This document shows, in pieces, positions 1-64,000 of a stretch of 64,000 nt of DNA. The notes below the pieces were generated by a model, which was not told the origin of the DNA, ran no database searches, and was given only the letters and a program-made list of their open reading frames with translations. Position numbers and translations under genes: made by a program. Position 1 is the first letter of the stretch, and the number at the start of each line of letters is the position of its first letter. The stretch is from an uncultured bacterium (lineage in GTDB: Bacteria > Patescibacteriota > Minisyncoccia > Phycocordibacterales > Phycocordibacteraceae). The stretch is taken from the NCBI GenBank assembly GCA_947085985.1, contig CAMTYL010000003.1, positions 298,108-362,107 on the forward strand, given 5' to 3'.

Positions 1-28
1 CACTGATAAGCGTCGCATATTTACATCC

Positions 29-604
29 GTGTCGGACCATGAGCGATTCTTGGCATTGTTGTATTTGTGCAATAGTGAGCATTCCGTAGACATGAAACTA
101 CAAGGTTCAACCTTGTATGAATTGCTTGAGCAGCCGCGTGGCGAAACGCTAGTAGATGTTTCTGCATATTGCTTGATGCCAAACCATTTTCACTTGATAG
201 TAAAAGAGAAAGCTGATGGTGGACTCAGTAAGTTTATGCAGAAAGTTACCACTGGATACACCATGTACTTCAACAAGCGCCACGATCGCTCGGGGTCACT
301 GTTTCAAGGAAGGTTCAAGGTACGTCACATAGACACTGACAGATATCTATCGTACCTGATTTCGTATGTTCACCTTAATCCTGTAAAGATGTTTGAACCC
401 ACATGGAAAGAGACCGGTATCTTGAACCGCACTGACGCACAAGCATTTCTGAGAAGGTATCCATACTCAAGTTACTGCGACTATCTTGGAAAACAACGAC
501 CAGAGCGAGCAGTACTAAATACCAAAAGTCTTCCTGACTACTTTTTAAATGGTACTGACTTTGAAAGAGCCGTCGCAGATTGGCTTACTTACAAGCCAGA
601 ATGA
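29..604 (+). mobile_element. IS200/IS605-family (Y1 HuH) or REP-associated tyrosine transposase (RAYT)-like gene; GTG start at 29, reading frame open to window edge so N-terminus may lie upstream
   Basis: HuH motif 'PNHFHLIV' and downstream catalytic Tyr context 'YLISYVHLNP'; palindrome ACAAGGTT(C/G)AACCTTGT at 97-113 and again at 607-623 just after the stop (subterminal/REP-like hairpins). Confidence 0.55.
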
Positions 605-650
605 TACAAGGTTGAACCTTGTAATTCGTGAGGGAAATTTGGGTGGTTGT

Positions 651-3122
651 CTATAGGGCGACCATGGAGGCAATAGAATCCCCCTCCCGCATCTTCATAA
701 TACGCACACCCTGCGTGGCGCGAGAAAGACTCGGTATCTCTCCCGTAGACACACGAATCACCTGTCCCTTCTTAGAAATCACGACAATTTCTTCTTCCTG
801 ACTCTCTGCACCCACCAGTACCTTTGCACCGATGATGCTTCCCGTCTTAGTAGTAACGTCTGCGGTCTTAATACCTGAGCCACCACGCCCCTGAATCTTG
901 TACTCAGACAGCGGCGTCTTCTTACCGTATCCTTTGTCCATCAAGATAAGGAGTGTCGCTCCCTTAGCGTCTGCGGGCACTACTTCAGCCGAGACGATGC
1001 GATCCCCCTTCTTCACGGTCATGCCGCGCACACCTGCTGCGGTGCGGCCCATGGCGCGTGTCTCGCCCTCATCAAAGCGGATACTCTGCCCTGCGGAAGT
1101 GACGACAGATACACTGTCGCCCTCGCTTGTGAGCTGTGCGGTCACTAGCTTGTCACTACCCTTTAGCGCAATGGCGATAATGCCCGAGCGGCGTACGTCA
1201 GCAAAGTTCTTTGCCTCCACTTTCTTCACCACACCCTCCTGCGTCACAAAGAATACCGAGAGCGCGTCACGCGCCGCTCCCTTTGGCACCGCAAGCACAC
1301 TGGTGACCTTCTCATCACTTGCGATAGAGAGGAAGTTCATGATGGACTTGCCCTTGGTTGCACGCTTTCCTTCTGGCAACTCATACATCTTGAGCTGGTA
1401 CGCCTTTCCGTAATCGGTGAAGAACAACAGGTCAGAGTGCGCCGTTGCTGAGAGGAAGTGAGTCACTACGTCCTCTTCTTTTGTAGACATATCAATGACA
1501 CCCACACCGCCGCGCTTTTGTGCCTTGTACTCGTCTGGGTTCGTGCGCTTTACGTAGCCACCTTGGGTGAGTACCAGCACACTCTCCTCGTCGGGCACCA
1601 GGTCTTCTACAGAAATATTCTTTACACCACCCTTCACAATCTTGGTGCGACGGTCGTCCCCATACTTCTCTCCAATCTCAATCAGCTCGCTACGCACCAC
1701 GGCGAGAATGTTCTTCTCCGAAGAAAGTATCTTCTTAAGTCGCGCAATAAGCTCTGCAAGCTCCTTCAGCTCGTCTTCAATCTTCTTGCGCTCAAGACCA
1801 GCAAGCGTCTGCAAACGCATCGCAAGAATAGCGGCAGTCTGGCGCTCGCTAAAGGCAAACTTCTTTTGGAGTGCGAGGGAGGCCTCTGGGACATCCTTAG
1901 ACTTCTTGATTATCGCAATGACTTCATCAATGTGATCAAGCGCCTTAGAAAGGCCGAGCAAGATGTGCTCGCGCTCTTCTGCCTTTCGTAGCTCGTACTC
2001 GGTGCGGCGACGCACTACCACTTTGCGGTGCGCAATAAAGTTCTCGAGCATGCCCTTCAGTGAGAGTGTCTGCGGCACGCCGTCTACCAGCGCCAGCATG
2101 TTGTAGTGGAACGTGCTCTCAAGCTCGGTGTACTTGTACAGGTTGTTGAGTACTGCTTGTGGGTGCGCCGTACCCTTCAGCTCCACCACCACCCGGATGT
2201 CGTCGGTGGATTCGTCGCGCAGGTCCTTGATACCTTCTAACTTTTTCTCGCGTACCAAGTCCGCAATGCGGGTGATGAGGTCTGCCTTGTTCACGCGATA
2301 CGGGATAGAAGAGATGACGATGTTGGTGCCCTTCTTGTCCTCTATGATGTCCGCCTCGCCGCGCACCACAACACCACCGCGCCCCGTAGTGTACGCGTGG
2401 CGAATGTCGGTCTGATTAAACGCAATGGCGCCAAGAGGGAAGTCTGGCCCCTTCACGTGCTCAAGCAGGTCCTCGGTGGAAGCCTCTGAGTCATCAATTA
2501 AGTGGGCAGTGGCGGCAATAAGCTCGCGCAGGTTGTGCGGAGGAATGTTGGTGGCCATACCCACGGCGATACCAAGTGCACCATTCAAAAGCAGGTTTGG
2601 TGCAGCCGCGGGAAGCACGGTTGGCTCTTGCTTAGACCCGTCAAAGTTTGGAATCCACTCAACCGTCTCCTTTTCAAGGTCACGGAGCATTTCGTCCGCT
2701 AGGCGCGACATTTTGGCTTCAGTGTAGCGGTAGGCTGCGGCCGGGTCGCCGTCAATGGAACCGAAGTTTCCCTGCCCGAGCACAAGCGGATAGCGCGTAG
2801 AGAAGTTTTGCGCGAGCTTTACCATCGCGTCGTACACCGATGCGTCTCCGTGCGGGTGATAACTACCGAGCACCTCTCCCACCACCGTTGCCGACTTGCG
2901 GAATTTGGCCGTAGGCGTAAGGCCTGTCATGCGCATCGCGTAGAGAATGCGGCGATGCACTGGCTTTAGTCCGTCACGCACGTCAGGCAGAGCGCGGCTC
3001 GTGATAACCGTCATCGCGTAGTCAATGTAGGACTGACGCATCTCAGCAGTAATGGACTGCTCAATAATGTTTACGCGCTCTACAGGAACACTTTCTTCAG
3101 GTTTGACAGCTTTCTTTGGCAT
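651..3122 (-). CDS. gyrA: DNA gyrase subunit A
   Basis: 823 aa; N-terminal region with active-site Tyr context 'AAMRYTE', 'GKYHPHGD'-like 'GSYHPHGD', C-terminal beta-pinwheel repeats. Confidence 0.95.
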
Positions 3123-3131
3123 ACAAGAGTA

Positions 3132-3497
3132 TTAAAACGGAATAACGGTAGCATCAGGACGTACACCAGCGTCCAGGCTTGAACTAGAACGAGTTTCAAC
3201 TACGGAAATTGCAGGCTTCTGCGAACCTGTCCCACCAAAGGCTTCTCCCGCTGCACCCATGAGTGACTTGAGTGTGCCGCCACTTGCAGCCACACCCTCA
3301 GTCACCTCCTGCGGCGGACGTACGCTCTCAGCAACGCTCTTGGTAGCCAGACTGAACGAGCCAGAACTCGCCATAGCAGCAAACCACCCCACGGCAACAA
3401 GCGCCGTGATGCCACCCGACACACCCACCGCTACGCGCTCGCGCACGTGCGAAGGCTGGCTCTTTAGTGTGTGTAGGTGCTGCTTGAATTGCTCCAT
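3132..3497 (-). CDS. hypothetical small membrane protein (one predicted TM helix)
   Basis: 121 aa ORF between MBL-hydrolase gene and gyrA on same strand; hydrophobic segment 'ITALVAVGWFAAMA'. Confidence 0.4.
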   Translation of the reverse strand: MEQFKQHLHTLKSQPSHVRERVAVGVSGGITALVAVGWFAAMASSGSFSLATKSVAESVRPPQEVTEGVAASGGTLKSLMGAAGEAFGGTGSQKPAISVVETRSSSSLDAGVRPDATVIPF

Positions 3498-3501
3498 AGG
3501 G

Positions 3502-4143
3502 TTATGGGGTTATTACAATGATAGCACCGCTCTTGTCTGCTGCGTCCTTTTTCTTAAGGGTAAGTTTTTCAACCGTCTCAGCATCACCTGCACCCTCTTC
3601 TAGGAATTGCTCCAACGATTTTGGCTCGCCCATGCCACTCCAGTGCATCGGAATAATGATGCGTGGTTCAAGAGTGACGGCTAGTTTAGCAGCCTCGCTT
3701 GGTGAGAGTACGCCGTCCCCACCAACAGGAACAAACAATATGTCTATCTCATCAATAGCCTCGCGTGCCTCGTGCGAAAGCACGGTATCTGAAAGCGCGC
3801 CTAGGTGCACCAAGGTCATACCTTCAAGGGACACGGCGTATACGGTGTTTACCGCTTCAAGCTGCCCCTTAGGAAGGCCGTACTGACTCTTAGTCAAAAA
3901 TCCCTGCACCGTCACGCCCGCGCGCTCATACTCACCAGGACCCTGGATAACAAACGGTTCCGCACCCCCAAAGGAAACCTCTTCAGTGCCGTTCATGTCA
4001 GGGTGATTGCGAGACACCATAGCGATGTCAGCGCCAAAGCGCACCGGCGAAAGCGAGCCACCCTTGGCAATAGGGTCAAAGACCAGGGTCAAGTCTCCGA
4101 GCGTCACCTTGTAACACTGGCCCCCGTGATGTGTAATAACCAT
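3502..4143 (-). CDS. MBL-fold metal-dependent hydrolase (UPF0173-like)
   Basis: Start taken at internal ATG 'MVITHHGGQCYKV'; beta-lactamase-fold His motifs ('HWSGMG', 'ITHHGG'). Confidence 0.6.
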   Translation of the reverse strand: MVITHHGGQCYKVTLGDLTLVFDPIAKGGSLSPVRFGADIAMVSRNHPDMNGTEEVSFGGAEPFVIQGPGEYERAGVTVQGFLTKSQYGLPKGQLEAVNTVYAVSLEGMTLVHLGALSDTVLSHEAREAIDEIDILFVPVGGDGVLSPSEAAKLAVTLEPRIIIPMHWSGMGEPKSLEQFLEEGAGDAETVEKLTLKKKDAADKSGAIIVITP

Positions 4144-4340
4144 TACCTCTATTTTACTACAAAACCCTCCTATATACGAGCAACGGTTGGAGCAAGGTTT
4201 TGACAAAAACAGTGGATATGCTACAACAGATGTACTGACATGTGCGCCGGGAGACTCGTAACAGAGGGGCAACCCTCTTTTCGCGTTCCCTGCGTAGGAT
4301 GCAGTTTGTACAAACCCAAGGAATCCTGAAAGGATCCAAC

Positions 4341-4580
4341 ATGACCGACAAGAAGACCACTGTGAAGACCGGCAACACCGTCGGCACGCTCCTGCTCATG
4401 GGCGCCACGGCCATCGTTACCATGATCGCCATGTCCAGGAAGAAGCAGATCGTCGACGGCATCAATGCCGGCATGACCGCGGCGGCCGCGGCTGCCCAGA
4501 AGCTGGCCGACGGCGGCCTGCAGGCTCTGGTGCCCGACAAGATGAACGGCGGCACGCACGCCGCCCCGTCCGGCCACTAG
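4341..4580 (+). CDS. GC-rich small membrane protein (79 aa), unknown function
   Basis: RBS 'AAAGGA' 8 nt upstream of ATG; hydrophobic core 'GTLLLMGATAIVTMIAM'; ~68 % GC vs ~50 % backbone; terminator hairpin 4633-4666. Confidence 0.5.
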   Translation: MTDKKTTVKTGNTVGTLLLMGATAIVTMIAMSRKKQIVDGINAGMTAAAAAAQKLADGGLQALVPDKMNGGTHAAPSGH

Positions 4581-4692
4581 GACCCACGGTCCAGACAGCA
4601 ATCAGGGGATAACCCAGACCCTGAAAGAAGTCGACCCCGCGAGCGCGAGCTTGCGGGGCTTTCTTTTTATTACGACACATCCACAGGGGTAT

Positions 4693-4727
4693 TGACAAGT
4701 CCTCTGAATACTTGGTAGTATTTTTGG
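4693..4727 (+). promoter_or_regulatory. sigma70-type promoter TTGACA-N18-TAGTAT
   Basis: Consensus -35 hexamer and good -10, about 70 nt upstream of ATG at 4801 with RBS GAAGGA. Confidence 0.55.
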
Positions 4728-4800
4728 GTTCGTGCCCAATTGCAAGCATTGCATTGGGGTTTCGCGAATTGAACTACTCAGACGAAGAAGGACTGCAACC

Positions 4801-5214
4801 ATGAAAATGCGTATGCTTTCCGCGGCCGCCATCGGCGTGATCGCGTTGACCGCTTCCGGCGCTTCCGCTTCGGCCCTGGCCGACAGCAATCCGAACCGTG
4901 TGCTCGACCTCGCCCCCGAATCCGGCGGCATCACGTCCATCGACGACGGCTCCGGCATCACCGGCGGCGGCTCGCGCGACCAGGATCTGTATCAGAGCGG
5001 CATGAACATCGGCGGCACGATCGGCGACGACCAGAAGTCGGACTACGGCCTGGCCCAGATGGCCGTCGCCAGCGATGACCGGACCGCCCGCCCGCTGTTC
5101 CGCGACGGCCACATCGCCTATGCCGCCGACACCGACGACGACTCGCCGCCGGCCTACATCATCGCCGCCGGCCTGACCGCCACGACCGCCGCCGGCGCCA
5201 TCGCGCCGAGCTAG
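4801..5214 (+). CDS. GC-rich secreted Gly/Asp-rich protein (137 aa) with N-terminal signal peptide
   Basis: 'MKMRMLSAAAIGVIALTASGASASALA' signal peptide; own promoter and downstream hairpin 5247-5268; ~68 % GC. Confidence 0.5.
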   Translation: MKMRMLSAAAIGVIALTASGASASALADSNPNRVLDLAPESGGITSIDDGSGITGGGSRDQDLYQSGMNIGGTIGDDQKSDYGLAQMAVASDDRTARPLFRDGHIAYAADTDDDSPPAYIIAAGLTATTAAGAIAPS

Positions 5215-5376
5215 ACCACCCACGGTCGAGCACGCACTGCATGGGAAGGGGGCGACTTCGGTCGCCCCCGACCACCCTTCTTCTCTCTGTTTGATCTTTT
5301 GAGACAGCCACCTCACGGTGGTTTTTTTATTTACAAAATGTGCTATAATGCACTCATAGGAGAAAGGAGGTCAACG

Positions 5377-5526
5377 ATGCCTACTAGTGGCTTTCAGCAG
5401 CAAGACCGCTCCGGCAGCACTTTTTTGCCCACCCTTGGGCAGTGCACGCCGCAACAGCACAGGTCCAAGGGTACCAGCCCCGCCCCAAAGGAGGAGCAGC
5501 CGGACGAAAAGCCCAACAAGGACTAG
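5377..5526 (+). CDS. 49-aa GC-rich peptide ORF with strong RBS
   Basis: Preceded by terminator hairpin+T7 (5308-5328), extended -10 'TGcTATAAT' (5341-5349) and RBS 'AGGAGAAAGGAGG'; followed by two hairpins (5524-5565, 5592-5620). Confidence 0.4.
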   Translation: MPTSGFQQQDRSGSTFLPTLGQCTPQQHRSKGTSPAPKEEQPDEKPNKD

Positions 5527-5745
5527 CGACAGGTCTGGAGCACACGCTCCGGGCCTGTCGGCGCCCTTTCCCTCCGTACCTTCCGAAGGCCCGCACGACC
5601 CGTGCGGGTTTTGTCATATATATAGGTATATGCTACAAATAGGCTACATCGCGAGCGTGCAAACAGGACGCGAGTGGGCTAACCCCTGACATACCGTAAG
5701 GCAGTCAGTACCCACCTGCATAAGGCGCGCCGCTCCCGATTTCAT

Positions 5746-6897
5746 ATGTCTGACGACACCATGACTATGGAGGCTGAGGTGAAAGCACCCGCCCCCGTTA
5801 ATGTCACCTTTACTCTAGAACCCGACCACGCAATGGCAGGGCTTGTTGACCGTATTGCTACCCCGCCTCGCGCTGGCGACCTCGTAGAGGGAACCATCAT
5901 TGAACTTGTGCGTGGACGCCTCTACGTAGACTTGCCTCCATTTGGAACAGGTATCATCTACGGTCGCGAATACCTAAACGCAGCCGACGTACTTCGTAAG
6001 TCAAACCCGGGCGACATGATTTCTGCCAAGGTGGTAGATGCCTCTGGTATTGAGGGATACATAGAACTCTCACTTAAGGAGGCTCGCCAGGCTGCTATTT
6101 GGGGCGAGGCTGAGCAGGCTATCGTTGCACAGACCGTCTACACACTTACTGTTGAAGAGGCAAACAAGGGAGGACTCATCCTTTCTTGGCAGGGTATCCA
6201 GGGCTTCCTTCCAGCTTCTCAGCTTTCAAAGGAGCACTACCCACGCGTACCGGAGGGAGACAAGGACAAGATCTTTGGCGAGCTTCAGAAGCTTGCTGGT
6301 CACCCACTTTCCGTTCGCATCATCACTGCGGACCCGAAGGAAGGAAAGCTTATCTTCTCTGAGCGCGCAGGTCAGGAGGACGAAGAGAAGGCGACGCTTG
6401 TTGATAAGTACCAGGTTGGCGACGTCGTAGACGGCGAAGTAACTGGCGCTGTTGACTTCGGTGTATTCGTGAAGCTTGAGCAGGGTCTTGAGGGACTCGT
6501 ACACATCTCTGAGCTTGATTGGGGACTTGTTGAGGACCCACGCATGCTCTTTAAGGTTGGCGACCGTGTAAAGGTGAAGGTTATTGAGGTAAAGGACGGA
6601 AAGGTTTCTCTTTCTATCAAGGCACTCAAGGAAAACCCTTGGAAGATTGCAACCGACAAGTACCAGAAGGGTATGGAGGTTACCGGAGCAATCATCAAGT
6701 ACAACAAGCACGGCGCGCTTGCCTCTATTGAGGAAGGTGTTGCAGGACTTGTACACATCAGCGAGTTCGCTTCCCCAGTGGAGCTTCGCGAGACGCTTGA
6801 GCTAGGTAAGGTGTACCCATTCACCATTACCCTCTTTGAGCCAAAGGATCAGCGCATGACTCTCTCATACGCAGGACCGAAGAAGGTCAAGAAGTAA
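5746..6897 (+). CDS. rpsA: 30S ribosomal protein S1 (four S1 domains)
   Basis: Repeated S1-fold signatures ('GDVVDGEVTGAVDFGVFVKL', 'GDRVKVKVIEV', 'GLVHISE'); terminator hairpin 6922-6947. Confidence 0.8.
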   Translation: MSDDTMTMEAEVKAPAPVNVTFTLEPDHAMAGLVDRIATPPRAGDLVEGTIIELVRGRLYVDLPPFGTGIIYGREYLNAADVLRKSNPGDMISAKVVDASGIEGYIELSLKEARQAAIWGEAEQAIVAQTVYTLTVEEANKGGLILSWQGIQGFLPASQLSKEHYPRVPEGDKDKIFGELQKLAGHPLSVRIITADPKEGKLIFSERAGQEDEEKATLVDKYQVGDVVDGEVTGAVDFGVFVKLEQGLEGLVHISELDWGLVEDPRMLFKVGDRVKVKVIEVKDGKVSLSIKALKENPWKIATDKYQKGMEVTGAIIKYNKHGALASIEEGVAGLVHISEFASPVELRETLELGKVYPFTITLFEPKDQRMTLSYAGPKKVKK

Positions 6898-6969
6898 TAT
6901 CCGAGAGGATGGAACAAACAAAACGCCGAGGGCTAGCCCTCGGCGTTTTGCGTGCTACCATAGCGACAT

Positions 6970-7308
6970 ATGACAGGCCCAGAAGGATTTGGTACGTACA
7001 ATACGTTCAAAGTAGATAGTGACGCCCCACAAACAAAGCTCGAGCAAACACCAGCTGCAGAGGACGGCGTCTTTGCAGAGTTCTCTCCAGCAGAGCTGAA
7101 GGAACTTACCAGTGGCCCCTTGAACCAAGTGGGCTGGCTTATGGGTGACTTGAATCACCCAGCGGTTGCCTATCTCTCCGGCGACACTATTAATGCAATG
7201 CGCGCCTACGTAGCGACCGCAGTGAAGGAAGAGCGTGCTCCCCTCGCGCGAGCAATTGCAGCCGGCTTTGAAGAGGCCTCCGAACGCGAAATGGACAAAG
7301 CTGCGTAG
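6970..7308 (+). CDS. hypothetical protein (112 aa)
   Basis: ORF with protein-like composition between rpsA terminator and hairpin 7326-7345; no recognisable family. Confidence 0.3.
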   Translation: MTGPEGFGTYNTFKVDSDAPQTKLEQTPAAEDGVFAEFSPAELKELTSGPLNQVGWLMGDLNHPAVAYLSGDTINAMRAYVATAVKEERAPLARAIAAGFEEASEREMDKAA

Positions 7309-7357
7309 CAGCAAATGAAGAACTCCGCGTAGGACACGGAGCCCTCCACGGAGTAGT

Positions 7358-7840
7358 CTAGTTGTTGCAGAGCGTACCGCCCTGATAGAAGTGTTCGCCC
7401 ATGACGAGCGAACCACGATAAAGGACTCCCTCACTTCCGCTGAACCGGCTGAACGTACTGCCGGTCCTTGGCGCGTTGGTGTACTGAAGCGAACCGATCG
7501 TGAAGACATCGGGACCACGCCCTCCGTAGAAGCTACGGTTGCGGTAGTTGGATCCGAGAGCCCGCTTCAGGAATTTGGACGCCTCGGGCAGGTACCAGCC
7601 GTAGTATTGCATGACCCAAACAGGCTTATGGTCCTCGACAATCAGCGTACTGCCGGCCGAGTAGGTGCCGCCATTCGCAAACCAGCTGTCTTCCACCATA
7701 AAGTGCCCACAGGGGCTGTAGTAGCGGAACCGCTTCATGCAGACTTCCACCGTAACCGTTTCCGGCTGATTGTCAGAGACGTAGCCCTGGTTGAGCGCGT
7801 CAAACAAGACGCCTTTCAACACTTGTTCGCTTGAAGGCAT
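7358..7840 (-). CDS. hypothetical protein (160 aa), moderately GC-rich, downstream of thermonuclease gene
   Basis: RBS 'AAAGGGG' upstream; 45 nt after stop of 7886..8428 gene on same strand (possible operon); hairpin terminator downstream. Confidence 0.45.
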   Translation of the reverse strand: MPSSEQVLKGVLFDALNQGYVSDNQPETVTVEVCMKRFRYYSPCGHFMVEDSWFANGGTYSAGSTLIVEDHKPVWVMQYYGWYLPEASKFLKRALGSNYRNRSFYGGRGPDVFTIGSLQYTNAPRTGSTFSRFSGSEGVLYRGSLVMGEHFYQGGTLCNN

Positions 7841-7885
7841 GATGTGCCCCTTTCAGTTGACCCAAGCGGAGTCTACTACAATCAG

Positions 7886-8428
7886 CTACTTCTCGCACAC
7901 TCCAGGGGCCCAGAGTCCACGGCCAGCAGCTTCGGCTTCTTTCTGCGCCGTCTTAAATTCTGCCTGATACTTGTATGGAAGTCGATACGTGTACTCATAC
8001 GCGTACCCTTCTTCAATCATGTATCTATTGAACAAAAGTCCGTCCTCACGGATTACATAGCCGAGTAGGCGTCCGTATTTGTCGCGCTCACCCTGCGAGC
8101 TTTCGGTTTCTATGCGCACCTGTTGCCCATCTAGTAGCTCCTTTGCCTTTGCAGAAGCTTCTTTGCCGAAACACTCCACGGGCCTGCGCGGGTCCACCGT
8201 CTCTGGCGTATTCATACCAATCAATCGCACCGTCTCCTTCTTCCCATTCATATCAATATGAATGGTGTCGCCGTCCACCACCTTCAGTACACTGTAGTGT
8301 GTCGTGGAGGCAACCATACTGTCAGTAGTATCAACAGGTGCTGTTGGAGTGCTCACTTGTATGCCAAAAAGAAGAAGCAGTGCTATGAGCAACTCGGAGC
8401 CAAATTGCAACAGCGTATCCTGAATCAT
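7886..8428 (-). CDS. thermonuclease (staphylococcal/micrococcal nuclease-like, SNase fold), secreted/membrane-anchored
   Basis: 'VLKVVDGDTIHI...RLIGMNTPE' SNase motif, N-terminal hydrophobic segment; start taken at internal ATG (ORF caller used upstream GTG at 8446). Confidence 0.7.
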   Translation of the reverse strand: MIQDTLLQFGSELLIALLLLFGIQVSTPTAPVDTTDSMVASTTHYSVLKVVDGDTIHIDMNGKKETVRLIGMNTPETVDPRRPVECFGKEASAKAKELLDGQQVRIETESSQGERDKYGRLLGYVIREDGLLFNRYMIEEGYAYEYTYRLPYKYQAEFKTAQKEAEAAGRGLWAPGVCEK

Positions 8429-8647
8429 GTTCTTACTAGTGTACACGGAGTGCGAAACTTAAATTGCACGTATAGGTTGAGAGTGGTAGTTCAAGCATTA
8501 TATGGACCTCGTAGGTTCATGTATCAAATCAAATTGATCGCTGGTTGCCGCACCATTTCCTACTTCGCCTCGTCTGTGTTATGAATACCGCGGACTGTTG
8601 CAGCAGCTGTGGGCGTCGTGCCTGTACCTGCAACAAAAGGAGGTCAC

Positions 8648-9137
8648 CATGACCAGCACCAAGACTAGGAGCTGTGGCGGGTGCACCGCCTGTTGCCATA
8701 CCCATTCCGTGGATATGGACGGGGTCTATACACCCCGATTCAAAGACTGCTCCCACTGCGTAATCGGAGTGGGTTGTGGTGTGTACGAGTCGCGTCCGTA
8801 CTCCTGTTCTATATACCGCTGCCTCTGGCTTACGGGAATGCCCGATCATATGCGGCCCGACAAGTTTGGCGTCGTGCTTGATGTCTGGACGGTGCCGAAC
8901 GAAACAATGCGGTTCCTAAACTTTTGGGAAGTATACCCCGGAAGACTCAACGAACCTGACGTCGGAGAGTTCATAGAGGGACTGCTCGCCACTCGACCCT
9001 ACGTGATCATCTGCCGCCGGCCGGATTTCGCGGTAGATATCCGCTTTCCCCACGGTATTGATATCGGGGAACAAGAGCGGCTCACGCGAACGATCCTGAA
9101 AGAGATACAAGTGCAGGGCGAATACGCCAACGCGTAG
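8648..9137 (+). CDS. YkgJ-family Cys-cluster protein (CxxCxxCC putative Zn/Fe-chelating domain)
   Basis: 'CGGCTACC' motif near N-terminus plus further Cys; RBS 'AAAGGAGG' 6 nt upstream of ATG; GC-rich. Confidence 0.55.
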
Positions 9138-9155
9138 TGGCGCGCACCACGACAC

Positions 9156-9189
9156 AGGGCCCGACGAGCAATCGTCGGGCCCTTTCTGC
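9156..9189 (+). terminator. hairpin terminator AGGGCCCGACGAGCAATCGTCGGGCCCTTTCTGC; copy 1 of an identical 34-nt element
   Basis: Perfect 10-bp GC stem followed by TTTCTGC; identical copy at 10429-10462. Confidence 0.6.
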
Positions 9190-9247
9190 ATACGCAGTTT
9201 TACAAATTAGTTCCGGGCGGCCCCTGGTGGGGCCGCCCGGTAATGGC

Positions 9248-9853
9248 TCAATCAATAACCTGGCAGTAGCGCTGGACCGACAGGTCGAGCGTACCCCACG
9301 TGGTCCACTGCCGCAGGAACTGAAGCGCGAAGCGCATCTGATGCTCCTTGGACTTGCCGTAAAGGGCCTCTTTGAGGCGACCCTTAGCAGCCCACAGTCC
9401 CGGGAGGAACCAGATTTCCCAGTACAGACCCGAGTCACCCCGCCGCGATCGCATGCAGGCGAATCCGCACTCCGCCAGAAGTTCCGCGTTGGCCCTGTAC
9501 CCTTCCGGAGTGTAGGAGTAGCCGCAGAGATGCTGGATGAAGATAGATTGCGACTGCTCGTTCCAGTTCACAATCGGCTCAAACAGTTCGGCCTGGTAGT
9601 GCTCCGGATTCTTTTCTTCACGAGTCGGCGTTCGCCACTGCGGAAGCATGGCGTCCTCGGTGGGGGCGGGCACCGGCTCGTGCGCGGGGGCGAATTCAAG
9701 CCGCCCGCCGACAAGCCGCGCCCACCAGTGTCCATGCATCATGCCCTGGATCTTCTCGCCTTCTTCTTCGGTGAGGTCGGAGATAGTTACCTCGCCTCGT
9801 GGACCTCCACGAGACATGGAAATTCGCGCACGAGGCGGTTCGTTGCTGTCCAT
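9248..9853 (-). CDS. hypothetical GC-rich protein (201 aa)
   Basis: Protein-like composition (W/Y/F-rich) in contrast to the Arg-rich antisense ORF 9137..10291; perfect hairpin CCGGGCGGCCCCTGGTGGGGCCGCCCGG (9213-9240) immediately after stop. Confidence 0.5.
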   Translation of the reverse strand: MDSNEPPRARISMSRGGPRGEVTISDLTEEEGEKIQGMMHGHWWARLVGGRLEFAPAHEPVPAPTEDAMLPQWRTPTREEKNPEHYQAELFEPIVNWNEQSQSIFIQHLCGYSYTPEGYRANAELLAECGFACMRSRRGDSGLYWEIWFLPGLWAAKGRLKEALYGKSKEHQMRFALQFLRQWTTWGTLDLSVQRYCQVID

Positions 9854-9955
9854 GGTCTAGCCCTTCTGTTGAACATGCCTGCCTATGGTGTACAGGAGAT
9901 GGAAACAAATCGCAACCAGGAGATTTCCGCCGCTTTTGACAACACAGAAATATGC

Positions 9956-10291
9956 ATGCACACTATGGGCAACGGGACCGGCCCCTACTACCCGTTAAGG
10001 AGGTGTTCTTTGAAAGAATGCTTTAATACCGTCGCCGCTCTCAGGACCAAAGCCCTAGAGCGCGGTGTAGTACTTCGTACGCCCCACGACGCAGCCGCTC
10101 GGTCCGCCCTAAAGCAGACCGACGAATGGGTCCTCGCTACCAAGGACCCGCGGACAGGCTGGATAGTTGTGCCGACGCACGACAACCGAGGACTCCCCGA
10201 GGAGCAGTGGTACGCGCTCTGGAAAGACATGAAGGTGGAGCTGGAAGCACAACAGTGCGACGGCTCCTGGCACGACTACTTCACGCAATAA
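9956..10291 (+). CDS. hypothetical GC-rich protein (111 aa)
   Basis: In-frame ATG downstream of TTGACA (9936-9941); followed by RBS+58-aa ORF (10309-10485) and terminator copy 2. Confidence 0.4.
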   Translation: MHTMGNGTGPYYPLRRCSLKECFNTVAALRTKALERGVVLRTPHDAAARSALKQTDEWVLATKDPRTGWIVVPTHDNRGLPEEQWYALWKDMKVELEAQQCDGSWHDYFTQ

Positions 10292-10428
10292 GTTTCTGGG
10301 AGGAAACAATGAACGCGTGTAATTGCCCCGTGCGACTGGACACCCCGACCGGTGTCCGTCGCACGGGTTTTTATTATCAGCGCGGCGGCCTTTGCAATAT
10401 GTATGTAGACCTGCGCACCAAACCGGAA

Positions 10429-10462
10429 AGGGCCCGACGAGCAATCGTCGGGCCCTTTCTGC
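10429..10462 (+). terminator. identical second copy of the 34-nt hairpin terminator element
   Basis: Exact sequence match to 9156-9189. Confidence 0.6.
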
Positions 10463-10486
10463 CAGCTTTCGCGGTCGCTATGTAGC

Positions 10487-11050
10487 CTAGTACCAAACAC
10501 CGTCTACCTTGCGTGCCTCAAGCGTAATTCTTTCTGAGTCTGATATGTGGATTTTGACACGAGCTACATTGCTCTCAAACGTCCACTCGGTTCTTTCAGC
10601 GGTCAACATGTCACGAGTAATAGACATGGAAGCCAAGAATTCAATGATGTTCTTGAAGTCTTCGTCGGAAGTTGCAGCGAACTGAGCCTGTGCACTTTCT
10701 GACACGGCCTTTGCTAGATACGCTCTAATTTCGGGCAGATTACCCGTTTCAAGAAGTGCCTGGCGTTTAAGGAGCGCCTCTATCACGAGAGCTTTCTCGC
10801 TAGTGTCTGTGGCGCTCGCCTGCGACTGTGCAGGAGCGGCCGCAGTAGGCGCAGTTGCTGGCGTGGGAGCCGCGGACACTGGCACAGAATCATTTTCTTT
10901 TTCCATGGTGTTTGTTTCGGTTGACGGTGTAATAGCAGTATCTGGAATTGGTGCAACGTCCGTTGCTTGATTGGTGTATAGGTATGCTCCGACACCCGCC
11001 ACAATACTACCTACTACGGCAAGTAAAATTATTACAATTTTCATCTTCAT
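10487..11050 (-). CDS. hypothetical membrane-anchored protein with Pro/Ala/Thr-rich linker
   Basis: N-terminal TM 'IVIILLAVVGSIVAGVGAYL'; start codon abuts conserved promoter module. Confidence 0.45.
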   Translation of the reverse strand: MKMKIVIILLAVVGSIVAGVGAYLYTNQATDVAPIPDTAITPSTETNTMEKENDSVPVSAAPTPATAPTAAAPAQSQASATDTSEKALVIEALLKRQALLETGNLPEIRAYLAKAVSESAQAQFAATSDEDFKNIIEFLASMSITRDMLTAERTEWTFESNVARVKIHISDSERITLEARKVDGVWY

Positions 11051-11095
11051 ACCAAAACTATATCATTTCTGTACTTCTGGGAATTAATGTTGACC
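11051..11095 (-). promoter_or_regulatory. copy 1 (divergent variant) of repeated promoter module; core AATGATATAGTTTTGGT directly 5' of ATG
   Basis: Shares core with copies at 12662, 13355, 14363, 15265, 15916. Confidence 0.5.
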
Positions 11096-11098
11096 AAC

Positions 11099-11998
11099 CT
11101 ACGAAACAAGTTTTGAAAGAAGTGCCATGCGTACCGTAAGTCCGTAGCCTGCTTGTTTGAAATACACTGCTTTCTCCGACATATCTACGTCCGGCGCTAT
11201 TTCATCAACCCGAGGAAGCGGATGCATGATTATAGAGCCCTGCTTCATGGCGTCAGCATGTGCACGAGTAAGTACGTACTTCCCCTTCAATTTTTCATAC
11301 TCGCCAGCATCTGCGAATCGCTCCTTCTGAATTCTGGTCATGTAAACCACGTCTGCATCTGCGAGCACAGATTCCAAGTCCTCTGTTTCTATAACCAGCA
11401 CTCCCCGTGCGCGCAGATACTCAAGTATGTCGGCACCCATGCTAAGTTCTGGTGGAGACACAAAAGTAAGAGAAATATTTTCGTATCGTGCTAAAAGATA
11501 TGCGAGTGACCGTATGGTCCTTCCGTGCTTAAGGTCGCCCACTGCAGTTATGTGCAGACCATCCGTCTTCCCCACCTCCTTCTGTATCGTGTACAAATCT
11601 AAAAGTGCTTGCGTGGGGTGCTGTCCAGGCCCATCACCTGCATTTATTACTGGAATAGTAGCAACCTGCGAGGCACGATTACACGCTCCTTCTTCAAAGT
11701 GACGCAGCACCACTACATCCGCGTACTGATTCATCATCTTCATCGTGTCTTCTATCGTTTCGCCCTTGGCCGCCGACGAGAACTCTTTGGCATTTTCAGT
11801 TGAAATAACCGTACCGCCGAGCCGCTGCATCGCAGATTCAAAAGAAAGCCTTGTCCTTGTAGAAGGCTCATAGAAGAGCGATGCCATAATCTTTCCCTGA
11901 AGCGAGGTATTGCGGACTCCTTCCAGTGTGTCTGCCAGTGCAAATAGCTCCTCAAGTCCCTTCCTATCAAATTGCTGCGATTCAAGTACGTGCTGCAT
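11099..11998 (-). CDS. pyrB: aspartate carbamoyltransferase catalytic subunit
   Basis: 'STRTR', 'HPTQ' and 'HPLPR' signature motifs. Confidence 0.85.
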   Translation of the reverse strand: MQHVLESQQFDRKGLEELFALADTLEGVRNTSLQGKIMASLFYEPSTRTRLSFESAMQRLGGTVISTENAKEFSSAAKGETIEDTMKMMNQYADVVVLRHFEEGACNRASQVATIPVINAGDGPGQHPTQALLDLYTIQKEVGKTDGLHITAVGDLKHGRTIRSLAYLLARYENISLTFVSPPELSMGADILEYLRARGVLVIETEDLESVLADADVVYMTRIQKERFADAGEYEKLKGKYVLTRAHADAMKQGSIIMHPLPRVDEIAPDVDMSEKAVYFKQAGYGLTVRMALLSKLVS

Positions 11999-12013
11999 GA
12001 CTTCTTGAATCTT

Positions 12014-12661
12014 CTAGAACTCGTGAGCTTCTTCCTCTGCGAGATTTACAAAAGAAATTCCTACCGCTTCTAGCTGGCCGCCTATCCAGCGCGGAATGGA
12101 GGTCTGTCGGTAGTTCTCTGTATACATGGCGTCGTGTATCGGGAATGCTACGCGTGGGTTGATAGTTTTCGCGTAATCAATAGCGGTAGAGATTTTATGC
12201 CATGGTCCGCCCGTTGGGAGCGCGAGAATTTCCACCTGCTTATTTGGCACATCGTGGAGCGCGTCTCCTGGCATGTAGAGCTTACCGGCGATTAGAAAGC
12301 CGGTGTTTCTACATGGTGACGAGTCGCCGTAGATAATCGCATGCTCGGTACCAAAGCTTTCTATGGACACCCCTGCAACGTCCACTGTCTCGCCAGGTTC
12401 AATAGCAGTCCACGCAATACCCGCCTCTGTCAGCTTCTCACCTACTCCTGCATGCGTAATCACCTGCGCATCGGGATTTCTCGCGAGCACTTCCTGCAAC
12501 TTCGGTATATCAAAGTGGTCCTGGTGCTCGTGTGTGATAAGCACGGCAGAAAGGCCGGACACGTCCGGCACGGTAGCGCTGTATGAACCAATGTCGGTAA
12601 GAATTTTCACTCCGTCAATTTCCACCAGCAAACAGGACTGTGCATACTTCGTGATGTTCAT
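12014..12661 (-). CDS. MBL-fold metallo-hydrolase
   Basis: 'ITHEHQDH' HxHxDH zinc-binding motif; start abuts promoter module copy 2. Confidence 0.7.
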   Translation of the reverse strand: MNITKYAQSCLLVEIDGVKILTDIGSYSATVPDVSGLSAVLITHEHQDHFDIPKLQEVLARNPDAQVITHAGVGEKLTEAGIAWTAIEPGETVDVAGVSIESFGTEHAIIYGDSSPCRNTGFLIAGKLYMPGDALHDVPNKQVEILALPTGGPWHKISTAIDYAKTINPRVAFPIHDAMYTENYRQTSIPRWIGGQLEAVGISFVNLAEEEAHEF

Positions 12662-12700
12662 ACCAAAACTATATCATTCCCGCATTCCCAAGAATTGGTG
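12662..12700 (-). promoter_or_regulatory. copy 2 of repeated promoter module (ACCAATTCTTGGGAATGCGGGAATGATATAGTTTTGGT|ATG)
   Basis: Extended -10 'TGATATAGT' 6-7 nt upstream of ATG implies leaderless transcript. Confidence 0.55.
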
Positions 12701-12714
12701 GTGGCTGACCTGAC

Positions 12715-13320
12715 TCACGTAAGAATCTCTTGCTGCGTCAGAAACACTTCCACGGCATCGGCAAGCTTTTGGTGACCAGCACTGTTAGGATGCAGTCCAT
12801 CATCTAGGTCCTCGTTAGTAAGAAGCGGGTATACATCAAGTAATGGGAGGGCGTGTTCGCCAGCAACCTGTTTGATAAGCCCGTCATAGAGCCGGACACT
12901 TTGGTTGTCGTAGTTTTGGTCCTTGTCAGTCCACGGAATTGGCGTGAGCTTACTGTCTTCTACCTGGTTTAGTCCCAAGAAAAATACAGAGTCGGTAATC
13001 TCTCGAGCTTGCGCAACAAGCGCATGTAGATTTGCAACAAAATCCTCTGGCAAGACTCTTGTGTTCTCTCGAGTACCTGTGTACTGCGAATCATTAATAC
13101 CAATTGCAAAAAGAATGACGGTGCCTGCGCTAGACTTTCTAGCTTGTGCCTCAACCTTGAAACGAGCAAGGAGGTGCCCCGTGTTGTCTGCAGAAATACC
13201 GCAATTATAAAAACTGATATCCTGCTCTGCGTACTTGTTCCGTAATCTCGTGACCCAACCACCTCCCTCATTATCGTTCGCGCCCCAAGTGATACTGTCG
13301 CCGAATACTATAATTCTCAT
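12715..13320 (-). CDS. SGNH/GDSL-family hydrolase
   Basis: 'IIVFGDSITWG' GDSL block I, later 'GLHPN', 'DGLHP' blocks. Confidence 0.7.
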   Translation of the reverse strand: MRIIVFGDSITWGANDNEGGGWVTRLRNKYAEQDISFYNCGISADNTGHLLARFKVEAQARKSSAGTVILFAIGINDSQYTGTRENTRVLPEDFVANLHALVAQAREITDSVFFLGLNQVEDSKLTPIPWTDKDQNYDNQSVRLYDGLIKQVAGEHALPLLDVYPLLTNEDLDDGLHPNSAGHQKLADAVEVFLTQQEILT

Positions 13321-13354
13321 GGAGTAAGTGTATCAAATATGCCCCGTCCTTACC

Positions 13355-13393
13355 CCAAAACTATATCATTCCTGCGTTTCTAAGAATTAGTTC
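13355..13393 (-). promoter_or_regulatory. copy 3 of repeated promoter module, here 35 nt upstream of the start of 12715..13320
   Basis: CCCCAAAACTATATCATTCCTGCGTTTCTAAGAATTAGT. Confidence 0.5.
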
Positions 13394-13408
13394 TGACAGA
13401 TCCATTTA

Positions 13409-14362
13409 TTACCGATGCGAAGGGCTGGATTGCGCAGTACTAATCTGTTCAAGGCGGGTAAGCATTTCAGGTGGAGAGTATGCCGACACCTCTGTAAAAG
13501 CCCTGTCTAGAAAGGCCTGTATGTCCGCTGGCCTTGCATTAGCAAGCGCGGGGGTTGCTTCAACAGCACGCACCATACGGTCCGCTATAACTGCGGACAT
13601 AAGCGAAGAATGGCTTCCATCGAACAGATCTGTTTCTGACTTAAAATCAAATCCCGTTTCTGCTCGCCCGTCACGAGTTGGTTCCATTCCGAGTGCAGAA
13701 AGGTGCTGAGTCACTATGGCGCGAATTCCAGCTGACTGCTCTTCCTTTCCATAATGCACAACGAGAGAGTCTGGGTGCTTAAGAAAATACTGCAAGTTCC
13801 CTGGAATTTTAAATGAGATGCGGTCGCCATTCTTTATAGAAAGGTCAGACAGGTCTTTCGCGAGGGCCGGCAGAGCATTCTGAAATGCCATCACTCGTGC
13901 AAGCACCTCTTCCGAGCTACCCGAACCAGCTGGGACAGTAAAGTATTCCTTGCGTGAAATTACCACCTCAACGGGCGCTCCTTCTATGGTCTTCTTCATG
14001 CGCGTTCGGTTCCTTTGCGCGTCCTTCGTGCCTGTATACGAAAACCAACCAATATCGTTATCTACCGGAAGCCCCTGAGCGATGGCTTCGCGAGCTACAT
14101 TCTTGAGATTTTCTTCGTACGCCTGTGCTGCGGCTTCGCCTCCAATGTCTTTTTCTAACCTCTTCAGTTCTGTGTTTGATACCCGATTCACCATGTAACT
14201 GTAAAGAGAGCGCGTGAGCCACTCACGCGAAGGATTATTCTTAAGTTGCATGACGATTGATTGCAAACCCTCCTCGCGGGCAGAATCAGTAAACTTTTCT
14301 GGCATCGTAACGGTCGCAGAAACCTGTTCCTTATCCGCACGTACCTTCTCAATTCCCTCCAT
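13409..14362 (-). CDS. hypothetical protein (317 aa)
   Basis: Long ORF, start abuts promoter module copy 4; no recognised family. Confidence 0.4.
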   Translation of the reverse strand: MEGIEKVRADKEQVSATVTMPEKFTDSAREEGLQSIVMQLKNNPSREWLTRSLYSYMVNRVSNTELKRLEKDIGGEAAAQAYEENLKNVAREAIAQGLPVDNDIGWFSYTGTKDAQRNRTRMKKTIEGAPVEVVISRKEYFTVPAGSGSSEEVLARVMAFQNALPALAKDLSDLSIKNGDRISFKIPGNLQYFLKHPDSLVVHYGKEEQSAGIRAIVTQHLSALGMEPTRDGRAETGFDFKSETDLFDGSHSSLMSAVIADRMVRAVEATPALANARPADIQAFLDRAFTEVSAYSPPEMLTRLEQISTAQSSPSHR

Positions 14363-14401
14363 ACCAAAACTATATCATTCCTGCGTTTCCAAGAATTGGT
14401 G
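14363..14401 (-). promoter_or_regulatory. copy 4 of repeated promoter module
   Basis: ACCAAAACTATATCATTCCTGCGTTTCCAAGAATTGGT immediately after 'cat' of the start codon. Confidence 0.55.
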
Positions 14402-14440
14402 GGAACGACACCTTTTAGGCGACGCTAGATCTTTATACGG

Positions 14441-14470
14441 GTTGACAAAGTGTATATTATAGTGTTATAC
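14441..14470 (+). promoter_or_regulatory. sigma70-type promoter TTGACA-N18-TATACT for 14508..15188
   Basis: Consensus -35; transcript would start ~35 nt upstream of ATG. Confidence 0.5.
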
Positions 14471-14507
14471 TATATGCAGTTTTCCCAACCACATCGAGGC
14501 TTGCGAA

Positions 14508-15188
14508 ATGACCTTTGCGAATGAAATCGAAGACCGGCCCGTTCCGGTTATCAAGGTGGAGCCCACCGAGCGGGGTTTCCTGCGTAGCGACTTCAGAGAC
14601 ATCTACGGAACTTTCTGCTCGCTGCAAGAGAGCTCTCTGGCATCTGAAGACGCCATCTGGCTCGGCACGAACATCGAAGGTGTCGGTGGCAATCGCATGC
14701 ACCTCGACCAGAACATGGTCTCGGCGATGCTGCCCTATCTCATGCACTTCGCCAAACACGGCAACCTGCGTCTGAAGAGGATCGGTGTCGTCGGTTACTG
14801 TCCGCCCACCAAGTTCGACGAGAACGAGGCGCGACGTGCAATCATCGACGCCTACGACCAACTGGCCGACCTTTACTTCGACCAATCGATCGCTATCGTG
14901 TCTGGCCTGAGCGACGTCGGCGTGTTGGCCATCGCCTATGCGGAAGCGCAGAAGCGAGGGTGGATGACCGTGGGCGTGGCCTGCGAACGCGCCATGGAAC
15001 ATCCGCTGTTCCCCGTGAACGTTCCGATCGTCGTTGGCGAAGAGTGGGGTAACGAAAGCCCCATGTTCGTCGGCATGCTCGACGGCATCGTCCGCATCGG
15101 CGGCGGCAAGCAGTCCATCCGTGAGACCGAAGAGGTCAAAGCGCGCGGACTGCCCACGCTCGAGTACGACGTGTCCGTCTTCGACTAG
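14508..15188 (+). CDS. GC-rich protein, possibly Rossmann-like LOG/SLOG/DprA-superfamily (low confidence)
   Basis: Pattern 'IAIVSGLSDVGVLAIAYAEAQKRG...TVGV...IVRIGGGKQSIRETEE' resembles LOG/SLOG 'sGxxxGxM...GGxGTxxE' layout; own promoter and terminator (15210-15246). Confidence 0.3.
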   Translation: MTFANEIEDRPVPVIKVEPTERGFLRSDFRDIYGTFCSLQESSLASEDAIWLGTNIEGVGGNRMHLDQNMVSAMLPYLMHFAKHGNLRLKRIGVVGYCPPTKFDENEARRAIIDAYDQLADLYFDQSIAIVSGLSDVGVLAIAYAEAQKRGWMTVGVACERAMEHPLFPVNVPIVVGEEWGNESPMFVGMLDGIVRIGGGKQSIRETEEVKARGLPTLEYDVSVFD

Positions 15189-15264
15189 TTCCCGAACCCC
15201 GTGTACGAGGAAGCCCCGCGCTTACTTGTATGCGGGGTTTTCTTTTAGGTTTCACGAGGCCAAT

Positions 15265-15300
15265 CCCCTATATCATTCCTACTTTTCCAAGAATTGGTAG
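15265..15300 (-). promoter_or_regulatory. copy 5 (truncated, orphan) of repeated promoter module, not adjacent to any minus-strand start
   Basis: CCCCTATATCATTCCTACTTTTCCAAGAATTGGT lies between the terminator of the GC-rich + gene and the stop of 15319..15915. Confidence 0.45.
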
Positions 15301-15318
15301 TGACTGTTTCTCTTATAC

Positions 15319-15915
15319 CTACAATGAGCGAATGTCTTCTACAATTTCAGGAAATTCGGATTGGTTGAAGTGTTGTCGGCCGGTGAACACACGCACAGTC
15401 GCAGTTTCGAGCTCGCGCTGGTAGCGCTCAAAACTTGAGAACGGCACAACTTCGTCGTCTTTGCTGTGGTAGAGAAATACTTTCCCTCCCTGCTTTTCTA
15501 ATCCTGAAAGGTTGGTGAGAATATTGAAGTCCACGTATGGATTCTCGTCCTGAGCATTGTATGGCGCAGCCACTAGGAGTGTGGCTTTTATGCTTTTTGG
15601 ATACACCTCTTCAGACAAATACTTCGCTAGGAATATCCCTCCGAGCGAGTGCCCAATGAAAATTACACCTTCGTCCAGTAGTGGCACGTACTTATCAAAG
15701 ATAATTTTCCACTCTGCGTAGCGCGCATTTGATGGATTTGGCATGCGCGGAGCAATCACTTCGTACGTGTCTCCAAGAGTTGTGGCGAGGCCCCCTTTCC
15801 AACTAGTAGTGCGGGAGTTGTCCAGACTGACCTCCCACTGCTTCAGCGACTCTATGTATTCCTCGTACGTGTCATATGCGTCCCCGCCATGAATCACGAA
15901 TACCTGTTGCTTCAT
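15319..15915 (-). CDS. alpha/beta-fold serine hydrolase (YdeN-like)
   Basis: 'GHSLGG' nucleophile elbow; start abuts promoter module copy 6 (15916-15952). Confidence 0.65.
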   Translation of the reverse strand: MKQQVFVIHGGDAYDTYEEYIESLKQWEVSLDNSRTTSWKGGLATTLGDTYEVIAPRMPNPSNARYAEWKIIFDKYVPLLDEGVIFIGHSLGGIFLAKYLSEEVYPKSIKATLLVAAPYNAQDENPYVDFNILTNLSGLEKQGGKVFLYHSKDDEVVPFSSFERYQRELETATVRVFTGRQHFNQSEFPEIVEDIRSL

Positions 15916-15969
15916 CCCAAAACTATATCATTCCTGCGTTTCCAAGAATTTATAGAAGCTGAGCCGCAT

Positions 15970-16524
15970 TTATACTTCCGTATCTTGAAGCTGCTTAATT
16001 TCCCTTTCAATCTCAAGAAATTGTTTTTTATCTAGCAAGTCAGCGAGAATTTTTTGTCTCGTCTTGTATTGCTCTTCCGTTACACAGCGCTCCTCATATA
16101 AGCTCTGATAAAGGGCTCCTGCATTTGCTTCGATGCTCCACACCGCGTTGCCCATGTCGTTGGTAGAGGAAAATCTGCCATCGAGATTATCTCTAACAAT
16201 ACGTTGCAGTGCTTGTCTAATGCCGTTTGCATCTTGCATCCACACTTTTACTTGAGCTTTGTTCTTCTCAATCTGACTTCTACTTGTCCAGTGCTGCCAT
16301 ATTGATACACCAACGAAACCGAGTCCCAGAATTGTAGAGATAATTGACCACCAAAGGAAGAAGTCAACCTGAAAAGAGGCCCACGTTGTGCGCAGAAATG
16401 ACACACCACTGAGTACCCCTATAACAAAGCTAGCTACTACGAAGGTAAGTGTTTTGTGTGTATTCATTTTACTAATTGGATTTAGTGCAGAAACGATTCG
16501 TACTAACTTGAGTTTCTCATTCAT
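15970..16524 (-). CDS. hypothetical membrane protein (2 TM)
   Basis: Two hydrophobic helices in N-terminal half. Confidence 0.4.
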   Translation of the reverse strand: MNEKLKLVRIVSALNPISKMNTHKTLTFVVASFVIGVLSGVSFLRTTWASFQVDFFLWWSIISTILGLGFVGVSIWQHWTSRSQIEKNKAQVKVWMQDANGIRQALQRIVRDNLDGRFSSTNDMGNAVWSIEANAGALYQSLYEERCVTEEQYKTRQKILADLLDKKQFLEIEREIKQLQDTEV

Positions 16525-16661
16525 CTTAAATATAACTAAGTGCCCAGGCTAGAGAGCGCAGATGCGAGGCGCGAGCGAGGACCAAACCGAGCCGTACTCA
16601 TAGTACGGTGAGGGCGGACCGGAGTTAGCAACAAAGCAGGTGCGTTCTATAGCCGGTTCCA

Positions 16662-17696
16662 CTACCAATTCAGCTGGCCGCCAGTCTTGTATTCAGTCAC
16701 CCTCGTCTCAAAGAAGTTCTTCTCCTTGTTCAAGTCCACTGCCTCTCCCATCCACGGGAACGGATTCTCCACGTTGTACTGAAGCGGAAGTCCTACGGAC
16801 GCCAAGCGACGGTCTGCGATGTGCTCAATGTACTGCTTGAATCCGTCTGCGTTCATACCAAAGATGCCGCGTGGGAATACCTCCGTTGCAAACGTGTACT
16901 CCAGCACCACGGCGCGCTTGATGAGGTCTACAATTCTCTGCTGGAACTCAGGAGTCCAAAGCTCTGGCTGCTCTTCCTTGATACCGTTGATGAGGTTGAT
17001 ACCAAAGTTCAAGTGCTGCGACTCGTCGCGCATGATGTACTGAATCTGCTCTGCAGACCCGGTCAACTTGTTCTGGCGCTGGAACCCGAACATAACCGCA
17101 AACGATGAGTAGAAGAAGATACCCTCCATCACGAGTGAGAACACGCAGAGGTTCTCTAGGAAGAGCTGGTCGTTCTCAAAGGTACCGGTCTTGAAGTTCG
17201 GGTCAAAGATTCCCTCGTTCAAGTTGAGCACCATGTTGTCCTTGTTGTAGATAGCCTCTACCTCGCGGTACATGTTGAAGATCTTTGACTCGTCCATACC
17301 GAGTGACTCCACGATGTACTGGTACGCGTGGGTGTGAATCGCCTCTTCGTATCCCTGACGAAGAAGGTACATGCGGCACTCAGGACTCGTGATGTGCTTG
17401 TAGATAGCGAGCACTACGTTGTTGGCGGCGATAGAGTCTGCCGTGGTGAAGAAGCCGAGCACCGTCTCAAACGCCTTGCGCTCGTCTGCGGTGAGCACGT
17501 TTGGCGCCTTCCACTGCTCAATGTCGCGCTGCATGCTGATTTCCGTAGGAAGCCAGTGATTACTGTTTCCTACCGTGTACGCGTCCCACGCAAAGGTGTG
17601 ACGCATTGGGTAGAGCTGCATCACGTCTGCGTCTCCACCATTGATGATGCGACGAGAGTTGATGTCTACTGCTTTGGCTCCTACGTTAATTGGCAT
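16662..17696 (-). CDS. nrdB: ribonucleoside-diphosphate reductase beta subunit (class I R2)
   Basis: Ferritin-like diiron motifs ('EEAIHTHAY', 'DESQHLNF'). Confidence 0.85.
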   Translation of the reverse strand: MPINVGAKAVDINSRRIINGGDADVMQLYPMRHTFAWDAYTVGNSNHWLPTEISMQRDIEQWKAPNVLTADERKAFETVLGFFTTADSIAANNVVLAIYKHITSPECRMYLLRQGYEEAIHTHAYQYIVESLGMDESKIFNMYREVEAIYNKDNMVLNLNEGIFDPNFKTGTFENDQLFLENLCVFSLVMEGIFFYSSFAVMFGFQRQNKLTGSAEQIQYIMRDESQHLNFGINLINGIKEEQPELWTPEFQQRIVDLIKRAVVLEYTFATEVFPRGIFGMNADGFKQYIEHIADRRLASVGLPLQYNVENPFPWMGEAVDLNKEKNFFETRVTEYKTGGQLNW

Positions 17697-17747
17697 AGTC
17701 GGTTTCTCTTAAAGAACATTTAATAAGTCGACGGTTACGTCAGTCTG

Positions 17748-20651
17748 TTAGGACTCACAACTCTCACACACTCCACTCTCCTCTCCGGCTGCTACGCGTG
17801 CCATCTTCGCCTGCCACTCCTCTGGGCTAAATCCGCTTGGCACTCCAAGCGTTGGCGCTGCTACTGGTTTTGTAAGTTCTGGAGACTGTGACTGCTCTAC
17901 TACCGCTTCAGCCGTTGCGACTGCGTACGCAAGTGGTCCGCCTGCGGTGCGTGTGTGCGTAGCACCGTGCTCGCTTGTAGAAACTGACGCCTTCTCTACC
18001 TGTGAAGCACCGAGGGTACGGAGGTAGTAGGTGGTCTTTAGTCCCATCTGCCATGCGGTGAAGTAGGCGTCGGACAATTCGCGTCCGCTGGTACCGTTGT
18101 AGAAGATGTTCAGCGACTGTGACTGGTCAATCCACTTCGCACGGCGGGCCGCAGCTTCAATCAACCAGCGTGCATCAATCTCAAAGACTTCCTTGTACTT
18201 CTCGCGAAGGAGGAACGGAATCTCTTCAATACCCTGGATAGAACCATCCGCGTACTTGATGCGGTTCAGCATGCCCGTGTCCCACATGCCAATCTTCTTC
18301 AAGTCCTCGACGAGGTACTTGTTCACCACCACGAACTCTCCCTCCTTGTTGCTCTTTACGTAGATGTTCTTGTAGATAGGTTCTACACATGGGATACAAC
18401 CCACGAGGTTTGCGGTAGACGCCGTTGGTGCAATCGCCATGGTGTTGGAGTTGCGCATGCCGTGCTCTTTGACATGAGCGCGTACTGGCGCCCAATCTAG
18501 CTTGCCACCACGCTTCACTTCAATCTTTTCTCCACGCTCCTGCTCCAACATGTCCACGGTGTCCTGTGGGAAGAGATTGCGGTCCCACTTACTTCCCTTG
18601 TACGTCTCGTAAGTACCGCGCTCCTTTGCAAGCTCGCTGGACGCAAGGATGGTGTAGTAGGCAACGACTTCCATACTCTCGTCAGCAAAGGTGACCGCCT
18701 CTGGCGTATCAAACTGAATGCCGAGCATGTAGAGCGCGTCGTGGTAACCACGTACTCCCATACCAACAGGACGGTGGCGGGTGTTGCCGCGCTTTGCGTC
18801 CTCGGTTGGATAGAAGTTTAGGTCAATCACGTTATCCAACATGCGAATACCAATCTTGGTGTAGCGCTGCACAAGCTCGGGGTTGAAGTACGGCGCTCCA
18901 TTGTCCTCGCGGAAGCTGACAAACTTTGCGAAGTTGAGTGAGCCAATCGTACATACCGCGGTCTCGTTGTCGCTCGTGTTAAGCGTAATTTCGGTACAGA
19001 GGTTTGAGTTGTGCACGACACCCACGTGGTCCTGCGGAGAACGCACGTTGCATGGGTCCTTAAACGTAATCCATGGGTGGCCCGTCTCAAAGAGCATGCC
19101 GATCATCTTCTTCCACAGATCTGGCGCGCTGATGCGCTTTGCGTACTCAATCTCACCGCGATCAAACATTGCCTCGTACTCGTGGTAGCGCTTTTCAAAT
19201 GCTGCGCCGTAGAGGTCGTGCAAATCAGGCACATCGCTTGGAGAGAAGAGTGTCCACTCACCTCCGTCACGAACCCTCTTCATGAACAAGTCTGGAATCC
19301 AGTTTGCTGTGTTGATGTCGTGGGTGCGGCGACGCTCGTCTCCAGTGTTCTTACGAAGCTCCAGGAAGTCCTCAATATCTAGGTGCCAAGTCTCAAGGTA
19401 TACACAGCCTGCGCCTCGGCGCTTTCCTGAGCGGTTGATTGCAAGGTTTACGTCGTTCGCAATCTTTAGGAATGGCACGATGCCCTGGCTTGGTACGCCG
19501 GTCCCCTTAATGAATGAACCGGTAGAGCGCACACGGGTCCAGTCGGTTCCGGTTCCTCCTGACCACTTCAGGTACTGCGCGTTGTCAGACACCGACTTGA
19601 AGATACCGTCTAGTGAGTCTGGCACCGTGTTTAGGAAACAGTTAGAAAGCTGTGCCTTTGCAGCACCTGCCTGGAAGAGTGTGCGACCACCCGGTGTGTA
19701 GTAGAAGTTGGAAAGCGCATCATAGAACTCAAGCGCAACTTCCTCGCGGTCCTCTGGCTTCTCCGCAATCGCAAGTCCCATCGCGATGCGCATCCAAAGC
19801 ATCTGCGGGGTCTCAAGCGGTTTCTTTGCCTTCACGTCCTCCATGCAGTAGCGACTGCCCATGATTTCAAGACCCATGTACTCAAACAGGTGGTCGTTCT
19901 CAATCTTGAGCGCTGCGCCCATCTTTGCGTAGTCGTACTCGGCCATACGCGGGTCTAGGTTGCCCTCCTCTACCAAACGCTTCATGTTCTTCTCGAACAC
20001 TTTTGTGTGCTCTTCTACCAATTGCTTCTTATCAAATCCTTCACCGAAGACTTCGCTGTAGATTTTGTTCAACAACAGGCGCGCTGCAAGCTTTGAGTAT
20101 GCAGGGTCGCGCTCAATCATAGAACGCACCACCATGATGAGTGCCTTCTGCACTTCGTCGGTGCTCATGCCCTCGTACAACTCGTACTTCAACTGAGACA
20201 CAATGTGCTCTACATCCACCGCATCCGTACCAATCTCAGTCACTAGGTGCTGGATAGTCTGGCGCACACGGTCCTCGCGGAACGGTTCTAGCTTCCCAGA
20301 GCGGGTCATCACCTTAAGCGCGTTCTCCTCAATCTTCTCTAGCACCTCCTGCTTCTTCTCTTCGCGAATCTTGGTGTGTTCGTAGCGGTAGACAATGTAG
20401 TGCTTGGCCACCGTCATGTAGTTCGCTTCCATGAGCGCTACTTCCACCAAGTCCTGCACCATTTCCACCGATGGTACGGCATCCTCGCCGTACTTTGCCT
20501 CCAAAATAGCAAGCACGCCCATGGTGAGCGCGTGGAGTCCCTCTTCGGTTATCGCTACGTCGCAGCTATGGAAAGCTTTACGCAGAGCATCAGTAATTTT
20601 TGTCGTCTCAAAGTCAACAATGCTCCCGTTTCGCTTCTTAATCTGCTTCAT
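17748..20651 (-). CDS. nrdA: ribonucleoside-diphosphate reductase alpha subunit (class I R1) with N-terminal ATP cone
   Basis: 967 aa; ATP-cone 'KRNGSIVDFETTKITDAL', catalytic core, C-terminal Cys pair 'CESCES'. Confidence 0.9.
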   Translation of the reverse strand: MKQIKKRNGSIVDFETTKITDALRKAFHSCDVAITEEGLHALTMGVLAILEAKYGEDAVPSVEMVQDLVEVALMEANYMTVAKHYIVYRYEHTKIREEKKQEVLEKIEENALKVMTRSGKLEPFREDRVRQTIQHLVTEIGTDAVDVEHIVSQLKYELYEGMSTDEVQKALIMVVRSMIERDPAYSKLAARLLLNKIYSEVFGEGFDKKQLVEEHTKVFEKNMKRLVEEGNLDPRMAEYDYAKMGAALKIENDHLFEYMGLEIMGSRYCMEDVKAKKPLETPQMLWMRIAMGLAIAEKPEDREEVALEFYDALSNFYYTPGGRTLFQAGAAKAQLSNCFLNTVPDSLDGIFKSVSDNAQYLKWSGGTGTDWTRVRSTGSFIKGTGVPSQGIVPFLKIANDVNLAINRSGKRRGAGCVYLETWHLDIEDFLELRKNTGDERRRTHDINTANWIPDLFMKRVRDGGEWTLFSPSDVPDLHDLYGAAFEKRYHEYEAMFDRGEIEYAKRISAPDLWKKMIGMLFETGHPWITFKDPCNVRSPQDHVGVVHNSNLCTEITLNTSDNETAVCTIGSLNFAKFVSFREDNGAPYFNPELVQRYTKIGIRMLDNVIDLNFYPTEDAKRGNTRHRPVGMGVRGYHDALYMLGIQFDTPEAVTFADESMEVVAYYTILASSELAKERGTYETYKGSKWDRNLFPQDTVDMLEQERGEKIEVKRGGKLDWAPVRAHVKEHGMRNSNTMAIAPTASTANLVGCIPCVEPIYKNIYVKSNKEGEFVVVNKYLVEDLKKIGMWDTGMLNRIKYADGSIQGIEEIPFLLREKYKEVFEIDARWLIEAAARRAKWIDQSQSLNIFYNGTSGRELSDAYFTAWQMGLKTTYYLRTLGASQVEKASVSTSEHGATHTRTAGGPLAYAVATAEAVVEQSQSPELTKPVAAPTLGVPSGFSPEEWQAKMARVAAGEESGVCESCES

Positions 20652-20905
20652 AGAGGTATCCCGTAGGTTACTTTTTAATAATTAAGCCTTGACGTGCATG
20701 TCAGCAGGAAGCAGTGCTTCAATTCGAGCTGCCTTCCGGGCACCGTAGTGCTGGCGGGCGCACTTTCTCGACTGCATACGGCTATCGGTACTCCTCTATG
20801 GTACCCCCGTTTCCCGGATACTCCTTGTGGATAAAATACCAGAGAACAGTCCCGAGAGACCGCAAGGAACAGATAGAAATTGAGCCTGTATTTGTATAAA
20901 AATCC

Positions 20906-20935
20906 ACACCCGGGAGCAGCAAGCCGCTCCCGGGT
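20906..20935 (-). terminator. bidirectional hairpin CACCCGGGAGCAGCAAGCCGCTCCCGGGTG with U-runs on both sides
   Basis: Perfect 11-bp stem; stem sequence nearly identical to hairpin at 21609-21634. Confidence 0.55.
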
Positions 20936-20963
20936 GTTCTTGGTTTAGGCTACTGCCCCGGAC

Positions 20964-21524
20964 TCAGAGAGAGTCCTCGTAAACGATAATATGGTCTGTC
21001 TCCTCGAGCTCGTCCGTGTCACCAGCATCCCACCGGGACCGATGGATACTGGTGCTTCTGGTAAGGCCGAATACTTTTTTGTCGTGTCGAGTAGACAGGA
21101 AGATGACCCAGCTCTCGCCCTGTTTCCGGAGGCACCAGTCGCTGGGAACGAAGCGAGGGTTATCCGCAAGGAATTTCAGCACTTCTTCCGGAGGATGGGC
21201 TTCCGGTTTGAAGTACGCAGCCAGGTCTGCATACGTCTTCACGTCCTTCAGATCACTGCACTGCAGCACACCAAGCCGACGGCCGTCGTGCCAGAGATTG
21301 TTGCCCCGGCGCATAACGGTAGAACTGCCAGAGCCTTCCACAGTCGGCAACGTGTGGGCCGTATCAACAACGATGGCCTGCCCCGTGACGAGTTTGTGCA
21401 GGTCGACCCACAGATTGGCGTGGCCTGCGAGCCACGCGAGCTCGTGTTGCTGGAAACCAGCCTCCGTCATCAGCGCCTTAAACGCACTAATGTCGTCGGC
21501 CTCAAACGTCAGTGTGTCTCTCAT
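20964..21524 (-). CDS. hypothetical GC-rich protein (186 aa from ATG with RBS GAAAGGA)
   Basis: Start taken at 'MRDTLTF' (RBS-supported) rather than upstream ATG at 21572; no recognised family. Confidence 0.45.
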   Translation of the reverse strand: MRDTLTFEADDISAFKALMTEAGFQQHELAWLAGHANLWVDLHKLVTGQAIVVDTAHTLPTVEGSGSSTVMRRGNNLWHDGRRLGVLQCSDLKDVKTYADLAAYFKPEAHPPEEVLKFLADNPRFVPSDWCLRKQGESWVIFLSTRHDKKVFGLTRSTSIHRSRWDAGDTDELEETDHIIVYEDSL

Positions 21525-21608
21525 GCCAGATATCCTTTCGGTTCTGTGATTGGTCCAAATGTACAGTGCCATAAAAATGCAGTGTAATCAACAACGGCTG
21601 AAAAATCG

Positions 21609-21634
21609 CACCCGGAGCGGTTTCGCTCCGGGTG
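21609..21634 (-). terminator. hairpin CACCCGGAGCGGTTTCGCTCCGGGTG + U-run (terminator of 21656..22216)
   Basis: Near-identical stem to 20906-20935. Confidence 0.55.
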
Positions 21635-21655
21635 TTGTTCTGGCGACTTGTTGCG

Positions 21656-22216
21656 TTAGGCCACGATACGCTCTTGGTGCCAGCTTTCGCTGACTTCTTC
21701 CAGCGATATAGCAATCCGTCGCAGGTCGCGGACCTTGTTGGCTACGTCGTCTGCAAAGGATTGCACCCGATTGCCATGGTCCTTCACACTTTCGCTGACC
21801 ACCCACGCGAGCGACTTGTCGGGGCTAGCTTGATAGTACTTATGGCGACCAGGGAACGTGTAGCGGGGTTGAACGACATCGGCCCCCCAACGCTCAATAA
21901 CACCAACAAGCCGGCCGCATGCCGAGGAGAATTCTTCTCCCGGCCGCCCCTGCAGAAGCTGGTACAGGCCCGCCACTGCCCGCACATCGTCTGCATCCCT
22001 GGATTCTAGGAACCACGAGTGTGTGACCCCCCAGATGCCGAGGATGATTTGATGTATAGGCCCATTGACGTTGGTCTTCCATGAGTTGACCACCGTCATA
22101 CTCTCGAGCTCAGGCTCCAGTCGGTTACGCCCCAGAATCTGCATGGCGCCGGCCGCAAAGCCAACGCTCAGCAATTCAAACGCGGGAATGGGCCCGCGCA
22201 GTCGGTCCTCATTCAT
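21656..22216 (-). CDS. hypothetical GC-rich protein (186 aa)
   Basis: SD 'GGAGAT' upstream; hairpin GAGCGTTCACTGCGAACGCTC in 5' leader; no recognised family. Confidence 0.45.
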   Translation of the reverse strand: MNEDRLRGPIPAFELLSVGFAAGAMQILGRNRLEPELESMTVVNSWKTNVNGPIHQIILGIWGVTHSWFLESRDADDVRAVAGLYQLLQGRPGEEFSSACGRLVGVIERWGADVVQPRYTFPGRHKYYQASPDKSLAWVVSESVKDHGNRVQSFADDVANKVRDLRRIAISLEEVSESWHQERIVA

Positions 22217-22298
22217 GACTTAGGATCTCCGTACGAGCGTTCACTGCGAACGCTCCCCGTTCACACGGTATATCGCGGGACCTTGATACGCAACAACG

Positions 22299-22898
22299 CT
22301 AGTGCGTGTTGGTCTGTAGCATCGCCTTCTCTATCCCACCCTCCACAAACGTACGGATAGACTGTGCGGACGCCTTCAGTGATTTCTTTAGTACCGGCTC
22401 CTCCGCAGGAGAAAACTTTCCAATCACGTGCTTCACTACTTTCTCTTCGCCGTTTGGCTTCTTGGTCTTTCCTTTTGGTGTTTGTCCTGAAATACCAATC
22501 TTTAGCTGCGCAAACTCCTTGGTCTTGAGCGCGCGCATAATACTCTCCACGCCCTTGTGTCCACCGCTCCCGCGCCCATGCACGGTCATTTTGAGTGTAC
22601 CGAGCGGCAAATCTAAATCGTCGCGTACCACCAGCAAGTTCTTTGCAGCCTTTACACTTTTTACAAACGCGGGCGCTGCTTTGCCAGAGAGGTTCATAGA
22701 CACTTCAGGAATGACGAGCGTCACCTTCTCCCCCGCAATTTCGCCCACCGACACGCTCGCATGTGCGAGTTTCTTTAGTTTAAAATCTGCAAACCCGTCC
22801 TCGTTTGCAAGAAGTTCAAGCGCCATACGCCCTGCGTTATGGCGGGTCTTTGCATACTCGGGGCCAGGATTGCCCAGTCCTATAATTACGTAAGCCAT
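22299..22898 (-). CDS. pth: peptidyl-tRNA hydrolase
   Basis: 'IIGLGNPGPEYAKTRHNAG' Pth signature. Confidence 0.9.
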   Translation of the reverse strand: MAYVIIGLGNPGPEYAKTRHNAGRMALELLANEDGFADFKLKKLAHASVSVGEIAGEKVTLVIPEVSMNLSGKAAPAFVKSVKAAKNLLVVRDDLDLPLGTLKMTVHGRGSGGHKGVESIMRALKTKEFAQLKIGISGQTPKGKTKKPNGEEKVVKHVIGKFSPAEEPVLKKSLKASAQSIRTFVEGGIEKAMLQTNTH

Positions 22899-23638
22899 GT
22901 CTTGATTGTATCAGTCACTTCCTGGTCGCGCGTATAGAAGGTGTGATTGGCCTTTTTAATAACCACACTCGTGCCCTGAACAAATCCCTTTGCGAAGCGC
23001 TGTAGTGCAGTGGTTGTGCCTACAAAACTATCGGCCCCCGCAATTACCACAAGAACGGGCACAGTTATAAGCGCTGACTGCTTTCGAACGTCGTAGCGCA
23101 TGAAATCTATAAGCCAGGTCCGCTTCAGTGGAAGTGATGCGCCTTCGGGACCGGGAGTTTTATGCTTATTGAAAATTAACCACCACAAACCGTACGGCAA
23201 AAATACTTTAGCGTAGAGCTGCCAGTTCACCGCAGGAGCTAAAAGCATCAGTCGGCTGACTTTTTCGGGATACATCCCCGCATATTCAGACGCGACCGTG
23301 GCCCCCAAGCTGTGTCCGGCAAGCAGCACTGAGTCTTCGTACCACCCCTCTTGTTGTGCATACACCAGCACGTCTTCCAGGTCTTCCAAATATCCGGTAG
23401 TGGTACTGCCTGCAAAATCTGCATCAGGAGCTTTTGCACCATCTGCCGCATCAAACGTTAGAGCGGTGTAGCCTGTGGCCACTGCGCCGTTTGCAACAGC
23501 CACAACTACGTACTGATCCTTCCATCCGCCCAGACCATGAAGCACAACCACCAAACCCTTGGAGGTGTCGGGCACACGAACCGTCGCGGGCATGCGTTTG
23601 CCGCGTCTATTTAAAATTACCAACTCGCGCGTTTCCAT
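22886..23638 (-). CDS. alpha/beta hydrolase
   Basis: 'LAGHSLGATVA' nucleophile elbow. Confidence 0.65.
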   Translation of the reverse strand: METRELVILNRRGKRMPATVRVPDTSKGLVVVLHGLGGWKDQYVVVAVANGAVATGYTALTFDAADGAKAPDADFAGSTTTGYLEDLEDVLVYAQQEGWYEDSVLLAGHSLGATVASEYAGMYPEKVSRLMLLAPAVNWQLYAKVFLPYGLWWLIFNKHKTPGPEGASLPLKRTWLIDFMRYDVRKQSALITVPVLVVIAGADSFVGTTTALQRFAKGFVQGTSVVIKKANHTFYTRDQEVTDTIKTWLT

Positions 23639-23661
23639 ACGCGCATAGTACAGTACGCGCT

Positions 23662-23973
23662 CTATAGCTTCGCCATCGCCTCGGCAAACTCAGCCTCTGT
23701 TGCTACAGGACCCTCAAGTTCTTCACTCGGATTGTCTTGCCAATATTCAAGTGAAAGCATATTGCGACGAGTAAGACGCTCAGCCAAATCAAAGTCACCC
23801 TCCGCTACCGTGTCTACAAAGTAGGCCACACCGCCTGCGAAGATGTCCTCGGCTTCTTTTATCTCTCCGTCTTCACTATCGTGGATACACACAGGCCCGT
23901 ACGACGTCTCAAACGCAATTTCGTCTGCGTGTTCGCCCACAAACGGCATGCCACAGGTTATGCAGGAATTCAT
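23662..23973 (-). CDS. small zinc-ribbon protein, acidic C-terminal half
   Basis: 'CITCGMPF...C' Cys pairs. Confidence 0.35.
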   Translation of the reverse strand: MNSCITCGMPFVGEHADEIAFETSYGPVCIHDSEDGEIKEAEDIFAGGVAYFVDTVAEGDFDLAERLTRRNMLSLEYWQDNPSEELEGPVATEAEFAEAMAKL

Positions 23974-24003
23974 ATCTTTTAGTATATCAAGTTCCTAATA
24001 CTG

Positions 24004-24654
24004 CTATCCAATAGTCCCTCTACTAAACAAACCCGGCACAATGCGAGTAAAGAAACTCGCGAAGTAGTCGGAATCCGACACACGAGCGACCACCACAGAC
24101 TTCTCTGTGTCCGCACCCTTAGCCGTAGCAGCCACGGGGCGTATTACAATAAACTTTTGCTTCCAGGCCTTCTTGAAGTCAGCGATGCTGAGCTTCTTTC
24201 CTGCTCCTGCAGTGGCAGGGTCGTTGTAATACACGTGCGTCTTATCCATACCCACTATCACCACCAAGTGAGGAATGGGGTTGGTTGGCTCAAATTTGTA
24301 GTGCACCGACGCAATAACGGGGCCCGTCTTCAGCTGTGTGGTGAACGCACTAAACGCCGCACTCTGGGACGACCTCGTCATGTCGTATGCTTGCCCCTTC
24401 ATGCCGTACTTGGTAGCGAGGTCAATTAATCCCTTATGCGTCCAGCCCGCACTTTGCAAATACGCGCCCGACTTGAGCGCTTGCGACAGCATCGTGTCTA
24501 CAGAAATTTCTTTAGTGGAGTAGTAATCAACTACCATCGCGATGGACACAACCCCACACGCATTCTTCTTCCACTCTACTGCCGAAACGTCGGTGAATTG
24601 TGAGTAATACGGTACGTGAGCGACAGGAACTTCTACGGGAAGTGCTGGTATCAT
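24004..24654 (-). CDS. papain-like cysteine peptidase (C39-like domain)
   Basis: 'KKNACGVVSIAMVVDYY' Cys nucleophile context and later 'PHLVVIVG' His. Confidence 0.5.
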   Translation of the reverse strand: MIPALPVEVPVAHVPYYSQFTDVSAVEWKKNACGVVSIAMVVDYYSTKEISVDTMLSQALKSGAYLQSAGWTHKGLIDLATKYGMKGQAYDMTRSSQSAAFSAFTTQLKTGPVIASVHYKFEPTNPIPHLVVIVGMDKTHVYYNDPATAGAGKKLSIADFKKAWKQKFIVIRPVAATAKGADTEKSVVVARVSDSDYFASFFTRIVPGLFSRGTIG

Positions 24655-24705
24655 TCGCTGATTTTCCCACTGAAAAACAGCAGTGTCAATGACTTCGACT
24701 CATCA

Positions 24706-25551
24706 CTACTCTTGCACAATCACTACCGTTCCAATGTCCGCCCACTCGTAGAGTTTCCTTGCTGCTTGCGGAGGAACGTTTACACATCCGTGCGACCACG
24801 GCTGTCCAAAACTATTGTGCCAGTACGCGCCATGTATCACCGCGCCATCATATGTGAAGTACAAATTCCATGGCACACCGGGCAGGTCGTACACCTGGCT
24901 GCTGACGCCAGGAAGTGGCCCCTGCATGTAGCGACTTGGGGTCTTTCTAAATACTTCAAAAGTGCCCGGTGGGGTCGGAGTGAGTTCTAGCCCTGTTGAA
25001 ATCGGCTCACTCATAAACACCGTGTCGTTGTCGTACGCATACAGCATCTCCTCGGTGAGACTTATGTATATTTGCTTTTGCGTCGGCGGCGACCCTTTGT
25101 CCAAATCTATATCGCCCTCGTCGTATAAAAGCTCTACTGCGTCCGCGTACACATACCAATCACTCGTAACGCGCTCAGGGAAGCGGACGTGCTCGTCCAT
25201 CAAAATTTTGTACCAATCCTGCCCGTCCACGGTCACCGTCCCCGCAACGCGAAGCACGACGCCCGTACGTAGGCGCTCCACCACACTCGCCTCCTTACTT
25301 GGAGCGGAGCGCATATTCACACAAGTGCCCTCGTACGCGTGATTACAGCCCTCTTTCACTTCCATGTAGGCGACCCCAGAAACAGGAACAAGCGCCACGG
25401 CCGTAGAGGACGCCTGCTCGCCAGGAAGCGCTGCAATTGGCTCGTTATTTGTCTTTGGACCAAGCAACCACACAGAAATAAGTGCAATTAAGACGACCAC
25501 GAGCACTCCCGCTATGGCGTATGGAAGGCGATATTTTCCTACGTTATGCAT
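24706..25551 (-). CDS. L,D-transpeptidase (YkuD domain), N-terminal TM anchor
   Basis: C-terminal 'HGAYWHNSFGQPWSHGCVNV' catalytic His/Cys motif; start at internal ATG 'MHNVGKY'. Confidence 0.75.
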   Translation of the reverse strand: MHNVGKYRLPYAIAGVLVVVLIALISVWLLGPKTNNEPIAALPGEQASSTAVALVPVSGVAYMEVKEGCNHAYEGTCVNMRSAPSKEASVVERLRTGVVLRVAGTVTVDGQDWYKILMDEHVRFPERVTSDWYVYADAVELLYDEGDIDLDKGSPPTQKQIYISLTEEMLYAYDNDTVFMSEPISTGLELTPTPPGTFEVFRKTPSRYMQGPLPGVSSQVYDLPGVPWNLYFTYDGAVIHGAYWHNSFGQPWSHGCVNVPPQAARKLYEWADIGTVVIVQE

Positions 25552-26006
25552 GGGCGCAGTGTATGCGCATCTAGCAAATGCACAACCATACGGAATACCC
25601 ACACGAAAACTTCCCCTCCACCTGAGCGAGTGTGTTTGGTCAGAAACGCTACATCGCAAGCAGCCACAGAACAGAGTTTGATTTGTATTTCTCTCTGGAG
25701 CGAGCAATGTTTTAAATAAAGGACTTCCCTCTTTTGCCTCTGGAGCGAGCTTGTGAAGAGAAATGCGCTAAACCCGAAGCAGTCAATACGATACCGAGTC
25801 TGCAAGAAAAATTATTTTAGCGAAGCGCTCGTAATTTTTCGCAGAAAGACGAGCATATCGTATGACGCTCTGAGGGCCGGGCTGCGCATTTTCTCAACAA
25901 GCGAGCGCGCCAGAAATTCTTATGAGCGCAAGTGAATTAGAATTTCAAGTACTCCTGGGGTGAAAATTTGACGTGCGAGTTGAGAAGAATACAATACAAC
26001 TATCTT

Positions 26007-26561
26007 ATGAAGTTCTTCGGTGGCGCAGTACGAGAAATTCTTACCTTCGTCGTACTGGCCGTGGTCATCGTCGTCCCGATTCGCTTCTTTATTGCGCAGC
26101 CGTTTGTTGTTGAAGGTGATTCAATGCATCCGACGTTTGAAGGAGGCGATTATTTGGTCGTAGATCAGCTCAGCTACCACTTGGGCGACCCAAAGCGAGG
26201 CGATGTGGTGATATTCCGCTACCCAGGAGACCCGTCAGTCTTCTATATTAAGCGCATCATTGGCCTTCCCGGAGAAACCGTGAATGTTGACCGCGGTCGC
26301 ACGAGTATCACCAAGGCTGACGGAAGCACCGTTGTGCTGAAAGAAACGTATGTGATTGCAGAAGACGCTACCTACACCGTCACCACCAACCTCGGCGAGG
26401 ACGAGTTCTTTGTGATGGGCGACAACCGCCCACGCAGCTCGGACTCTCGTGTGTGGGGCGCGCTTCCGCGTCACGACGTGGTGGGTCGCGCCTTTATTCG
26501 CCTTTTGCCTACTGCTCACGCAAGCATTCTTCCAGGCTCACTCAAAGAAGACACGATATGA
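26007..26561 (+). CDS. lepB: signal peptidase I
   Basis: 'GDSMHPTF' Ser box, 'IKRIIGLPGE', 'GDNRPRSSDSR' boxes. Confidence 0.85.
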   Translation: MKFFGGAVREILTFVVLAVVIVVPIRFFIAQPFVVEGDSMHPTFEGGDYLVVDQLSYHLGDPKRGDVVIFRYPGDPSVFYIKRIIGLPGETVNVDRGRTSITKADGSTVVLKETYVIAEDATYTVTTNLGEDEFFVMGDNRPRSSDSRVWGALPRHDVVGRAFIRLLPTAHASILPGSLKEDTI

Positions 26562-27715
26562 GTACCCTCGTTCACAAACCAGACGACATCCTGAAGCGCG
26601 CGCACGCCATTGGCACCTACTACGGCTTTCGTCCCCTTGCAGCACTTGCACACGAGAAGCGTGGCCAGGGCACCAAAAGTCCGTATCCAGAATCGCTTGA
26701 CGTTGACTCGCTTGATGCAGCCGCACGTGAAATGGCAGGCCTCCTAAAGCATGTGCGTGACGCGGGCCTTGACCCTAACGTGCGCGAGCCACTGTTTCTT
26801 TGGCACACTAACGCAGCACCAGGGCGCGCTGCACCAAAGCAGGTAATTGTGCAGTTCCATGTGCTTGGCGTTGAACACGCTATTGCGGACGCGGTACTCA
26901 TTCGCGCAGTACGTGCGCTTATGCAGGACCTTACCAAGTCTGACCCGCTCCTTCGTCTAAACAGTATGGGCGACAAGGAGACGCGTTCTCGTTTTGCGCG
27001 CGAGCTCGGCACCTTCTTCCGCAAGCACGGCGCTACTTTGCCACCCGAGTGCATAGACTGCGCAAAGACTGATGTGTTCACGGCTGCTGAGAAACTCGCC
27101 TGCATGAAGAGTGAGTGCTCACTGCTTCCTTCTCCAACCGACCACCTCTCTGAAGCCAGCCGCAAACACTTTGAGTCAGTGCTTGAGTACCTAGAAACAA
27201 CGGACACCCCGTACCAGCTGGCACCAGAACTTCTCTCTCGCGGAGCATCGTGGAGCGACACGTGTTTTGAACTCTCCAGTGATGGCGGGCATCGCGGTGT
27301 TGAGGTATGGGGCTCGCGCTATGGCGAGTTTACCAAGCACTTCTTCAAGTCAGCCGTGCCGTCAGTGGGCGCCGTCATGCGCTTCACCACTGAAACGCGC
27401 GAAGTAATCCCTGCAATAAAGGAAAAGACGTCTCCTCGCTTTGTGTTTGTGCACATTGGCGACGAAGCCAAGCGCGAAAGTATGAAGATGGCGGACGATT
27501 TGCGCCGAGCTCGTATTCCGCTCACCCAGTCCATTGGTATTGCTTCACTCACCGAACAAATGCGCTACGTGGACATGATGAATCCGCCGTACCTCCTTAT
27601 TATGGGTCGCAAGGAAGCCCTCGAGCGCTCCGTCATTTTGCGCGAACGTTCCAGCTACACCGAGTCAGTGATTCCGCTCGACAGCCTCATTGAGCGATTG
27701 CGCGCTGTTGCATAA
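26558..27715 (+). CDS. class-II aaRS-like protein of the HisRS family with anticodon-binding domain (N-terminally divergent/shortened)
   Basis: 'VIVQFHVLGVE' (HisRS motif-2-like), 'LRLNSMGD', C-terminal 'FVFVHIGDEAKRESMKMADDLR' anticodon-binding fold; ATGA overlap with lepB stop. Confidence 0.5.
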   Translation: MSTLVHKPDDILKRAHAIGTYYGFRPLAALAHEKRGQGTKSPYPESLDVDSLDAAAREMAGLLKHVRDAGLDPNVREPLFLWHTNAAPGRAAPKQVIVQFHVLGVEHAIADAVLIRAVRALMQDLTKSDPLLRLNSMGDKETRSRFARELGTFFRKHGATLPPECIDCAKTDVFTAAEKLACMKSECSLLPSPTDHLSEASRKHFESVLEYLETTDTPYQLAPELLSRGASWSDTCFELSSDGGHRGVEVWGSRYGEFTKHFFKSAVPSVGAVMRFTTETREVIPAIKEKTSPRFVFVHIGDEAKRESMKMADDLRRARIPLTQSIGIASLTEQMRYVDMMNPPYLLIMGRKEALERSVILRERSSYTESVIPLDSLIERLRAVA

Positions 27716-27718
27716 AGA

Positions 27719-27738
27719 CCTCCACGTCGAGGTCTGTC
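27719..27738. terminator. bidirectional hairpin AGACCTCCACGTCGAGGTCT between convergent genes
   Basis: 7-bp perfect stem between stops at 27715 and 27743. Confidence 0.4.
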
Positions 27739-27742
27739 TGCA

Positions 27743-28588
27743 TTAAGAATTCAAATATCTGCGCAGAGCCGCGTCTTTTTGCGACATGGCATGTGACTGA
27801 CTGTCGGCAGCACGACGTGCAGCGTTTGCTGCACGCGACGCGTCCTCGTCTCCTTCGCGGAAATACTTTGCGGCGCGTCCTATCAACTCAGTCAGATCCA
27901 TGAAGCTTCGTGTCATGGCGCGAAGACTTGCTGAATCCTCCTTCATGGTTCCGCGAGCGCTCGATTTCATACTTCCAATCCCGCGCGCCACCTCTGCATA
28001 TAGCTGCGCTACTTCTTGTGGAGATACGTCTCCTTTTGCACGAGAGAATTCATGGAGTTCCGTTGCACACGAGTTTAGGAACGAGTACAAACTTCGGTCC
28101 ACAAACGGGTCGTACCCTTTGTTGCTTCTCCGATTAACTTCGCTCATAAGATCGGCAAGTGCTTCGGCAACTCGACCTGACTCCTTACGAATACCTACCG
28201 CTCGTTCAGATTTCTCAACTGAGCCATCGAATGCAATGAGTGCCTTCTCTACCTGGTCGCGCATTGCATCAAGCTGGGCACTATCGTGCCTGAATGCCGT
28301 CGGAACAACTTCTGACACTTCACCAGAGAGACCGAGGCGCGCTCTAGCTTCGGCGAGCTTGTCTCCATCCGCACTTATCACCTTCTTCATTTCTGCCTTC
28401 CGGTCCTCAATGTCTATGAGTATTCTCCGTAGTGCCTTTTCTTTATCCTCCGACTCTAGTGATTCGTCAGTGAGCGCACGCTGCAAGCTACGCTCGAGCG
28501 ATTCTTGAGTACGGGAGCCTTTTGGTACTTCCTGGGGCTTCTCTTGTTCTGCAACTTCATTCTTCTCAACGGGAGCGCCTTCGGTCAT
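27743..28588 (-). CDS. hypothetical charged/coiled-coil protein
   Basis: 281 aa, E/R/A-rich, heptad-like. Confidence 0.4.
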   Translation of the reverse strand: MTEGAPVEKNEVAEQEKPQEVPKGSRTQESLERSLQRALTDESLESEDKEKALRRILIDIEDRKAEMKKVISADGDKLAEARARLGLSGEVSEVVPTAFRHDSAQLDAMRDQVEKALIAFDGSVEKSERAVGIRKESGRVAEALADLMSEVNRRSNKGYDPFVDRSLYSFLNSCATELHEFSRAKGDVSPQEVAQLYAEVARGIGSMKSSARGTMKEDSASLRAMTRSFMDLTELIGRAAKYFREGDEDASRAANAARRAADSQSHAMSQKDAALRRYLNS

Positions 28589-28653
28589 TGCTCTCAGTAT
28601 AATGCCTACCTACAGTCACAGCAGCGTTTATGCAGGTCAAGAATCATACTACT

Positions 28654-28681
28654 TGACAATTTGTGTACTTCGTGTATAGTG
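28654..28681 (+). promoter_or_regulatory. sigma70-type promoter TTGACA-N16-TATAGT
   Basis: Consensus -35; upstream of GC-rich small gene 28716..29000. Confidence 0.5.
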
Positions 28682-28715
28682 TATGCATATCAATGGCTCT
28701 TTGGGAGATTCAGCC

Positions 28716-29000
28716 ATGTCAGTTAACGACACCAAAACGGTTCCGTTTCGCTGGGTGTGGGTCGTGCTGGCGCTCGCCTGCGCGCTCTACGGCGCTCTGC
28801 TGGGCTACGCCGCGTTCACCCTCGGCCGTATGCCAGAGAGCTTCGAAGAGAGGCTCCTCGTGAGCTCAAGCCTCTTCGGGCTCGCGAGCGCCTTCTTTCC
28901 TCTGGCGTTCGGCTTTCCTCGCCACCGCGACACGTTCCTTGGTCTCGGCACGATTCTGGCCGTGATCGGTCTTTCCGTTCAGCTGACGCAGCACCTATAG
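28716..29000 (+). CDS. GC-rich small membrane protein (94 aa, 3 predicted TM)
   Basis: 'WVWVVLALACALYGALLGYAAF'; terminator GGCGCCGCCCC..GGGGCGGCGC+T-run at 29011-29050. Confidence 0.5.
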   Translation: MSVNDTKTVPFRWVWVVLALACALYGALLGYAAFTLGRMPESFEERLLVSSSLFGLASAFFPLAFGFPRHRDTFLGLGTILAVIGLSVQLTQHL

Positions 29001-29088
29001 CTGCAGCAGCAGGCGCCGCCCCCTCCCCAGGGGCGGCGCTTTCTCTTTTCCTAGACACAAACCCACTATCTGTGCTATTCTCCACCGT

Positions 29089-29349
29089 ATGAATAACGCC
29101 GTTCGCATTGAAGTAGTCCGTGGCAAGAACGAGAGTTCTGCCTCCCTCCTTCGTCGCTTTTCCCGCCGTGGCCAGGGTCTTGGCCTTGTTCGCGCGCTTC
29201 GCAAGATTCGCTATTACTCTCGCAACAAGAGCAAGAACGTGATGCACTCACGCGCTATGGTTCGCGGAGAGGTTATCAAGACCTACAACGAGCAGGTAAA
29301 GCTCGGCAAGATTGATCCGAACGCTCGCAAGGGCCGCGGAAAGAAGTAA
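29089..29349 (+). CDS. rpsU: 30S ribosomal protein S21-like
   Basis: 'LLRRFSRRG...KKSK...R' basic S21-like pattern; strong terminator 29355-29383. Confidence 0.5.
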   Translation: MNNAVRIEVVRGKNESSASLLRRFSRRGQGLGLVRALRKIRYYSRNKSKNVMHSRAMVRGEVIKTYNEQVKLGKIDPNARKGRGKK

Positions 29350-29401
29350 AATAAAAAACCGCCCGAAAGGGCGGTTTTTTGTACGTTATACTTGTATTGA
29401 T

Positions 29402-29779
29402 ATGAGCACGCTTGATATTCGCAACATGACGCGGCAGACAACGGTGAAGTTTCCGTTTGCGGCAGCCCACAAGCATATCTTGCCCACCTGGGAAGTCTCC
29501 CTTGCCTTTGTAGGAACCGAGCGTGCCAAAGCAATGAACAAGCAACTTCGGAATAAGGACTACACCCCAAACGTACTCTCCTACCAAAGCGGCAACAAAA
29601 GTGGCGAGATAGTTATCTGCCCACTCGTTGCCAAGAAGCAAGCAAAAAAATACGACATGACATACACGCAATTCGTTGGATTTCTCTTTATCCACGGATT
29701 GCTTCATTTGAAGGGACAGCAACACGGAGCTACAATGGAGAAACAAGAACGCTTACTCTTGAAGCGCTTTACTAGCTAG
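29402..29779 (+). CDS. ybeY: rRNA maturation endoribonuclease YbeY
   Basis: 'IHGLLHLKGQQHG' HxxxHxxxxxH zinc motif. Confidence 0.8.
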   Translation: MSTLDIRNMTRQTTVKFPFAAAHKHILPTWEVSLAFVGTERAKAMNKQLRNKDYTPNVLSYQSGNKSGEIVICPLVAKKQAKKYDMTYTQFVGFLFIHGLLHLKGQQHGATMEKQERLLLKRFTS

Positions 29780-29796
29780 TACTTTACGCGCTTACA

Positions 29797-30963
29797 ATGG
29801 CCCGACGCATCGCAGCAGGAATTGACATCGGCACCCACCAGACGAAAGTCGTGGTAGTGGAAGAAGTGTCTACTCCTGAAGGTGCGACCCTTAAAATTTT
29901 GGGTACGGGTATTGCTCCTACGCGCGGCATGCGCCACGGCTACGTGGTTGATATAGAAGATGCTGCAGCATCAGTGCGCCAGGCACGCGAACAAGCAGAA
30001 TCAATAGCTCACCTTCCTATTAAGAAAGGGTTCCTTGCCGTTGGCGGTATTTCACTGGACGAGGTGCGTGCCAGTGGCGAGACTGTTATATCGCGCGCTG
30101 ACCAAGAGATTACGGAGCTTGATATTGAGAAGACCCTTGAAGGCGCGCGCGAAGCAGCGCGCCCAGGATTCCTGAACCGCACCGTGCTGCACGAGATTCC
30201 GGTGGAGTTTCGCGTGGACGGGCACCTCTCACTCGGCGCCCCCCTTGGCATGCGCGGCACCCGCCTCTCAGCGGACTATCTCTTTGTCACCTGTCTTACC
30301 CAGCATGTACAGACGCTCATTCGTGTTGCTGAAGCTGCTGACATTGAAGTAATTGACCGCATGGCGTCTCCTCTTGCAGGTTCCTACGTCACGCTTACTA
30401 AAGACCAAAAGATGAAGGGCTGTGTGCTGGCAAACATTGGCGCAGAAACTGTTTCCATAGTGGTGTACGACGAGGGCCTCCCTATTTCCGTAAAAGTGTT
30501 CCCGATTGGTTCTACCAACATCACCGACGACCTCGCACTTGGCTTTAAGGTTTCCCTTGAAGACGCAGAACGATTAAAGCTAGGCCACCTAGGCGGCGCC
30601 ATGTATCCCAAGAAGAAGATTGAAGAGATTGTGACGGCGCGCTATCGCACCATGTTCGATTTAATTGATAAGCACCTGAAGGCACTTGGTAAGCGCGGCA
30701 GTTTGCCCGCCGGTATCATCATTTCTGGCGGTGCATCCGGCCAAGGCACCATTGTAGACATCGCCAAGGGAGCACTTGCTCTACCGTCTCGAGTGGCTGA
30801 TGTGCGCATTACCGAGGACACCAAGATTAAAGACGCGACTTGGGCGGTGGCGTACGGTCTCTCGCTTTGGGGACTCACGGGCGACACGGAGACGCCCCAC
30901 AAGGCTCGCGCTGGCGCATTCATTGAGTCTCTCGCCCGCTTCTTCCGCCAGTTCCTCCCATAA
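29797..30963 (+). CDS. ftsA: cell division protein FtsA
   Basis: Actin-like ATPase 'AGIDIGTHQTKVVVV', SHS2 insert, position upstream of ftsZ. Confidence 0.85.
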   Translation: MARRIAAGIDIGTHQTKVVVVEEVSTPEGATLKILGTGIAPTRGMRHGYVVDIEDAAASVRQAREQAESIAHLPIKKGFLAVGGISLDEVRASGETVISRADQEITELDIEKTLEGAREAARPGFLNRTVLHEIPVEFRVDGHLSLGAPLGMRGTRLSADYLFVTCLTQHVQTLIRVAEAADIEVIDRMASPLAGSYVTLTKDQKMKGCVLANIGAETVSIVVYDEGLPISVKVFPIGSTNITDDLALGFKVSLEDAERLKLGHLGGAMYPKKKIEEIVTARYRTMFDLIDKHLKALGKRGSLPAGIIISGGASGQGTIVDIAKGALALPSRVADVRITEDTKIKDATWAVAYGLSLWGLTGDTETPHKARAGAFIESLARFFRQFLP

Positions 30964-31071
30964 CAGAGCGGAAAGTACAGCACGTTTCCACTCTCTGTCT
31001 AGATTTGCAAGCTGGGCTACCCTGGTATAGTTAATTGAACCTTTTATTTATAGGCCCACATCCCATTTAGT

Positions 31072-32367
31072 ATGTCCAAGCGCATTGAACCAGAAGTCGA
31101 GACATTTGCTCGCATTCGCGTAGTTGGCTGTGGAGGCTCCGGCGGAAACGCAGTGAACCACATGGTTAACTCCAAAGTTAAGGGCGTAGAATTTATTGCG
31201 GTTAATACTGATGCTCAAGATTTGCATCGCTCACTTGCAAAGCGAAAGATTCACATAGGACGGAACCTCACCAAGGGCCTTGGTGCTGGAATGAATCCAG
31301 AGCTTGGAAAGCGTGCTGCAGAAGAGACGCGTCAAGAAATTCAGGAGGCACTTCAGGGTTCTGACATGGTATTCATCACCTGTGGACTCGGTGGTGGAAC
31401 CGGAACAGGTGCTGCCCCTGTGGTTGCAAAGATTGCAAAGGAGGTTGGCGCACTCACGGTTGCCATTGTCACTCGCCCATTCACCTTTGAGGGACTTCAG
31501 CGCAAGGAAATTGCAGAGCGCGGCCTTGCTGAGCTGAAGCGCGAAGTAGACGCGTACATCGTTATTCCAAACGACAAGCTTCTTTCTATCGTAGAGGCAC
31601 AGACAACCGCAAAGACCGCGTTTGCGCTCGCTGACGAGATTCTCCGCCAGGCGGTAGAGGGTGTCTCCGACATCATCACCACGCCTGGAGAAATCAACAC
31701 TGACTTCAACGACATCAAGGCCATCATGGAGGGCGCAGGTCCTGCCCTTATGGGTATTGGGGTGGCTGAGGGCGACCGCAGGGCACAGGACGCAGCTGCG
31801 CAGGCGGTCAACTCTCCACTTCTGGACGTGTCTATCGCAGGCGCTCGCGGCGTACTCTTTGTCGTTGCTGGAAGTGATGATCTCGGTATCCTTGAAGTTC
31901 AAGAGGCTGCCAAGGTGGTATCAGATTCAGTCGACAAGGATGCGAAAGTTATCTTCGGTATCATGCGCGACGAAAAGCTCAAGAAGGGCCAAATCCGCAT
32001 CATCGTTATTGCAACAGGATTCCCAGAGCAGGATGGAGGCGATGTGGCCGTCACAGCCAACGAGCGCTCACTCTTCTCTATGCCAGTTCCACAGAAGGAG
32101 GAAGTGCGTGGCAAGATTTTCAACGACAGCATGCCGCGTCGTGAGGAGCCAACCCCTGCCCCAGAGCCAGAACCAGCGCCTGAGGCCGCTCCAGCGCCAG
32201 CACCTGCCCCAACACCTATTCGCGAGATGCTTCGCCGTGAGGAGCCAATTGTGACGGCTCAGCCGCAGCGCCGCGAGGAGGGAGGAAAGACCATTACTCC
32301 GCCTGTCGTGGATGAGGAGGATGCTTGGGGAGCGATTCCTAATTTCTTGAAGCGTCACAAAAAGTAG
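31072..32367 (+). CDS. ftsZ: cell division GTPase FtsZ with Pro/Ala/Glu-rich C-terminal linker
   Basis: '[13 protein letters not shown]' tubulin signature, T7 loop. Confidence 0.95.
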
Positions 32368-32569
32368 TCACTCGCATTGCTAAAAGATTCGCAGCCCGGC
32401 GCTCAGGTGTCGGGTTTTGCGTTGTCGCCTCGTAGCGAAATCTCCCTAGAGCACTTCGTTAGTCGGGAGATTTCTTCTCGGCTCTGCACAAAACTCCTCT
32501 GCCTTCGGTTTAGCGAATCTTTTCCCAACGCTCGCTCCGAGAGAAAGAAAAACCTTGTATGAAAAGCAA

Positions 32570-32599
32570 GAACCCCGCGATGTTTCCAACGCGGGGTTC
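32570..32599 (-). terminator. hairpin AACCCCGCGATGTTTCCAACGCGGGGTT + U-run, terminator of 32649..33218
   Basis: 9-bp perfect stem. Confidence 0.5.
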
Positions 32600-32648
32600 A
32601 AAGGAGCAGAGTATCAGGGATCTAGGTCCGAAACTCAATGTTCCAAGT

Positions 32649-33218
32649 TCAACTTGCGTGCACCAAGGCAGGTGTGTTTTCACCGAATTCACTGCCGTAC
32701 CAACAGCCACGACTGCCCCACTTGCCGTCCTTATAGATGAGGCAGCGAACACACACAAAGTAGTTTGTGTTGCGATACACCGTACCCCAGAAGAAAACAC
32801 GATTACCTTTCCATTCCTCTGGAATGAGGTGTGGATTGGCAAGCAGATAGTCGAGGACGTTGGCGTTGAATGGAACCTTCTTCGCCACATCCTTAATGAG
32901 CTTGTTACCATCGAGCACGCTGCCGTTCTTCTGACCGCTCGCGAGCCAAAGCTTGACCTTCGATGCGTCCCATTGGAATGAGCCGCCCTTTTGGTGTTCT
33001 TCGACTTTCCAGCCGTCGGGAACGAACGGGTCGACGTCGCAGTCGATGACGTGTTCCACCACGGTAATGGAAGAGTGACCGCGGAGGACATTGCGGACAT
33101 CGGCGAGGACGTTGCCCTCGCAAAGTCGCTTGATGTCGTCGTTTGTGTAATTCGCGCGGCGGAATGCCAGCTTCAGTTCGTTGGCTTGGCCAACATCGAG
33201 CATCAAATCATTGCTCAT
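32649..33218 (-). CDS. hypothetical GC-rich protein (189 aa)
   Basis: Protein-like composition, own terminator; antisense ORF 32559..32981 is R/P-rich shadow. Confidence 0.45.
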   Translation of the reverse strand: MSNDLMLDVGQANELKLAFRRANYTNDDIKRLCEGNVLADVRNVLRGHSSITVVEHVIDCDVDPFVPDGWKVEEHQKGGSFQWDASKVKLWLASGQKNGSVLDGNKLIKDVAKKVPFNANVLDYLLANPHLIPEEWKGNRVFFWGTVYRNTNYFVCVRCLIYKDGKWGSRGCWYGSEFGENTPALVHAS

Positions 33219-33289
33219 CGTTGTTCTCCAGTATGCGACGATGTTCGTTAGAACTGTGTCGCGTGCCAGCGGGCTCTCTCGGGTGAGGG

Positions 33290-33341
33290 TTTGCCATAGC
33301 AGAGAATGGCCTACAATTAAGCCGCTTTCTGCTATGGCAAA
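33290..33341. promoter_or_regulatory. 14-bp perfect inverted repeat TTTGCCATAGCAGA-N24-TCTGCTATGGCAAA between divergent promoters
   Basis: Seen directly; candidate operator or bidirectional terminator/insulator. Confidence 0.4.
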
Positions 33342-33472
33342 TGCAAGTTGAATATCAAAGAGCTTTTTTTATTATACTACATAATATTGCTATTTGTCAA
33401 ACAATCAGTAGCACGCCAATACTTTTTAATCCCCCCAACTCCTTGAAGAAGATTTGGTATACTTCAAGCACT

Positions 33473-34399
33473 ATGAACGATTTGATAATTATTGGGGGTG
33501 GGCCAGCAGGAATTGCAGCGGGAGTGTATGCCTCAAGGAAGCGCGTGAAGACGGTGCTCATAACCGAGGAAATTGGTGGCCAGTCCACCGTGTCTGACGG
33601 CATACAGAACTGGATAGGCACGGTGAATATTCCGGGAGCAGAACTCGCCAAGAACCTGCGTGAGCACCTGCTTGCGTACAAGGACGATGTACTCACGCTC
33701 GCTGAGGGTGAGAAGGTGGAGAAACTTGAGAAGATTGAGGGTGGGTTTCGAGCCACCACGACGAGTGGAAAGACTACAGACGCCAAGGCGGTACTCCTTG
33801 CGGCCGGCGCTGGCCGAAAGCAGCTCACCGTACCTGGTGCAAATATCTTTGAACACAAGGGTGTTACCTACTGTGCCAGCTGTGATGGACCAATGTTCTC
33901 GGGCCAGGATGTTGCGGTGGTGGGTGGAGGAAACGCAGGCGTCGAGACTGCTGCGCAGCTTTTAGCATATGCAAAGTCGGTGACCATTATTCACCGCAGG
34001 AGCGAATTTAAGGCGGACGCTATTACCGTGGAGAAAGTCCTCCAACATCCGAACCTGCGCGCCATGACTGACACCGAGCCGGTGGAAGTGCACGGTGAGA
34101 AATTTGTGACGGGCATGACCGTGAAGAACGTGAAGACTGGTGAGACAGAGCTCCTCCCTGTCACCGGTGTGTTCGTAGAAATTGGCGTGCTTCCAAACAC
34201 GAGCTTTGCAAAGGACCTCGTACAGCTCGATGAAGTCGGGCGTGTCGTCACCGACCCAAGGACGCAGCGGACAAGTGTGGAAGGTGTATGGGCAGCTGGA
34301 GATTGTACCGACGAGCTATACCATCAGAACAACATCGCCGCAGGAGACGGCGTTAAGGCGCTCGAGGACATCTACCAGTGGCTCGCCCGAAATAGATAA
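33473..34399 (+). CDS. trxB: thioredoxin-disulfide reductase
   Basis: 'IIIGGGPAGIAAG' FAD motif, redox-active 'CASCDG', second Rossmann 'VVGGGNAG'. Confidence 0.85.
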   Translation: MNDLIIIGGGPAGIAAGVYASRKRVKTVLITEEIGGQSTVSDGIQNWIGTVNIPGAELAKNLREHLLAYKDDVLTLAEGEKVEKLEKIEGGFRATTTSGKTTDAKAVLLAAGAGRKQLTVPGANIFEHKGVTYCASCDGPMFSGQDVAVVGGGNAGVETAAQLLAYAKSVTIIHRRSEFKADAITVEKVLQHPNLRAMTDTEPVEVHGEKFVTGMTVKNVKTGETELLPVTGVFVEIGVLPNTSFAKDLVQLDEVGRVVTDPRTQRTSVEGVWAAGDCTDELYHQNNIAAGDGVKALEDIYQWLARNR

Positions 34400-34453
34400 G
34401 AAGAAACCCCCGGTGTTAGCCGGGGGTCGCCGCATTGCGGACTTGAAGGTGAA

Positions 34454-35200
34454 CTAGATAGTGCGATTGGTCATCTGGTCGGTGATCTTCTTGGTCAGAC
34501 CGTCGCCGAGAATGGCGCGCAGCAGACAGCTGCGGATTCCGCCTTTCCAGGTTTCGTGCGGGTTGCGAACGATGTCGCAGATGTCGCGCAGCAGATCGCC
34601 GTAGCCACGCGCCTTCGCGGCGAATTCCCGACTGGTGCCGAGGACTCGGTGGTACTCTTCGTGCAGGTTGCGATAGTCGGCGGCGGCGGCCTCCAGCATT
34701 TGCTGCTGAGTGACCCGCTCGCCTTCCCGTTTATGCGACAGGACGACCGCGCGAGCCAGTTGCCGGCGATTGATTTTGCCGTTGATGAACCGGAAGAAGG
34801 TCATAACGTCGACGAGGAGATACTCCACGCCGTCGGTCAACCTCACCGGCATCTTCGTGACGAAGATGCGGTTGGGGCGGTATTGGACCATAAACCCGAA
34901 GTCATCTCCCCCGAACCCGCCACTTTGGATGAACGGGTGGACCGGATCGTACTGATGCTCGTACTCCACGAACAGTTTGCCGTCCTTCCAGAAATACGGC
35001 TGGAAGTTGTAGTGGTCGCTGAGGGTGCTGCTCTTGAAGACCAGCAGACCGTTCGTTCCCTTCTTGGGAGCGAAGGCGAACTGCCGGTACGTGAGCCCCG
35101 TCGGCGGAAACATGCCTTCGAGGCACGTCGAACCGACGAATTCGCCAGCACTAATCAGGTCGAGGGTGGCGACACCATTCACAACGTTGACACCAGACAT
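34454..35200 (-). CDS. hypothetical GC-rich protein (248 aa)
   Basis: Own promoter TTGACA-N17-TATTAT (35318-35346), 110-nt leader with three CGAUG-loop hairpins, terminator 34413-34435. Confidence 0.5.
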   Translation of the reverse strand: MSGVNVVNGVATLDLISAGEFVGSTCLEGMFPPTGLTYRQFAFAPKKGTNGLLVFKSSTLSDHYNFQPYFWKDGKLFVEYEHQYDPVHPFIQSGGFGGDDFGFMVQYRPNRIFVTKMPVRLTDGVEYLLVDVMTFFRFINGKINRRQLARAVVLSHKREGERVTQQQMLEAAAADYRNLHEEYHRVLGTSREFAAKARGYGDLLRDICDIVRNPHETWKGGIRSCLLRAILGDGLTKKITDQMTNRTI

Positions 35201-35317
35201 TTTCTGTAGACCTTTTCTCTAGCATCGCTAGGATAGCGGGAGCGGCCACATCGTGGCATCCCTTGGCCAGTTTGAATCCTCTCTAGCCCGATGAGGGGAA
35301 ACATCGTTTCCACATAT

Positions 35318-35346
35318 ATAATACTATATTGTATATAAATTGTCAA
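35318..35346 (-). promoter_or_regulatory. sigma70-type promoter TTGACA-N17-TATTAT
   Basis: Consensus elements read on minus strand. Confidence 0.55.
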
Positions 35347-35654
35347 TACCATGAAGGGTTGCTGGGATACAGAGAAACCGCGCTCCAAGGGAGCGCGGTT
35401 TTTCTATACTGAACGGGTGGTGCTTACGCAGCCGCCTCGTCGCCAGTCTCCACAGTAGGAGCCTCGTCAGCCGGAGCCTCAGGTGCTGCTTCTACGTTCT
35501 CTCCCTCTGCAGGGATGATTGTTTCATCGTCCATCATAGTGTGTTGGAGAATGGCTTTGCGTCTGCCAGAAGCAGAAAGACAAAGCCATCCAATGCTTAG
35601 TTGGCTGGCAAATCGACCTTGTTTCCATTATACCAGACTAGGGCCTGCAAGCTA

Positions 35655-36899
35655 CTAGCCATTCATGTCCCAAATCTTTGCCGCTACGTTTTGTGGAGAG
35701 CCTTCAAAGGGCAGGTGGTGATTGTCAAAGAATGGCATGCTATTACACTCCAAAATGCCACAACGCTCCGTCTCCTTCCAAGAACGTGAGATATCGCTAA
35801 TGATGAAATCAATGCCTGCAATGGTAGCGCCTAGCACTCGCGATACCTCCTCAAACAGCGCGACGTTGTCAGGGTGGGTGTCAGGCGTCACATCGCGGGT
35901 AGTACCACCCACACTCCAGTTCACTTTTTGGTGCAGCGTCACCCGAAGGCCTTCTGTTGGCACACTCGTGCGCGTGAGGTTCTGCCAGGCAAGCTCCTGG
36001 TCCGCAGTCTCGTCCAGTTTGATATGGTGGAAGTACGGCCCCTGACGCTTGGGGTGTGTATTTGCTTCTTTTACGAGCTCCTCCACTGTATGCGTTCCGT
36101 CTCCATAGACATGCGGCTGATCACGGCGAAGCGCTGCCGCAAACTTCCCGTTTACGGTAGTGGCGCGATATACCGGCCCCACGAGCTCTTCCTCAATAAC
36201 CGCGCGTGGCGCTACCTGCGTAGCAATCCGGAAGGCACGCACCAAATCTTCGTCCGTCATAACATGGAGCACCGTGTGGCGGGACGCGGAGCCTGAATAT
36301 GGCTTTACGATAGCTGGCGGGGTGAGCGACCGCATAATCTTACGCGCTCCAGCGAGCGTACGCGCGGTCCCTCCTTTTGCTACCGGTAGCCCTAGCTTCG
36401 TAAACTCCTCCTTTAGGACGGCCTTGTTGTCCATCCACGCCACGCGCCCCGTATTGGATTGTGGAAGTGGTATGCCTTCAAAAGCGATACTTCGCCCACT
36501 CGGATAGGTGGCTATAAAAATATTGTTCGGTAGGCCCCCCATGCGAAACTCCTCAACACGGATTCCTCGCCTTAGCGCCTCTTCCCATATCATACGCGCC
36601 ATCAATTGCGTGTCATTGTCAGGCTGTTGTATTCGCTTCGCGAGTGAAAGGCGCATGCCCACCTCTAGCATCTGGGGGGTAATGCGGCGGAGAACTCTGT
36701 TTACCCCAAGCGCAAACGCACTCGCAGGCTTTGCGCTGCCGCGAGGAGGTGAGCCAAATGCTGCTTCAAGAAGCTCTTCTATGACGATAGTTATATAGGT
36801 GACAGTGTGGAAGACGGACCCATCGCCACACTCTGGGCAGGGCTTCGGGGTTATATGATCGCGGATCATGGCATGAACCAGTATACCTACACAGCGCAC
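35655..36899 (-). CDS. ATP-grasp peptide ligase (cyanophycin-synthetase/RimK-like) with N-terminal Zn-ribbon
   Basis: 'CPECGDGS' ribbon; ATP-grasp core; paralogous to 36964..38181. Confidence 0.55.
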   Translation of the reverse strand: MRCVGILVHAMIRDHITPKPCPECGDGSVFHTVTYITIVIEELLEAAFGSPPRGSAKPASAFALGVNRVLRRITPQMLEVGMRLSLAKRIQQPDNDTQLMARMIWEEALRRGIRVEEFRMGGLPNNIFIATYPSGRSIAFEGIPLPQSNTGRVAWMDNKAVLKEEFTKLGLPVAKGGTARTLAGARKIMRSLTPPAIVKPYSGSASRHTVLHVMTDEDLVRAFRIATQVAPRAVIEEELVGPVYRATTVNGKFAAALRRDQPHVYGDGTHTVEELVKEANTHPKRQGPYFHHIKLDETADQELAWQNLTRTSVPTEGLRVTLHQKVNWSVGGTTRDVTPDTHPDNVALFEEVSRVLGATIAGIDFIISDISRSWKETERCGILECNSMPFFDNHHLPFEGSPQNVAAKIWDMNG

Positions 36900-36963
36900 C
36901 TTTGTGCACGGTGACCCTGTACGGTTTCCACTTCCTATTCCATACTCTCTCTATACCCATTGT

Positions 36964-38181
36964 ATGAGTACAAGCACCCCACGTACACGATGCGTCTTTT
37001 GTGGTGACGCTCCGGTGAATCACCGACTCCACTATTTCAATACCGCTTCAAGTCTACTTCCCACCCTGTTGTTTCCGCCCAAGACAACTTCCCCAAAGCG
37101 CTTCTATCAAATCAACTACTCTCCACTTGTGAGGGCACTCTCTCGCTGGCTCTTGACACTTCTTGGGCTGGTGGGAGCGTTTCGTTTTAGTGACGAGCCA
37201 GGGCCTACCACAACGTCACGCTCAAAGAGTGTATGGAAAGAAGCAGAGAGGAGAGGTATTAAGATGCAGGAGCTTGTAATGTTTGGACTTCGTCGTGAAG
37301 AAATGCGCGCACTTCTTCCTTCAAAGCCAAACGCCACCCGCCTCACGTGGGAGTATTTCAACAGCATTCCCATTCCTCCTTGGAAGAACCAGCTTGGAAA
37401 CAGCTGGATAGACGACAAAAGTACATTCAAGCGCATGTTTCAAAAACACAATCTGCCAATAGCCCGGGGAGCGTTTGTACGTTCATACAAAGAAGCCGAG
37501 CGTTTGTTTTCTGAAATTAATGGGCGCGTCATTACCAAGCCACGTGAGGGCTCACGCGCGCGCCATACCACGGTCGCCATCTCTACCGTGCACGAGCTTG
37601 AGGAGGGATTTTTTCGTGCCAAACAACTCTGTCCTTTTGTGATGGTGGAAGAGTTCATTGAAGGCACCCTTTACCGAGCCACCTGTGTAGACAAGAAGCT
37701 AATAGGTGTCGTGCAGTTTATAAAGCCCGCCACGGTAGCAGACGGTGTGCATACGGTAGAGCAACTAAGGGCGATTCATAACGAACATAAGAAGTTTCCG
37801 CATTTAACCGATGTACAGCCTGATGCGTGGTTTATAGATGCGATTACGCACCAAGGGTTTACACCAGAGACTGTTCTCCCAGAAGGAACACCGCTCCTTT
37901 TGTCCGAGCACTCGGAGCGACCGAACGGCGGATACTTCATAGATGTTACTGACGAGATCCCTGAAGCCACCCGAGCAACTATCGAGCGCGCCGCTACCGT
38001 GTGTGACGTAGAGGTAATTGGCTACGACATTATTTCAAAAGACCTAACCAATGCTGCACTACCCTTCACATTTATAGAGGGCAACACCCTACCCTATATT
38101 GAGCTACACGATATTCCGTTTGAGGGGACCCCAAGAAATGTGTCTGGCGCCGTATTTGATATGTGGTTCCCGAAGACCTAG
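36964..38181 (+). CDS. ATP-grasp peptide ligase paralog with N-terminal Zn-ribbon
   Basis: 'CVFCGDAP' ribbon; shared blocks with neighbour ('YRAT.V..K', 'DGTHTVE', 'PFEGTP.NV'). Confidence 0.55.
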   Translation: MSTSTPRTRCVFCGDAPVNHRLHYFNTASSLLPTLLFPPKTTSPKRFYQINYSPLVRALSRWLLTLLGLVGAFRFSDEPGPTTTSRSKSVWKEAERRGIKMQELVMFGLRREEMRALLPSKPNATRLTWEYFNSIPIPPWKNQLGNSWIDDKSTFKRMFQKHNLPIARGAFVRSYKEAERLFSEINGRVITKPREGSRARHTTVAISTVHELEEGFFRAKQLCPFVMVEEFIEGTLYRATCVDKKLIGVVQFIKPATVADGVHTVEQLRAIHNEHKKFPHLTDVQPDAWFIDAITHQGFTPETVLPEGTPLLLSEHSERPNGGYFIDVTDEIPEATRATIERAATVCDVEVIGYDIISKDLTNAALPFTFIEGNTLPYIELHDIPFEGTPRNVSGAVFDMWFPKT

Positions 38182-39098
38182 CGTACAAAGAACACAAGAA
38201 GAAGCAACAACCAAAGCATAAATGCCACCAGTAAAAGGTAGGCGCCTATTACCCGAGGAAAGAGCTTTGCGAGCACGGCCAGATAGCGCACTTCGGCAAT
38301 CTTGCTGGTAAACGGGTACCCAGCAGCATAGTAGGGCTGGTGCTTTGCTCGCCACTCGTCTACAAATCCAATAAGACGTGTTGAGTCACGCGAAAAGAGC
38401 TCCTTGAGTTTTTCGCTATGAGCGTCGTCAACCCACTCGCTTCCATTGAAATACTCAAGTGGTTGAAAATTGGTCTTATAGTTCATCCACGAGCCATACG
38501 TGACGCCGAAGTAGAGAAACGCTACTCCCGCCTTCTTAATGCGTTCTAGGAGCTCTATGTAGAGATAGATGCCAAGATGCGTGCGCGCGTAGGTGCGTGC
38601 ATATGCTTGATGCCACACATGCACCATATCTTCGTGATGAGCCTCTAGTGAATACCCCAGCAATTCGCCCTTGGCGCGATACTCAACAATATGCGTCAAA
38701 AATGGCGAGGCAAATATAGCTCGAAGTCTCTCCTGCGACATGGCCTCTTTCCCAAACCGGAACACGAAGTAGGACAGGCAAAACTGAAACGCCCCTTCCA
38801 GGTCTGTGTACGCTTCTTTTGGCACCACGACTACTTCTATACCCCCCGGAATGACTTCTTCTACTTTCCGCTTCACTCTGTTGTGATAGTGTCGTATTTC
38901 AAACTCCCCCACACGCACACGCACTCCCCGTGCCATATACATAAGGTTGTCGCTCTGGTCACGCGCGACAATTGCCGGTAAGAAGCCGCGCTTATACATT
39001 TCTGAAATACGGTCTCCTTTTTCAAGTTCTCCGTATACCGAGTACCCAAAGGAATAAAAGGCTGGATGTGCGGTCAGCTCTGCGTAAAAGACTTTCAT
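38178..39098 (-). CDS. arginyl/leucyl-tRNA--protein transferase-like (ATE/Bpt family) protein with C-terminal TM helix
   Basis: 'LYFGVTYGSWMNYKTNFQPLEYF' resembles ATE_C block '[26 protein letters not shown]'; overlaps paralog stop by 4 nt. Confidence 0.4.
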   Translation of the reverse strand: MKVFYAELTAHPAFYSFGYSVYGELEKGDRISEMYKRGFLPAIVARDQSDNLMYMARGVRVRVGEFEIRHYHNRVKRKVEEVIPGGIEVVVVPKEAYTDLEGAFQFCLSYFVFRFGKEAMSQERLRAIFASPFLTHIVEYRAKGELLGYSLEAHHEDMVHVWHQAYARTYARTHLGIYLYIELLERIKKAGVAFLYFGVTYGSWMNYKTNFQPLEYFNGSEWVDDAHSEKLKELFSRDSTRLIGFVDEWRAKHQPYYAAGYPFTSKIAEVRYLAVLAKLFPRVIGAYLLLVAFMLWLLLLLVFFVR

Positions 39099-39131
39099 GC
39101 CGTTCCTTAAAGTATAAGCTATACTTTACCT

Positions 39132-39644
39132 ATGAAATATATCCGTATTATCTCTCCTAAAAGGATGGTCCAGGACTTGCGCCATGAACGAGTCGGCACG
39201 TACGAGTTCTATGCGTACACCGCCATTTTTATACTCGGCACGTTCTTCTCGCTTCTGCTGGTCTTTGGCCCTTGGGAAGGTGCAGTATTGTATCGCTCTC
39301 CCATTCTTGAATTCTTTGACCGTGTACTCGGTGGAGTAGTGACGCTCGGTAGTATTGCCCTTGCCTACTACATAAACAAGAAAGGCGACAACAAGCGATT
39401 TTGGTATCGCTACGTGTCAATCATGATTCCTATCGGAATCATCCTTGGTGCGGCAGGCTTCGTATTTTTTGCCTTTGCCGCGATTATTGGATTTATTGAT
39501 ATTGAATATTACGCATACTCAGACCTATTCCTATTTATAGTTCTGTATATCGCCGCTCTTCTGATTATCTGGGAATCAATGAAGCGTGTCTCCACAAGGG
39601 CTGACATAGAGCGTCGCAACTTCTTGCAACGACTTCTCTTCTAG
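39132..39644 (+). CDS. hypothetical membrane protein (4 TM)
   Basis: Hydrophobic profile. Confidence 0.4.
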   Translation: MKYIRIISPKRMVQDLRHERVGTYEFYAYTAIFILGTFFSLLLVFGPWEGAVLYRSPILEFFDRVLGGVVTLGSIALAYYINKKGDNKRFWYRYVSIMIPIGIILGAAGFVFFAFAAIIGFIDIEYYAYSDLFLFIVLYIAALLIIWESMKRVSTRADIERRNFLQRLLF

Positions 39645-39656
39645 AGAGAGGATTGT

Positions 39657-40643
39657 CTACAAAAGCAGGTAGCCTGTGTAGAGAACATAGAGCACCAGGA
39701 ACACTACGCCCTGCCAACGGTCAATATGACCACGCTTACCAAGAAAGAGTGCAAGAAACAGCAGGAGCGTTGCACCAACCATAACAAGCGCATCAACTAC
39801 AAATGCTCCACGCACAGGTAGTGGCGCTATTGTCGCACTTGCGCCAAGCACAAAGAGGATATTAAAGATGTTCGAACCTACGACATTTCCTACAGCAATA
39901 TCTATCTGCTTGCGCCAAGCAGCCATCGCAGAGGTCGCTAGTTCGGGTAGCGACGTACCCACCGCAACCACCGTGAGTCCTATCACGGCTTCGGATAGCC
40001 CCGCCAAGTTGGCAAGAATAACTGCCTGGTCAACCAAGATGCGTCCACCTACAACGAGCGCCGCAAGTCCGCCGATTGTGTAGAGCGTTGAGCGCAAAAC
40101 ACTCTGAGGTGCTTCTTCGGTCTCTTCAAGAGGAATCACCGAACGGTCCGCACGCACAAGTGCAACGATGTAAAAGAGAAAGATAGCGAACAGACCGATG
40201 AACGCCAGCCCATCCGTTCGTGTAATCACATTTGAAGCGCCACCATCAAGCAGTACATCACTTCCAAATACGAGTACCAAGACAGCAGCTAAAAGCGCGA
40301 ATGGAATCTCCCACTTCACCGTGCTGGACTTGACCGAGAGACTCGTGATGATGGCGGACACACCGAGCACCAGCAGAATATTCACAATGTTTGAACCGAC
40401 GACGTTCCCCACTGCAATGTCAGTTGCTCCGGAGAGAGCAGCGTAGAGACTCACCGTAAACTCAGGGAGCGAGGTACCAAACGCTACAACCGTAAGACCA
40501 ATAACAAGTGCAGGAATACCAAAGCGCCTGGCAATTGAAGAGGCGCCCTTCACGAGCCAATCCGCACCCAAGACGAGCATCACAAGCCCTACGATGAGTA
40601 GGGCGATAACGATAAGAATTTGCATATACGAGCCAGTATACAA
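39657..40643 (-). CDS. Ca2+/Na+ antiporter (CaCA/YrbG family)
   Basis: Two alpha-repeat 'GTSLPE' motifs. Confidence 0.8.
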   Translation of the reverse strand: MYTGSYMQILIVIALLIVGLVMLVLGADWLVKGASSIARRFGIPALVIGLTVVAFGTSLPEFTVSLYAALSGATDIAVGNVVGSNIVNILLVLGVSAIITSLSVKSSTVKWEIPFALLAAVLVLVFGSDVLLDGGASNVITRTDGLAFIGLFAIFLFYIVALVRADRSVIPLEETEEAPQSVLRSTLYTIGGLAALVVGGRILVDQAVILANLAGLSEAVIGLTVVAVGTSLPELATSAMAAWRKQIDIAVGNVVGSNIFNILFVLGASATIAPLPVRGAFVVDALVMVGATLLLFLALFLGKRGHIDRWQGVVFLVLYVLYTGYLLL

Positions 40644-40713
40644 GACGGAACAGACAGGTGCGGACAGTTCCAGCTATTTTTAAGTGCGGAGCCGCACAAG
40701 GCGGCATTCAGTT

Positions 40714-40802
40714 GCGGAGAGGGGGAGATTCGAACTCCCGAGGAACTTTCATCCCTGCCGGTTTTCGAAACCGGTGCATTCGACCACTCTGCCACCTCTC
40801 CA
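40714..40802 (-). tRNA. tRNA-Ser (anticodon CGA), type II with long variable arm
   Basis: Cloverleaf folded by hand: acceptor GGAGAGG/CCTCTCC, anticodon loop TTCGAAA, T-arm GGGAGTTCGAATCTCCC. Confidence 0.8.
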
Positions 40803-40865
40803 GGGCGTATTGTCCCGACATCCTAGCATTTTGGGGCATTAAAATGTAGGATGTGTCTACACAGA

Positions 40866-40937
40866 CGGTCCCATCGTCTAACGGTTAGGACGCCCGCCTT
40901 TCACGCAGGAAATCGGGGTTCGATTCCCCGTGGGATC
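40866..40937 (+). tRNA. tRNA-Glu (anticodon TTC)
   Basis: Acceptor GGTCCCA/TGGGATC (one G-U), anticodon loop CTTTCAC, T-arm CGGGGTTCGATTCCCCG; one C-A mismatch in anticodon stem; terminator 40949-40990. Confidence 0.65.
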
Positions 40938-41056
40938 ACACTGAGACAAAATTAGGGTTGCTATACATTGGCAACCCTAATTTTGTTTTCCGGCTGTCTC
41001 TTAGGTAATGCAGTGGCTGCACTTGAACCGTGACTAGTACTTAGTACAATGTACAA

Positions 41057-41779
41057 ATGGGTTCTATTCTTCCAAGACGGATTGATCCTGCAAAGAAGTC
41101 CGAGGCATTTTCTCTTCGTCTTGCCGGTGCCAGTTATCGTGAAATCCAAAATAAGCTTGGCATTTCTTCCCGAGGCACCCTAAGCTATTGGTTCAAAGAA
41201 CTCATACTTACTCCAGAAGCACAGCAGCGCCTGGAAAAACACTCGGCCAAGGCCGCCAGAGTAGGATTCACCCAGTTTAACAAGAATAGGTCGGCTCGAA
41301 TTAAGGCAGAAGACTTGGAAGCATACCAAAGTGGAAAAGAGATTGTTGGCGTGTTAAGTCACCGCGAGCTCATGTTGATAGGCGCTGCACTTTACTGGGG
41401 TGAAGGAACTAAAAGCGGTGGTGTCAATAACACTCCTAGACTTGTTTTTACTAATTCGGACCCAAATATGATTGTAGTGTTTATGCACTTTGTGCGTAAC
41501 GGATTAAACATACCTGAAGACAAAATTTCTGGTGAGCTGCACTTGTACGAAAATATAAATCCGAATACTGCCAAGATATATTGGTCGGAAATTACAGGAA
41601 TTCCAACTAATCGTTTTTGGTTCACGAATCTTGTGAGTAGAGCTAGTCAGGGTAGACGACCCACCAATCGCCTACCCTACGGCACATTGGCAATCCGCAT
41701 ACCAGGACGATTGTACTTTGCAAGGATTCGGGGAATGATGGATGGTTTGTACGAAAGCTGTACGAATACGAGCCATTAG
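41057..41779 (+). CDS. HTH-domain protein with LAGLIDADG-like block (possible homing-endonuclease-like), paralog of 51463..52116
   Basis: N-terminal HTH 'GASYREIQNKLGIS'; shared blocks 'LYWGEGTK', 'KIYWSEITGIP', 'LPYGTLAIRI' with the paralog. Confidence 0.4.
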   Translation: MGSILPRRIDPAKKSEAFSLRLAGASYREIQNKLGISSRGTLSYWFKELILTPEAQQRLEKHSAKAARVGFTQFNKNRSARIKAEDLEAYQSGKEIVGVLSHRELMLIGAALYWGEGTKSGGVNNTPRLVFTNSDPNMIVVFMHFVRNGLNIPEDKISGELHLYENINPNTAKIYWSEITGIPTNRFWFTNLVSRASQGRRPTNRLPYGTLAIRIPGRLYFARIRGMMDGLYESCTNTSH

Positions 41780-41810
41780 TGAGACTGTGTGAAATTGATA
41801 TATTATTACT

Positions 41811-42140
41811 ATGAACACTCCACGACCAGCTCCCGGTTATTACTATCACTACAAGCACGACCCGAGTGGACCTATCAATAACTACGCGTACGAGGTTATG
41901 GGTGTTGGGCACCATACTGAGGACGACTGTCGCCCTGAAGATCAGTATGTAGTGGTATACCGCCCACTGTACGAGGCGTTCGTGTACAAAAACGGAAAGA
42001 TGTTTGATATTCGCCCGCTTTCAATGTTTATGGAAACGGTTGAGAAGGATGGTGTCGTACGCGAACGCTTTACACCCATTACTGATGCAGAAACTATCGC
42101 TGCGCTCCGAGCTATTGCATCGGAAATGTACGGCCTGTAA
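41811..42140 (+). CDS. DUF1653-family protein
   Basis: 'GYYYHYKHDP...YEVMGV' pattern typical of DUF1653. Confidence 0.5.
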   Translation: MNTPRPAPGYYYHYKHDPSGPINNYAYEVMGVGHHTEDDCRPEDQYVVVYRPLYEAFVYKNGKMFDIRPLSMFMETVEKDGVVRERFTPITDAETIAALRAIASEMYGL

Positions 42141-42584
42141 TTATCCTTTCTGAAATCGTCTGTCGTGCGCGGCGTACCGTCGACGAAGCGCTCCCTCGTC
42201 TCCATACTCTACAAAATCTTTCTCGTGAGGGGCAGGCACATACCCACGCACCTCAAGATGCTCAATGGGACAAAAGTAGCTCTCGGTCTTCCCTGCAATA
42301 ACTGATGCGTAGTGAAACCAACCGTTTACATAGCCGCAGTATCCGCACCACAACCGTTCAACAAGCGAAAGATACGGCAACTTTTCTCTGTCCATAATCC
42401 GAATGTACTGAGAGCGCTTCACGTACTTCATGCCATAGAGTGGAAAACAGACACGGTGATATATCTCCACGCATATATCTGCAAACACAATGGGGACTAT
42501 CATTCCTAGAATGAACGGCGTGGAAACTGCGTGACGTAGAAACCTGAAGTGAAGCTTTTTCGTTGACATATCGTTTATAGTCAC
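42141..42584 (-). CDS. hypothetical membrane protein
   Basis: 147 aa, hydrophobic N-terminus, Cys cluster 'CGYCGY'. Confidence 0.35.
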   Translation of the reverse strand: MTINDMSTKKLHFRFLRHAVSTPFILGMIVPIVFADICVEIYHRVCFPLYGMKYVKRSQYIRIMDREKLPYLSLVERLWCGYCGYVNGWFHYASVIAGKTESYFCPIEHLEVRGYVPAPHEKDFVEYGDEGALRRRYAAHDRRFQKG

Positions 42585-42743
42585 CCAAAAGTCTAATTAT
42601 ACCTAACGGACAGAACGACTCTCATCTGAAGAAACATCGATGATACTGTACGGATAAAACTAATTGACGATTATCTGTCAGCAGTATAATGTCCATAGCA
42701 GTACCGCGTACATTCCTCAAACAAAAAAGAACGGAACATTCCG

Positions 42744-43028
42744 ATGAAGAAGCTTTTTGTTTCTGTGGCCATTGCCGCCACGATGTTCGCCGGCGCTTCT
42801 GCTCCGGTCGCCGTCGCCCAGACTGCTCCGACGGCGCAGCTCCAGAGTGTCCAGACAATATATGGCTACCGGTGCTGGACCTACGACACCGCTGGCTACT
42901 ACTGGGCCGGATGGCACTCCAGCCTACCCCGAGCCAGGCAACTCGCGATGGCCGCCTGTCGGCAGAACCGGGGCTATGCGGCGGTGTGCTACCACGTCCA
43001 GGGGCCCTGCGAGAAGGGCTACTTCTAA
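42744..43028 (+). CDS. GC-rich secreted small Cys-containing protein (94 aa)
   Basis: Signal peptide 'MKKLFVSVAIAATMFAGASAPVAVA'; promoter TTGACG..TATAAT upstream; terminator GAGGCTCCGTCGG..CCGACGGAGCCTC 43040-43075. Confidence 0.5.
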   Translation: MKKLFVSVAIAATMFAGASAPVAVAQTAPTAQLQSVQTIYGYRCWTYDTAGYYWAGWHSSLPRARQLAMAACRQNRGYAAVCYHVQGPCEKGYF

Positions 43029-43074
43029 GTTCCAGACAAGAGGCTCCGTCGGTTTTCCGACGGAGCCTCGGCTT

Positions 43075-43698
43075 TTATACTATTCCGAGCTCTTCGCGAG
43101 AGAGAGCCCCGTCACGAAGCACAAGAGGTGTCTCGCCCGTGTAGAGCACGATCGTAGAAGCAAGCACTCCTTCACGGGGACCGTCATCAACCACCAAATC
43201 AACGAGCTGCGACTCTGCCCCAAGCGACACAATGATGTCAATGGGAAGACTTTGCGTCGGTTCCCCTGCCTTGTTTGCGCTGGTGGCTGTGTACGGCGAG
43301 AAAAACTCTTGTCCAAGTGCGCGTACAAAGGGGTCGTTTGGAACACGCATAGCAACCGCTCCGTTGTATACCACCGCTTCTGGAAGGTGGTCCCGCGCGG
43401 GTACGACAAGGGTAAGCGCTCCTGGTAAGTGGGTGTGTGCGAACACCGCTTGTGGCTCCGCTAGCTTTCCGTGCTCATAGAGCGCGTGCACGTCGGGCAC
43501 CACAATGGATACCGGCTTCTTTGGATCTCGTTCCTTAATTGCCCACAGGCGCTCTAGTGCGTCCTGGTTCTCGACGTCAGCCGCCAACCCATAGAGTGTG
43601 TCGGTGGGATAGAGCACAATGCCACCATGCGCGAGTGCTCGCGCAGCCTCTTTTGCTGCTTCCTCGTATCCCACGTCGCTCACGCGGACAAATCTCAT
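43075..43698 (-). CDS. tsaC: L-threonylcarbamoyladenylate synthase (YrdC/Sua5 family)
   Basis: 'YPTDTLYGLAAD' YrdC signature. Confidence 0.8.
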   Translation of the reverse strand: MRFVRVSDVGYEEAAKEAARALAHGGIVLYPTDTLYGLAADVENQDALERLWAIKERDPKKPVSIVVPDVHALYEHGKLAEPQAVFAHTHLPGALTLVVPARDHLPEAVVYNGAVAMRVPNDPFVRALGQEFFSPYTATSANKAGEPTQSLPIDIIVSLGAESQLVDLVVDDGPREGVLASTIVLYTGETPLVLRDGALSREELGIV

Positions 43699-43740
43699 AT
43701 ATTGAATCGTAGCGTGGGATGCGGTATTGTGCGAGTGTTC

Positions 43741-43813
43741 GCGCGGTTAGCTCAGTTGGTAGAGCGCGTCATTGACGTTGACGATGTCGGGGGTTCGAAT
43801 CCCTCACCGCGCA
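43741..43813 (+). tRNA. tRNA-Val (anticodon GAC)
   Basis: Acceptor GCGCGGT/ACCGCGC, anticodon loop TTGACGT, T-loop TTCGAAT; terminator 43819-43845. Confidence 0.85.
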
Positions 43814-44047
43814 CAAACATAGACCCCGAAAGGGGTCTATTGTTTTGAGCGGTAGCCTGTCTGGGAGACAGGCGTGAGGGATTCGAAGACCTTGCGAGCA
43901 TACTTTGGAAGAAACTGACAAAGTATCCGCAAGGTGTACTGATCCTGTAAGGATCGAAAGCGTAATCGCTTATCCCTCACCCAAAAAGTGCACAATCAGA
44001 TTTTTTTAGCTCTTTAGTGCTAGCCTTTTATCTAGAGGAGGAATCGC

Positions 44048-44185
44048 CATGCGAGAATTCACTAATGTGGACCGGCTGGACATCGGCATCCACAGCAGCG
44101 GCTTACTGGTGCCAAGCATCTTCGGCGTACTGGTTGCCGCAGTTGTCCTATGGGTCGTCCTTAAGAACTTTGGACGGCGCGTATG
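44048..44185 (+). CDS. 45-aa GC-rich single-TM peptide with consensus SD (AGGAGG)
   Basis: 'LLVPSIFGVLVAAVVLWVVL'; terminator ACGCCGCCCG..CGGGCGGCGT at 44195-44240. Confidence 0.4.
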
Positions 44186-44283
44186 AAACCGCCCCTACAC
44201 GCCGCCCCGCGCATAACGCAACGGGCGGCGTCACCTTTTCCCTGTCTCGCGAAACAGCCCTAAACGCGCTACACTCGCCCTAT

Positions 44284-45141
44284 ATGGACCGCACTGTCAT
44301 TCTCTATCATGGTTCTTGCCCAGACGGCTTTGGGTCAGCGTACGCTGCTTGGAAGCGCTTTGGCGAGACAGCAGAATACATTCCCCTTCATCGTGGCGAC
44401 CCGCTTCCAGAAGGTCTTGAAGGCGACCATCTCTACTTCTTGGATTTTACCTACGAGCAGGCAGACATGGACCACTTTGTGGCCATCGCAAAGACCGTAA
44501 CCGTGCTTGACCACCACAGTGGGGTGCAGGACGTTGTTGAGTCTATGCCTGCGTATATATACGACAACAACAAGTCAGGCGCTGGTATTTCATGGTCATA
44601 CTTTAATCCGACACTTCCGTTCCCAAAGCTTCTGGAACACATTCAAGACGACGACTTGTTCCGCTTTGCACTTCCTGACACTAAAGCGGTGCTTTCCTAC
44701 CTCACCGTGCATCCGTTCACGTTTGAGTCCTGGGACGAGCTTGCGCAGAAGCTTGAAGACGAAGCTTCTGCAGAATCATTCCTCACTACCGCTCACGCGT
44801 ATGCGCAGTACACAACCCTGCTTGCGCAGTCAGCGGCGAACAAGGCGGTACGCATTAGCTTTGAGGGATACGAGGTGATGTTTGCAAATGCTCACCCAAG
44901 CAAAGTAATGAAGTCGCTCGTTGGTAATCTCCTTGCAAAGGAACACCCGCCATTTGCACTCGTAGCGTCTGCTCACCCAAAGGGTTTTGGTATCTCCATT
45001 CGTGGGAACGGCTCTGTGAACGTGGCAAAGCTTGCAGAGAAGTACGGAGGGAATGGCCACCACGATTCTGCAGGCTTCCTCGTTCCTGCAGAGCAACCGA
45101 TGCCGTGGACACTTATTGAAGATGAAGATTCTAGCAATTGA
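44284..45141 (+). CDS. DHH-family phosphoesterase (NrnA-like nanoRNase/pAp phosphatase)
   Basis: 'ILYHGSCPDGFGSA' and 'LDHHSG' DHH motifs; start at internal ATG 'MDRTV'. Confidence 0.7.
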   Translation: MDRTVILYHGSCPDGFGSAYAAWKRFGETAEYIPLHRGDPLPEGLEGDHLYFLDFTYEQADMDHFVAIAKTVTVLDHHSGVQDVVESMPAYIYDNNKSGAGISWSYFNPTLPFPKLLEHIQDDDLFRFALPDTKAVLSYLTVHPFTFESWDELAQKLEDEASAESFLTTAHAYAQYTTLLAQSAANKAVRISFEGYEVMFANAHPSKVMKSLVGNLLAKEHPPFALVASAHPKGFGISIRGNGSVNVAKLAEKYGGNGHHDSAGFLVPAEQPMPWTLIEDEDSSN

Positions 45142-46306
45142 GACTAGCTGCGACGAAACCGCGGTTGCCATTCTTGAATGTAGTGGCGACCAGCACGGCG
45201 CTACCTTTTCAGTACGCGGAAATGCGCTTATCTCGCAGATAGATTTACACCGAGAATACGGTGGCGTGTACCCAGCACTCGCTAAGCGCGAACATGCAAA
45301 GAATTTGGTTCCCCTTCTTGCAAGTGCACTAGAAGAAGCAGAGCTTCTTCACGAAGACACGCAGGTCATTCCCCACAACATTCACGAGGAGCTCGTCACT
45401 ATTTTGTCGCGCGAGGGAGAGCTATTTGAAGCACTCCTTGCATTTCTAAGCTCCTGCGAGAAACCAGACATTGATGCTATTGCGGTGACCGCGGGCCCCG
45501 GCCTTGAACCCGCGCTATGGGTGGGAGTGAGTTTTGCAAAGGCACTTTCGCTAGCGTGGAGTCTGCCTATTGTTGCTACTAACCACATGGAGGGTCACAT
45601 TCTCTCCTCACTTTTAACTACTGAGGATGGCGTGACGTATGAACTACCTAAGCCTAAGCTTCCTCTGTTGGCGCTCCTTATTTCTGGTGGACACACTGAG
45701 CTAGTACTCATGAAGGACTGGCTTTCGTATGAGCTTATTGGCCAGACACGCGACGACGCCGTTGGCGAAGCGTTTGATAAAGTTGCTCGCATGTTAGACC
45801 TGCCATATCCAGGGGGGCCTGAAGTCTCACGACTTGCAGAACAAAACAGAGAGGACGCTAGCACAAATCCCTTCACGCTACCGCGCCCCATGCTGCACGA
45901 CCCGCACGCAGACTTTTCATTCTCTGGTCTTAAAACCGCAGTGCTCTACCTGACCAAGGGAAAGGAACTCGCTGATATACAAAAGCAACAGCTTGCGCAT
46001 GAGTTTGAGAATGCGGTGGGAGACGTGCTCTATGCAAAGACCCTTCGCGCACTAGACGAGACGCAGGCAAAGACTATTGCTATTGGTGGCGGGGTCTCCG
46101 CAAACACGCATGTTCGCCGCGTGTTTACTGAGCGGCTCGCGCAGGATTTGCCGGATGTGCTCCTACGTATTCCTTCAGTAGCACTCACGGGTGACAATGC
46201 CATCATGATAGGTGTCGCGGGCTATTTCCGTGCGCTCCGGCAAGAATTCACCGCCGCCGAAGAGCTTGTTGCAAACGGCAACCAGACCCTCTCACCCGCA
46301 GCCTAG
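45122..46306 (+). CDS. tsaD: tRNA N6-adenosine threonylcarbamoyltransferase
   Basis: 'ILAIETSCDETAVAI' Kae1/TsaD N-terminus, 'GGVSAN' block. Confidence 0.8.
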   Translation: MKILAIETSCDETAVAILECSGDQHGATFSVRGNALISQIDLHREYGGVYPALAKREHAKNLVPLLASALEEAELLHEDTQVIPHNIHEELVTILSREGELFEALLAFLSSCEKPDIDAIAVTAGPGLEPALWVGVSFAKALSLAWSLPIVATNHMEGHILSSLLTTEDGVTYELPKPKLPLLALLISGGHTELVLMKDWLSYELIGQTRDDAVGEAFDKVARMLDLPYPGGPEVSRLAEQNREDASTNPFTLPRPMLHDPHADFSFSGLKTAVLYLTKGKELADIQKQQLAHEFENAVGDVLYAKTLRALDETQAKTIAIGGGVSANTHVRRVFTERLAQDLPDVLLRIPSVALTGDNAIMIGVAGYFRALRQEFTAAEELVANGNQTLSPAA

Positions 46307-46347
46307 GAGCAAGCAAAAAAGCGCGTTTTTTGCTATATTTCCTATAT

Positions 46348-48468
46348 ATGATTGAGAAGTTCAAGAAGCCCTACGACCCCGCAGAGACCGAGGGACGCAT
46401 ATACGAGGCGTGGGAGAGGAGCGGCTACTTCAGCCCCGAAAATCTCCCCGAGGCGCTTACTTCAGAAAACGGGAAGCCCTTTACCATGGTGCTTCCTCCT
46501 CCAAACGCAAATGGCAGCCTCCATGTGGGGCACGCCCTGGGCAAGGCGCTTGCTGACGCCATGACGCGCGCAAAGCGTATGCAGGGATATAAAGCCCTCT
46601 GGATTCCTGGGGCTGACCATGCAGGATTTGAGACCCAAGTGGTATATGAGAAGAAGTTAGAGAAGGAGGGACGCTCTCGTTTCCAGATGGACCCAAAGGA
46701 TCTCTACAACGAAATCCTGGCCTTCACCCTAGAAAACAAGAGCATGATGGAGAACCAGGTACGCGCACTTGGCGCTTCCTGTGACTGGACGCGCGAGAAG
46801 TTTACGCTCGACCCCGCTATCGTGCGTGAAGTACAGCAGACATTCATAAAGATGCACGAGGACGGCCTCGTGTACCGCGGCAAGCGCACCGTGAACTGGT
46901 GCCCTAAGCATCAAACGTCCCTCTCTGACGTAGAAACGGAGAGTGTCCCTGAGCAGACACCATTTTATACGTTCAAGTACGGACCATTTGAAATTGGCAC
47001 CGTGCGTCCTGAAACTAAGTTTGGCGACAAGTACGTGGTGATGCATCCAGAGGACGCGCGGTACGCACAGTATGCACACGGTGACACCCTGGAGCTTGAA
47101 TGGATTAACGGTCCCATCACCGCGACCATCATTAAGGACGAAGCAGTAGACATGGAGTTTGGCACCGGCGCTATGACTATTACTCCGTGGCACTCACAAA
47201 TTGATTTTGAGATTGCCAAGCGCCACAACCTGGACGTAGAGCAGATTATTGATTGGCGCGGAAAGCTTCTTCCTATTGCAGGTGAGTTTGAAGGCATGAA
47301 GATTAGCGAGGCGCGCGAGAAGATTGCGCAGAAGCTTGCCGACAAAGGCCTTCTTGTTTCAACCGATACCGAATACAAGAACGTGGTGAAACGCTGCTAC
47401 AAGTGCAACACCATGATTGAGCCTCAGATAAAGGACCAGTGGTTTGTGAAAATGGCACCACTCGCAAAGATGGCGCTCGACGCTGTGGACCGCAAAGAAG
47501 TACGCTTTGTTCCCGAGCACGAGGAGAAGGTATTCCGCTACTGGATGGAGAATGCCATGGACTGGAACATCTCCCGTCAGATTGTATGGGGTATTCCCAT
47601 TCCTGCATGGACCAAGAACGGAGAGATACAGGTGGGTATAGAGTCGCCCGGAGAAGGATGGGAGGAAGACACCGACACCTTTGATACCTGGTTCTCTTCC
47701 GGACAGTGGCCTCTCCTTACTACCGGATACCCAGACGGTGCGGACTTTGCCGAGCACTACCCAACAGACGTGATGGAGACCGGGCGCGACCTCGTATTCA
47801 AGTGGATTCCGCGCATGGTTATTTTTGGACTCTATCTTGGAAAGAAAGTTCCCTTCCACACCGTGTATTTGCACGGCATGGTGAACGACGCTAACGGAAA
47901 GAAGATGAGCAAGTCAAAGGGGAACGTAATAAACCCGCTCGACCTCACCAGTAAGTACGGCACCGATGCGCTGCGCATGGCGCTTGTGGTTGGCAACACA
48001 CCAGGCATGGACCTCGCCCTTCGCGAAGACAAGGTAAAGGGATACAAACACTTTGCCAATAAGCTTTGGAATATATCTCGATTCATTCTTGAGAGCGCTA
48101 CTGACGCAGACCTTACCTGCGCTCTTACTGAGTCAGACCAGAAGCTACGCGCGCGGTTAGATGAAGTGCTTGTAGATGTTACGCGCGACATCAGTGACCA
48201 CCGCCTCTATATGGCAGCGGAGAAGCTGTACCATTACGCGTGGCATGAGCTTGCTGACGTCATCATTGAGGAATCCAAGCCACTACTTGCTGGAGAGGAC
48301 GTTGCAGTAGTTGCTTCTCGAAAGCGACTACTTGTATCCCTACTTACCGACACCGTCACGGCACTGCACCCATTCATGCCGTTTGTGACAGAGGAAATCT
48401 ACCAGTCCCTCCCAACCAAGACGACCGACTTGCTGATGGTTGCTCCGTGGCCAGTCAAAGCCAGCTAA
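46348..48468 (+). CDS. valS: valine--tRNA ligase (short form)
   Basis: 'PPPNANGSLHVGHAL' HIGH region and 'KMSKSKGN' KMSKS motif in ValS context; N-terminal 'KPYDPAETEGRIYEAWERSGYF'. Confidence 0.8.
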   Translation: MIEKFKKPYDPAETEGRIYEAWERSGYFSPENLPEALTSENGKPFTMVLPPPNANGSLHVGHALGKALADAMTRAKRMQGYKALWIPGADHAGFETQVVYEKKLEKEGRSRFQMDPKDLYNEILAFTLENKSMMENQVRALGASCDWTREKFTLDPAIVREVQQTFIKMHEDGLVYRGKRTVNWCPKHQTSLSDVETESVPEQTPFYTFKYGPFEIGTVRPETKFGDKYVVMHPEDARYAQYAHGDTLELEWINGPITATIIKDEAVDMEFGTGAMTITPWHSQIDFEIAKRHNLDVEQIIDWRGKLLPIAGEFEGMKISEAREKIAQKLADKGLLVSTDTEYKNVVKRCYKCNTMIEPQIKDQWFVKMAPLAKMALDAVDRKEVRFVPEHEEKVFRYWMENAMDWNISRQIVWGIPIPAWTKNGEIQVGIESPGEGWEEDTDTFDTWFSSGQWPLLTTGYPDGADFAEHYPTDVMETGRDLVFKWIPRMVIFGLYLGKKVPFHTVYLHGMVNDANGKKMSKSKGNVINPLDLTSKYGTDALRMALVVGNTPGMDLALREDKVKGYKHFANKLWNISRFILESATDADLTCALTESDQKLRARLDEVLVDVTRDISDHRLYMAAEKLYHYAWHELADVIIEESKPLLAGEDVAVVASRKRLLVSLLTDTVTALHPFMPFVTEEIYQSLPTKTTDLLMVAPWPVKAS

Positions 48469-48510
48469 TCACCATTTTTGCCACACTCGCGTGTGGCATA
48501 ATAGAGACAA

Positions 48511-49227
48511 ATGATCTCGTACAGTCTCGTTGGCTACGCCTTTCTGGGAGGACTGCTCCCTGCGTTTGTATGGCTATACTTTCTCCTTAAAGAAGACGAG
48601 CGTTGCCCAGAGCCGCGACCTCTCATTATTATTGCGTTTCTGTCGGGAGCGCTTGCCGTTGCCTTCGCTCTTCCTTTTGAACACCTTTCTAAAGTGCTTT
48701 TGCAGACGGACCTGGCGGTAATTATTACCTGGGCCACAATTGAGGAAGTTTTGAAGTATGCTCTCGTTTCGCTCACGGTGCTGTGGCGACGTGCAGTGGA
48801 CGAGTCGTTGGATGTGGTGATCTATATGATTACCGCAGCACTCGGTTTTGCTGCGCTAGAAAATGTGCTGTTTTTCTTCCAGGCACTTTCAACCGTTGGA
48901 CTCTGGGGTGCAGAGGGTGCTATTGCCACCGGCAACCTGCGCTTTGTGGGCTCCACACTCCTTCACATTATTGCGTCAGCTGCCATCGGGTTTGCGCTCG
49001 CGTTTGGCTTCCGTGCACGTCGTGCTGTTCGTGCCGCGTACGCTACTGCAGGACTTATCCTTGCGATTGCATTGCACGCTGCGTTTAATTTTCTTATCAT
49101 AAGTGGAGACGGATCTCATACACTCTTCGCATTCTTTATTGTATGGATTGGTGCCGTTATCTTCTTCGCTGCATTTGAAGTTCTCAAATATTTCCGTTAT
49201 AGAAACTTACCAAGAAATACCTGCTGA
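48511..49227 (+). CDS. PrsW-family intramembrane metalloprotease
   Basis: 'EEVLKYALV', 'FAALENVLFF', 'HIIASAAIGFALA' conserved blocks. Confidence 0.65.
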   Translation: MISYSLVGYAFLGGLLPAFVWLYFLLKEDERCPEPRPLIIIAFLSGALAVAFALPFEHLSKVLLQTDLAVIITWATIEEVLKYALVSLTVLWRRAVDESLDVVIYMITAALGFAALENVLFFFQALSTVGLWGAEGAIATGNLRFVGSTLLHIIASAAIGFALAFGFRARRAVRAAYATAGLILAIALHAAFNFLIISGDGSHTLFAFFIVWIGAVIFFAAFEVLKYFRYRNLPRNTC

Positions 49228-49229
49228 TT

Positions 49230-49745
49230 ATGAAAAAACGATCCTTTTTTGAACGCCTCTCCGCATCGTCTACGCACGATGATTTTGATGCGTTTGACGA
49301 CGACTTCCCGATTCAACACCCGGGCATGCCGGCGCCTCAGACCCCAACGCGCTCTATTCCTATAACAAGCGCGCCAGCAACACCAGCCCCTCTCCAGCAA
49401 GAAGAAGAGGCACCTGAGGGTCAGCTTCCGGTGGACGTGTTCCAGACACCAAATGACATCATCATCAGGACGTTCATTGCAGGGGTGCGTCCGGACGAGA
49501 TGAATGTTTCAATCAGTCGCGACATGGTGGTTATTGAAGGGTCACGTGAAGAGCGCGAGACTATCTCAGAGAGCGACTACTTTGCTCGCGAGCTTTTCTG
49601 GGGCCGCTTTGCAAAGACTATCCTCCTTCCTCAGGAAATTGATGTTGACGCCTGTACCGCAACTGCTAAGGACGGACTGTTGACGCTTACTATGCCGAAG
49701 CTTGATAAGGCTAGGCAGACTAAACTCAAAGTCAAAGCCGGTTAG
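49230..49745 (+). CDS. Hsp20/alpha-crystallin small heat-shock protein
   Basis: ACD domain with C-terminal 'GLLTLTMPK'. Confidence 0.75.
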   Translation: MKKRSFFERLSASSTHDDFDAFDDDFPIQHPGMPAPQTPTRSIPITSAPATPAPLQQEEEAPEGQLPVDVFQTPNDIIIRTFIAGVRPDEMNVSISRDMVVIEGSREERETISESDYFARELFWGRFAKTILLPQEIDVDACTATAKDGLLTLTMPKLDKARQTKLKVKAG

Positions 49746-49748
49746 GGG

Positions 49749-50840
49749 CTAGTGAGTCACTTCGTATAGCCAGGGAGGAGTGGTAGTTACTACAAGCGTA
49801 AAGGCAATCCTCCCAATCACTTGACCGCCCTTTGTTTCAACCGAGACACGCCACTTTCCTGCCTCTGTGGGCGTGTATGCGGAATAACCCCTGTACCCGC
49901 CAGGACGACCACCAGAAATGGGGAACTCAATCCGCGATTTGGTCACCCAGGACGAAGCATTTTGGTCATACCACTCCCATCGATGAATGACGGTGGTGCC
50001 GAACTTAACCGGTGCAGCTACTGAACTAAACGCGTAGAGCTGTGTGCTGCCGTTAGTATGCACCCTGCGAGGCGAAAGGAGCTCGTACCACGAGCGCTTC
50101 GGCTCACTCATAACCACGTAGCGGCCTTCTGTGCGTACAAGTGAGTGGTAGATGCCAGACTCAGGCATAGTAAGCGGAATAGGCGGCAGAGCCCCAGTAA
50201 AATACGCCACATTCACCAGTAAGAGTGTGCCGAGGGCCCCTGGCAACAGGAAACGCAAACTGCGCATAAGCTCCAGCTTATTAATACGACGCAGTACATA
50301 CAGAAACAGACTAAACGCAAGAAGGCTTGCGATGGTGCTCATCAGGAACACGTCTGGCCCAAGCCGACCAAGGAGCAACGGAAGAGCGAAAATGAAGTAG
50401 CCGTAGAGTGCAAAGAACAGAAGTCCCAGTTGGAACGCCAAGTACTTATACTGTAATCGGAAGTATTCGTTGCCGATAAATGCCGCAGCGAGAAGCAGTA
50501 GAAATGGCCATGACGCAGAAAGCTCGGCACTCTTTGTGTAGAAAATCATAAACCCTGAGAGCATTCCTCCAATAGCATACTGCGCGGCTAGTGGAGCAAT
50601 GATAGACAGTGCGCGCACTCCTGAATTGACATACACACGGGCGCGCGGCAATAGACTACTTGTAAACACCGCTACTGTTGCAAGCGCCAGGTATCCAGCG
50701 AATACGAGGCTTGCGTATGCTACCGAAAGTACGGTAAAGGTGAACAAGTCAGTGAGGAATCCAAAGACAAACGCAGTCGCGCCTAAGTGCCGTTCGTTCC
50801 GTGCAGCCCAGGCAAATACCCTAGATATAGCTGCCTTCAT
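49749..50840 (-). CDS. hypothetical polytopic membrane protein with C-terminal soluble domain
   Basis: Start at internal ATG to avoid overlap with tRNA-Phe. Confidence 0.4.
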   Translation of the reverse strand: MKAAISRVFAWAARNERHLGATAFVFGFLTDLFTFTVLSVAYASLVFAGYLALATVAVFTSSLLPRARVYVNSGVRALSIIAPLAAQYAIGGMLSGFMIFYTKSAELSASWPFLLLLAAAFIGNEYFRLQYKYLAFQLGLLFFALYGYFIFALPLLLGRLGPDVFLMSTIASLLAFSLFLYVLRRINKLELMRSLRFLLPGALGTLLLVNVAYFTGALPPIPLTMPESGIYHSLVRTEGRYVVMSEPKRSWYELLSPRRVHTNGSTQLYAFSSVAAPVKFGTTVIHRWEWYDQNASSWVTKSRIEFPISGGRPGGYRGYSAYTPTEAGKWRVSVETKGGQVIGRIAFTLVVTTTPPWLYEVTH

Positions 50841-50842
50841 GG

Positions 50843-50915
50843 TGCTTGGGGGCGGGTTCGAACCGCCGACCCTTCCCTCTTCAGGGGAATGCTCTACCAA
50901 CTGAGCTACCCAAGC
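50843..50915 (-). tRNA. tRNA-Phe (anticodon GAA), CCA apparently encoded
   Basis: GCTTGGGTAGCTCAGTTGGTAGAGC...CTGAAGA...GGTTCGAACCC...CCCAAGCACCA. Confidence 0.85.
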
Positions 50916-50963
50916 GTTGAGGGCATCATACCACAGGCTTTTGTGGTTTTCACGCCCTAAAAT

Positions 50964-51365
50964 CTATTGCACAGGATGTTTCGTGGAGAATTCGTCTATG
51001 GCCCTGTAAAAGTCCTCGGATGTGGGCAGACCGATTAGGCCAGGGTTTTCAGCCACCTTTTCCTTCACGTATGCAATAAGAGGCTGGAAGAATATGACCG
51101 GAAGCCCGAGAATGAGCGCCCAGAACAGAATCTTAAGCCAGAACATGATTCTATCCATGGTCTGCATGTGGTGCAGCATACGGTTATTCTCCTGCTCAAG
51201 TGCGAGCGTTTGCTCAACCATTTTGGTGAGACTGCCTGTCGCTGACACTGCCGAGCCCCCTGGCACGCCTGGCGCTCCAGGAATGCTTCCAAGCGGTGGT
51301 GGAGGCATGGCGTCAGACGCCATATCAGCCACAATAAGTGGCTCTTTCTTCTTAAAGAAGTCCAT
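50964..51365 (-). CDS. hypothetical membrane protein (133 aa)
   Basis: Pro/Gly-rich N-terminus, TM 'FWLKILFWALILGLPVIFF'. Confidence 0.4.
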   Translation of the reverse strand: MDFFKKKEPLIVADMASDAMPPPPLGSIPGAPGVPGGSAVSATGSLTKMVEQTLALEQENNRMLHHMQTMDRIMFWLKILFWALILGLPVIFFQPLIAYVKEKVAENPGLIGLPTSEDFYRAIDEFSTKHPVQ

Positions 51366-51385
51366 GTAAAAAGTATACCTTATTC

Positions 51386-51457
51386 TGTGCTCTCGCCAGG
51401 AGTCGGACCTGGATTTAAGGTTTAGGAAACCTCCGTTCTATCCATTGAACTACGAGA
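51386..51457 (-). tRNA. tRNA-Arg (anticodon CCT)
   Basis: Acceptor GCTCTCG/CGAGAGC, anticodon loop TTCCTAA, atypical T-loop TCCGACT. Confidence 0.7.
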
Positions 51458-51462
51458 GCTGC

Positions 51463-52116
51463 TTATTTGGATAGTACTCTTTTACGGGCATCTTTTCCAA
51501 CCCAAGCTATTGCCGTCTGAACGTGCAAGCGTTCCCGTATCCCAGAACGCACTCTCACCCTGCACATTCCATATGGGAGCTTTCCCTGCTTCCTTCCACG
51601 AATAACCTCCACAAAGACTATCGACTCTTGTGGAAGACTGGTGGTCTCAGACCAGTACTTACGAGCCTCCTGAATCGATACTCCTTCGTGAACCCTAAGA
51701 GACAGAGATAGTCGTGACTTAGTAATGCCTACAGCGTATAAGGAACTAATGAAAGCCTGAATCAGTAGCGGATCAGAATTGATAAGCCCAAAATCCTTCT
51801 TTGTACCTTCGCCCCAATACATTCCAATGAGCAGCATTCTTCTGTCCCTCTCGCTTAGTGCGCCTATTTCGCTCTCTACCTCCCTTGCAACATTCTTTCG
51901 CACTGCTATTGCGCGATCCTTTGCACCCCCTTGCTTTTCCCTAAGTCGCTGACGATACTCCACGGGCACCTCCACAGTTTGTACATACCGCTGCACAGTT
52001 GTCTTTGAAACGCCCACCAGTAGCGATATCTCTGGAATACTCTTACCCTTCATTCTTGCTCCTTGAATTTGCTTCTGCTGCGCCAAGGGTATTCTGTGCA
52101 TGTGGATATTATACAC
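51463..52116 (-). CDS. HTH-domain protein with LAGLIDADG-like block, paralog of 41057..41779
   Basis: HTH 'SIPEISLLVGVSKTTVQRYV'; 'MYWGEGTK', 'KYWSETTSLP', 'LPYGMCRVRV'; promoter TGTATAAT upstream. Confidence 0.4.
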   Translation of the reverse strand: MYNIHMHRIPLAQQKQIQGARMKGKSIPEISLLVGVSKTTVQRYVQTVEVPVEYRQRLREKQGGAKDRAIAVRKNVAREVESEIGALSERDRRMLLIGMYWGEGTKKDFGLINSDPLLIQAFISSLYAVGITKSRLSLSLRVHEGVSIQEARKYWSETTSLPQESIVFVEVIRGRKQGKLPYGMCRVRVRSGIRERLHVQTAIAWVGKDARKRVLSK

Positions 52117-52203
52117 GACTCACAGTAACGAAACGTTCTAACCAATAGAATACATGCATAAAACCCGCCAGTCGTTGACTGGCGGGTTTTATAAGATAGC
52201 AGA

Positions 52204-52458
52204 CTAGGCAGCTGCAGCTTCTCCAAGACCGAGAAGGCTCTCAAAGCGCTTCTTATCAAATCCAATGATCATTTCCTCACCGATAAATACGACAGGCACG
52301 CCCATCTGACCGCTCTTTTCAATCATCTCCTGGCGCTTCTCAAGGTCAGAAGCAACGTTGTACTCAGTGTACGCAACGTTGTTCTGAGCAAAGAACTCCT
52401 TACTCATCTGACAAAAATGACACGTTGGGGTGCTGTAAATAGTGACTGTTTTTTCCAT
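52204..52458 (-). CDS. glutaredoxin/NrdH-like thiol-disulfide oxidoreductase
   Basis: 'TIYSTPTCHFCQ' CxxC at start of thioredoxin fold; bidirectional terminator 52160-52190. Confidence 0.7.
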   Translation of the reverse strand: MEKTVTIYSTPTCHFCQMSKEFFAQNNVAYTEYNVASDLEKRQEMIEKSGQMGVPVVFIGEEMIIGFDKKRFESLLGLGEAAAA

Positions 52459-52519
52459 ATGCGGGCAGTATACCACGCATGATTTTTGCAAAAGGGGGAC
52501 AAGGCTATACTTAAGCCAC

Positions 52520-53335
52520 ATGTCGCAAGAGCTTAGGTATAGCATCGGTAAGGAGCAGCTTCCCAAAGCTCTGCGGTCGGTTGTAGTTCCGTTTGAACAG
52601 GACGAGGCACTTACATCCTTCTTAGCTGATTGTCAGGAACGCCCACATACCGCCCTGGATATGACTCGCCTCTTTTGCCTCTCATTGTGTACAGACCCCT
52701 ATAACGCTCACGCGGTGCTCGGGCTGTATCCCATGCACCTCTTGAGTGCGCAGCAATGGGAGACCCTTGTACCAAAGCATCTTCACGGAGGCCGCCTTCT
52801 TGATATAGGCGCTGGTCAGGGATTCGTGACCGAACACGCTCGAGCGCTCTTTTCAGAAATTGTTGCTGTGGAAACTGCGCCCGCCATGGTGCGCCGACTG
52901 AAAGCACGAGGATTTAGTGCGCACTGTGCGGATATCACCGTACAGAGCGACCTTCTTCCGCGGGAATCATTTGATGTGGTATCCGTCTTGAACGTGCTTG
53001 ATAGGTGCGTACGACCACGCACACTGCTTAACCACGCATGCCAGTTCCTCTCTCCTGGCGGAGTGCTCATCATTTCGGACCCCCTGCCACTTGAGCAACG
53101 AGTACGCGGCAATACCCGCGTACCAAAAGAGCAACTGGGCGCGCACTCTGGAACATGGGAGGAATGTCTTTCTGAATTCTATACAAATGTATTAGTTCCT
53201 GAATCACTTACTCCAGTGGCCGTGACGCGCACTCCCTATGTATACAAATCAACAGGCAAGCCAGGGTTTGAAGCGCTTGATGACTTCGTAATCGTCTGTA
53301 AAAAGGACACTGCTACCAAAATCCAGCCCAGTTAA
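52520..53335 (+). CDS. class I SAM-dependent methyltransferase
   Basis: 'LLDIGAGQGFVT' motif I. Confidence 0.6.
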   Translation: MSQELRYSIGKEQLPKALRSVVVPFEQDEALTSFLADCQERPHTALDMTRLFCLSLCTDPYNAHAVLGLYPMHLLSAQQWETLVPKHLHGGRLLDIGAGQGFVTEHARALFSEIVAVETAPAMVRRLKARGFSAHCADITVQSDLLPRESFDVVSVLNVLDRCVRPRTLLNHACQFLSPGGVLIISDPLPLEQRVRGNTRVPKEQLGAHSGTWEECLSEFYTNVLVPESLTPVAVTRTPYVYKSTGKPGFEALDDFVIVCKKDTATKIQPS

Positions 53336-53672
53336 AGGCACGTTTCCACCACGGCACATGCGGAGTAGTCGTTGCTTCCTTTGGAGGCACGACAATGATC
53401 ACCTCTTCGCCCGGCTTCGCAACACCATAGGTCTGACGCAATGTTGCCTCCTTTCCTCGCTCGGTGGCAAGTTCAGCAATGTTTCCCTCTAGCACTCCTT
53501 TACGCTCTTCAAGTATTGCGAGTTCTGCGCGGGTGTCCTCTACCGCCTTCCGAGCTCGCTCCTCCTTGCGTGCAATGCCCCAAATGAGCCACAGCAGCCA
53601 CAAAATGGCCACCACAAGGAGGGCAGTTATGAGGTACTCTCCGATGCGTTTCTTGCTTGGACGGCGGGGCAT
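53313..53672 (-). CDS. septum formation initiator-like (FtsB/DivIC family) protein
   Basis: N-terminal TM then coiled-coil 'AELAILEERKGVLEGNIAEL'. Confidence 0.5.
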   Translation of the reverse strand: MPRRPSKKRIGEYLITALLVVAILWLLWLIWGIARKEERARKAVEDTRAELAILEERKGVLEGNIAELATERGKEATLRQTYGVAKPGEEVIIVVPPKEATTTPHVPWWKRAFNWAGFW

Positions 53673-53843
53673 TTCCCTATTCTACCCCACAGGTATCTCT
53701 ACGCTCACGCAAATAATATAAGGACCTTCAGAAAGTGCTGCGAACCAAGGTGCGGGAAGCGGATTTCTGTAGGCGTACTAGCAGTACGGTGAAAGAAATC
53801 GGCGGGACCCGCAACGCAGGAGCGTAGTAGTTTCTGGAGGTTC

Positions 53844-55631
53844 TTACCGCTCGCTATCCTGGACCATTTTCATGAATACTTCCTGCGGAATATCCATCTT
53901 CGCATGTGCCCCACGCCTCTTCTTTCCCTTCTTCTGCTTTTCCAAAAGCTTCATCTTTCGGGTGATGTCTCCTCCGTACAGGTACCCCGTCACGTCTTTG
54001 CGGAGTGCCGAGAGGCTGCGCGAAGCCAAAATACGACCGAGCGCATGCGCCTGAATCTTTAGTACAAACATCTGGCGTGGCAAAATGTCGTGCAGTTTTT
54101 CAACCATGCGCTCTCCTTCTTCCTCAACTCTGCGGCGCGACACCACACGAGCAAAAGCGGGCACCGGCTCCTCAGCCACATAAATCTCAAGCTTAACCAC
54201 GTCAGCTGGACGCATGTCCAAAAATTCGTACGAGAGTGACGCGTAGCCAGAGGACACATTCTTCACCCGATCAAAGAATCCCCGCATAAGCTCACGCAGG
54301 GGCATCTCCGTTGCAAGCTCAATACGGCCGTCCAGGTGTGTCTGAGTGTCCATCACCGCGCCTTCATGGTCATGGAAGAGTTGCAACATGCCCGAGAGAC
54401 TATCTGGCGGAGTGATAAGTATCACCTTCACCCACGGCTCTGAAATCGCTGCAATATCGCCAAAAGCAGGGAACTTAGAGGCTGTGTAAATAGTCTCGGT
54501 CGATCCCTTCTTGTCGGTCACTTCGTAGGCAATAGTTGGAATGGTCACAATGAGTTCCAAATCGAACTCACGCTTCAAGCGCTCAGTCACAATCTCTAGG
54601 TGAAGCATGCCGAGGAAGCCGCAGCGGAATCCGCGCCCAAGTACTCCAGAGGACTCCTCCTCAAAGGAAAGTGACGAGTCAGAAAGACGCAGACGTTCCA
54701 GCGCCTGACGCAGCTCGGTGAGCGTGTCCTGATTCTCTGGATACACTGACGCCCATACCACCGGACGTGGGAGCTCAAAACCAGACAACGCCTCTGCCCC
54801 CCTGCGGTCAGAAAGCACCGTGTCACCCACCGCAACCACACCCGCCTCCTTTACGCCGGTGACGATGTATCCAATCTCTCCTGCAGAAAGCGTATCAGTG
54901 ACTACTTCGTCTGGCATAAAGATACCGGTTTCAAGCACGGTGAACTTCTGGTCTGCAGCAGCAAATCGCAATACATCTCCCTTTTTGAAACTGCCATCAA
55001 AGATACGCGCAAACACGGTAATACCGCGATGAGTGGAGTAAGAGAAATCAAAAATGAGTGCGCGCGCGTCTTGCCCGCTGCTTTCGCGCGGCGCTGGTAC
55101 ACGCTCTACAATCGCTTGAAGCAACACCTCAACACCTTCGCCCGTCTTCCCAGAGACCGCCAGAATGGTCTCTGGTTCGATATTCAAAAGCTCAGCAAGC
55201 TCAAGCGAAACTTCTTCAACGCGTGAAGCAGGGGAGTCAATCTTAGAGAGCACCGGAATGATGACACACCCCGCTTTCCTGGCCATACCAAGCGTGGTTA
55301 GCGTTTGGGCTTGAATTCCCTGCGTAGAATCAACAAGGAGAATAACTCCCTCAACCGCAGAAAGTGCGCGGGATACTTCGTATGCAAAATCAATGTGCCC
55401 TGGTGTATCAATCAAATTTAGGATGTATGCCTTCCCATCTGCTGCCGTAAACTTCATGCGCGCCGGCTGCATCTTAATAGTGATACCTCGCTCACGCTCA
55501 AGGTCCATCTTGTCTAAAACTTGGTCGCGCATCTTCCGAGCCTCAATAGTACCGGTGCGCTCCAAAAGCCGGTCAGCCAGTGTGGACTTACCGTGATCAA
55601 TATGAGCGATGATGCTGAAATTTCGTATATC
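53844..55631 (-). CDS. lepA: elongation factor 4
   Basis: 'RNFSIIAHIDHGKSTLADRL' G1, LepA C-terminal domain. Confidence 0.9.
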   Translation of the reverse strand, partial: DIRNFSIIAHIDHGKSTLADRLLERTGTIEARKMRDQVLDKMDLERERGITIKMQPARMKFTAADGKAYILNLIDTPGHIDFAYEVSRALSAVEGVILLVDSTQGIQAQTLTTLGMARKAGCVIIPVLSKIDSPASRVEEVSLELAELLNIEPETILAVSGKTGEGVEVLLQAIVERVPAPRESSGQDARALIFDFSYSTHRGITVFARIFDGSFKKGDVLRFAAADQKFTVLETGIFMPDEVVTDTLSAGEIGYIVTGVKEAGVVAVGDTVLSDRRGAEALSGFELPRPVVWASVYPENQDTLTELRQALERLRLSDSSLSFEEESSGVLGRGFRCGFLGMLHLEIVTERLKREFDLELIVTIPTIAYEVTDKKGSTETIYTASKFPAFGDIAAISEPWVKVILITPPDSLSGMLQLFHDHEGAVMDTQTHLDGRIELATEMPLRELMRGFFDRVKNVSSGYASLSYEFLDMRPADVVKLEIYVAEEPVPAFARVVSRRRVEEEGERMVEKLHDILPRQMFVLKIQAHALGRILASRSLSALRKDVTGYLYGGDITRKMKLLEKQKKGKKRRGAHAKMDIPQEVFMKMVQDSER

Positions 55632-55667
55632 CATAAAAACGAAGAACGCGCCCTGCACCAGTATCTT

Positions 55668-57350
55668 CTAAGAACCTGCTGCGCCGTCTTCAAGTCTAGA
55701 CCCAGCCGGCGGCAGCGCGCGCGTAGTGAGTCGCTTCAAGGAATCGCTCAAATCCTGGAATTCTTTGTTCCGAAGACTTACCAGTACCCCAATAGCAACC
55801 AATAGACCCACCATACCAGCTAGAAGGCCTTGCGTGAATACCGCCAAGGTCGTGGTGAGTGGCTCCACATTGCCCATAAAGGAAAGCACCCCGTAGGCTG
55901 CTGTACCGCCCAAAATTCCCGCTCCGAGCGCTTCAAAGAGTGGCCGTATGAGAGAACGCGCTATTCCCGGCGCAACCGTGCGAAGCGTGATAAGCGCAGC
56001 AGTCGCAACCAGTAGCTGGCCAATCGTCGCTCCAACGGCGATGAAGAGGATGCTTGAACCACTCACTCCGTCCACACGGAAGAGTGTCTCCATAAAGTAC
56101 TGCAACTGCGGATAGTTTGTCGCAAGGGTTAGAAGCCCGACGGCCACGGCAACCGACACGCCTGCGTCAGCCAGCTGCATTAAGAGCGGGTTCCAGGAGC
56201 GCTGTGCTGCGTAGAACGCCCGAGCGCACAAGAGGATTATGCCCTGTGCTGCTAGTGCGACGATGAGGATTGCAAGAATAGCCGCGGTAAGGCGCGTATC
56301 GTCCCAGCCGAAGGCGCCGGTTCCAAGCACTATGCGCACAATATGCGCGCGAAGCACAATGGTGAGCACCATCACGATGACTGACCAAAAAATGATGTGT
56401 CGCGCCGCCGCACTAATTGTGTCTCTATAGGCCACGCTCTGTTTCTTGCGGTGATGTTCAGCAAGCACAGGAAACGCAGCGGTAGCGTAGGCAGCCCCAA
56501 TGAGTGAGAGCGGCACAGCCTCAAGATTGCTCGCAAAGGTGAACACGGACACGCCGCCCTCACCCGTTCTTGCGGCGAGGATAGTGAGCGCAAGAGTCAC
56601 CAGGGAGCCCATAGCAAGCGCCATCGAGCGCGGAAGTGAATCCTTCATCACCCCCCAAATAACCGCAGGGTTCGGGATGGTAGGTACCGGCAAGAGTCGC
56701 TCCTTAGTCAGAACAGGAATGTGGATGGCCAGATGAAGGAGGGCGCCAATCACCACACCCATACCAACACCCGAAAGTCCGTACACCGGATAGAGGAACA
56801 ACGTTCCTCCAATAATTCCGAGGTTATACAGCACGGGAGAAAGCGCAAATATGAGGAACTTGCGCTTCACTTGCGTCACACTGGTGGCAATTCCCGAGAG
56901 ACCCAGAATGATTGGCTGCAGTAGGAGTAATCGGGTGAGCAGCACGAACTCATCAGCGTTTTGGCCCGCCATCAAGCTTGGATACATGAGCGACAACAGT
57001 GTGGGCGCAGCAAACGCAAGAGCCGTGCAGATAAGTGCACCCACCACAAAGAGAAATGATGAGGTCTGCGAAATAAGTTTTCGCATCTCTATCGGGTCTC
57101 CACCTGAAAGACGCGGAATGAGCACGTATGCAGACACGAGTGATGCTACAAGGGCAAACACTAAGTCCGGCACACGGAAAGCGGCATAGTACAGGTCCAA
57201 CATCTCTCCTGCTCCAAACTGGTGCGCGAACTGACGATCGCGAACGAGCGCGAGAAGTTGCGAGGCTAACGTAAGGAACGCAAGCAAGTACGCGGCCTGG
57301 TGCAGGCCGCGTACTGGCTGGGTGATGGTCTTGAGTAGTTTGCTGACCAT
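55668..57350 (-). CDS. murJ: lipid II flippase MurJ/MviN
   Basis: 560 aa polytopic; N-terminal 'LLALVRDRQFAHQFGAGEMLDLYYAAFRVPD' MurJ signature. Confidence 0.8.
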   Translation of the reverse strand: MVSKLLKTITQPVRGLHQAAYLLAFLTLASQLLALVRDRQFAHQFGAGEMLDLYYAAFRVPDLVFALVASLVSAYVLIPRLSGGDPIEMRKLISQTSSFLFVVGALICTALAFAAPTLLSLMYPSLMAGQNADEFVLLTRLLLLQPIILGLSGIATSVTQVKRKFLIFALSPVLYNLGIIGGTLFLYPVYGLSGVGMGVVIGALLHLAIHIPVLTKERLLPVPTIPNPAVIWGVMKDSLPRSMALAMGSLVTLALTILAARTGEGGVSVFTFASNLEAVPLSLIGAAYATAAFPVLAEHHRKKQSVAYRDTISAAARHIIFWSVIVMVLTIVLRAHIVRIVLGTGAFGWDDTRLTAAILAILIVALAAQGIILLCARAFYAAQRSWNPLLMQLADAGVSVAVAVGLLTLATNYPQLQYFMETLFRVDGVSGSSILFIAVGATIGQLLVATAALITLRTVAPGIARSLIRPLFEALGAGILGGTAAYGVLSFMGNVEPLTTTLAVFTQGLLAGMVGLLVAIGVLVSLRNKEFQDLSDSLKRLTTRALPPAGSRLEDGAAGS

Positions 57351-57373
57351 CGTAGATTACTCACCTATAACTT

Positions 57374-59818
57374 CTACTGCCCGACGGTGGTTGCGGGGGC
57401 AGGCGCTTCACTTACTTTCTGTGGAATACCAAGAGCTCCGAGACGCGACTGCGGGAATGGATTCTTGCCTGCACGAAGCGTCGCCAAGTCACTTGCTACC
57501 GCCTCAGCATTCTCAGGCGAGATTGCCGCAACGGTCTCCAGTTCCTTAATTGCCTTTGCGTAGTCACCTGAGATTGCGTACATAACCCCAAGGAAGAAGC
57601 GCGCGTTTGCGTACTGAGGATTCAGCTCAACTGAGCGAGCGAGGGCAGCGATTGCGCCTGCATTGTCCCCATTAGCCGAGCGAAGAATTCCTACCTGGAA
57701 GATAACGGTTGGATCGTTTGGCGCAAAGTACGCTGCGGCCTCAGCTGCCTGAAGAGCCTCTTTTGCCTTACCAAGCTGCACCATGAGCTGTGAGAGCAGG
57801 AAGATTGCCTGAGTGTAGTCACGCTTCAAAGTGATGGTCTGAATGAGTACACCTTCTGCTGCAATCCCGTTGCCCTGTGCAATTTCAAGCTGCGCGAGCA
57901 CGTAGAGCAGACTCGGATTGGTTGGGTTAAGTGCGATGGCACGATCGTACGCAGTTTTTGCGTTATCGTATGCTCCCTCAATCTTAAGCGGCACCACAAT
58001 ACCGTAGACGTTTCCAAGCATTACCCAGTTTTGGTAGTTGTTTGGATTCATCTTTGTTGCAGCCAGCGCGTCTTGGATTGCCTTTGAAAGAGCAGTCTGG
58101 AATCGCTGCTGTGCCTCTGACGCGCCAAGGGTATCGTCTGCCGCAATCTCTCGCATACGTGCGATGCCAATAGCAGCAGCTACTTGATACGCGCGGTCGG
58201 TCGGCGCAAACAGGATAGAGCGATTGATAGCAGCGTCTGCGCTCTCATACTTTCCTGCTGCAAGTGCAATGCTTGCCTCGTTGTACGCAACGCTTGCAAG
58301 GTAGCGCTCTATAACAACGTAGGTTGCAAGAATTGATGCGAGGAGCAAGAGGGTGAGCCCGAACACAATCACAAAGCCGACACGCGGACTGCGGGTGAAG
58401 ATGATTCCCCATTCACGCGCCTGCTCACCATACCGCATCGTTGATATAAACAATCCGGCCAGAATGAAGCCAAGCACGAGTACTATCGGACCAGGCACCG
58501 CAAGGATTGCGAGTGCCACCACGTACATGAATCCAGTAAAGGACGCCATGCTCGCAAAACGAACAAATGGGTCTTTTGGCGAGCGCAAAAGAAGCATGCG
58601 TAGCCCCAAGAAGAGGAAGAGACCGAGGAATCCAATCCATGCGAGCGCCCCAACGACTCCCGTAGTCACAAATGAGGTAGGGATGTAGCCGACCCCCGTG
58701 CCGAAGTCAATGTTCCAGAACACGGTGTCGTTCAACGCACGGTCACGGAACTTAAGCCACTGAGAACCAAAGGTTCCAGGACCTGAACCAAACACCGGAG
58801 ACGATGCGTAGGTGTGACTACCCACATCAAAGGTGGACGTCCATGATGGGCGAACATCAATCACATTTGCGCCAAAGGCGTTTACTACGGCGTTTCCGAT
58901 TGTAGATCCACCAATAAGGAAGAAGAGGCCGATTGCAAGGGTGACGAGCGGGGCCACCAAAGAACGCGAATGACCCTCTCCAACTTCCTGCTCATTCTCT
59001 GCGAGCATAAGAGCAACTCCGTCAAGATCGGAGTCGTCGCCAGGAGCACGGTTCTTCATAATTGCCTCAATAAAGAGACCGAACGCAACTAGAACAACAA
59101 GTGCCCAGACAATCGTGGAGTTAACCACTGCTAGTGCTAGGAGTCCTAGGCCGCCACAGATATAGAGAGCCAGGCGTACACGCGGAGCGAGCTTAAGGAA
59201 GCGAAGGGCAAGAAGCGCAACCGTGATAGCAAGACCCACCACCATACCAAGGTCTGAGAAAGAGCCCACGATATTTGTCGTAGCCGATACCTTTGTTGGC
59301 GCGATGCGGCTCACTATGAACACGACTGCCTGCACCACTACTACGGCGCCGAGCAAAATACCTCCTACTTTGAAAGCGAGCTTCAAGCTCGGTACTCTAC
59401 GGAAGGAGAGCGCCGTGAGCGTTGCTAGGGCCGTAAGAATAAGCACGAATCCTAGCGTGTCAATTTCTATATCGGTACCGAAGAATCCAGCACTCAGTCC
59501 AACACCAGAGAAGAGAGCCGAGAGAAGATACGCAAGAGGTATGAGCCAGAGTGCCCCAAGAAGCGGAAGCGGCGGCACAATCGCATTTCCACGAGTAAGG
59601 CGCGCGAGAATGTAGAGCACAAGCGTCACCAGAGTTCCGATTGCGAGAATGGAAACTTTGGTAAATACAAACGGAATGTTTGCCGCTGGTATAAAGGCGA
59701 CGCTAGCGAGCACAACACTGCCGAGCACGGCAATAGTTGTCGCTATATCAAAAGAAAAACGGCGAGGACGGGGTACGCTCGCATGCACACTACCGGCTGG
59801 TTGGATATCTTGCTGCAT
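57374..59818 (-). CDS. O-antigen ligase (Wzy/WaaL-like) domain membrane protein fused to C-terminal TPR repeats
   Basis: Multi-TM N-terminal 500 aa; C-terminal TPR-like Ala/Tyr/Leu periodicity. Confidence 0.6.
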   Translation of the reverse strand: MQQDIQPAGSVHASVPRPRRFSFDIATTIAVLGSVVLASVAFIPAANIPFVFTKVSILAIGTLVTLVLYILARLTRGNAIVPPLPLLGALWLIPLAYLLSALFSGVGLSAGFFGTDIEIDTLGFVLILTALATLTALSFRRVPSLKLAFKVGGILLGAVVVVQAVVFIVSRIAPTKVSATTNIVGSFSDLGMVVGLAITVALLALRFLKLAPRVRLALYICGGLGLLALAVVNSTIVWALVVLVAFGLFIEAIMKNRAPGDDSDLDGVALMLAENEQEVGEGHSRSLVAPLVTLAIGLFFLIGGSTIGNAVVNAFGANVIDVRPSWTSTFDVGSHTYASSPVFGSGPGTFGSQWLKFRDRALNDTVFWNIDFGTGVGYIPTSFVTTGVVGALAWIGFLGLFLFLGLRMLLLRSPKDPFVRFASMASFTGFMYVVALAILAVPGPIVLVLGFILAGLFISTMRYGEQAREWGIIFTRSPRVGFVIVFGLTLLLLASILATYVVIERYLASVAYNEASIALAAGKYESADAAINRSILFAPTDRAYQVAAAIGIARMREIAADDTLGASEAQQRFQTALSKAIQDALAATKMNPNNYQNWVMLGNVYGIVVPLKIEGAYDNAKTAYDRAIALNPTNPSLLYVLAQLEIAQGNGIAAEGVLIQTITLKRDYTQAIFLLSQLMVQLGKAKEALQAAEAAAYFAPNDPTVIFQVGILRSANGDNAGAIAALARSVELNPQYANARFFLGVMYAISGDYAKAIKELETVAAISPENAEAVASDLATLRAGKNPFPQSRLGALGIPQKVSEAPAPATTVGQ

Positions 59819-59939
59819 ATAATCTTTTTACAATGGCCCTAATAATCTTAGTAAGTATAGCTTATTCCGCGGGGTAAACCCCGCAAATCGTGGGGAAAAG
59901 CGAAATCCGCCCGATAAGAGGCGGATTTCGCATGTTTTT

Positions 59940-60310
59940 GGACTGGCTCGATAAGCCGAATTCTGTCCCAGCTCCACTTTTGCATTGCTGCTAAAGTGGG
60001 GCTGGGGACGATCATTTATCTGGGACTACTGTTACCAGCAGCCTCGAGCGGCACCCATGAACCCAAGAGTTCAAGTACGGCCTTGCACAGAGGTAAGGAT
60101 TTAGCCGTTTCATTCTCTGTGTCGCCACAAAGATTCATCTCAAAGAGATGTCCTTTGCTTTCGCTCCGGACGTCACTGTTCGCACCTCGCGCATCACTGC
60201 GGACGGGCGTTACCCGCTACCTTGCTGATCAGTGCTTTCGCACTGCCTGAGTTCGGACTTTCCTCTATGTCGCCTCCGAAGAAGGGCACAGCGATCGTCT
60301 GAGCCAGTCC
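59940..60310 (-). ncRNA. rnpB: RNase P RNA (bacterial type A)
   Basis: P1 pairing GGACUGGCUC/GAGCCAGUCC at the two ends; 'AGAGGAAAGUCCGAAC' (CR-I/P4) and 3' 'ACAGAAUUCGGCUUAUCGAGCCAGUCC' (CR-V) consensus; terminator hairpin 59900-59931 + U-run. Confidence 0.8.
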
Positions 60311-60332
60311 GTATGGATTATACCACGCTATC

Positions 60333-60797
60333 TTAGTTCCGCCAGTTATCGGGGAGTGCAATCTTGTCACCTACCTTGTACCCGCGCGCACGTGACTCCC
60401 CTGCACGCATTTCAAGCACGAGGCGCACAGGCTCTGGTGCTTCAAACGTGGTGCCCGGATATGTTTCTGACACTACCGATTCCTCAATCCCTACAATAGT
60501 GCCGTTATCAGACAGCCACACAATATCAATGGGCACAAGCATGTCTTTCATCCAAAATGAGTATGTGTCCGCTTTTGGAAATACAAAGAGCATGCCGTAC
60601 CCTTGCGGAACACTCGTGCGTCCAGAGAGTCCCCGCGACCACTCTTCAGGTGTTCTCACTATTTCAAAGGTAAGAGGGGCTTCTACATCTACCGCGACCA
60701 CCGGCGCGTGCACATTCTTTGTGGTCAGAACAAACGAGACAGCAAGTACAATAAACGCAACAACAGATACGATGGCGAAACTTCGGTAGTCCTTCAT
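60333..60797 (-). CDS. DUF192-family protein
   Basis: 'GLSGR...GMLFVF...FWMKDMLVPIDIVWL' DUF192 pattern; start taken at 'MKDYRS' because a terminator-like hairpin (60826-60843) lies in the upstream ORF extension. Confidence 0.5.
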   Translation of the reverse strand: MKDYRSFAIVSVVAFIVLAVSFVLTTKNVHAPVVAVDVEAPLTFEIVRTPEEWSRGLSGRTSVPQGYGMLFVFPKADTYSFWMKDMLVPIDIVWLSDNGTIVGIEESVVSETYPGTTFEAPEPVRLVLEMRAGESRARGYKVGDKIALPDNWRN

Positions 60798-60961
60798 ATG
60801 CACCTTAGTGTAGCGCATCAAAAAACAAGAAACCCCGCACAGGGGCGGGGTGTTCTTCTCTTTCTTCAATACTTGAACTGAATTATTTACGGCCTAGTTG
60901 TAAAAAGTGTCGGTCCGAAGACCGAAATAAGCCGTAAACAGCTCACTTCAAATATAGATAT

Positions 60962-60990
60962 ATATTATCACCTCCACCCAAATCTGTCAA
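60962..60990 (-). promoter_or_regulatory. sigma70-type promoter TTGACA-N17-TAATAT directly abutting a 15-nt copy of the tRNA-Ser 3' end
   Basis: Read on minus strand; drives a ~170-nt leader/sRNA-like region with two terminator-like hairpins. Confidence 0.45.
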
Positions 60991-61225
60991 GTGCGGAGGC
61001 GGAAAGACCGCGAGTACACCCCAAGGGCATTTCCAATTTCTAATTGCTTCGCTCAAGAAATCTAGGGCCGCTTTTCGAACCTTACAGGTTCTGTACACCT
61101 TGTGGGCAGTTTGTTCGCATAAGAATGCTCCATCCTGCACTCACAAGGTCTTCGAATCTCTCCCGCACAGCTCCCAGCTGTGCTCGCCTCAGCAAATTAA
61201 AAACCGCCCTGCGGCGGATTTAATT

Positions 61226-61312
61226 TGCGGAGGCGGAGAGATTCGAACTCTCGGTACCTTTCGGCACGCCACCTTTCCAAGATGGTGCACTAGACCGCTA
61301 TGCGACGCCTCC
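61226..61312 (-). tRNA. tRNA-Ser (anticodon GGA), type II
   Basis: Acceptor GGAGGCG/CGCCTCC, anticodon loop TTGGAAA, long variable arm, T-arm GAGAGTTCGAATCTCTC; terminator CCGCCGCAGGGCGG+U5 at 61201-61225. Confidence 0.85.
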
Positions 61313-61336
61313 CTTGTGTTGCTGTTATAACACATC

Positions 61337-62227
61337 CTACACACCTGTGCCGAGAAGTGCTTGCACACGCTTCTCTACGGGTGGGTGGGTTGCGAAGAGA
61401 CCATTCACAAAGTTCATGGCGCTCTTTCCGTACGGGTTTGCAATAAAGAGGTGCGCGGTCGCGTGACTGGTGCGCTGCATCGGTGCGTCGTATCCACTAA
61501 TCTTCTGAAGTGCTCGAGCCAGACCCTCTGGGTAGCGGGTAAGGAGCGCACCAGACGCGTCTGCAAGGAACTCCCTACGGCGGCTAATAGCCAGCTGTAT
61601 AAGTTGTGCTGCAATCGGCGCCAGAATAATTCCAACAATTGCCAGAATCATAAATAGCCCACCACGATTGCTGTCGCGGTCACCCCCAGAGAACGACATG
61701 CGTAGGAACATGTCAGCAAGAATTGCGAGGAATCCTGCGAGCACCACGGCAACCGTCATTACGAGCATGTCGCGGTTTTGAATGTGCGAGAGCTCGTGTG
61801 CAATTACCCCTTCAAGCTCTTGCCTATCAAGCATGGCCAAAAGACCGGTGGTGGCAGCGACAACCGCGTGCTTCTCATCGCGCCCCGTGGCAAACGCGTT
61901 TGGCGCAGGGTCCTCAATTACGTAGAGCTTTGGCATAGGAAGTCCTGCGGCAATAGCCATGTTCTCCGTGACCGTGTAGAGGTCAAAATGCTCTTCACGA
62001 GTAGCGGGCTTTGCGCCCGTCATAGACAGCACCTGCTTGTCACTAAACCAAAAGGCCCATACGTTCATAACCACCGCAATACCCATTGCAATGTAGAGCA
62101 GACTTGGCGATTGGTAGTACCAGGAAACCCCGTATCCAATAGCAAGCACGATAGCGAGGAACATCGCCATAAGGAACGCGGTGCGCCATGCGTTTTGTGA
62201 GCGCTGCTGGTAGAGGGTTGTTGCCAT
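61337..62227 (-). CDS. htpX: zinc metalloprotease HtpX (M48)
   Basis: 'IAHELSHIQN' HExxH, N-terminal TM helices. Confidence 0.85.
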   Translation of the reverse strand: MATTLYQQRSQNAWRTAFLMAMFLAIVLAIGYGVSWYYQSPSLLYIAMGIAVVMNVWAFWFSDKQVLSMTGAKPATREEHFDLYTVTENMAIAAGLPMPKLYVIEDPAPNAFATGRDEKHAVVAATTGLLAMLDRQELEGVIAHELSHIQNRDMLVMTVAVVLAGFLAILADMFLRMSFSGGDRDSNRGGLFMILAIVGIILAPIAAQLIQLAISRRREFLADASGALLTRYPEGLARALQKISGYDAPMQRTSHATAHLFIANPYGKSAMNFVNGLFATHPPVEKRVQALLGTGV

Positions 62228-62270
62228 AGGTAGGTATATGTAAGGACGCCTGGGAAAGCGACCTATTACG

Positions 62271-62840
62271 TTAGAAGGATACGGCTACTGGCTCCTTTGC
62301 CGCCTGGTCTGCCTCGGAGAGCTCAAACAGATCCATCTGCACGAACTTGAACATGCCAGCAATGATATTCCCCGGGAATGACTCAATCGCCGTGTTAAGT
62401 GCCATAACGGTCTGGTTGTAGAAACGGCGAGACGCCTGAATCTTGTCCTCGGTGTCAGCAAGCTCCTTCTGAAGCTGGAGGAAGTTCTGGTTTGCCTTTA
62501 GGTCTGGGTACGCCTCTGCAATGGCAAAGATGGACTTAAGTGCGCCCGTGAGCATGTTTTCTGCTTCTGCGTGCTGTGCTGGTGTAGCAGTGGCGCCAAC
62601 GCCCATAGCCGCAGCGCGCGCGTTTGATACGTTCTCAAACGCCGCAGCCTCGTGTGCTGCGTATCCCTTCACCGTGTTGATGAGGTTTGGGATAAGGTCA
62701 TAGCGACGCTTAAGCTGCACATCAATGTCAGACCAGGCCTCCTTTGCCTGATTACGCTTTGCAATAAAGCCGTTGTAGGCAAGAGCAACAGCAACCCCGA
62801 TTACGGCGAGTACGCCAAGAACAGTGTATAAGGTAGTCAT
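62271..62840 (-). CDS. lemA: LemA-family protein
   Basis: N-terminal TM then LemA helix bundle; promoter TTGACA-N16-TACAAT with ATG 8 nt after -10 (leaderless); ORF caller's TTG start at 62876 is the -35. Confidence 0.7.
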   Translation of the reverse strand: MTTLYTVLGVLAVIGVAVALAYNGFIAKRNQAKEAWSDIDVQLKRRYDLIPNLINTVKGYAAHEAAAFENVSNARAAAMGVGATATPAQHAEAENMLTGALKSIFAIAEAYPDLKANQNFLQLQKELADTEDKIQASRRFYNQTVMALNTAIESFPGNIIAGMFKFVQMDLFELSEADQAAKEPVAVSF

Positions 62841-62955
62841 ATATCTATATTGTATAAGTTGCTGGTCTATTGTCAAAAATAGTGATATGCGAAAACACCC
62901 CGGACCAGAATGGTCCGGGGTGTTTCGTTTTCTTTTCTGGAACAGGGAAGTTGGG

Positions 62956-64000
62956 CTAGAAATCCATTCCGCCCATGCCCCCGCTCATGTCACCCGCTCC
63001 AGACTTAGGCTCTGGAATATCAGCGACGGCTGCCTCTGTGGTGATAAAGATAGCCGCTGCAGACACGGCGTTCTCAAGCGCGCTGCGCGTCACCTTAACA
63101 GGATCAATAATTCCCGCCTCCGCCATGTCTGGAACTTCCACACCAATGGCAGCGTCATACCCCGCGAATCCCTTTGCATTTTGTACGCGCTCAACAATGG
63201 CAGACCCGTCGTCCTTTCCAGCATTAGCAAGAATCTGACGAAGCGGTGCTTCTAGTGCACGGCCCACAATGGCAAAGCCGGTCTCCTCGTCTTTGGAATC
63301 AAACTCCCAATCCTCAACACGGAGAAGGCGAGACACCTTTGCAAGCGCCGTACCGCCACCAGGCACGATACCTTCCTCAATAGACGCCTTTGTTGCCTTC
63401 ACCGCGTCATCAATCTTGTCCTTCAAATACTTCATCTCGGTCTCGGTAGCAGCACCAACACGGATGACCGCAACACCGCCAGAGAGCTTTGCGATGCGCT
63501 CCTCAAACTTTTCAATGTCGAACTTGCTCGTGCTCTGCTCCTTTAGTGTGTTCAGCTGCTGCACGCGTGCCTCTATATCAGTCTTACTTCCCTTACCACC
63601 CACAAACACGGTTGAGTCTTTACCTGCTACCACACGTGATGCCTTTCCGAGCACCGAAAGCTCAGCATTCTCAAACGTCATGCCAAGGTCGCTTGATACC
63701 ACCGTTGCGCCAACAACTGCTGCGATGTCTGCGAGCATTTCCTTCTTGCGGTCGCCAAATCCTGGCGCCTTTACCGCAAGCACGTTAAAGGTGCCGCGCA
63801 GCTTGTTCAGAATGAATGTTGCAAGTGCGTCCCCTTCAATGTCGTCCGCAATGATGACAAGCTCTTTCTTTCCTGACTGCGCAATCTTTTCTAGGAAGGG
63901 AAGTATGTCCTGCACCGTGGAGATCTTGCGGTCAGTGACGAGAATCTGCGCATCGCGCATCTCTGCCTCCATACGCTCAGGATTGGTGACGAGGTATGGG
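62956..64000 (-). CDS. groEL: chaperonin GroEL, C-terminal ~350 aa (gene continues beyond 3' edge of window)
   Basis: Apical/equatorial GroEL blocks; C-terminal 'GGMGGMDF' repeat; terminator 62906-62940. Confidence 0.9.
   Translation of the reverse strand, partial: PYLVTNPERMEAEMRDAQILVTDRKISTVQDILPFLEKIAQSGKKELVIIADDIEGDALATFILNKLRGTFNVLAVKAPGFGDRKKEMLADIAAVVGATVVSSDLGMTFENAELSVLGKASRVVAGKDSTVFVGGKGSKTDIEARVQQLNTLKEQSTSKFDIEKFEERIAKLSGGVAVIRVGAATETEMKYLKDKIDDAVKATKASIEEGIVPGGGTALAKVSRLLRVEDWEFDSKDEETGFAIVGRALEAPLRQILANAGKDDGSAIVERVQNAKGFAGYDAAIGVEVPDMAEAGIIDPVKVTRSALENAVSAAAIFITTEAAVADIPEPKSGAGDMSGGMGGMDF

Follow-up and report, generated by a model that had tools for sequence, protein, structure and literature searches.

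Small GC3-rich gene cassettes between the housekeeping genes of a Patescibacteria chromosome, one of them a probable orphan DGR target gene with a conserved leader RNA

The DNA analysed here, a stretch of 64 kb (the window), comes from the chromosome of an uncultivated member of the Patescibacteria (Paceibacteria/Parcubacteria). It carries 13 small GC3-rich ORFs at 10 intergenic sites. On balance, these cassettes are probably accessory genes with a codon dialect owned by the gene class itself, and one of them, C8, is probably an orphan DGR target preceded by a leader RNA. The observations behind this reading concern base composition, expression signals, synteny, the DGR membership of the C8 family and the structure of the leader. 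Most of the genes named in a preliminary description of this DNA are real ORFs, but the one given as 8648-10485 is three ORFs on both strands with hairpins between them. The one at 44048-44185 contains in-frame stop codons and lies inside a conserved backbone gene at 44017-45141 (DHH-family, GC3 0.56), and is not a gene. The features other than those of C8 are as follows.

4200-4668, plus strand: C1 unit, promoter TTGACA-N16-(TGc)TACAAC at 4200-4227, terminator at 4635-4668
4263-4285, plus strand: terminator-like hairpin in the C1 5'UTR
4341-4580, plus strand: C1 CDS, 79 aa, one TM segment, GC3 0.94
4692-5328, plus strand: C2 unit, promoter at 4692-4721, hairpins at 5248-5269 and 5306-5328
4801-5214, plus strand: C2 CDS, 137 aa, signal peptide, GC 0.70, GC3 0.91
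5330-5613, plus strand: C3 unit, extended -10 promoter at 5330-5349, SD AAGGAGG, terminator at 5590-5613
5377-5526, plus strand: C3 CDS, 49 aa, GC3 0.76
7358-7840, minus strand: orf160, DUF5680, GC3 0.73, an extra GC3-rich gene that the preliminary description had missed
8649-10462, both strands: C4 islet, three ORFs with hairpins between
8649-9137, plus strand: C4a, Cys-rich, GC3 0.66
9248-9853, minus strand: C4b, GC3 0.72, terminator at 9213-9240
10010-10291, plus strand: C4c, GC3 0.70
9156-9189 and 10429-10462: two identical 34-nt hairpins, a perfect repeat that encloses part of the C4 islet
14442-15246, plus strand: C5 unit, promoter at 14442-14471 (11/12), terminator at 15212-15246
14508-15188, plus strand: C5 CDS, 226 aa, GC3 0.78, phrog_3849-like N-terminus and SLOG/LOG-like C-terminus
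20964-21572, minus strand: C6a, 202 aa, GC3 0.67, leaderless-type promoter, terminator at 20898-20937
21656-22216, minus strand: C6b, 186 aa, GC3 0.66, terminator at 21601-21634
28653-29049, plus strand: C7 unit, promoter at 28653-28680 (11/12), terminator at 29011-29049
28716-29000, plus strand: C7 CDS, 94 aa, 3 TM segments, GC3 0.78
34398-35346, minus strand: C9 unit, promoter at 35318-35346 (11/12), terminator at 34398-34428
35201-35317, minus strand: C9 leader, ~117 nt, conserved
34454-35200, minus strand: C9 CDS, 248 aa, GC3 0.79
42664-43076, plus strand: C10 unit, promoter TTGACG-15-TATAAT at 42664-42690, bidirectional terminator at 43040-43076
42744-43028, plus strand: C10 CDS, 94 aa, signal peptide, Cys-rich, weak DUF4189 match, GC3 0.77

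The cassette ORFs have a GC content of 0.54-0.70 and a GC3 of 0.66-0.94 (mean 0.754), against 0.516 +/- 0.034 and 0.547 +/- 0.064 in the 56 backbone genes. The description of GC- and GC3-rich, self-contained cassettes in a backbone of ~50% GC is borne out. The Mann-Whitney p of 3e-8 is circular, because the cassette set was picked by GC, and C4a, C6a, C6b and C8 are raised only moderately (GC3 about 0.66), overlapping gyrA (0.64) and nrdA (0.65). Where does the GC excess come from? At two-fold Y codons C/(C+T) is 0.75 in cassettes and 0.58 in backbone genes, at two-fold R codons G/(A+G) is 0.61 and 0.66, and at four-fold sites A and C make up 0.08 and 0.44 in cassettes, compared with 0.24 and 0.26 in the backbone. 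In most cassettes the excess is a C-ending, A-avoiding synonymous bias without a G shift at Lys/Glu/Gln, and the missing shift argues against a simple high-GC donor. The exceptions are C1, C2 and C10, which combine the G shift with high GC2, as expected from such a donor: GC2 reaches 0.56 and GC3 0.94 (C1 and C2), and G-ending Lys/Glu/Gln codons account for 1.0 in C1 and 0.91 in C10.

Promoter, SD and terminator signals were scored blind to GC over all 69 genes. An SD-like motif is present in 11 of 13 cassettes and in 11 of 56 backbone genes (Fisher p 2e-5), and a hairpin with a T tail, at or below -15 kcal/mol and no more than 130 nt downstream, in 12 of 13 and 8 of 56 (p 1.6e-7). The claimed SD and GC-rich hairpin terminator are thus much commoner in the cassettes than in the backbone. 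The further claim of an own sigma70 promoter almost everywhere holds in part. Promoters matching at least 10 of 12 consensus positions are enriched (5/13 vs 3/56, p 0.005), and the scan passed over good promoters at C1, C3 and C10, of the extended -10 type or with a 15/16-nt spacer, but C4a and C6b have no convincing one and that of C6a is leaderless-type. In the full gene set, both terminator strength (rho -0.48, p 4e-5) and SD length (rho 0.45, p 1e-4) are correlated with GC3. No overall enrichment emerges from generic scans of the window for promoters and terminators, but the best-scoring matches of these scans are the cassette signals. As for the backbone, a -10 box (match of at least 5/6) ends 4-12 nt before the start codon in 17 of 56 genes, compared with 0-5 of 56 at control offsets and 0 of 13 cassettes, so the remark that many backbone genes look leaderless holds.

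Are the cassettes stable in these places? In relatives the order gyrA-...-S1-pth-lepB-hisS-orf86-ybeY-ftsA-ftsZ-trxB is contiguous and the extra DNA of the window lies exactly at the cassettes, which supports the view of them as single-gene accessory modules in slots between housekeeping genes that are adjacent elsewhere; distant relatives have nothing in the C7 slot, between hisS and orf86. The core proteins of the sister genome GCA_964366435.1 are 92-99% identical to those of the window. It has C5 at the same position (94%, GC3 0.80, locus L089), C6b at the same position (66%, GC3 0.62, L089) and C9 at the same position next to trxB (71%, GC3 0.83, L086), so that some shared cassettes reach only 66-71% protein identity. 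A further positional ortholog of C9 next to trxB is 68% identical with GC3 0.75 (L092). The sister population L097 keeps C1, C2 and C3 with GC3 of 0.84-0.95 despite rearrangement, C3 has positional homologs upstream of S1 in L089 and L097, and a 41% homolog of C10 stands at the same position in L007. At the same time, content varies among related genomes. C4a-c, C6a and C8 are absent or replaced between sister genomes: at the sister locus L089 the C4 islet is absent and a 65-aa gene of GC3 0.88 takes the place of C6a, and GCA_964366435.1 has different ORFs of its own with GC3 of 0.85-0.88. Judged as horizontally acquired islets, the cassettes have atypical composition, but absence from close relatives is found for C4a-c, C6a and C8 and not for C1-C3, C5, C6b, C9 and C10. 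The latter group has positional homologs with the same high GC3, which speaks against the word "recent" in the preliminary description. The same genes, at the same positions and with the same composition, are thus found in orthologous genomes for part of the set, and codon usage is not uniform.

The cassette whose nature is clearest is C8, with these features.

33371-33400, minus strand: C8 promoter, TTGACA-18-TATAAT (12/12)
33234-33364, minus strand: leader RNA of the DGR-target gene, 133-nt, three hairpins, conserved junction nucleotides
32649-33218, minus strand: C8 CDS, 189 aa, GC3 0.66, CPR DGR variable-protein family
32652-32774, minus strand: C8 VR equivalent, last ~123 nt of the CDS
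32562-32599, minus strand: GC-rich hairpin downstream of C8

C8 is a DGR variable-protein (target) gene of a CPR-specific DGR clade. Its family comprises 2680 representative clusters, and in relatives that have TR, avd and RT, 297 of 308 VR mismatches are at TR adenines (17 loci). The AF2 model of C8 (pLDDT 95) predicts a C-type-lectin-like fold, with TvpA, Mtd and Lcl among the matches of the predicted structure to CTLDs. According to Roux et al. 2021 (PMC8144416), DGR clade 2 occurs only in CPR, and no known domains are recognised in its targets. The C8 family agrees with the CPR DGRs described there and by Wu et al. 2018 (PMC5758913) in its C-terminal VR, with the TR ~330 nt downstream, in adenine-specific mismatches, in adjacent Avd and RT, and in having one short target that contains neither TM segments nor known domains; the fold, as predicted, would be CLec-like too. 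The C8 of the window differs from them in two respects. No RT, Avd (tblastn) or TR-like repeat of any cassette 3' end was found within the 64-kb window, so C8 is filed as an orphan family member and not as an active DGR; and the C8 region, including its variable region, is identical at consensus level in contigs from 3 samples. Viral copies of the family (L102 vs L103) differ only in the VR. Homology to DGR-linked copies breaks off 86 nt beyond the stop codon; the downstream hairpin could be a terminator, a hairpin of the kind accompanying DGR target sites, or both. The sister genome has a complete DGR where C8 sits. We infer that the RT module was lost from the C8 locus rather than never gained; an RT encoded outside the 64 kb may act on C8 in trans.

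The codon dialect extends to this class of genes in other genomes. Compared with their own RT, DGR targets show the same dialect with a GC3 higher by 0.24 in 11 of 11 DGR cassettes, while RT and avd in the same cassettes are not GC3-rich. In 37 of 41 loci, from genomes with 33-57% GC, the GC3 of the non-VR part of the target lies above the locus mean (p 7e-8). The same C-rich, A-poor bias is seen in DGR targets of dozens of Patescibacteria (CPR) genomes, and in the C8 family the GC3 excess tracks the GC of each host. Counting against the main reading, Patescibacteria as a whole show no systematic excess of GC3 in accessory over conserved ORFs.

The C8 leader begins about 8 nt downstream of the -10 box and stops immediately upstream of the SD. 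It is a conserved 5'UTR structure, previously undescribed and backed by covariation. A covariance model (R1) scores 142.7 bits at the C8 leader and gives 0 matches in 1.25 Mb of control CPR DNA. Double (compensatory) changes occur in 27 of 31 pairs, conserved G-U pairs are present, 95.8% of alignment cells are paired compared with 34-52% in slid controls, and 0 of 500 shuffles reach the observed covariation values. The leader lies between -10 box and SD on the sense strand in at least 50 loci, and precedes DGR targets in many CPR genomes. A search of Rfam 15 returned only generic hairpin noise. The RT-associated motifs RT-1 to RT-19 adjoin the RT gene, RT-10 standing between TR and RT (Weinberg et al. 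2017, PMC5737381). The C8 leader is likewise a structured, covarying RNA linked to DGRs in the genome, but it precedes the target gene, persists without RT and matches none of Rfam 15. The DGR literature searched describes neither a structured leader RNA before the target nor a C-rich, A-poor bias of the target relative to the RT. With translational riboswitches the leader shares its place in the 5'UTR directly upstream of the SD. In MFE folds its 5' end is paired with the SD; an own-vs-cross duplex test gave no support for such occlusion (p 0.25).

What mechanism would bring these observations together? In each unit a sigma70-type promoter would be followed by a leader of 35-150 nt, in many cases conserved, then by an SD, an ORF and a strong hairpin terminator; the unit would be transcribed independently in a slot between housekeeping genes that are mostly leaderless or operonic. 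The slots would turn over between sister genomes by gain, loss, swap and rearrangement, their occupants diverging much faster than the core. The synonymous dialect would belong to this gene class and be maintained in orthologs, most likely by selection tied to expression or stabilisation of leadered mRNAs, rather than being a composition that a recent high-GC donor left and that has not yet ameliorated. Two points count against expression-linked codon selection: the classical examples of high expression (ribosomal proteins, EF-Tu) are missing from the window, and S1 (rpsA), with GC3 of 0.56, is not GC3-rich. Translation of the variable protein would probably be controlled by the leader, perhaps through occlusion of the SD. 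A bolder version, which we hold only tentatively and think rather unlikely as a whole, is that the leader represents a new regulatory RNA class for DGR variable-protein genes of Patescibacteria and that the class-wide dialect, which DGR targets share with the other leadered cassettes, is under selection in genes expressed in this way. As a riboswitch or protein-binding RNA, the leader may make expression of the hypervariable, ligand-binding protein, or how available it is for retrohoming, depend on a signal from the cell or a host; fewer adenines might protect the scaffold from adenine-directed mutagenesis, or the mRNA might be stabilised. If true, composition outliers in CPR genomes would be signs of a gene class defined by function, not of foreign DNA.

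A different account would have the cassettes acquired recently from high-GC donors, such as a host bacterium or its phages, with too little time for amelioration. We regard this as doubtful for the set, and a high-GC donor is not supported as a general cause: the expected G shift is missing from most cassettes, several are inherited in place in sister genomes with GC3 unchanged, and in DGR targets the bias is family-intrinsic over genomes of 33-57% GC, its excess in the C8 family following each host. C2 and C9 have no homolog outside Patescibacteria among 5.8e9 proteins, and the families of C5 and C8 centre on CPR. Apart from the perfect repeat at C4, flanking direct repeats were not found, nor were tRNA-adjacent insertion sites (the tRNAs lie at 40.7-43.8 kb, none adjoining an insertion boundary), transposase genes, an integrase among the annotated proteins or close viral relatives. 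For single cassettes the case is better, and horizontal acquisition is plausible for C1, C2, C4, C5 and C10. The codon usage of C1, C2 and C10 fits a high-GC donor, slots of more distant relatives are without cassettes, and DGRs are known to move horizontally (PMC5758913). The C4 islet occurs in this genome only, has no counterpart in the sister genome and is bordered by identical 34-nt repeats, which gives it the look of a recent insertion. C5 carries a PHROG N-terminus, and its nearest outgroup homolog stands in a phage-like context; its one-domain relatives, located in NAD-salvage operons, are GC3-poor there, so its bias is not family-intrinsic and may be imported. Two cassettes, C5 and, through its DGR membership, C8, thus show affinities to mobile elements.

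Could the bias instead come from recombination? GC-biased gene conversion, or some other mutational bias tied to recombination at hot-spot slots, would fit cassettes in slots that differ between sister genomes and a bias that sits at synonymous sites and persists in orthologs. It seems improbable, since strand-symmetric conversion predicts no C-specific, coding-strand bias, while the bias here is of that kind (C far above G, A depleted more than T). The adjacent RT and avd of the same DGR cassettes are not GC3-rich either, nor are promoters and leaders within the units (the leader is about 50% GC). Integron-type cassettes, an engineered construct or metagenomic mis-assembly were suggested by small single-gene units with near-consensus promoters and a GC-rich inverted repeat after each. 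Integron gene cassettes, too, are compact, with one gene per module and an inverted repeat at the 3' side, but the units of the window have their own promoters, occur in both orientations, are spread across 40 kb among essential genes, and come without attI, an attC-type array or an intI-like gene among the proteins scanned against Pfam; their hairpins differ from one another and carry T tails like ordinary terminators. Identical sequence, with 0 mismatches over 6-15 kb, was recovered in metagenome contigs from independent samples and assemblers. The same chromosome in several independent metagenomes means that it is neither engineered nor chimeric. This whole group of explanations, which is very improbable, was rejected on the independent assemblies and on the positional orthologs in other MAGs.

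Phage morons are autonomous promoter-gene-terminator units of deviating composition that lie between conserved genes and vary among relatives (Hendrix/Juhala). The cassettes resemble them in all these points, but they are on a cellular chromosome with housekeeping neighbours (ftsZ, trxB, hisS, S1) and no prophage context, and several are stably inherited. The suggestion of toxin, immunity or defence modules found no backing, as PADLOC gave 0 matches for 10 proteins and Pfam only weak SLOG and DUF4189 hits; the C4 islet matched nothing in either. In L097 the promoter, 5'UTR and N-terminus of C1 are conserved, and the version of C2 there is without the signal peptide and without the intervening terminator and promoter. 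C2 has only 2 homologs, both partial, among the 5.8e9 proteins, and C9 only 4 relatives, all Patescibacteria; at the DNA level the C9 leader is 95-100% conserved compared with 77% identity of the CDS. C6a is weakly similar to C8 (E 0.019).

The preliminary description of GC-rich, signal-rich genes in this window was right and non-trivial, but its account by recent horizontal transfer is too simple. One of these cassettes is a DGR target of the candidate phyla radiation (CPR), apparently an orphan, and such targets carry an apparently undescribed leader RNA; a C-rich, A-poor synonymous bias is common to DGR targets and most other cassettes. The listed genes proved real, with clean translation and GC at third codon positions (GC3) above the backbone, which comprises the remaining 56 genes of the window. 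There were two coordinate exceptions: 8648-10485 consists of three ORFs, on both strands, and not of a single gene, and 44048-44185 has no ORF and lies inside a conserved DHH-family gene. The 13 cassette ORFs at 10 sites (C1-C10) have GC3 of 0.66-0.94, compared with 0.547 +/- 0.064 in the backbone, and the GC content of the window is 52.6%. One GC3-rich gene had been missing from the list:

7358-7840, orf160, DUF5680, GC3 0.73

Do the cassettes also differ in expression signals? These were scored on all 69 genes.

Expression signals in cassette and backbone genes
Shine-Dalgarno (SD)-like motif: cassettes 11/13, backbone 11/56, Fisher p 2e-5
Strong hairpin with T tail: cassettes 12/13, backbone 8/56, Fisher p 1.6e-7
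Promoter scoring at least 10/12: cassettes 5/13, backbone 3/56, Fisher p 0.005

The claim that cassettes have their own promoter, SD and hairpin terminator more often than the backbone is thus borne out. Over all genes, terminator strength and SD length each track GC3. The remark that the backbone looks leaderless holds as well, since leaderless-type promoters are enriched there: 17 of 56 backbone genes have a -10 box (at least 5/6) whose end is 4-12 nt from the ATG, against 0-5 of 56 at control offsets and none of the 13 cassettes. Two expression architectures therefore coexist in a tiny-genome bacterium, a leaderless-type core and a leadered, SD-dependent accessory fraction, and this bears on gene calling and on forecasting surface-expressed products of such organisms. 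A separate observation concerns an element of about 45-60 nt (...AATTCTTGGAAACGCAGGAATGATATAGTTTTGGTATG, gene strand) that occurs six times (11043-11106, 12654-12717, 13346-13409, 14355-14418, 15253-15316 and 15908-15971), each time at the 5' end of one of the successive minus-strand genes of the 10.5-16.5 kb block. The element is a promoter of the extended -10 type (TGaTATAGT) whose end is 6 nt from the ATG, a shared leaderless module repeated per gene.

The large proteins of the window are housekeeping ones (GyrA, S1, NrdAB, HisS-like, FtsA, FtsZ, a class-I aaRS, LepA, TsaC and TsaD), and RNase P RNA is encoded beside them. FtsZ is 80-81% identical to that of MAGs named Parcubacteria or Paceibacterota. 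This content and identity indicate the chromosome of an uncultivated Patescibacteria (CPR) bacterium. By DNA similarity, no match was found to E. coli genomes or phage records. Contigs from independent sequencing runs carry identical DNA (0 mismatches over 6-15 kb), and thus the sequence is neither chimeric nor engineered. The RNase P RNA (class A) and six tRNA genes lie at 59936-60310 (-), 40714-40939, 43741-43814, 50840-51459 and 61227-61312; apart from tRNA-Val, which follows C10 after 665 nt, none adjoins a cassette boundary.

Were the cassettes inserted recently? Seven relatives with 69-81% FtsZ identity share a core order, gyrA-orf121-lactamaseB-like-S1-pth-lepB-hisS-orf86-ybeY-ftsA-ftsZ-trxB, that is contiguous with short gaps. 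The extra DNA of the window lies exactly at the cassettes, and further in a 15.4-kb block (6898-22298) between S1 and pth. This block holds nrdAB, SNase, OTCase-like, GDSL lipase and other genes; S1 and pth are adjacent in more distant relatives. A sister genome from Hainich groundwater, GCA_964366435.1, has core proteins 92-99% identical and shares the block with different content. At the same positions it has the following:

C5, 94% identical, GC3 0.80
C9, only 71% identical, GC3 0.83
C6b, 66% identical, GC3 0.62
a C3-like ORF

C4a-c, C6a and C8 are missing from that genome, which has different GC3-rich ORFs of its own (GC3 0.85-0.88). In a third genome C9 adjoins trxB, and a C10 homolog (41%) stands at the same place in a further relative. 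The C1-C2-C3 slot is retained in a sister population (L097), where the C1 promoter and 5'UTR are nearly identical and the coding parts are rearranged, with GC3 of 0.84-0.95. These shared slots indicate that the cassettes are a fast-evolving, partly exchangeable accessory fraction of the lineage, and not very recent insertions as a set. What stands of the earlier reading is accessory, exchangeable single-gene modules, some with mobile-element roots; an integron-like or engineered origin does not.

Cassette C8 has the following features:

32649-33218 (-), C8 gene, 189 aa
32652-32774, VR-equivalent segment of C8
33234-33364 (-), C8 5'UTR

The family to which C8 belongs has no name and is very large, with 2680 representative clusters. 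In the C-terminal W..W..WL..W..PAAV segment two viral copies show scattered differences, and they differ nowhere else. About 25 of 80 metagenomic loci repeat the final ~123 nt of the gene ~330 nt downstream at 84-88% identity, with avd and an RT following the repeat. Of 308 mismatches, 297 are at adenines of that downstream copy, the pattern that marks a DGR. The AF2 model of C8 is confident (pLDDT 95), and most of its weak fold matches are to C-type-lectin-like domains, among them the DGR proteins TvpA, Mtd and Lcl; a profile search of PDB sequences with the C8 family gave no match. A CPR-restricted DGR clade has been described with short targets without known domains, suspected to be novel C-Lec variants (PMC8144416). 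C8 is a member of a CPR DGR target family.

Is this target still being diversified? C8 is homologous to the DGR-linked copies from its ATG onwards and for a further 86 nt beyond the stop, where the similarity breaks off. The 64-kb window has no RT, Avd or TR, and the C8 region is identical in contigs from three samples. C8 is therefore an orphaned target and apparently a static one, unless it is served by an RT encoded elsewhere in the genome. The ftsZ-trxB slot in which C8 lies contains, in the sister genome, a complete DGR that has another target (TR and VR 80% identical over 118 nt, Avd, RT). This slot was rejected as a general Patescibacteria site of the leader or of DGRs, with 0 hits in 1.25 Mb. 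Two side observations concern the organization of such loci. The avd gene lies on the strand opposite to target, TR and RT in L106, L107, L115, L132, L173, the sister-genome locus L086 and other DGR loci (strand read from reversed tblastn coordinates, and for L086 from a minus-strand gene call), unlike the co-oriented avd of the Bordetella phage DGR. Tandem units of leader plus family gene, two or three in number, occur in L177 (768-895, 1662-1785, 2830-2980) and L141 (1565-1702, 2389-2481); these arrays are DGR-target paralogs, each with its own leader.

Ahead of family members, the DNA of the C8 5'UTR is conserved at 72-94% identity, compared with only 50-74% for their proteins. A covariance model of 133 positions and 31 pairs puts this leader immediately ahead of the gene in most of the 81 loci. 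The leader occupies the stretch from ~8 nt past the -10 box to just short of the SD. Double changes are found in 27 of the 31 pairs, 95.8% of cells are paired against 34-52% in slid controls, and 0 of 500 shuffles match the observed values. Conserved G-U pairs indicate that the sense RNA is the folding strand. A copy scoring 48 bits precedes the sister genome's non-homologous, genuine DGR target. As a specificity control, 1.25 Mb of other Patescibacteria DNA gave no hit with the model. In the window there is one copy only, so the idea of this leader on other cassettes was rejected; two exact matches of the leader core in viral contigs are unrecognised by the model and are chance hits. The conserved 5' end (GUUCUUUG) pairs with the SD in MFE folds, and such a closing helix was unsupported by an own-vs-cross test (p 0.25). 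The leader has no match in Rfam 15. The RT-associated motifs of Weinberg 2017 (PMC5737381) adjoin the RT gene, whereas this leader precedes the target gene, and the DGR surveys PMC5758913 and PMC8144416, as far as searchable, do not mention it. The leader on CPR DGR targets is thus well supported and apparently undescribed.

There is a further question of composition: what is the GC excess made of?

Synonymous composition (in order: C/(C+T) at two-fold Y codons; G/(A+G) at Lys/Glu/Gln; four-fold A; four-fold C)
Cassettes: 0.75; 0.61; 0.08; 0.44
Backbone: 0.58; 0.66; 0.24; 0.26
DGR targets: 0.79; 0.69; 0.05; 0.61
DGR targets' own RTs: 0.59; 0.52; 0.21; 0.32

The cassette excess consists of C over T at two-fold Y codons and of C-rich, A-poor four-fold sites, and G use at Lys/Glu/Gln codons is unchanged. 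The G shift expected from a GC-rich donor genome is seen only in C1, C10 and perhaps C2. DGR targets exceed their own RT by +0.24 in GC3 in 11 of 11 DGR cassettes, and the non-VR part of the target lies above the mean of neighbouring ORFs in 37 of 41 loci (p 7e-8), in genomes of 33 to 57% GC. Its presence across this range indicates that the bias is intrinsic to the DGR-target class and scales with the host. The window thus gives a counter-example to reading GC-rich, signal-rich genes as recent imports, the bias here being inherited, class-specific and independent of genome GC. This strong synonymous bias of targets against their own RT, and the conserved structured leader RNA on the target gene, are additions to the DGR biology of CPR, the group in which DGRs reach their highest abundance and their targets are the most poorly understood; both are directly testable.

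Import nevertheless remains likely, by composition and distribution, for C1, C2, C10 and the C4 islet. It is still likely for C5 too, because its relatives elsewhere are GC3-poor and the bias is therefore not family-wide. The nrdAB genes show a different dialect, with two-fold codons strongly biased and four-fold sites flat. A general rule that accessory ORFs are GC3-richer than conserved ones was not supported by 63 Patescibacteria loci (mean difference -0.004), which have both high and low GC3 outliers. ORFs with GC3 far above conserved neighbours were seen, from crude ORF calls, in L026 (core 0.23, outliers up to 0.70), L027, L047, L062, L008 and L082, which points to genes of outlying composition as a recurrent feature of CPR genomes.

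Most cassette proteins are orphans. Among 5.8e9 proteins, C2 has two partial relatives and C9 four, all Patescibacteria. Pfam, PHROGs and PADLOC gave almost nothing for the cassette proteins, with no defence-system match, and no close viral relatives were found for C5, C4b and C9. C5 joins a phage-family N-terminus (phrog_3849) to a SLOG/LOG-like domain. Outside the clade, its closest relative with both domains has a phage-like setting of many small ORFs on one strand. One-domain relatives are common in Patescibacteria within a conserved NAD-salvage neighbourhood, in the order PRPP synthetase, NAPRTase, NadE, SLOG protein and then NrtR. Examples are short SLOG/LOG-like proteins related to the C5 C-terminus in L186 (5001-5423) and L187 (5001-5417); this location suggests a nucleotide-processing role in NAD metabolism for the SLOG protein.

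Some further features lie around the cassettes. A perfect 34-nt GC-rich hairpin (AGGGCCCGACGAGCAATCGTCGGGCCCTTTCTGC) occurs at 9156-9189 and 10429-10462, 1273 nt apart, around C4b and C4c; this duplication may have been left by an insertion that brought in or copied a terminator. The C1 5'UTR (4228-4340), near-identical in L097 (about 2010-2138), has a terminator-like hairpin (AGAGGGGCAACCCTCTTTTCGCG, 4263-4285) ~40 nt past the promoter. It gave no Rfam match and could be an attenuator or a small RNA. An acidic 37-aa ORF (MMDDETIIPAEGENVEAAPEAPADEAPTVETGDEAAA, 35424-35537 (-)) with its own hairpin terminator (35373-35403) lies between orf414 and the C9 promoter, and is nearly identical in the sister genome. 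C9 itself has a leader of ~117 nt (35201-35317 (-); L086 about 4815-4933; L092 about 415-528), for which no Rfam match was found. This leader is far better conserved than the CDS (identity 95-100% with L086 and ~88% with L092, against 77% in the CDS), and one compensatory change, CCAC/GUGG to CCGC/GCGG, was seen among the few sequences.

Follow-up and report, generated by a model that had tools for sequence, protein, structure and literature searches.

Phage "morons," as described by Hendrix, Juhala, and colleagues, are reportedly autonomous units of promoter, gene, and terminator that are absent between the same neighbors in a relative. In islets bounded by attL and attR sites, exact direct repeats surround extra DNA, and the empty site of a relative has just one copy. 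Integron cassettes are short, promoter-poor or single-gene units bounded by hairpin-forming attC sites. Bidirectional terminators and 3′ stabilizing hairpins are stem-loops at gene ends and convergent junctions, and REP-type elements are also located at the 3′ ends of genes. A literature search on duplicated terminators at insertions found nothing directly relevant.

Here we compare these systems with a locus from an uncultured, small-genome member of the Patescibacteria, within what we call the window, the whole 64-kb stretch of DNA that was analyzed. An identical 34-nt hairpin stands on either side of a small gene block, which the original prediction, made from sequence alone, took for a possible att-like insertion and a candidate undescribed system. 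Our analysis indicates that genes were gained or lost here in the ordinary way, within a variable region, and that no new mobile system is involved. The repeat is probably the shared 3′ hairpin of two convergent genes, doubled around an accessory block by ordinary rearrangement and with no dedicated recombinase.

The repeat and its conservation as a 3′ hairpin

The repeat, R (AGGGCCCGACGAGCAATCGTCGGGCCCTTTCTGC), occurs exactly twice on the plus strand of the window with 0 mismatches, at 9156 to 9189 (R1) and 10429 to 10462 (R2), so the predicted pair of identical 34-nt copies is confirmed. The number expected by chance was 0 (100 shuffles), and no further copies were found in the window at up to 3 mismatches. 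Both copies form a perfect 12-bp stem with a GCAA loop. R1, whose GC-rich stem and loop are followed by TTTCTGC, lies 18 nt past the stop codon of a gene encoding a Cys-rich protein of 162 amino acids (8649 to 9137, plus strand), and its predicted RNA fold has an energy of −31.5 kcal/mol (z = −4.8). R2 lies 24 nt downstream of the stop codon of a 187-aa gene on the opposite strand (10487 to 11050, minus strand). Its flanks enlarge the stem to 15 bp (GAAAGGGCCC.../...GGGCCCTTTC, 10426 to 10459), and the minus-strand RNA folds at −41.4 kcal/mol (z = −4.2). Positions 9160 to 10458 of the window correspond exactly to a 1299-nt contig in an independent assembly, which ends 30 nt inside each copy of R, and the contigs bearing the 187-aa gene also stop 30 nt inside R2. 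Because the contigs of the independent assembly end 30 nt inside the copies, both the inner and the outer junction sequences of R are real. R is near-palindromic, and its two copies are 87% inverted repeats as well. An inversion switch at R was rejected, as no invertase was found and nothing speaks for the segment lying the other way round, a point that short-k contigs do not resolve.

As in a terminator, both copies place a stable GC-rich stem-loop right after a stop codon, R1 at 18 nt and R2 at 24 nt. Neither is followed by a U-rich tract, defined as at least 5 T in the 8 positions directly after the stem: the tails are TTTCTGCA on the plus strand and CGGTTTGG on the minus strand of R2, and the T-run is just TTTCT. 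A consensus terminator scan of the window lists neither copy, and an Rfam search returned only subthreshold hairpin look-alikes. Since the U-tract is noncanonical, the label "terminator" for R rests on position, stability, and conservation.

Two relatives each carry one orthologous R that shares the left flank of R1. In L036, the closer of the two (96% nucleotide identity to the window in the ribonucleotide reductase [RNR] genes and 99.5% amino acid identity in S1), R stands at the same distance after the Cys-rich gene and differs solely in its loop, which reads GTAA. In the more distant L051, the stem has undergone a compensatory change from A:U to G:C. Across relatives, 11 of the 12 stem pairs are invariant and 1 is changed on both sides, a pattern drawn from four sequences and therefore statistically weak; 100% of cells are paired, versus 21 to 52% with the partners slid. 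Only 1 of 34 positions differs between the window and L036, and the dS of the adjacent gene is about 1. The 34 nt of R are, in other words, nearly invariant between genomes whose neighboring coding sequence is saturated at silent sites. It follows that R1 and R2 may owe their sharp boundaries and complete identity to selection on the hairpin and not to the original extent or recency of the duplication. Hairpins of this type are common in the window, since about 15 other unique, perfect GC-rich palindromic hairpins are present, many of them at gene ends and several with A-tract/T-tract flanks.

Taken together, position, stability, and conservation suggest that R belongs to the Cys-rich gene as a terminator-type 3′ hairpin and may end or stabilize transcripts. 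The original prediction had named a common terminator, used at many unrelated loci, as the reading that would count against it. The first part of that description fits R, a terminator-type 3′ hairpin found in relatives independently of the enclosed genes, but the second was not observed, with only two copies in the 64 kb searched.

The Cys-rich gene is preceded by an AAGGAGG ribosome-binding site. A YkgJ assignment had been proposed for it and could not be confirmed, with no match in Pfam (E ≤ 0.1) or NCBIfam. The Cys pattern CGGCTACC is visible in the protein, and its only match is to phrog_9155 (E = 5e-10), for which PHROG carries no function. Orthologs share 78% (L036), 79% (L051), and 46% (L003) of amino acids, and the dN/dS ratio against L036 is 0.125. 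The 187-aa gene encodes a membrane-anchored protein and has a dN/dS ratio of 0.25. All four real genes at the locus (Cys-rich, 187-aa, and the enclosed 201-aa and 93-aa genes) are under purifying selection.

An empty site in a relative and a displaced block in another

In L051, the Cys-rich gene (78% nucleotide identity), one R, and the 187-aa gene (85%) follow one another with nothing intervening, and ATCase comes next. The 187-aa ortholog, 81% identical at the protein level, directly adjoins the single R and the Cys-rich gene, on which the 187-aa gene converges at this empty site. L051 is collinear with window positions 8852 to 9189 joined to 10463 to 11268, that is, with the window minus 9190 to 10462, and the right flank of R2 is orthologous to the right flank of its single R. 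The missing unit (9190 to 10462) measures 1,273 bp and consists of 1,239 bp of unique DNA plus one copy of R. Because L051 joins the outer genes through a single R, the unit is an insertion/deletion polymorphism at the hairpin. To this extent the reading of the repeats as an insertion footprint is borne out, but its att-like component is not: no recombinase is found in or near the segment, and neither the corresponding block in L036 nor other loci of the 201-aa gene have flanking repeats. The segment had also been described as GC-rich. Its GC content (0.59 at 9156 to 10462) does exceed that of the whole window (0.526) but is not exceptional, as other stretches of the window reach 0.6 to 0.7.

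L036 shows homology inside the unit at 9198 to 9242 and 9934 to 10374, with order and orientation kept but at another position. There, the block (window 9198 to 10374) lies between a 212-aa gene and a Ser-hydrolase gene, and a 171-aa gene replaces the 201-aa gene. R is upstream, beside the Cys-rich gene, with the 212-aa gene between R and the block, and neither R nor any other direct repeat flanks the block ends. When we asked whether the bracketed unit moves as one piece, as the original prediction implied, the answer from L036 was that it does not: the block has no R at its ends and one of its genes is replaced. The locus as a whole is a hypervariable interval between an SNase gene and the Ser-hydrolase/RNR genes. 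In L003 and L052, the 201-aa gene and its hairpin are found elsewhere in this SNase-RNR interval, adjoining a 156-aa gene. No recombinase, integrase, or transposase was found among the genes scanned at 4221 to 16524 using Pfam, PHROG, NCBIfam, and PADLOC.

Genes enclosed by the repeats

The 201-aa gene (9248 to 9853, minus strand) and its own perfect 12-bp hairpin, H2 (9213 to 9240, minus strand), are both present as predicted. The gene belongs to an uncharacterized stand-alone family of about 200-aa proteins in Patescibacteria and phages, with 33 close homologs and 376 clusters at 50% identity, and has a dN/dS ratio of 0.12 to 0.15. The protein has no match in Pfam, PHROG, PADLOC, NCBIfam, or a PDB sequence profile search, and tblastn against GenBank phages returned nothing; homologs lie in the early region of a Mu-like phage as well as in a replication module from a phage. 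A reasonably confident AlphaFold2 model (pLDDT 79) predicts a ferredoxin-like fold for the C-terminal domain, and fold searches of PDB and BFVD with this model gave only generic ferredoxin-like matches, none of them significant (E > 0.02). This domain carries the invariant residues Cys110, Cys133, and Tyr119 along with an Arg-rich strand. An HUH-like nuclease, brought to mind by a QHLCG strand, the invariant Tyr, and weak Rep/NS1 fold matches, is unsupported and was rejected: the His of the putative HLC motif is not invariant, being replaced in 3 of 33 homologs, the fold matches are nonsignificant, and homologs have no conserved terminal hairpins or repeats. At 15 other loci of the family there are no shared flanking repeats, the longest shared word being 7 to 10 nt, and no conserved terminal hairpins.

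H2, the 3′ hairpin of the 201-aa gene, has a predicted fold energy of −31.7 kcal/mol (z = −5.2). It is kept in L003, in L052 (with two compensatory pairs), and in L036, where it stands after the unrelated 171-aa gene. On the other side of the 201-aa gene, a conserved upstream region of 47 nt (9854 to 9900, minus strand) presumably comprises a promoter and 5′ leader. It is 100% identical to that of L003, versus 84% for the coding sequence, and a related motif lies upstream of the homologs in L004 and L052. A literature search on Patescibacteria and leaderless promoters turned up nothing of direct relevance.

Divergent from the 201-aa gene is a lineage-restricted orphan gene that had been predicted to encode 111 aa (9956 to 10291). 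It most likely encodes 93 aa, from a TTG start at 10010 after AAGGAGG (10010 to 10291, plus strand). The shorter version is preferred because the only homolog outside the window is itself 93 aa long and the N-terminal extension lacks in-frame conservation. Among 5.8 billion proteins, just two matches were found, and that homolog, P0035, is 78 to 80% identical. The dN/dS ratio is 0.23, and the structure model is of low confidence (pLDDT 64), making its fold matches meaningless. The gene ends in a strong intrinsic terminator, T3 (10327 to 10372, plus strand), with a 17-bp stem containing one bulge and then a U-run. The inner part of T3 was called by the consensus terminator scan, and the region from 10292 to 10385, which includes T3 and two further small helices, folds at −48.6 kcal/mol (z = −5.75). 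T3 is conserved in L036, where homology stops at window position 10374. An open reading frame of 58 aa (10309 to 10485, plus strand) does read through T3 and the second hairpin, as originally noted, but it has no family match in profile searches and is probably not a gene, because conservation ends at the terminator that it contains: only its first 24 codons, as far as T3, are conserved in L036.

Do the enclosed genes form a system? Homologs of the 201-aa gene occur in more than 10 contexts without the 93-aa gene, including one between ftsZ and ftsA, and the 93-aa gene was absent from every other context examined. In a comparison of 18 loci, no other gene was recurrently associated with the 201-aa gene. 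Conversely, the 93-aa gene adjoins the unrelated 171-aa gene in L036. The candidate undescribed system is not supported by these arrangements, in which each gene is found without the other. The accompanying observation that nothing here resembles a known TA, RM, or defense module holds, with no PADLOC, Pfam, or NCBIfam matches and no gene partnership at the 18 loci. Judged by their genomic contexts, the two enclosed genes are accessory genes of a "moron-like" kind, each independent of the other, and not a functional pair.

Origin of the duplicated hairpin

We propose that R, whose very stable GC-rich stem carries a GNRA loop and is followed by a short UUUCU tail, was originally present once, as a 3′ hairpin common to the rightward Cys-rich gene and the leftward 187-aa gene. 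In the present strain, a 1.24-kb block would have come to lie inside this junction. The block would consist of two self-contained divergent units, one comprising the 201-aa gene, its upstream region, and H2 and the other comprising the 93-aa gene and T3, and would be one of several modules of one or two genes whose gain, loss, exchange, and reordering shape the SNase-RNR interval. Since R stands at either end of the block, both outer genes have kept the same 3′ hairpin. The duplication itself may have arisen by rearrangement at or near the palindrome, either through segmental duplication followed by loss or through illegitimate or homologous recombination during DNA import, and we infer that ordinary rearrangement of this kind, not a dedicated recombinase, was responsible. 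A segmental duplication would leave the left flank of R2 resembling the 3′ untranslated region (UTR) of the Cys-rich gene, and the resemblance was not significant (p about 0.09 to 0.14). A longer duplication into that UTR, suggested by shared GTAG and GCGCACCA, was accordingly rejected. The state with one R would be ancestral, a polarity that draws on two single-copy relatives and an empty site that a precise deletion would also give.

The polarity could in fact be the opposite, with the two-R state older, the single R of L051 the product of a deletion between the 34-nt direct repeats, and the order in L036 a separate rearrangement. Recombination between the repeats would remove exactly 1,273 bp and leave one R, as in L051, and the hairpin evolves so slowly that the age of the duplication cannot be read from the match between R1 and R2. 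However, in two independent relatives, L036 and L051, the single R is followed on the right by TTAC, a flank that neither R1 nor R2 reproduces exactly. The block in L036 lies on the far side of the gene following R, a position that simple deletion does not explain, and the origin of the duplication would be left unexplained as well. We therefore consider this polarity unlikely.

An att-like integration is improbable. Under this explanation, a 1,273-bp nonautonomous cassette would enter and leave the hairpin by means of a recombinase supplied in trans or of the 201-aa protein as an enzyme specific to hairpins, leaving a 34-nt core on both sides. Exact direct repeats do bracket the unit, a relative has a precise empty site, and site-specific integration, too, would leave behind an exact and clean direct repeat of 34 nt. 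The k = 31 assembly graph, in which the 1299-nt contig has R at both ends, fits a circle equally well. Moreover, the 201-aa family occupies many chromosomal contexts (including that between ftsZ and ftsA) as well as phages, and the weak, nonsignificant matches of its ferredoxin-like C-terminal domain include HUH Rep/NS1 proteins. Against this, no integrase, transposase, or invertase family match was found in the unit or its neighbors. The L036 block has neither R nor another flanking direct repeat, R being upstream beyond the 212-aa gene, and the 15 other loci of the 201-aa family show neither shared flanking repeats nor conserved terminal hairpins. Genomes without the unit at this site also keep R as a 3′ hairpin behind the Cys-rich gene. 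Finally, the putative HLC motif has lost its His in 3 of 33 homologs, and all fold matches are at E > 0.02. A variant in which hairpins such as R and H2 serve as recombination joints for the exchange of single-gene modules in Patescibacteria islands, the unit being a hairpin-targeted nonautonomous cassette mobilized by an unrecognized enzyme, possibly of the 201-aa family, which is widespread in Patescibacteria and their phages, strikes us as quite improbable.

It is very unlikely that R is a small dispersed palindromic element of the REP or MITE type that was copied to another intergenic position without regard to the enclosed genes. The repeat covers just the hairpin and a 6-nt tail, and its flanks lack significant similarity, as would suit such an element. 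However, even with 3 mismatches allowed, the 64 kb contain only two copies, each relative has one orthologous copy, the empty site is missing the whole 1.24 kb and not the hairpin alone, and no relative shows a junction of the 93-aa gene to the 187-aa gene without R. Nor was a RAYT or Y1 transposase match found nearby. Scans with the core pattern GGGCCCGACGANNNNTCGTCGGGCCC of two large collections, neither of which contains the parent genome, gave 13 matches in genome_contigs and 5 in metagenome_contigs, all of them single, unrelated hairpins and all but one from genomes or contigs of 57 to 76% GC.

An assembly artifact, in which a 1.3-kb piece really located elsewhere or on a separate molecule was placed through the shared 34-mer, is scarcely credible: short-k assemblies break at both copies of R and leave the graph alone ambiguous, but the 1299-nt contig starts and stops within R and is hence flanked by it regardless, L036 keeps the order R, H2, 93-aa gene, and T3 as well as the orientation, and an assembler that reaches 426 kb (the longest contig with the 187-aa protein) would normally read through a repeat shorter than a read. 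A transposon with target-site duplication was rejected, as the duplication is 34 nt long, against the 2 to 14 bp typical of such duplications, no terminal inverted repeats lie inside the R copies, and there is no transposase match.

On its own, then, the locus represents routine genome plasticity, an accessory block within a shared 3′ hairpin that is now present on both sides. It carries a caution for genome scans, in that an exact direct repeat around genes need not be an att site and a strongly constrained hairpin can remain identical long after a rearrangement. It also draws attention to the SNase-RNR interval of this Patescibacteria lineage as a place of self-contained single-gene units, each with a presumed promoter and hairpin, and to the 201-aa family, whose 376 clusters at 50% identity are common to Patescibacteria and phages and for which no fold relative was found.

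Comparison with known systems

Like integron cassettes, the unit is short and bounded by hairpin-forming sites, but R is a perfect palindrome without the extrahelical bases of attC or GTTRRRY/RYYYAAC core sites, its copies are identical, and no integron integrase match was found. Islets between attL and attR are similar in their exact direct repeats around extra DNA and in the single-copy empty site of a relative. They differ in that the unit has no integrase, the same block occurs elsewhere with no repeat at its ends, and R is a conserved, probably functional hairpin of a neighboring gene and not a tRNA or gene-end core.

The resemblance to bidirectional terminators and 3′ stabilizing hairpins lies in the perfect GC-rich stem-loop 18 to 24 nt after stop codons, the convergent junction, the conservation in relatives with compensatory change, and the A-rich/T-rich flanks that extend the stem of R2. 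R departs from them in its short U-tract (UUUCU), missed by the consensus scan, and in having two identical copies, all other hairpins of the window being unique.

Morons differ from the unit in that this is a bacterial chromosome island and not a prophage, that the promoter of the 201-aa gene is only presumed, and that a two-gene divergent block is combined with a duplicated flanking hairpin. The 201-aa gene is nonetheless like a moron: it has homologs in real phage genomes, is absent at the same junction in L051, and, with its own conserved upstream region and H2, shifts contexts as a unit in L003 and L052.

A conserved hairpin flanks a probable insertion

The 34-mer AGGGCCCGACGAGCAATCGTCGGGCCCTTTCTGC, here called R, occurs in two identical copies in direct orientation in the window (R1, 9156-9189; R2, 10429-10462), each with a perfect 12-bp stem and a GCAA loop, which confirms the exact hairpin pair of the original prediction. 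No further copy was found in the 64-kb window, even at 3 mismatches, and none is expected by chance. R1 lies 18 nt past the stop of the Cys-rich gene (8649-9137, plus strand), while R2 lies 24 nt past the stop of the minus-strand 187-aa gene (10487-11050), its stem lengthened to 15 bp by its flanks. Folding energies are -31.5 (R1) and -41.4 (R2) kcal/mol, with z about -4 to -5, and the stem is followed by only TTTCT rather than a canonical U-tract. From position, stability, and conservation, we infer that R is a terminator-type hairpin. Besides R, the window contains about 15 perfect, GC-rich palindromic hairpins, each of them unique; many lie at gene ends, and several have A-rich and T-rich flanks. 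Such hairpins are common 3′-end structures in this genome. Downstream of the S1 protein gene, a perfect palindrome of 14 to 16 bp (6919-6950, CAAAACGCCGAGGGCTAGCCCTCGGCGTTTTG) has the look of a textbook bidirectional terminator and would be a good reference for the class. In a separate short-k assembly, 9160-10458 forms an exact 1,299-nt contig ending 30 nt into each repeat, and contigs carrying the 187-aa gene also stop 30 nt inside R2. The sequence at all four junctions is therefore real.

A close relative, L036 (RNR genes, 96% nucleotide identity; S1 protein, 99.5% amino acid identity), carries one R after its Cys-rich gene, at equal distance and with the same left flank, the sole difference being in the loop (GTAA). 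Since 1 of 34 positions differs beside coding sequence with a dS of ~1, these 34 nt must be under strong constraint. Another relative, L051 (Logan SRR28154522), has the order Cys-rich gene (78% nucleotide identity), one R with a compensatory A:U to G:C change, 187-aa gene (85%), and ATCase. With 9190-10462 taken out of the window, the two align gap-free, which makes this 1,273-bp unit a genuine insertion/deletion polymorphism, positioned exactly at the hairpin common to two convergent genes. In L036, R is followed by a leftward gene and has an immediate 3′ flank (TTAC...ATGTAGC) similar to the one in L051. A precise deletion between two R copies would leave the same single-R appearance and is the rival explanation for the empty site; we take the single copy found in both relatives as the ancestral state.

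Gene content of the unit

The minus-strand 201-aa gene (9248-9853) stood as predicted, with its own 12-bp perfect hairpin, H2, at 9213-9240. The plus-strand gene predicted at 111 aa most likely encodes 93 aa, with AAGGAGG ahead of a TTG start at 10010 and its end at 10291, because the sole outside homologue has that length and the reading frame of the upstream extension is not conserved; a search of 5.8 billion proteins gave only two homologues. The predicted 58-aa open reading frame (10309-10485) crosses T3, a strong terminator (10327-10372; 17-bp stem and U-run), and then R2, and is probably not a gene, since the closest relative keeps it only up to T3. The neighbor described as a YkgJ Cys-cluster gene has the Cys pattern but matches nothing in Pfam or NCBIfam and only phrog_9155, of unknown function. 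Across all real genes here, dN/dS is 0.12 to 0.25, indicating purifying selection.

The 201-aa protein has 33 close homologues and falls into a uniform, stand-alone family of 376 clusters (50% identity), almost all of them ~200 aa; the family's named members are from Patescibacteria/Paceibacterota. It had no match in Pfam, PHROGs, PADLOC, NCBIfam, or PDB sequences. Its AlphaFold2 model has two domains (pLDDT 79), and a fold search returned only generic ferredoxin-like folds (E > 0.02). Invariant residues include Cys110, Cys133, Tyr119, Arg135, Ser136, Arg138, and Glu146. Two IMG/VR contigs place homologues in genuine phage contexts, one downstream of Gam, MuA-like (transposase), and MuB-like genes in the early region of a Mu-like contig, the other within a replication/recombination module (DNA polymerase, SSB, UvsX, clamp loader, SbcCD, RusA). 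In bacteria, family members lie next to NUDIX/PD-(D/E)XK genes, beside LAGLIDADG/HNH genes, adjoining ybeY-ftsA-ftsZ (L005 and L010), or, on the opposite strand, splitting the normally adjacent ftsZ and ftsA (L015, 6001-6624; also L016 and L017). Across 18 loci no gene co-occurs with the 201-aa gene, and no direct repeats were found around its homologues at 15 other loci. The 47 nt upstream (9854-9900) are 100% identical to those in L003, with coding sequence at 84%, and may be an operator or leader element; a related motif (CTCCTGTACAnCnTAnGCAGG...GTTC) precedes the homologues in L004 and L052. H2 in L052 carries two compensatory pairs. A gene traveling with its upstream region and H2 is built like a self-contained unit of the moron type. 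We would guess that it is an accessory gene of phage origin, with a role in host takeover, exclusion, or DNA metabolism.

A hypervariable interval

Between the SNase gene and the Ser-hydrolase/RNR genes lies an interval that is arranged differently in each relative compared. Its order in the window is Cys-rich, R, H2 and 201 aa, 93 aa and T3, R, 187 aa, ATCase, MBL, GDSL, 317 aa, 226 aa; in L036, TPM, LemA, Cys-rich, R, 212 aa, H2 and 171 aa, 93 aa and T3; in L003, TPM, LemA, H2 and 201 aa, 156 aa, Cys-rich (with a different hairpin), 140 aa, 185 aa; and in L052, RNR, 172 aa, 157 aa, 201 aa and H2. The block from H2 to T3 (9198-10374) is found again in L036, similarly oriented but beyond the gene that follows R, with R at neither end and an unrelated 171-aa gene replacing the 201-aa gene. 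In this comparison, the bracketed unit and its repeats do not move together.

H2 (9213-9240; L036, 9260-9287) and its outer flank are kept at 91 to 98%, by the 201-aa gene in three genomes and, in L036, by a 171-aa gene unrelated to it. One coding sequence therefore replaced the other at a junction only a few bases from the hairpin, and a number of breakpoints in the island fall ≤15 nt from hairpin edges. Over 8556-10374, genes of the island have diverged from L036 much more (Cys-rich gene, 82% nucleotide identity, dS ~1) than the flanking core genes (RNR, 96% nucleotide identity; S1, 99.5% amino acid identity), which suggests allele replacement via recombination with more distant lineages. 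A ~5-kb block between T3 and the Ser-hydrolase gene (10376-15338; R2, 187 aa, ATCase, MBL-fold, GDSL, 317 aa, 226 aa) is missing from that position in L036 and L003.

The exact 16-nt motif AATGATATAGTTTTGG, within a ~35-nt conserved block (AATTCTTGGAAACGCAGGAATGATATAGTTTTGG), occurs on the minus strand at 11052-11067, 12663-12678, 13355-13370, 14364-14379, and 15917-15932, with no other copy in the 64 kb at up to 3 mismatches. At four of these five sites it sits one base ahead of ATG (consecutively, the 187-aa, MBL, 317-aa, and Ser-hydrolase genes), and it looks like a putative extended -10 promoter (TGaTATAGT) giving leaderless mRNAs. Island genes of L003, L051, and L052 carry this motif upstream as well.

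Origin of the second hairpin and comparison with known systems

The block order is R, B, C in L036 and R, C, R, B in the window. Segmental duplication of the R-to-C stretch, then losses, could yield the latter; alternatively, illegitimate or homologous recombination may have occurred at the palindrome while DNA was imported. A remnant of the Cys-rich gene 3′ untranslated region in the left flank of R2 is only a hint and not significant. Because the hairpin is highly constrained, its exact match and sharp edges are uninformative about the original extent or age of the event. The bracketing repeats had been read as an insertion footprint, and the indel at R in L051 is real; att-like integration is nonetheless very improbable, as Pfam, PHROG, NCBIfam, and PADLOC scans of the unit and its neighbors gave no sign of a dedicated recombinase and L036 carries the block without R at its ends.

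The same two observations separate the unit from integrative elements. Unlike integron cassettes, it lacks attC features here, and unlike transposons, it has neither terminal inverted repeats nor a transposase, the duplication being 34 nt. As predicted, it resembles no known toxin-antitoxin or defense module, with no family match and no conserved partner. It is not, however, the undescribed small system once proposed, given the lack of a constant partner for the 201-aa gene (18 loci) and of R bounding the block in L036; the enclosed DNA is a module, neither a system nor an R-bounded mobile unit. What may be new is limited to the uncharacterized 201-aa family and the idea of hairpins as exchange joints. 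With respect to REP-like elements, R is present in two copies in the 64 kb of genome examined. The whole resembles a terminator-type hairpin that has been duplicated on either side of a moron-like insertion, in a chromosomal interval that is hypervariable, and the R-flanked insertion is a new instance of known genome plasticity.

Follow-up and report, generated by a model that had tools for sequence, protein, structure and literature searches.

The stretch of DNA analysed here, a 64-kb window on a contig of an uncultured patescibacterium, carries on its minus strand (34454-35200) a gene for a 248-aa orphan protein with an N-terminal β-rich domain (residues ~1-150) and a long basic helical tail. 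The window also contains ftsZ (31072-32367), a thioredoxin-reductase-like gene (33341-34399), an RNase P RNA and six tRNAs. The RNase P RNA, of bacterial class A (59936-60310, minus strand), passed the gathering score of 100 with just 118 bits, which points to a divergent molecule, as might be expected for Patescibacteria. The interval between ftsZ and the thioredoxin-reductase-like gene (32368-33340) is only ~1 kb long and holds one 196-aa ORF without a family match, whereas in the sister genome L001 a bAvd and reverse-transcriptase pair resembling a diversity-generating retroelement (8185-9557) lies between the trxB-like gene and ftsZ.

On the other side of the 248-aa gene are two divergent, paralogous ATP-grasp ligase genes (35655-36899, minus strand; 36904-38181, plus strand). 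They gave no Pfam match, and by NCBIfam (E = 1e-60 and 1e-47) they resemble cyanophycin synthetase, GshAB and N-acetylglutaminylglutamine synthetase in the ATP-grasp region. They are adjoined by a FemAB/arginyl-transferase-like gene (ATE_C, GNAT; 38178-39098, minus strand), and the ligase pair and this gene together look like a small peptide-ligation cluster. Inserted between the upstream ligase gene and the promoter of the leader studied here is a small ORF (35424-35537, minus strand) for a very acidic 37-aa peptide, MMDDETIIPAEGENVEAAPEAPADEAPTVETGDEAAA, accompanied by a promoter-like TGgTATAAT (~35640-35627), a structured leader and a terminator (35402-35372). This ORF is conserved in L001 (~4603-4716) and absent in L006, L007, L009 and L088, in which the stop codon of the ligase gene abuts the leader promoter. 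As a speculation, the 37-aa peptide could be a substrate of the neighbouring ligases.

The leader of the 248-aa gene, read on the minus-strand RNA, contains three hairpins with one shared CGAUG loop on differing stems: H1, GGAAA-CGAUG-UUUCC (35297-35311); H2, GCCA-CGAUG-UGGC (35245-35257); and H3, CUAG-CGAUG-CUAG (35219-35231). A purine-rich SD sequence, AAAAGG (35211-35216), lies 2 nt past H3, and the start codon AUG occupies 35198-35200. These hairpins had been described in a first-pass annotation of the same DNA and were confirmed in the minus-strand sequence, with two corrections: the spacings are 39 nt (H1-H2) and 13 nt (H2-H3) instead of 40 and 14 nt, and the first hairpin begins at 35311, one base outside the range of 35218-35310 given earlier.

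On the two strands of the 64-kb window, CGAUG-loop hairpins with four or more Watson-Crick pairs occurred five times, and three of the five were in the leader. When any pentaloop was allowed, the leader was the one place in the window where three hairpins sharing a loop fell within 120 nt, and no such triple appeared in 100 dinucleotide shuffles when both strands were scored (200 shuffled strands). The hairpin cluster is real and non-random. The earlier claim that it does not represent chance structure was thus borne out by the shuffles and, as described below, by covariation across 12 leaders. The folding energy gave a different picture. The first-pass annotation had named a folding energy no better than that of shuffled controls as an outcome that would speak against the hairpins, and this was what we obtained: the MFE of the leader was -34.1 kcal/mol (z = -1.23), and 26 of 200 shuffles were as stable, which is not significant. 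Shuffle tests of the MFE have little power for short hairpins and do not see pseudoknots, both of which bear on this leader; the test was therefore rejected as a criterion, and the reality of the element was decided by comparative evidence.

A sigma-70-type promoter precedes the hairpins on the minus strand (35318-35346), with TTGACA at 35346-35341, a 17-nt spacer and TATTAT at 35323-35318 (11 of 12 positions in a consensus scan). The position of this promoter implies a predicted transcription start at ~35311, the first base of H1, so that H1 would form the 5' end of the transcript. The TTGAC(A)/-10 pair was present in all 12 leaders, 6-7 nt from H1 (~10 nt in L075). The terminator at 35402-35372 lies upstream of both the hairpins and the promoter, and no terminator was found between the hairpins and the AUG, indicating that the element is a leader and not a separate RNA gene. 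The SD region of the window's leader was predicted to be mostly unpaired (P = 0.78), and in several leaders, the window's included, SD and AUG were predicted to be largely accessible without a factor.

The same leader was found directly upstream of the gene at every homologous locus examined, giving 12 distinct leaders, five of them close variants and seven distant (L075, L083, L085, L086, L087, L088, and L090). Close relatives of the locus came from MAGs of Candidatus Saccharibacteria or of the Patescibacteria group, and proteins at the distant loci ranged from ~62% down to ~23-30% identity to the window's protein. The neighbours of the carrier loci differed, being ftsZ/trxB, gyrA with an S1-domain gene, metK, mraZ/mraW/PBP and mreBC clusters, or a divergent 16S rRNA gene, and these unrelated neighbourhoods indicate that the leader RNA travels with the gene. 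The search for the motif at homologous loci, which the first-pass annotation had proposed, therefore succeeded, with stems that differ and covary around a fixed loop.

Some of these neighbourhoods deserve mention in their own right. In L085, ~490 nt separate the family gene with its leader (gene 1849-2565, plus strand) from the 5' end of the divergent 16S rRNA gene (1-1356, minus strand). In L086, the orphan gene lies between an mraZ-mraW-PBP cluster and a greA-PBP-mreC-mreB cluster, and in the window (29797-32367) and in L006 it lies near ftsA/ftsZ. This hints at a link of the coiled-coil protein described below to cell division or cell shape, a link not seen in L075 and L083.

The compared sequences define a predicted conserved domain of ~75 nt, consisting of H1, an H-type pseudoknot with interleaved helices A and B, and a helix P3 that encloses H2. 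In the window, helix A pairs CCUC (35296-35293) with GAGG (35281-35278), and helix B pairs GGCUAG (35288-35283) with CUGGCC (35270-35265); the third pseudoknot loop is A-rich (AUUCAAA, 35271-35277). P3 pairs GGGA (35262-35259) with UCCC (35241-35238). P3 is flanked by a conserved AA on its 5' side and by an invariant G on its 3' side; H3 and the SD come next. Across the leaders, P3/H2 ends 22-37 nt upstream of the AUG.

The loops were the most constant part of the domain. H1 had a CGAUG loop in 12 of 12 leaders and H2 in 11, the remaining one being CGCUG in L090. For H3 the count was 9 of 12, with UUAG in L085, a rudimentary hairpin in L086, and no H3 in L075. CGAUG was thus present in 32 of 33 scored loops, and the lone exception differs at position 3 only. 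The closing pairs varied (A-U, U-A, and G-C in H1; A-U and G-C in H2), and so did the stem of H3 (CUGA/UCAG in L007 and L088; UUGA/UCA(GG) in L083 and L087); in L083, L085, and L087, an extended H3 was predicted to pair with the SD. In these sequences, the universal features are two identical loops, those of H1 and H2, on a pseudoknotted scaffold, and H3 is a lineage-specific addition. The first-pass annotation had taken the three hairpins themselves as the element; they stand as the functional feature of the leader of 34454-35200, but it is a larger domain that holds H1 and H2, and H3 does not belong to its universal part. Pairing of the loops with a CAUCG-like first pseudoknot loop was also considered and dropped, as it held in the close clade and L075 only.

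To assess covariation, the 12 leaders were aligned by hand on their structure, with N padding, and MAFFT left this alignment unchanged; plain MAFFT of the distant leaders had misaligned the pseudoknot, and the hand-made alignment was used instead. In this alignment, whose fit to the structure somewhat inflates the pairing figures, 99.2% of 261 cells formed standard pairs (100% in H1 and helix A, 98.5% in helix B), and the stem variants were plain in the raw sequences as well. Compensatory changes on both sides were present in 17 of 24 pairs (5/5 in H1, 3/5 in helix A, 4/6 in helix B, 2/4 in P3, and 3/4 in H2), although the independent events are fewer than the counts suggest because 6 of the 12 leaders are close relatives. 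None of 500 shuffles reached any of five measures, and when the partners were slid by 1-3 columns as a control, pairing fell to 19-60%. Helix A read CCCC/GGGG in L075, CUUC/GAAG in L090, GCUC/GGGC in L085, and CCUUC/GAAGG in L083; helix B occurred as GAGAG/CUCUC, GGGAG/CUCCC, GUAGA/UCUAC, and GUGAG/CUCAC; and P3 as GGGC/GCCC (L085) and GAGA/UCUC (L090). The U-G and G-U pairs show the minus-strand RNA to be the strand that folds.

A covariance model, R1, was built from the structural alignment with the pseudoknot helix A left out. It matched each family locus exactly once, with 36-47 bits, and gave a single match in the 64-kb window, at 35238-35314 on the minus strand (45.4 bits, E = 1.6e-8), which we take as the conserved sensor domain. 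As a control, 56 chance loci from other bacteria scored below 19 bits, and eight viral loci gave no match at E ≤ 1. The pattern GGCCAAGGGA-N5-CGATG-N18-24-CGATG, scanned over genome contigs, returned 58 loci, of which two were true copies (Saccharibacteria MAGs L029 and L048) and the others chance matches in GC-rich genomes; this DNA pattern is too narrow for distant copies elsewhere. Two scans of viral contigs yielded chance matches only, a phage DNA similarity search with 33000-37000 gave no match, and a metagenome scan with the protein profile recovered just two near-identical loci.

Rfam 15 gave no match over the leader at gathering thresholds, in line with the earlier statement that no described riboregulator has this motif. 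At E ≤ 10, the region 35150-35450 returned only the upstream terminator and noise, and five other carrier loci gave no match at E ≤ 5. Literature searches found nothing relevant on CGAUG loops and no described RNA regulator in Saccharibacteria or Patescibacteria, nor any Patescibacteria-specific structured regulatory RNA. With the comparative results, the leader is very probably a real cis-regulatory RNA. It is a previously undescribed and evolutionarily conserved element that stands before one orphan protein family in Patescibacteria of the Saccharibacteria type, and most likely controls translation of the downstream protein. We regard it as a new family of cis-regulatory leader RNA that works like known leader regulators without being a member of any of those compared below.

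Each CGAUG loop contains an AUG, and three public gene calls, P0004 (L009, 102-926), P0059, and P0060, start at that of the H1 loop, giving proteins of 274-283 aa instead of 240-249 aa. This N-terminal extension, in which the structured leader is read as coding sequence, is probably a mis-annotation. Across leaders, the AUGs of the hairpin loops define no conserved reading frame, and a coding uORF starting from the loop AUG was rejected, as indels of 1 nt and of other lengths that are not multiples of three shift the frame between leaders and the stop codons vary.

The downstream gene offers few clues of its own. Close relatives of the 248-aa protein formed five clusters among 5.8 billion proteins, and a HMMER scan of 1.84 billion representatives added ~50 remote relatives, which share the ~150-aa N-terminal domain followed by a variable helical tail. 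The leader-bearing gene always encodes a protein of this orphan family, ~150-270 aa long and without a Pfam domain. No family was assigned by Pfam, NCBIfam, PHROG, or PADLOC (43 members or a sampled subset), the PDB sequence search found no relative, and a fold search with the protein model gave no convincing match. The AlphaFold model, computed with 12 sequences, was confident (pLDDT 82.5) and contains a β-rich N-domain (4-129), a short helix, a 68-residue helix (145-212), and two further helices. Conserved aromatic features on the surface comprise FPPxG, Y38, F41, F43, and W71. From the long helix we suspect that the protein forms a coiled-coil dimer, in which two copies of the conserved domain would be displayed. 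With a median pI of 6.6, the N-domain is close to neutral, the tail is basic (median pI 9.8), and no RNA-binding fold could be recognised in the model. The helical tail is missing from two members of the family (150-152 aa), yet L087 has the full leader.

Several known leader regulators share parts of this layout. CsrA/RsmA targets repeat GGA (ANGGA) in hairpin loops whose stems are unrelated, with one copy at or next to the SD, and are read by a bridging homodimer. The leader described here likewise repeats a short motif on unrelated stems and has H3 at or on the SD in most lineages, but its loops are without GGA, and its pseudoknotted scaffold is tied to one gene family and not regulon-wide. 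In the leaders of S15, S4, L20, and T4 gene 32, a pseudoknot near the 5' end or the ribosome-binding site gives translational feedback; these are known RNA- or ssDNA-binding proteins whose leaders mimic rRNA sites, and to our knowledge none of the leaders has repeated identical pentaloops. The likeness lies in the pseudoknot within a leader, whereas the gene downstream here encodes no ribosomal protein; with regard to rRNA mimicry, no C-GAU-G hairpin was found in the 16S rRNA of the carrier L085. Riboswitches of the SAM-II and preQ1 types are compact H-type pseudoknots with an A-rich loop, located next to the SD of metabolic or transport genes. Our leader has such a pseudoknot with an A-rich loop, but adds flanking identical-loop hairpins, which are absent from those aptamers, and no Rfam model matches it.

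Repeated look-alike hairpins are found in two other systems. The guanidine-II riboswitch (mini-ykkC) consists of tandem hairpins in a 5' leader with variable stems and identical loops, containing a self-complementary CG, and exerts translational control at the SD; each of its hairpins ends in an ACGR tetraloop above two conserved G-C pairs, it has no pseudoknot or enclosing stem, and it precedes guanidine-handling genes (PMC5558903). The present leader shares the variable stems with identical, CG-containing loops. It differs in that the loops are pentaloops, CGAUG, or on another reading GAU triloops with a closing C-G pair, the pairs under the loops vary, the hairpins are embedded in a pseudoknotted domain, and the downstream gene encodes an orphan coiled-coil protein, with no guanidine carboxylase or SugE-type gene. 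[quoted passage not shown] Two look-alike hairpins are likewise present in our leader, but its loops have 5 nt, its gene product matches no synthetase or other family, and no mimicked cellular RNA was found in a search of the L085 16S rRNA.

We think it probable, if by no means certain, that the leader represents a sensor RNA class that is new and has to date been met in Patescibacteria-type genomes only, with two or three identical C-GAU-G loops on a pseudoknot scaffold forming a joint recognition surface. For the mechanism, we tentatively propose a translational operator: a multivalent protein would hold on to the identical loops, and this protein may be the coiled-coil product of the gene. 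Transcription from the strong promoter would yield an RNA that begins with H1 and folds into H1, the pseudoknot A/B, and P3/H2, with the variable H3 abutting or containing the SD. A multivalent trans-acting factor would then read the identical loops of H1, H2, and mostly H3; a dimeric protein is the most likely candidate, and the gene's own coiled-coil product the most economical one. Binding of the factor would clamp the leader and the SD-proximal hairpin in the 30S landing zone, leading to less translation and hence negative feedback. We infer both the identity of the binding factor and repression as the direction of control; an on switch and an off switch are not distinguishable from sequence.

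The conservation pattern fits such an operator, being centred on the loops and not on the junctions while closing pairs and stems vary, and the SD-proximal hairpin, otherwise variable in the manner of an expression platform, bears this loop again. The two universal loops match the two domains of the suggested dimer. An SD and AUG largely accessible without a factor, as predicted for several leaders, also suit a repressor. The region 22-37 nt upstream of the AUG, where P3/H2 ends, is covered by the 30S subunit in translational operators. The strict linkage of the RNA to one gene family in all 12 sampled leaders argues for the gene product as partner, but the exclusiveness of this link is biased, as the loci were found through the protein. 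The E. coli thrS leader provides a precedent (PMC11088916). Against the operator stand the full leader kept in L087 despite the existence of tail-less members, and against autoregulation in particular the neutral N-domain without an RNA-binding fold. Riboswitches, moreover, classically have this layout too, with a conserved domain and, after it, a variable hairpin that sequesters the SD. Identical loops do not settle the matter either: the first-pass annotation had read them as the mark of a protein operator only, which is too strong, since the guanidine-II riboswitch, a small-molecule sensor, also has two identical-loop hairpins (PMC5558903).

Whether the leader instead senses a small molecule or an ion was weighed next to the operator. 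In this riboswitch, H1, the pseudoknot, and P3/H2 would be the aptamer and H3 with the SD the expression platform, and the identical loops would make ligand-dependent loop-loop or loop-receptor contacts, kissing through the self-complementary 5'-CG-3' being one possibility. We consider it a serious rival, somewhat less likely than the operator. A conserved domain of covarying helices followed by a variable hairpin that sequesters the SD is what is generally expected of a riboswitch, and the H-type pseudoknot with its A-rich third loop and sequence-conserved helices (CCUC/GAGG and AAGGGA/UCCCG) is reminiscent of pseudoknot aptamers. That a metabolite can be sensed by two identical-loop hairpins kissing through the CG of their loops is known from guanidine-II (PMC5558903), and the N-domain of the orphan protein bears no sign of RNA binding. 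Alternative pairings are also conceivable, with the 3' strand of P3 (CUCCC) and the pyrimidine tract before H3 resembling an anti-SD. However, few conserved unpaired nucleotides outside the loops are available for a pocket, and it would be unusual for a riboswitch that the platform hairpin shares the loop of the aptamer hairpins, as it does in 9 of 12 leaders. The motif was seen before one family that is neither enzyme nor transporter, and once in the 64-kb window, although this sampling is biased; and even at E ≤ 10 no Rfam riboswitch model matched.

It is doubtful that the loops are read by a partner other than the gene's product, such as another protein (a global regulator or an RNase) or a loop-pairing RNA. 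Such a partner would account for the loop-centred conservation as well as the operator does, and would suit the gene product's N-domain, which is not basic. The motif nevertheless follows one gene family through unrelated neighbourhoods, favouring a gene-tied partner, and a natural target that the leader might mimic did not emerge in the 16S rRNA of L085, which has no C-GAU-G hairpin.

A constitutive element that has no dedicated ligand, and either shields the mRNA from 5'-end-dependent decay or serves as a ribosome standby or enhancer site, appears improbable. The position of H1 at the predicted +1 in all leaders and the mostly accessible SD of the window's leader would fit this role. But hairpins that only stabilise a transcript have no need of a fixed loop sequence, and the pseudoknot, the invariant loops, and the junction bases are kept at ~25-30% protein identity, which argues for specific recognition. 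Finally, the notion that there is no RNA structure at all, and that chance palindromes, a DNA operator, or a coding uORF from the H1-loop AUG explain the pattern, is very improbable and on the sequence comparison effectively excluded: the hairpins are DNA inverted repeats too, some gene callers begin an ORF at the H1-loop AUG (P0004, P0059, and P0060), and the MFE z-score is modest, but the triple is absent from the 200 shuffled strands, the stems change yet keep pairing, with G-U pairs that work in the minus-strand RNA only, and the interleaved pseudoknot helices covary.

If the leader is indeed a new sensor class, it would be either a new loop-loop riboswitch or the RNA half of a new RNA-protein pair whose protein has an unseen RNA-binding fold. 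In both cases it would control an orphan coiled-coil protein that lies beside ftsA/ftsZ, mraZ, or mreBC in several genomes. The leader also provides a functional clue for a protein family that is orphan and without fold relatives. Repeated identical loops are an easily scanned signal and can flag structured RNAs that energy-based screens miss, as the z-score of -1.23 illustrates for this one. As a compact natural element, the leader could become a genetic control tool for Patescibacteria. These bacteria of the candidate phyla radiation have tiny genomes, and a phylum-specific leader RNA gives a handle on their gene regulation.
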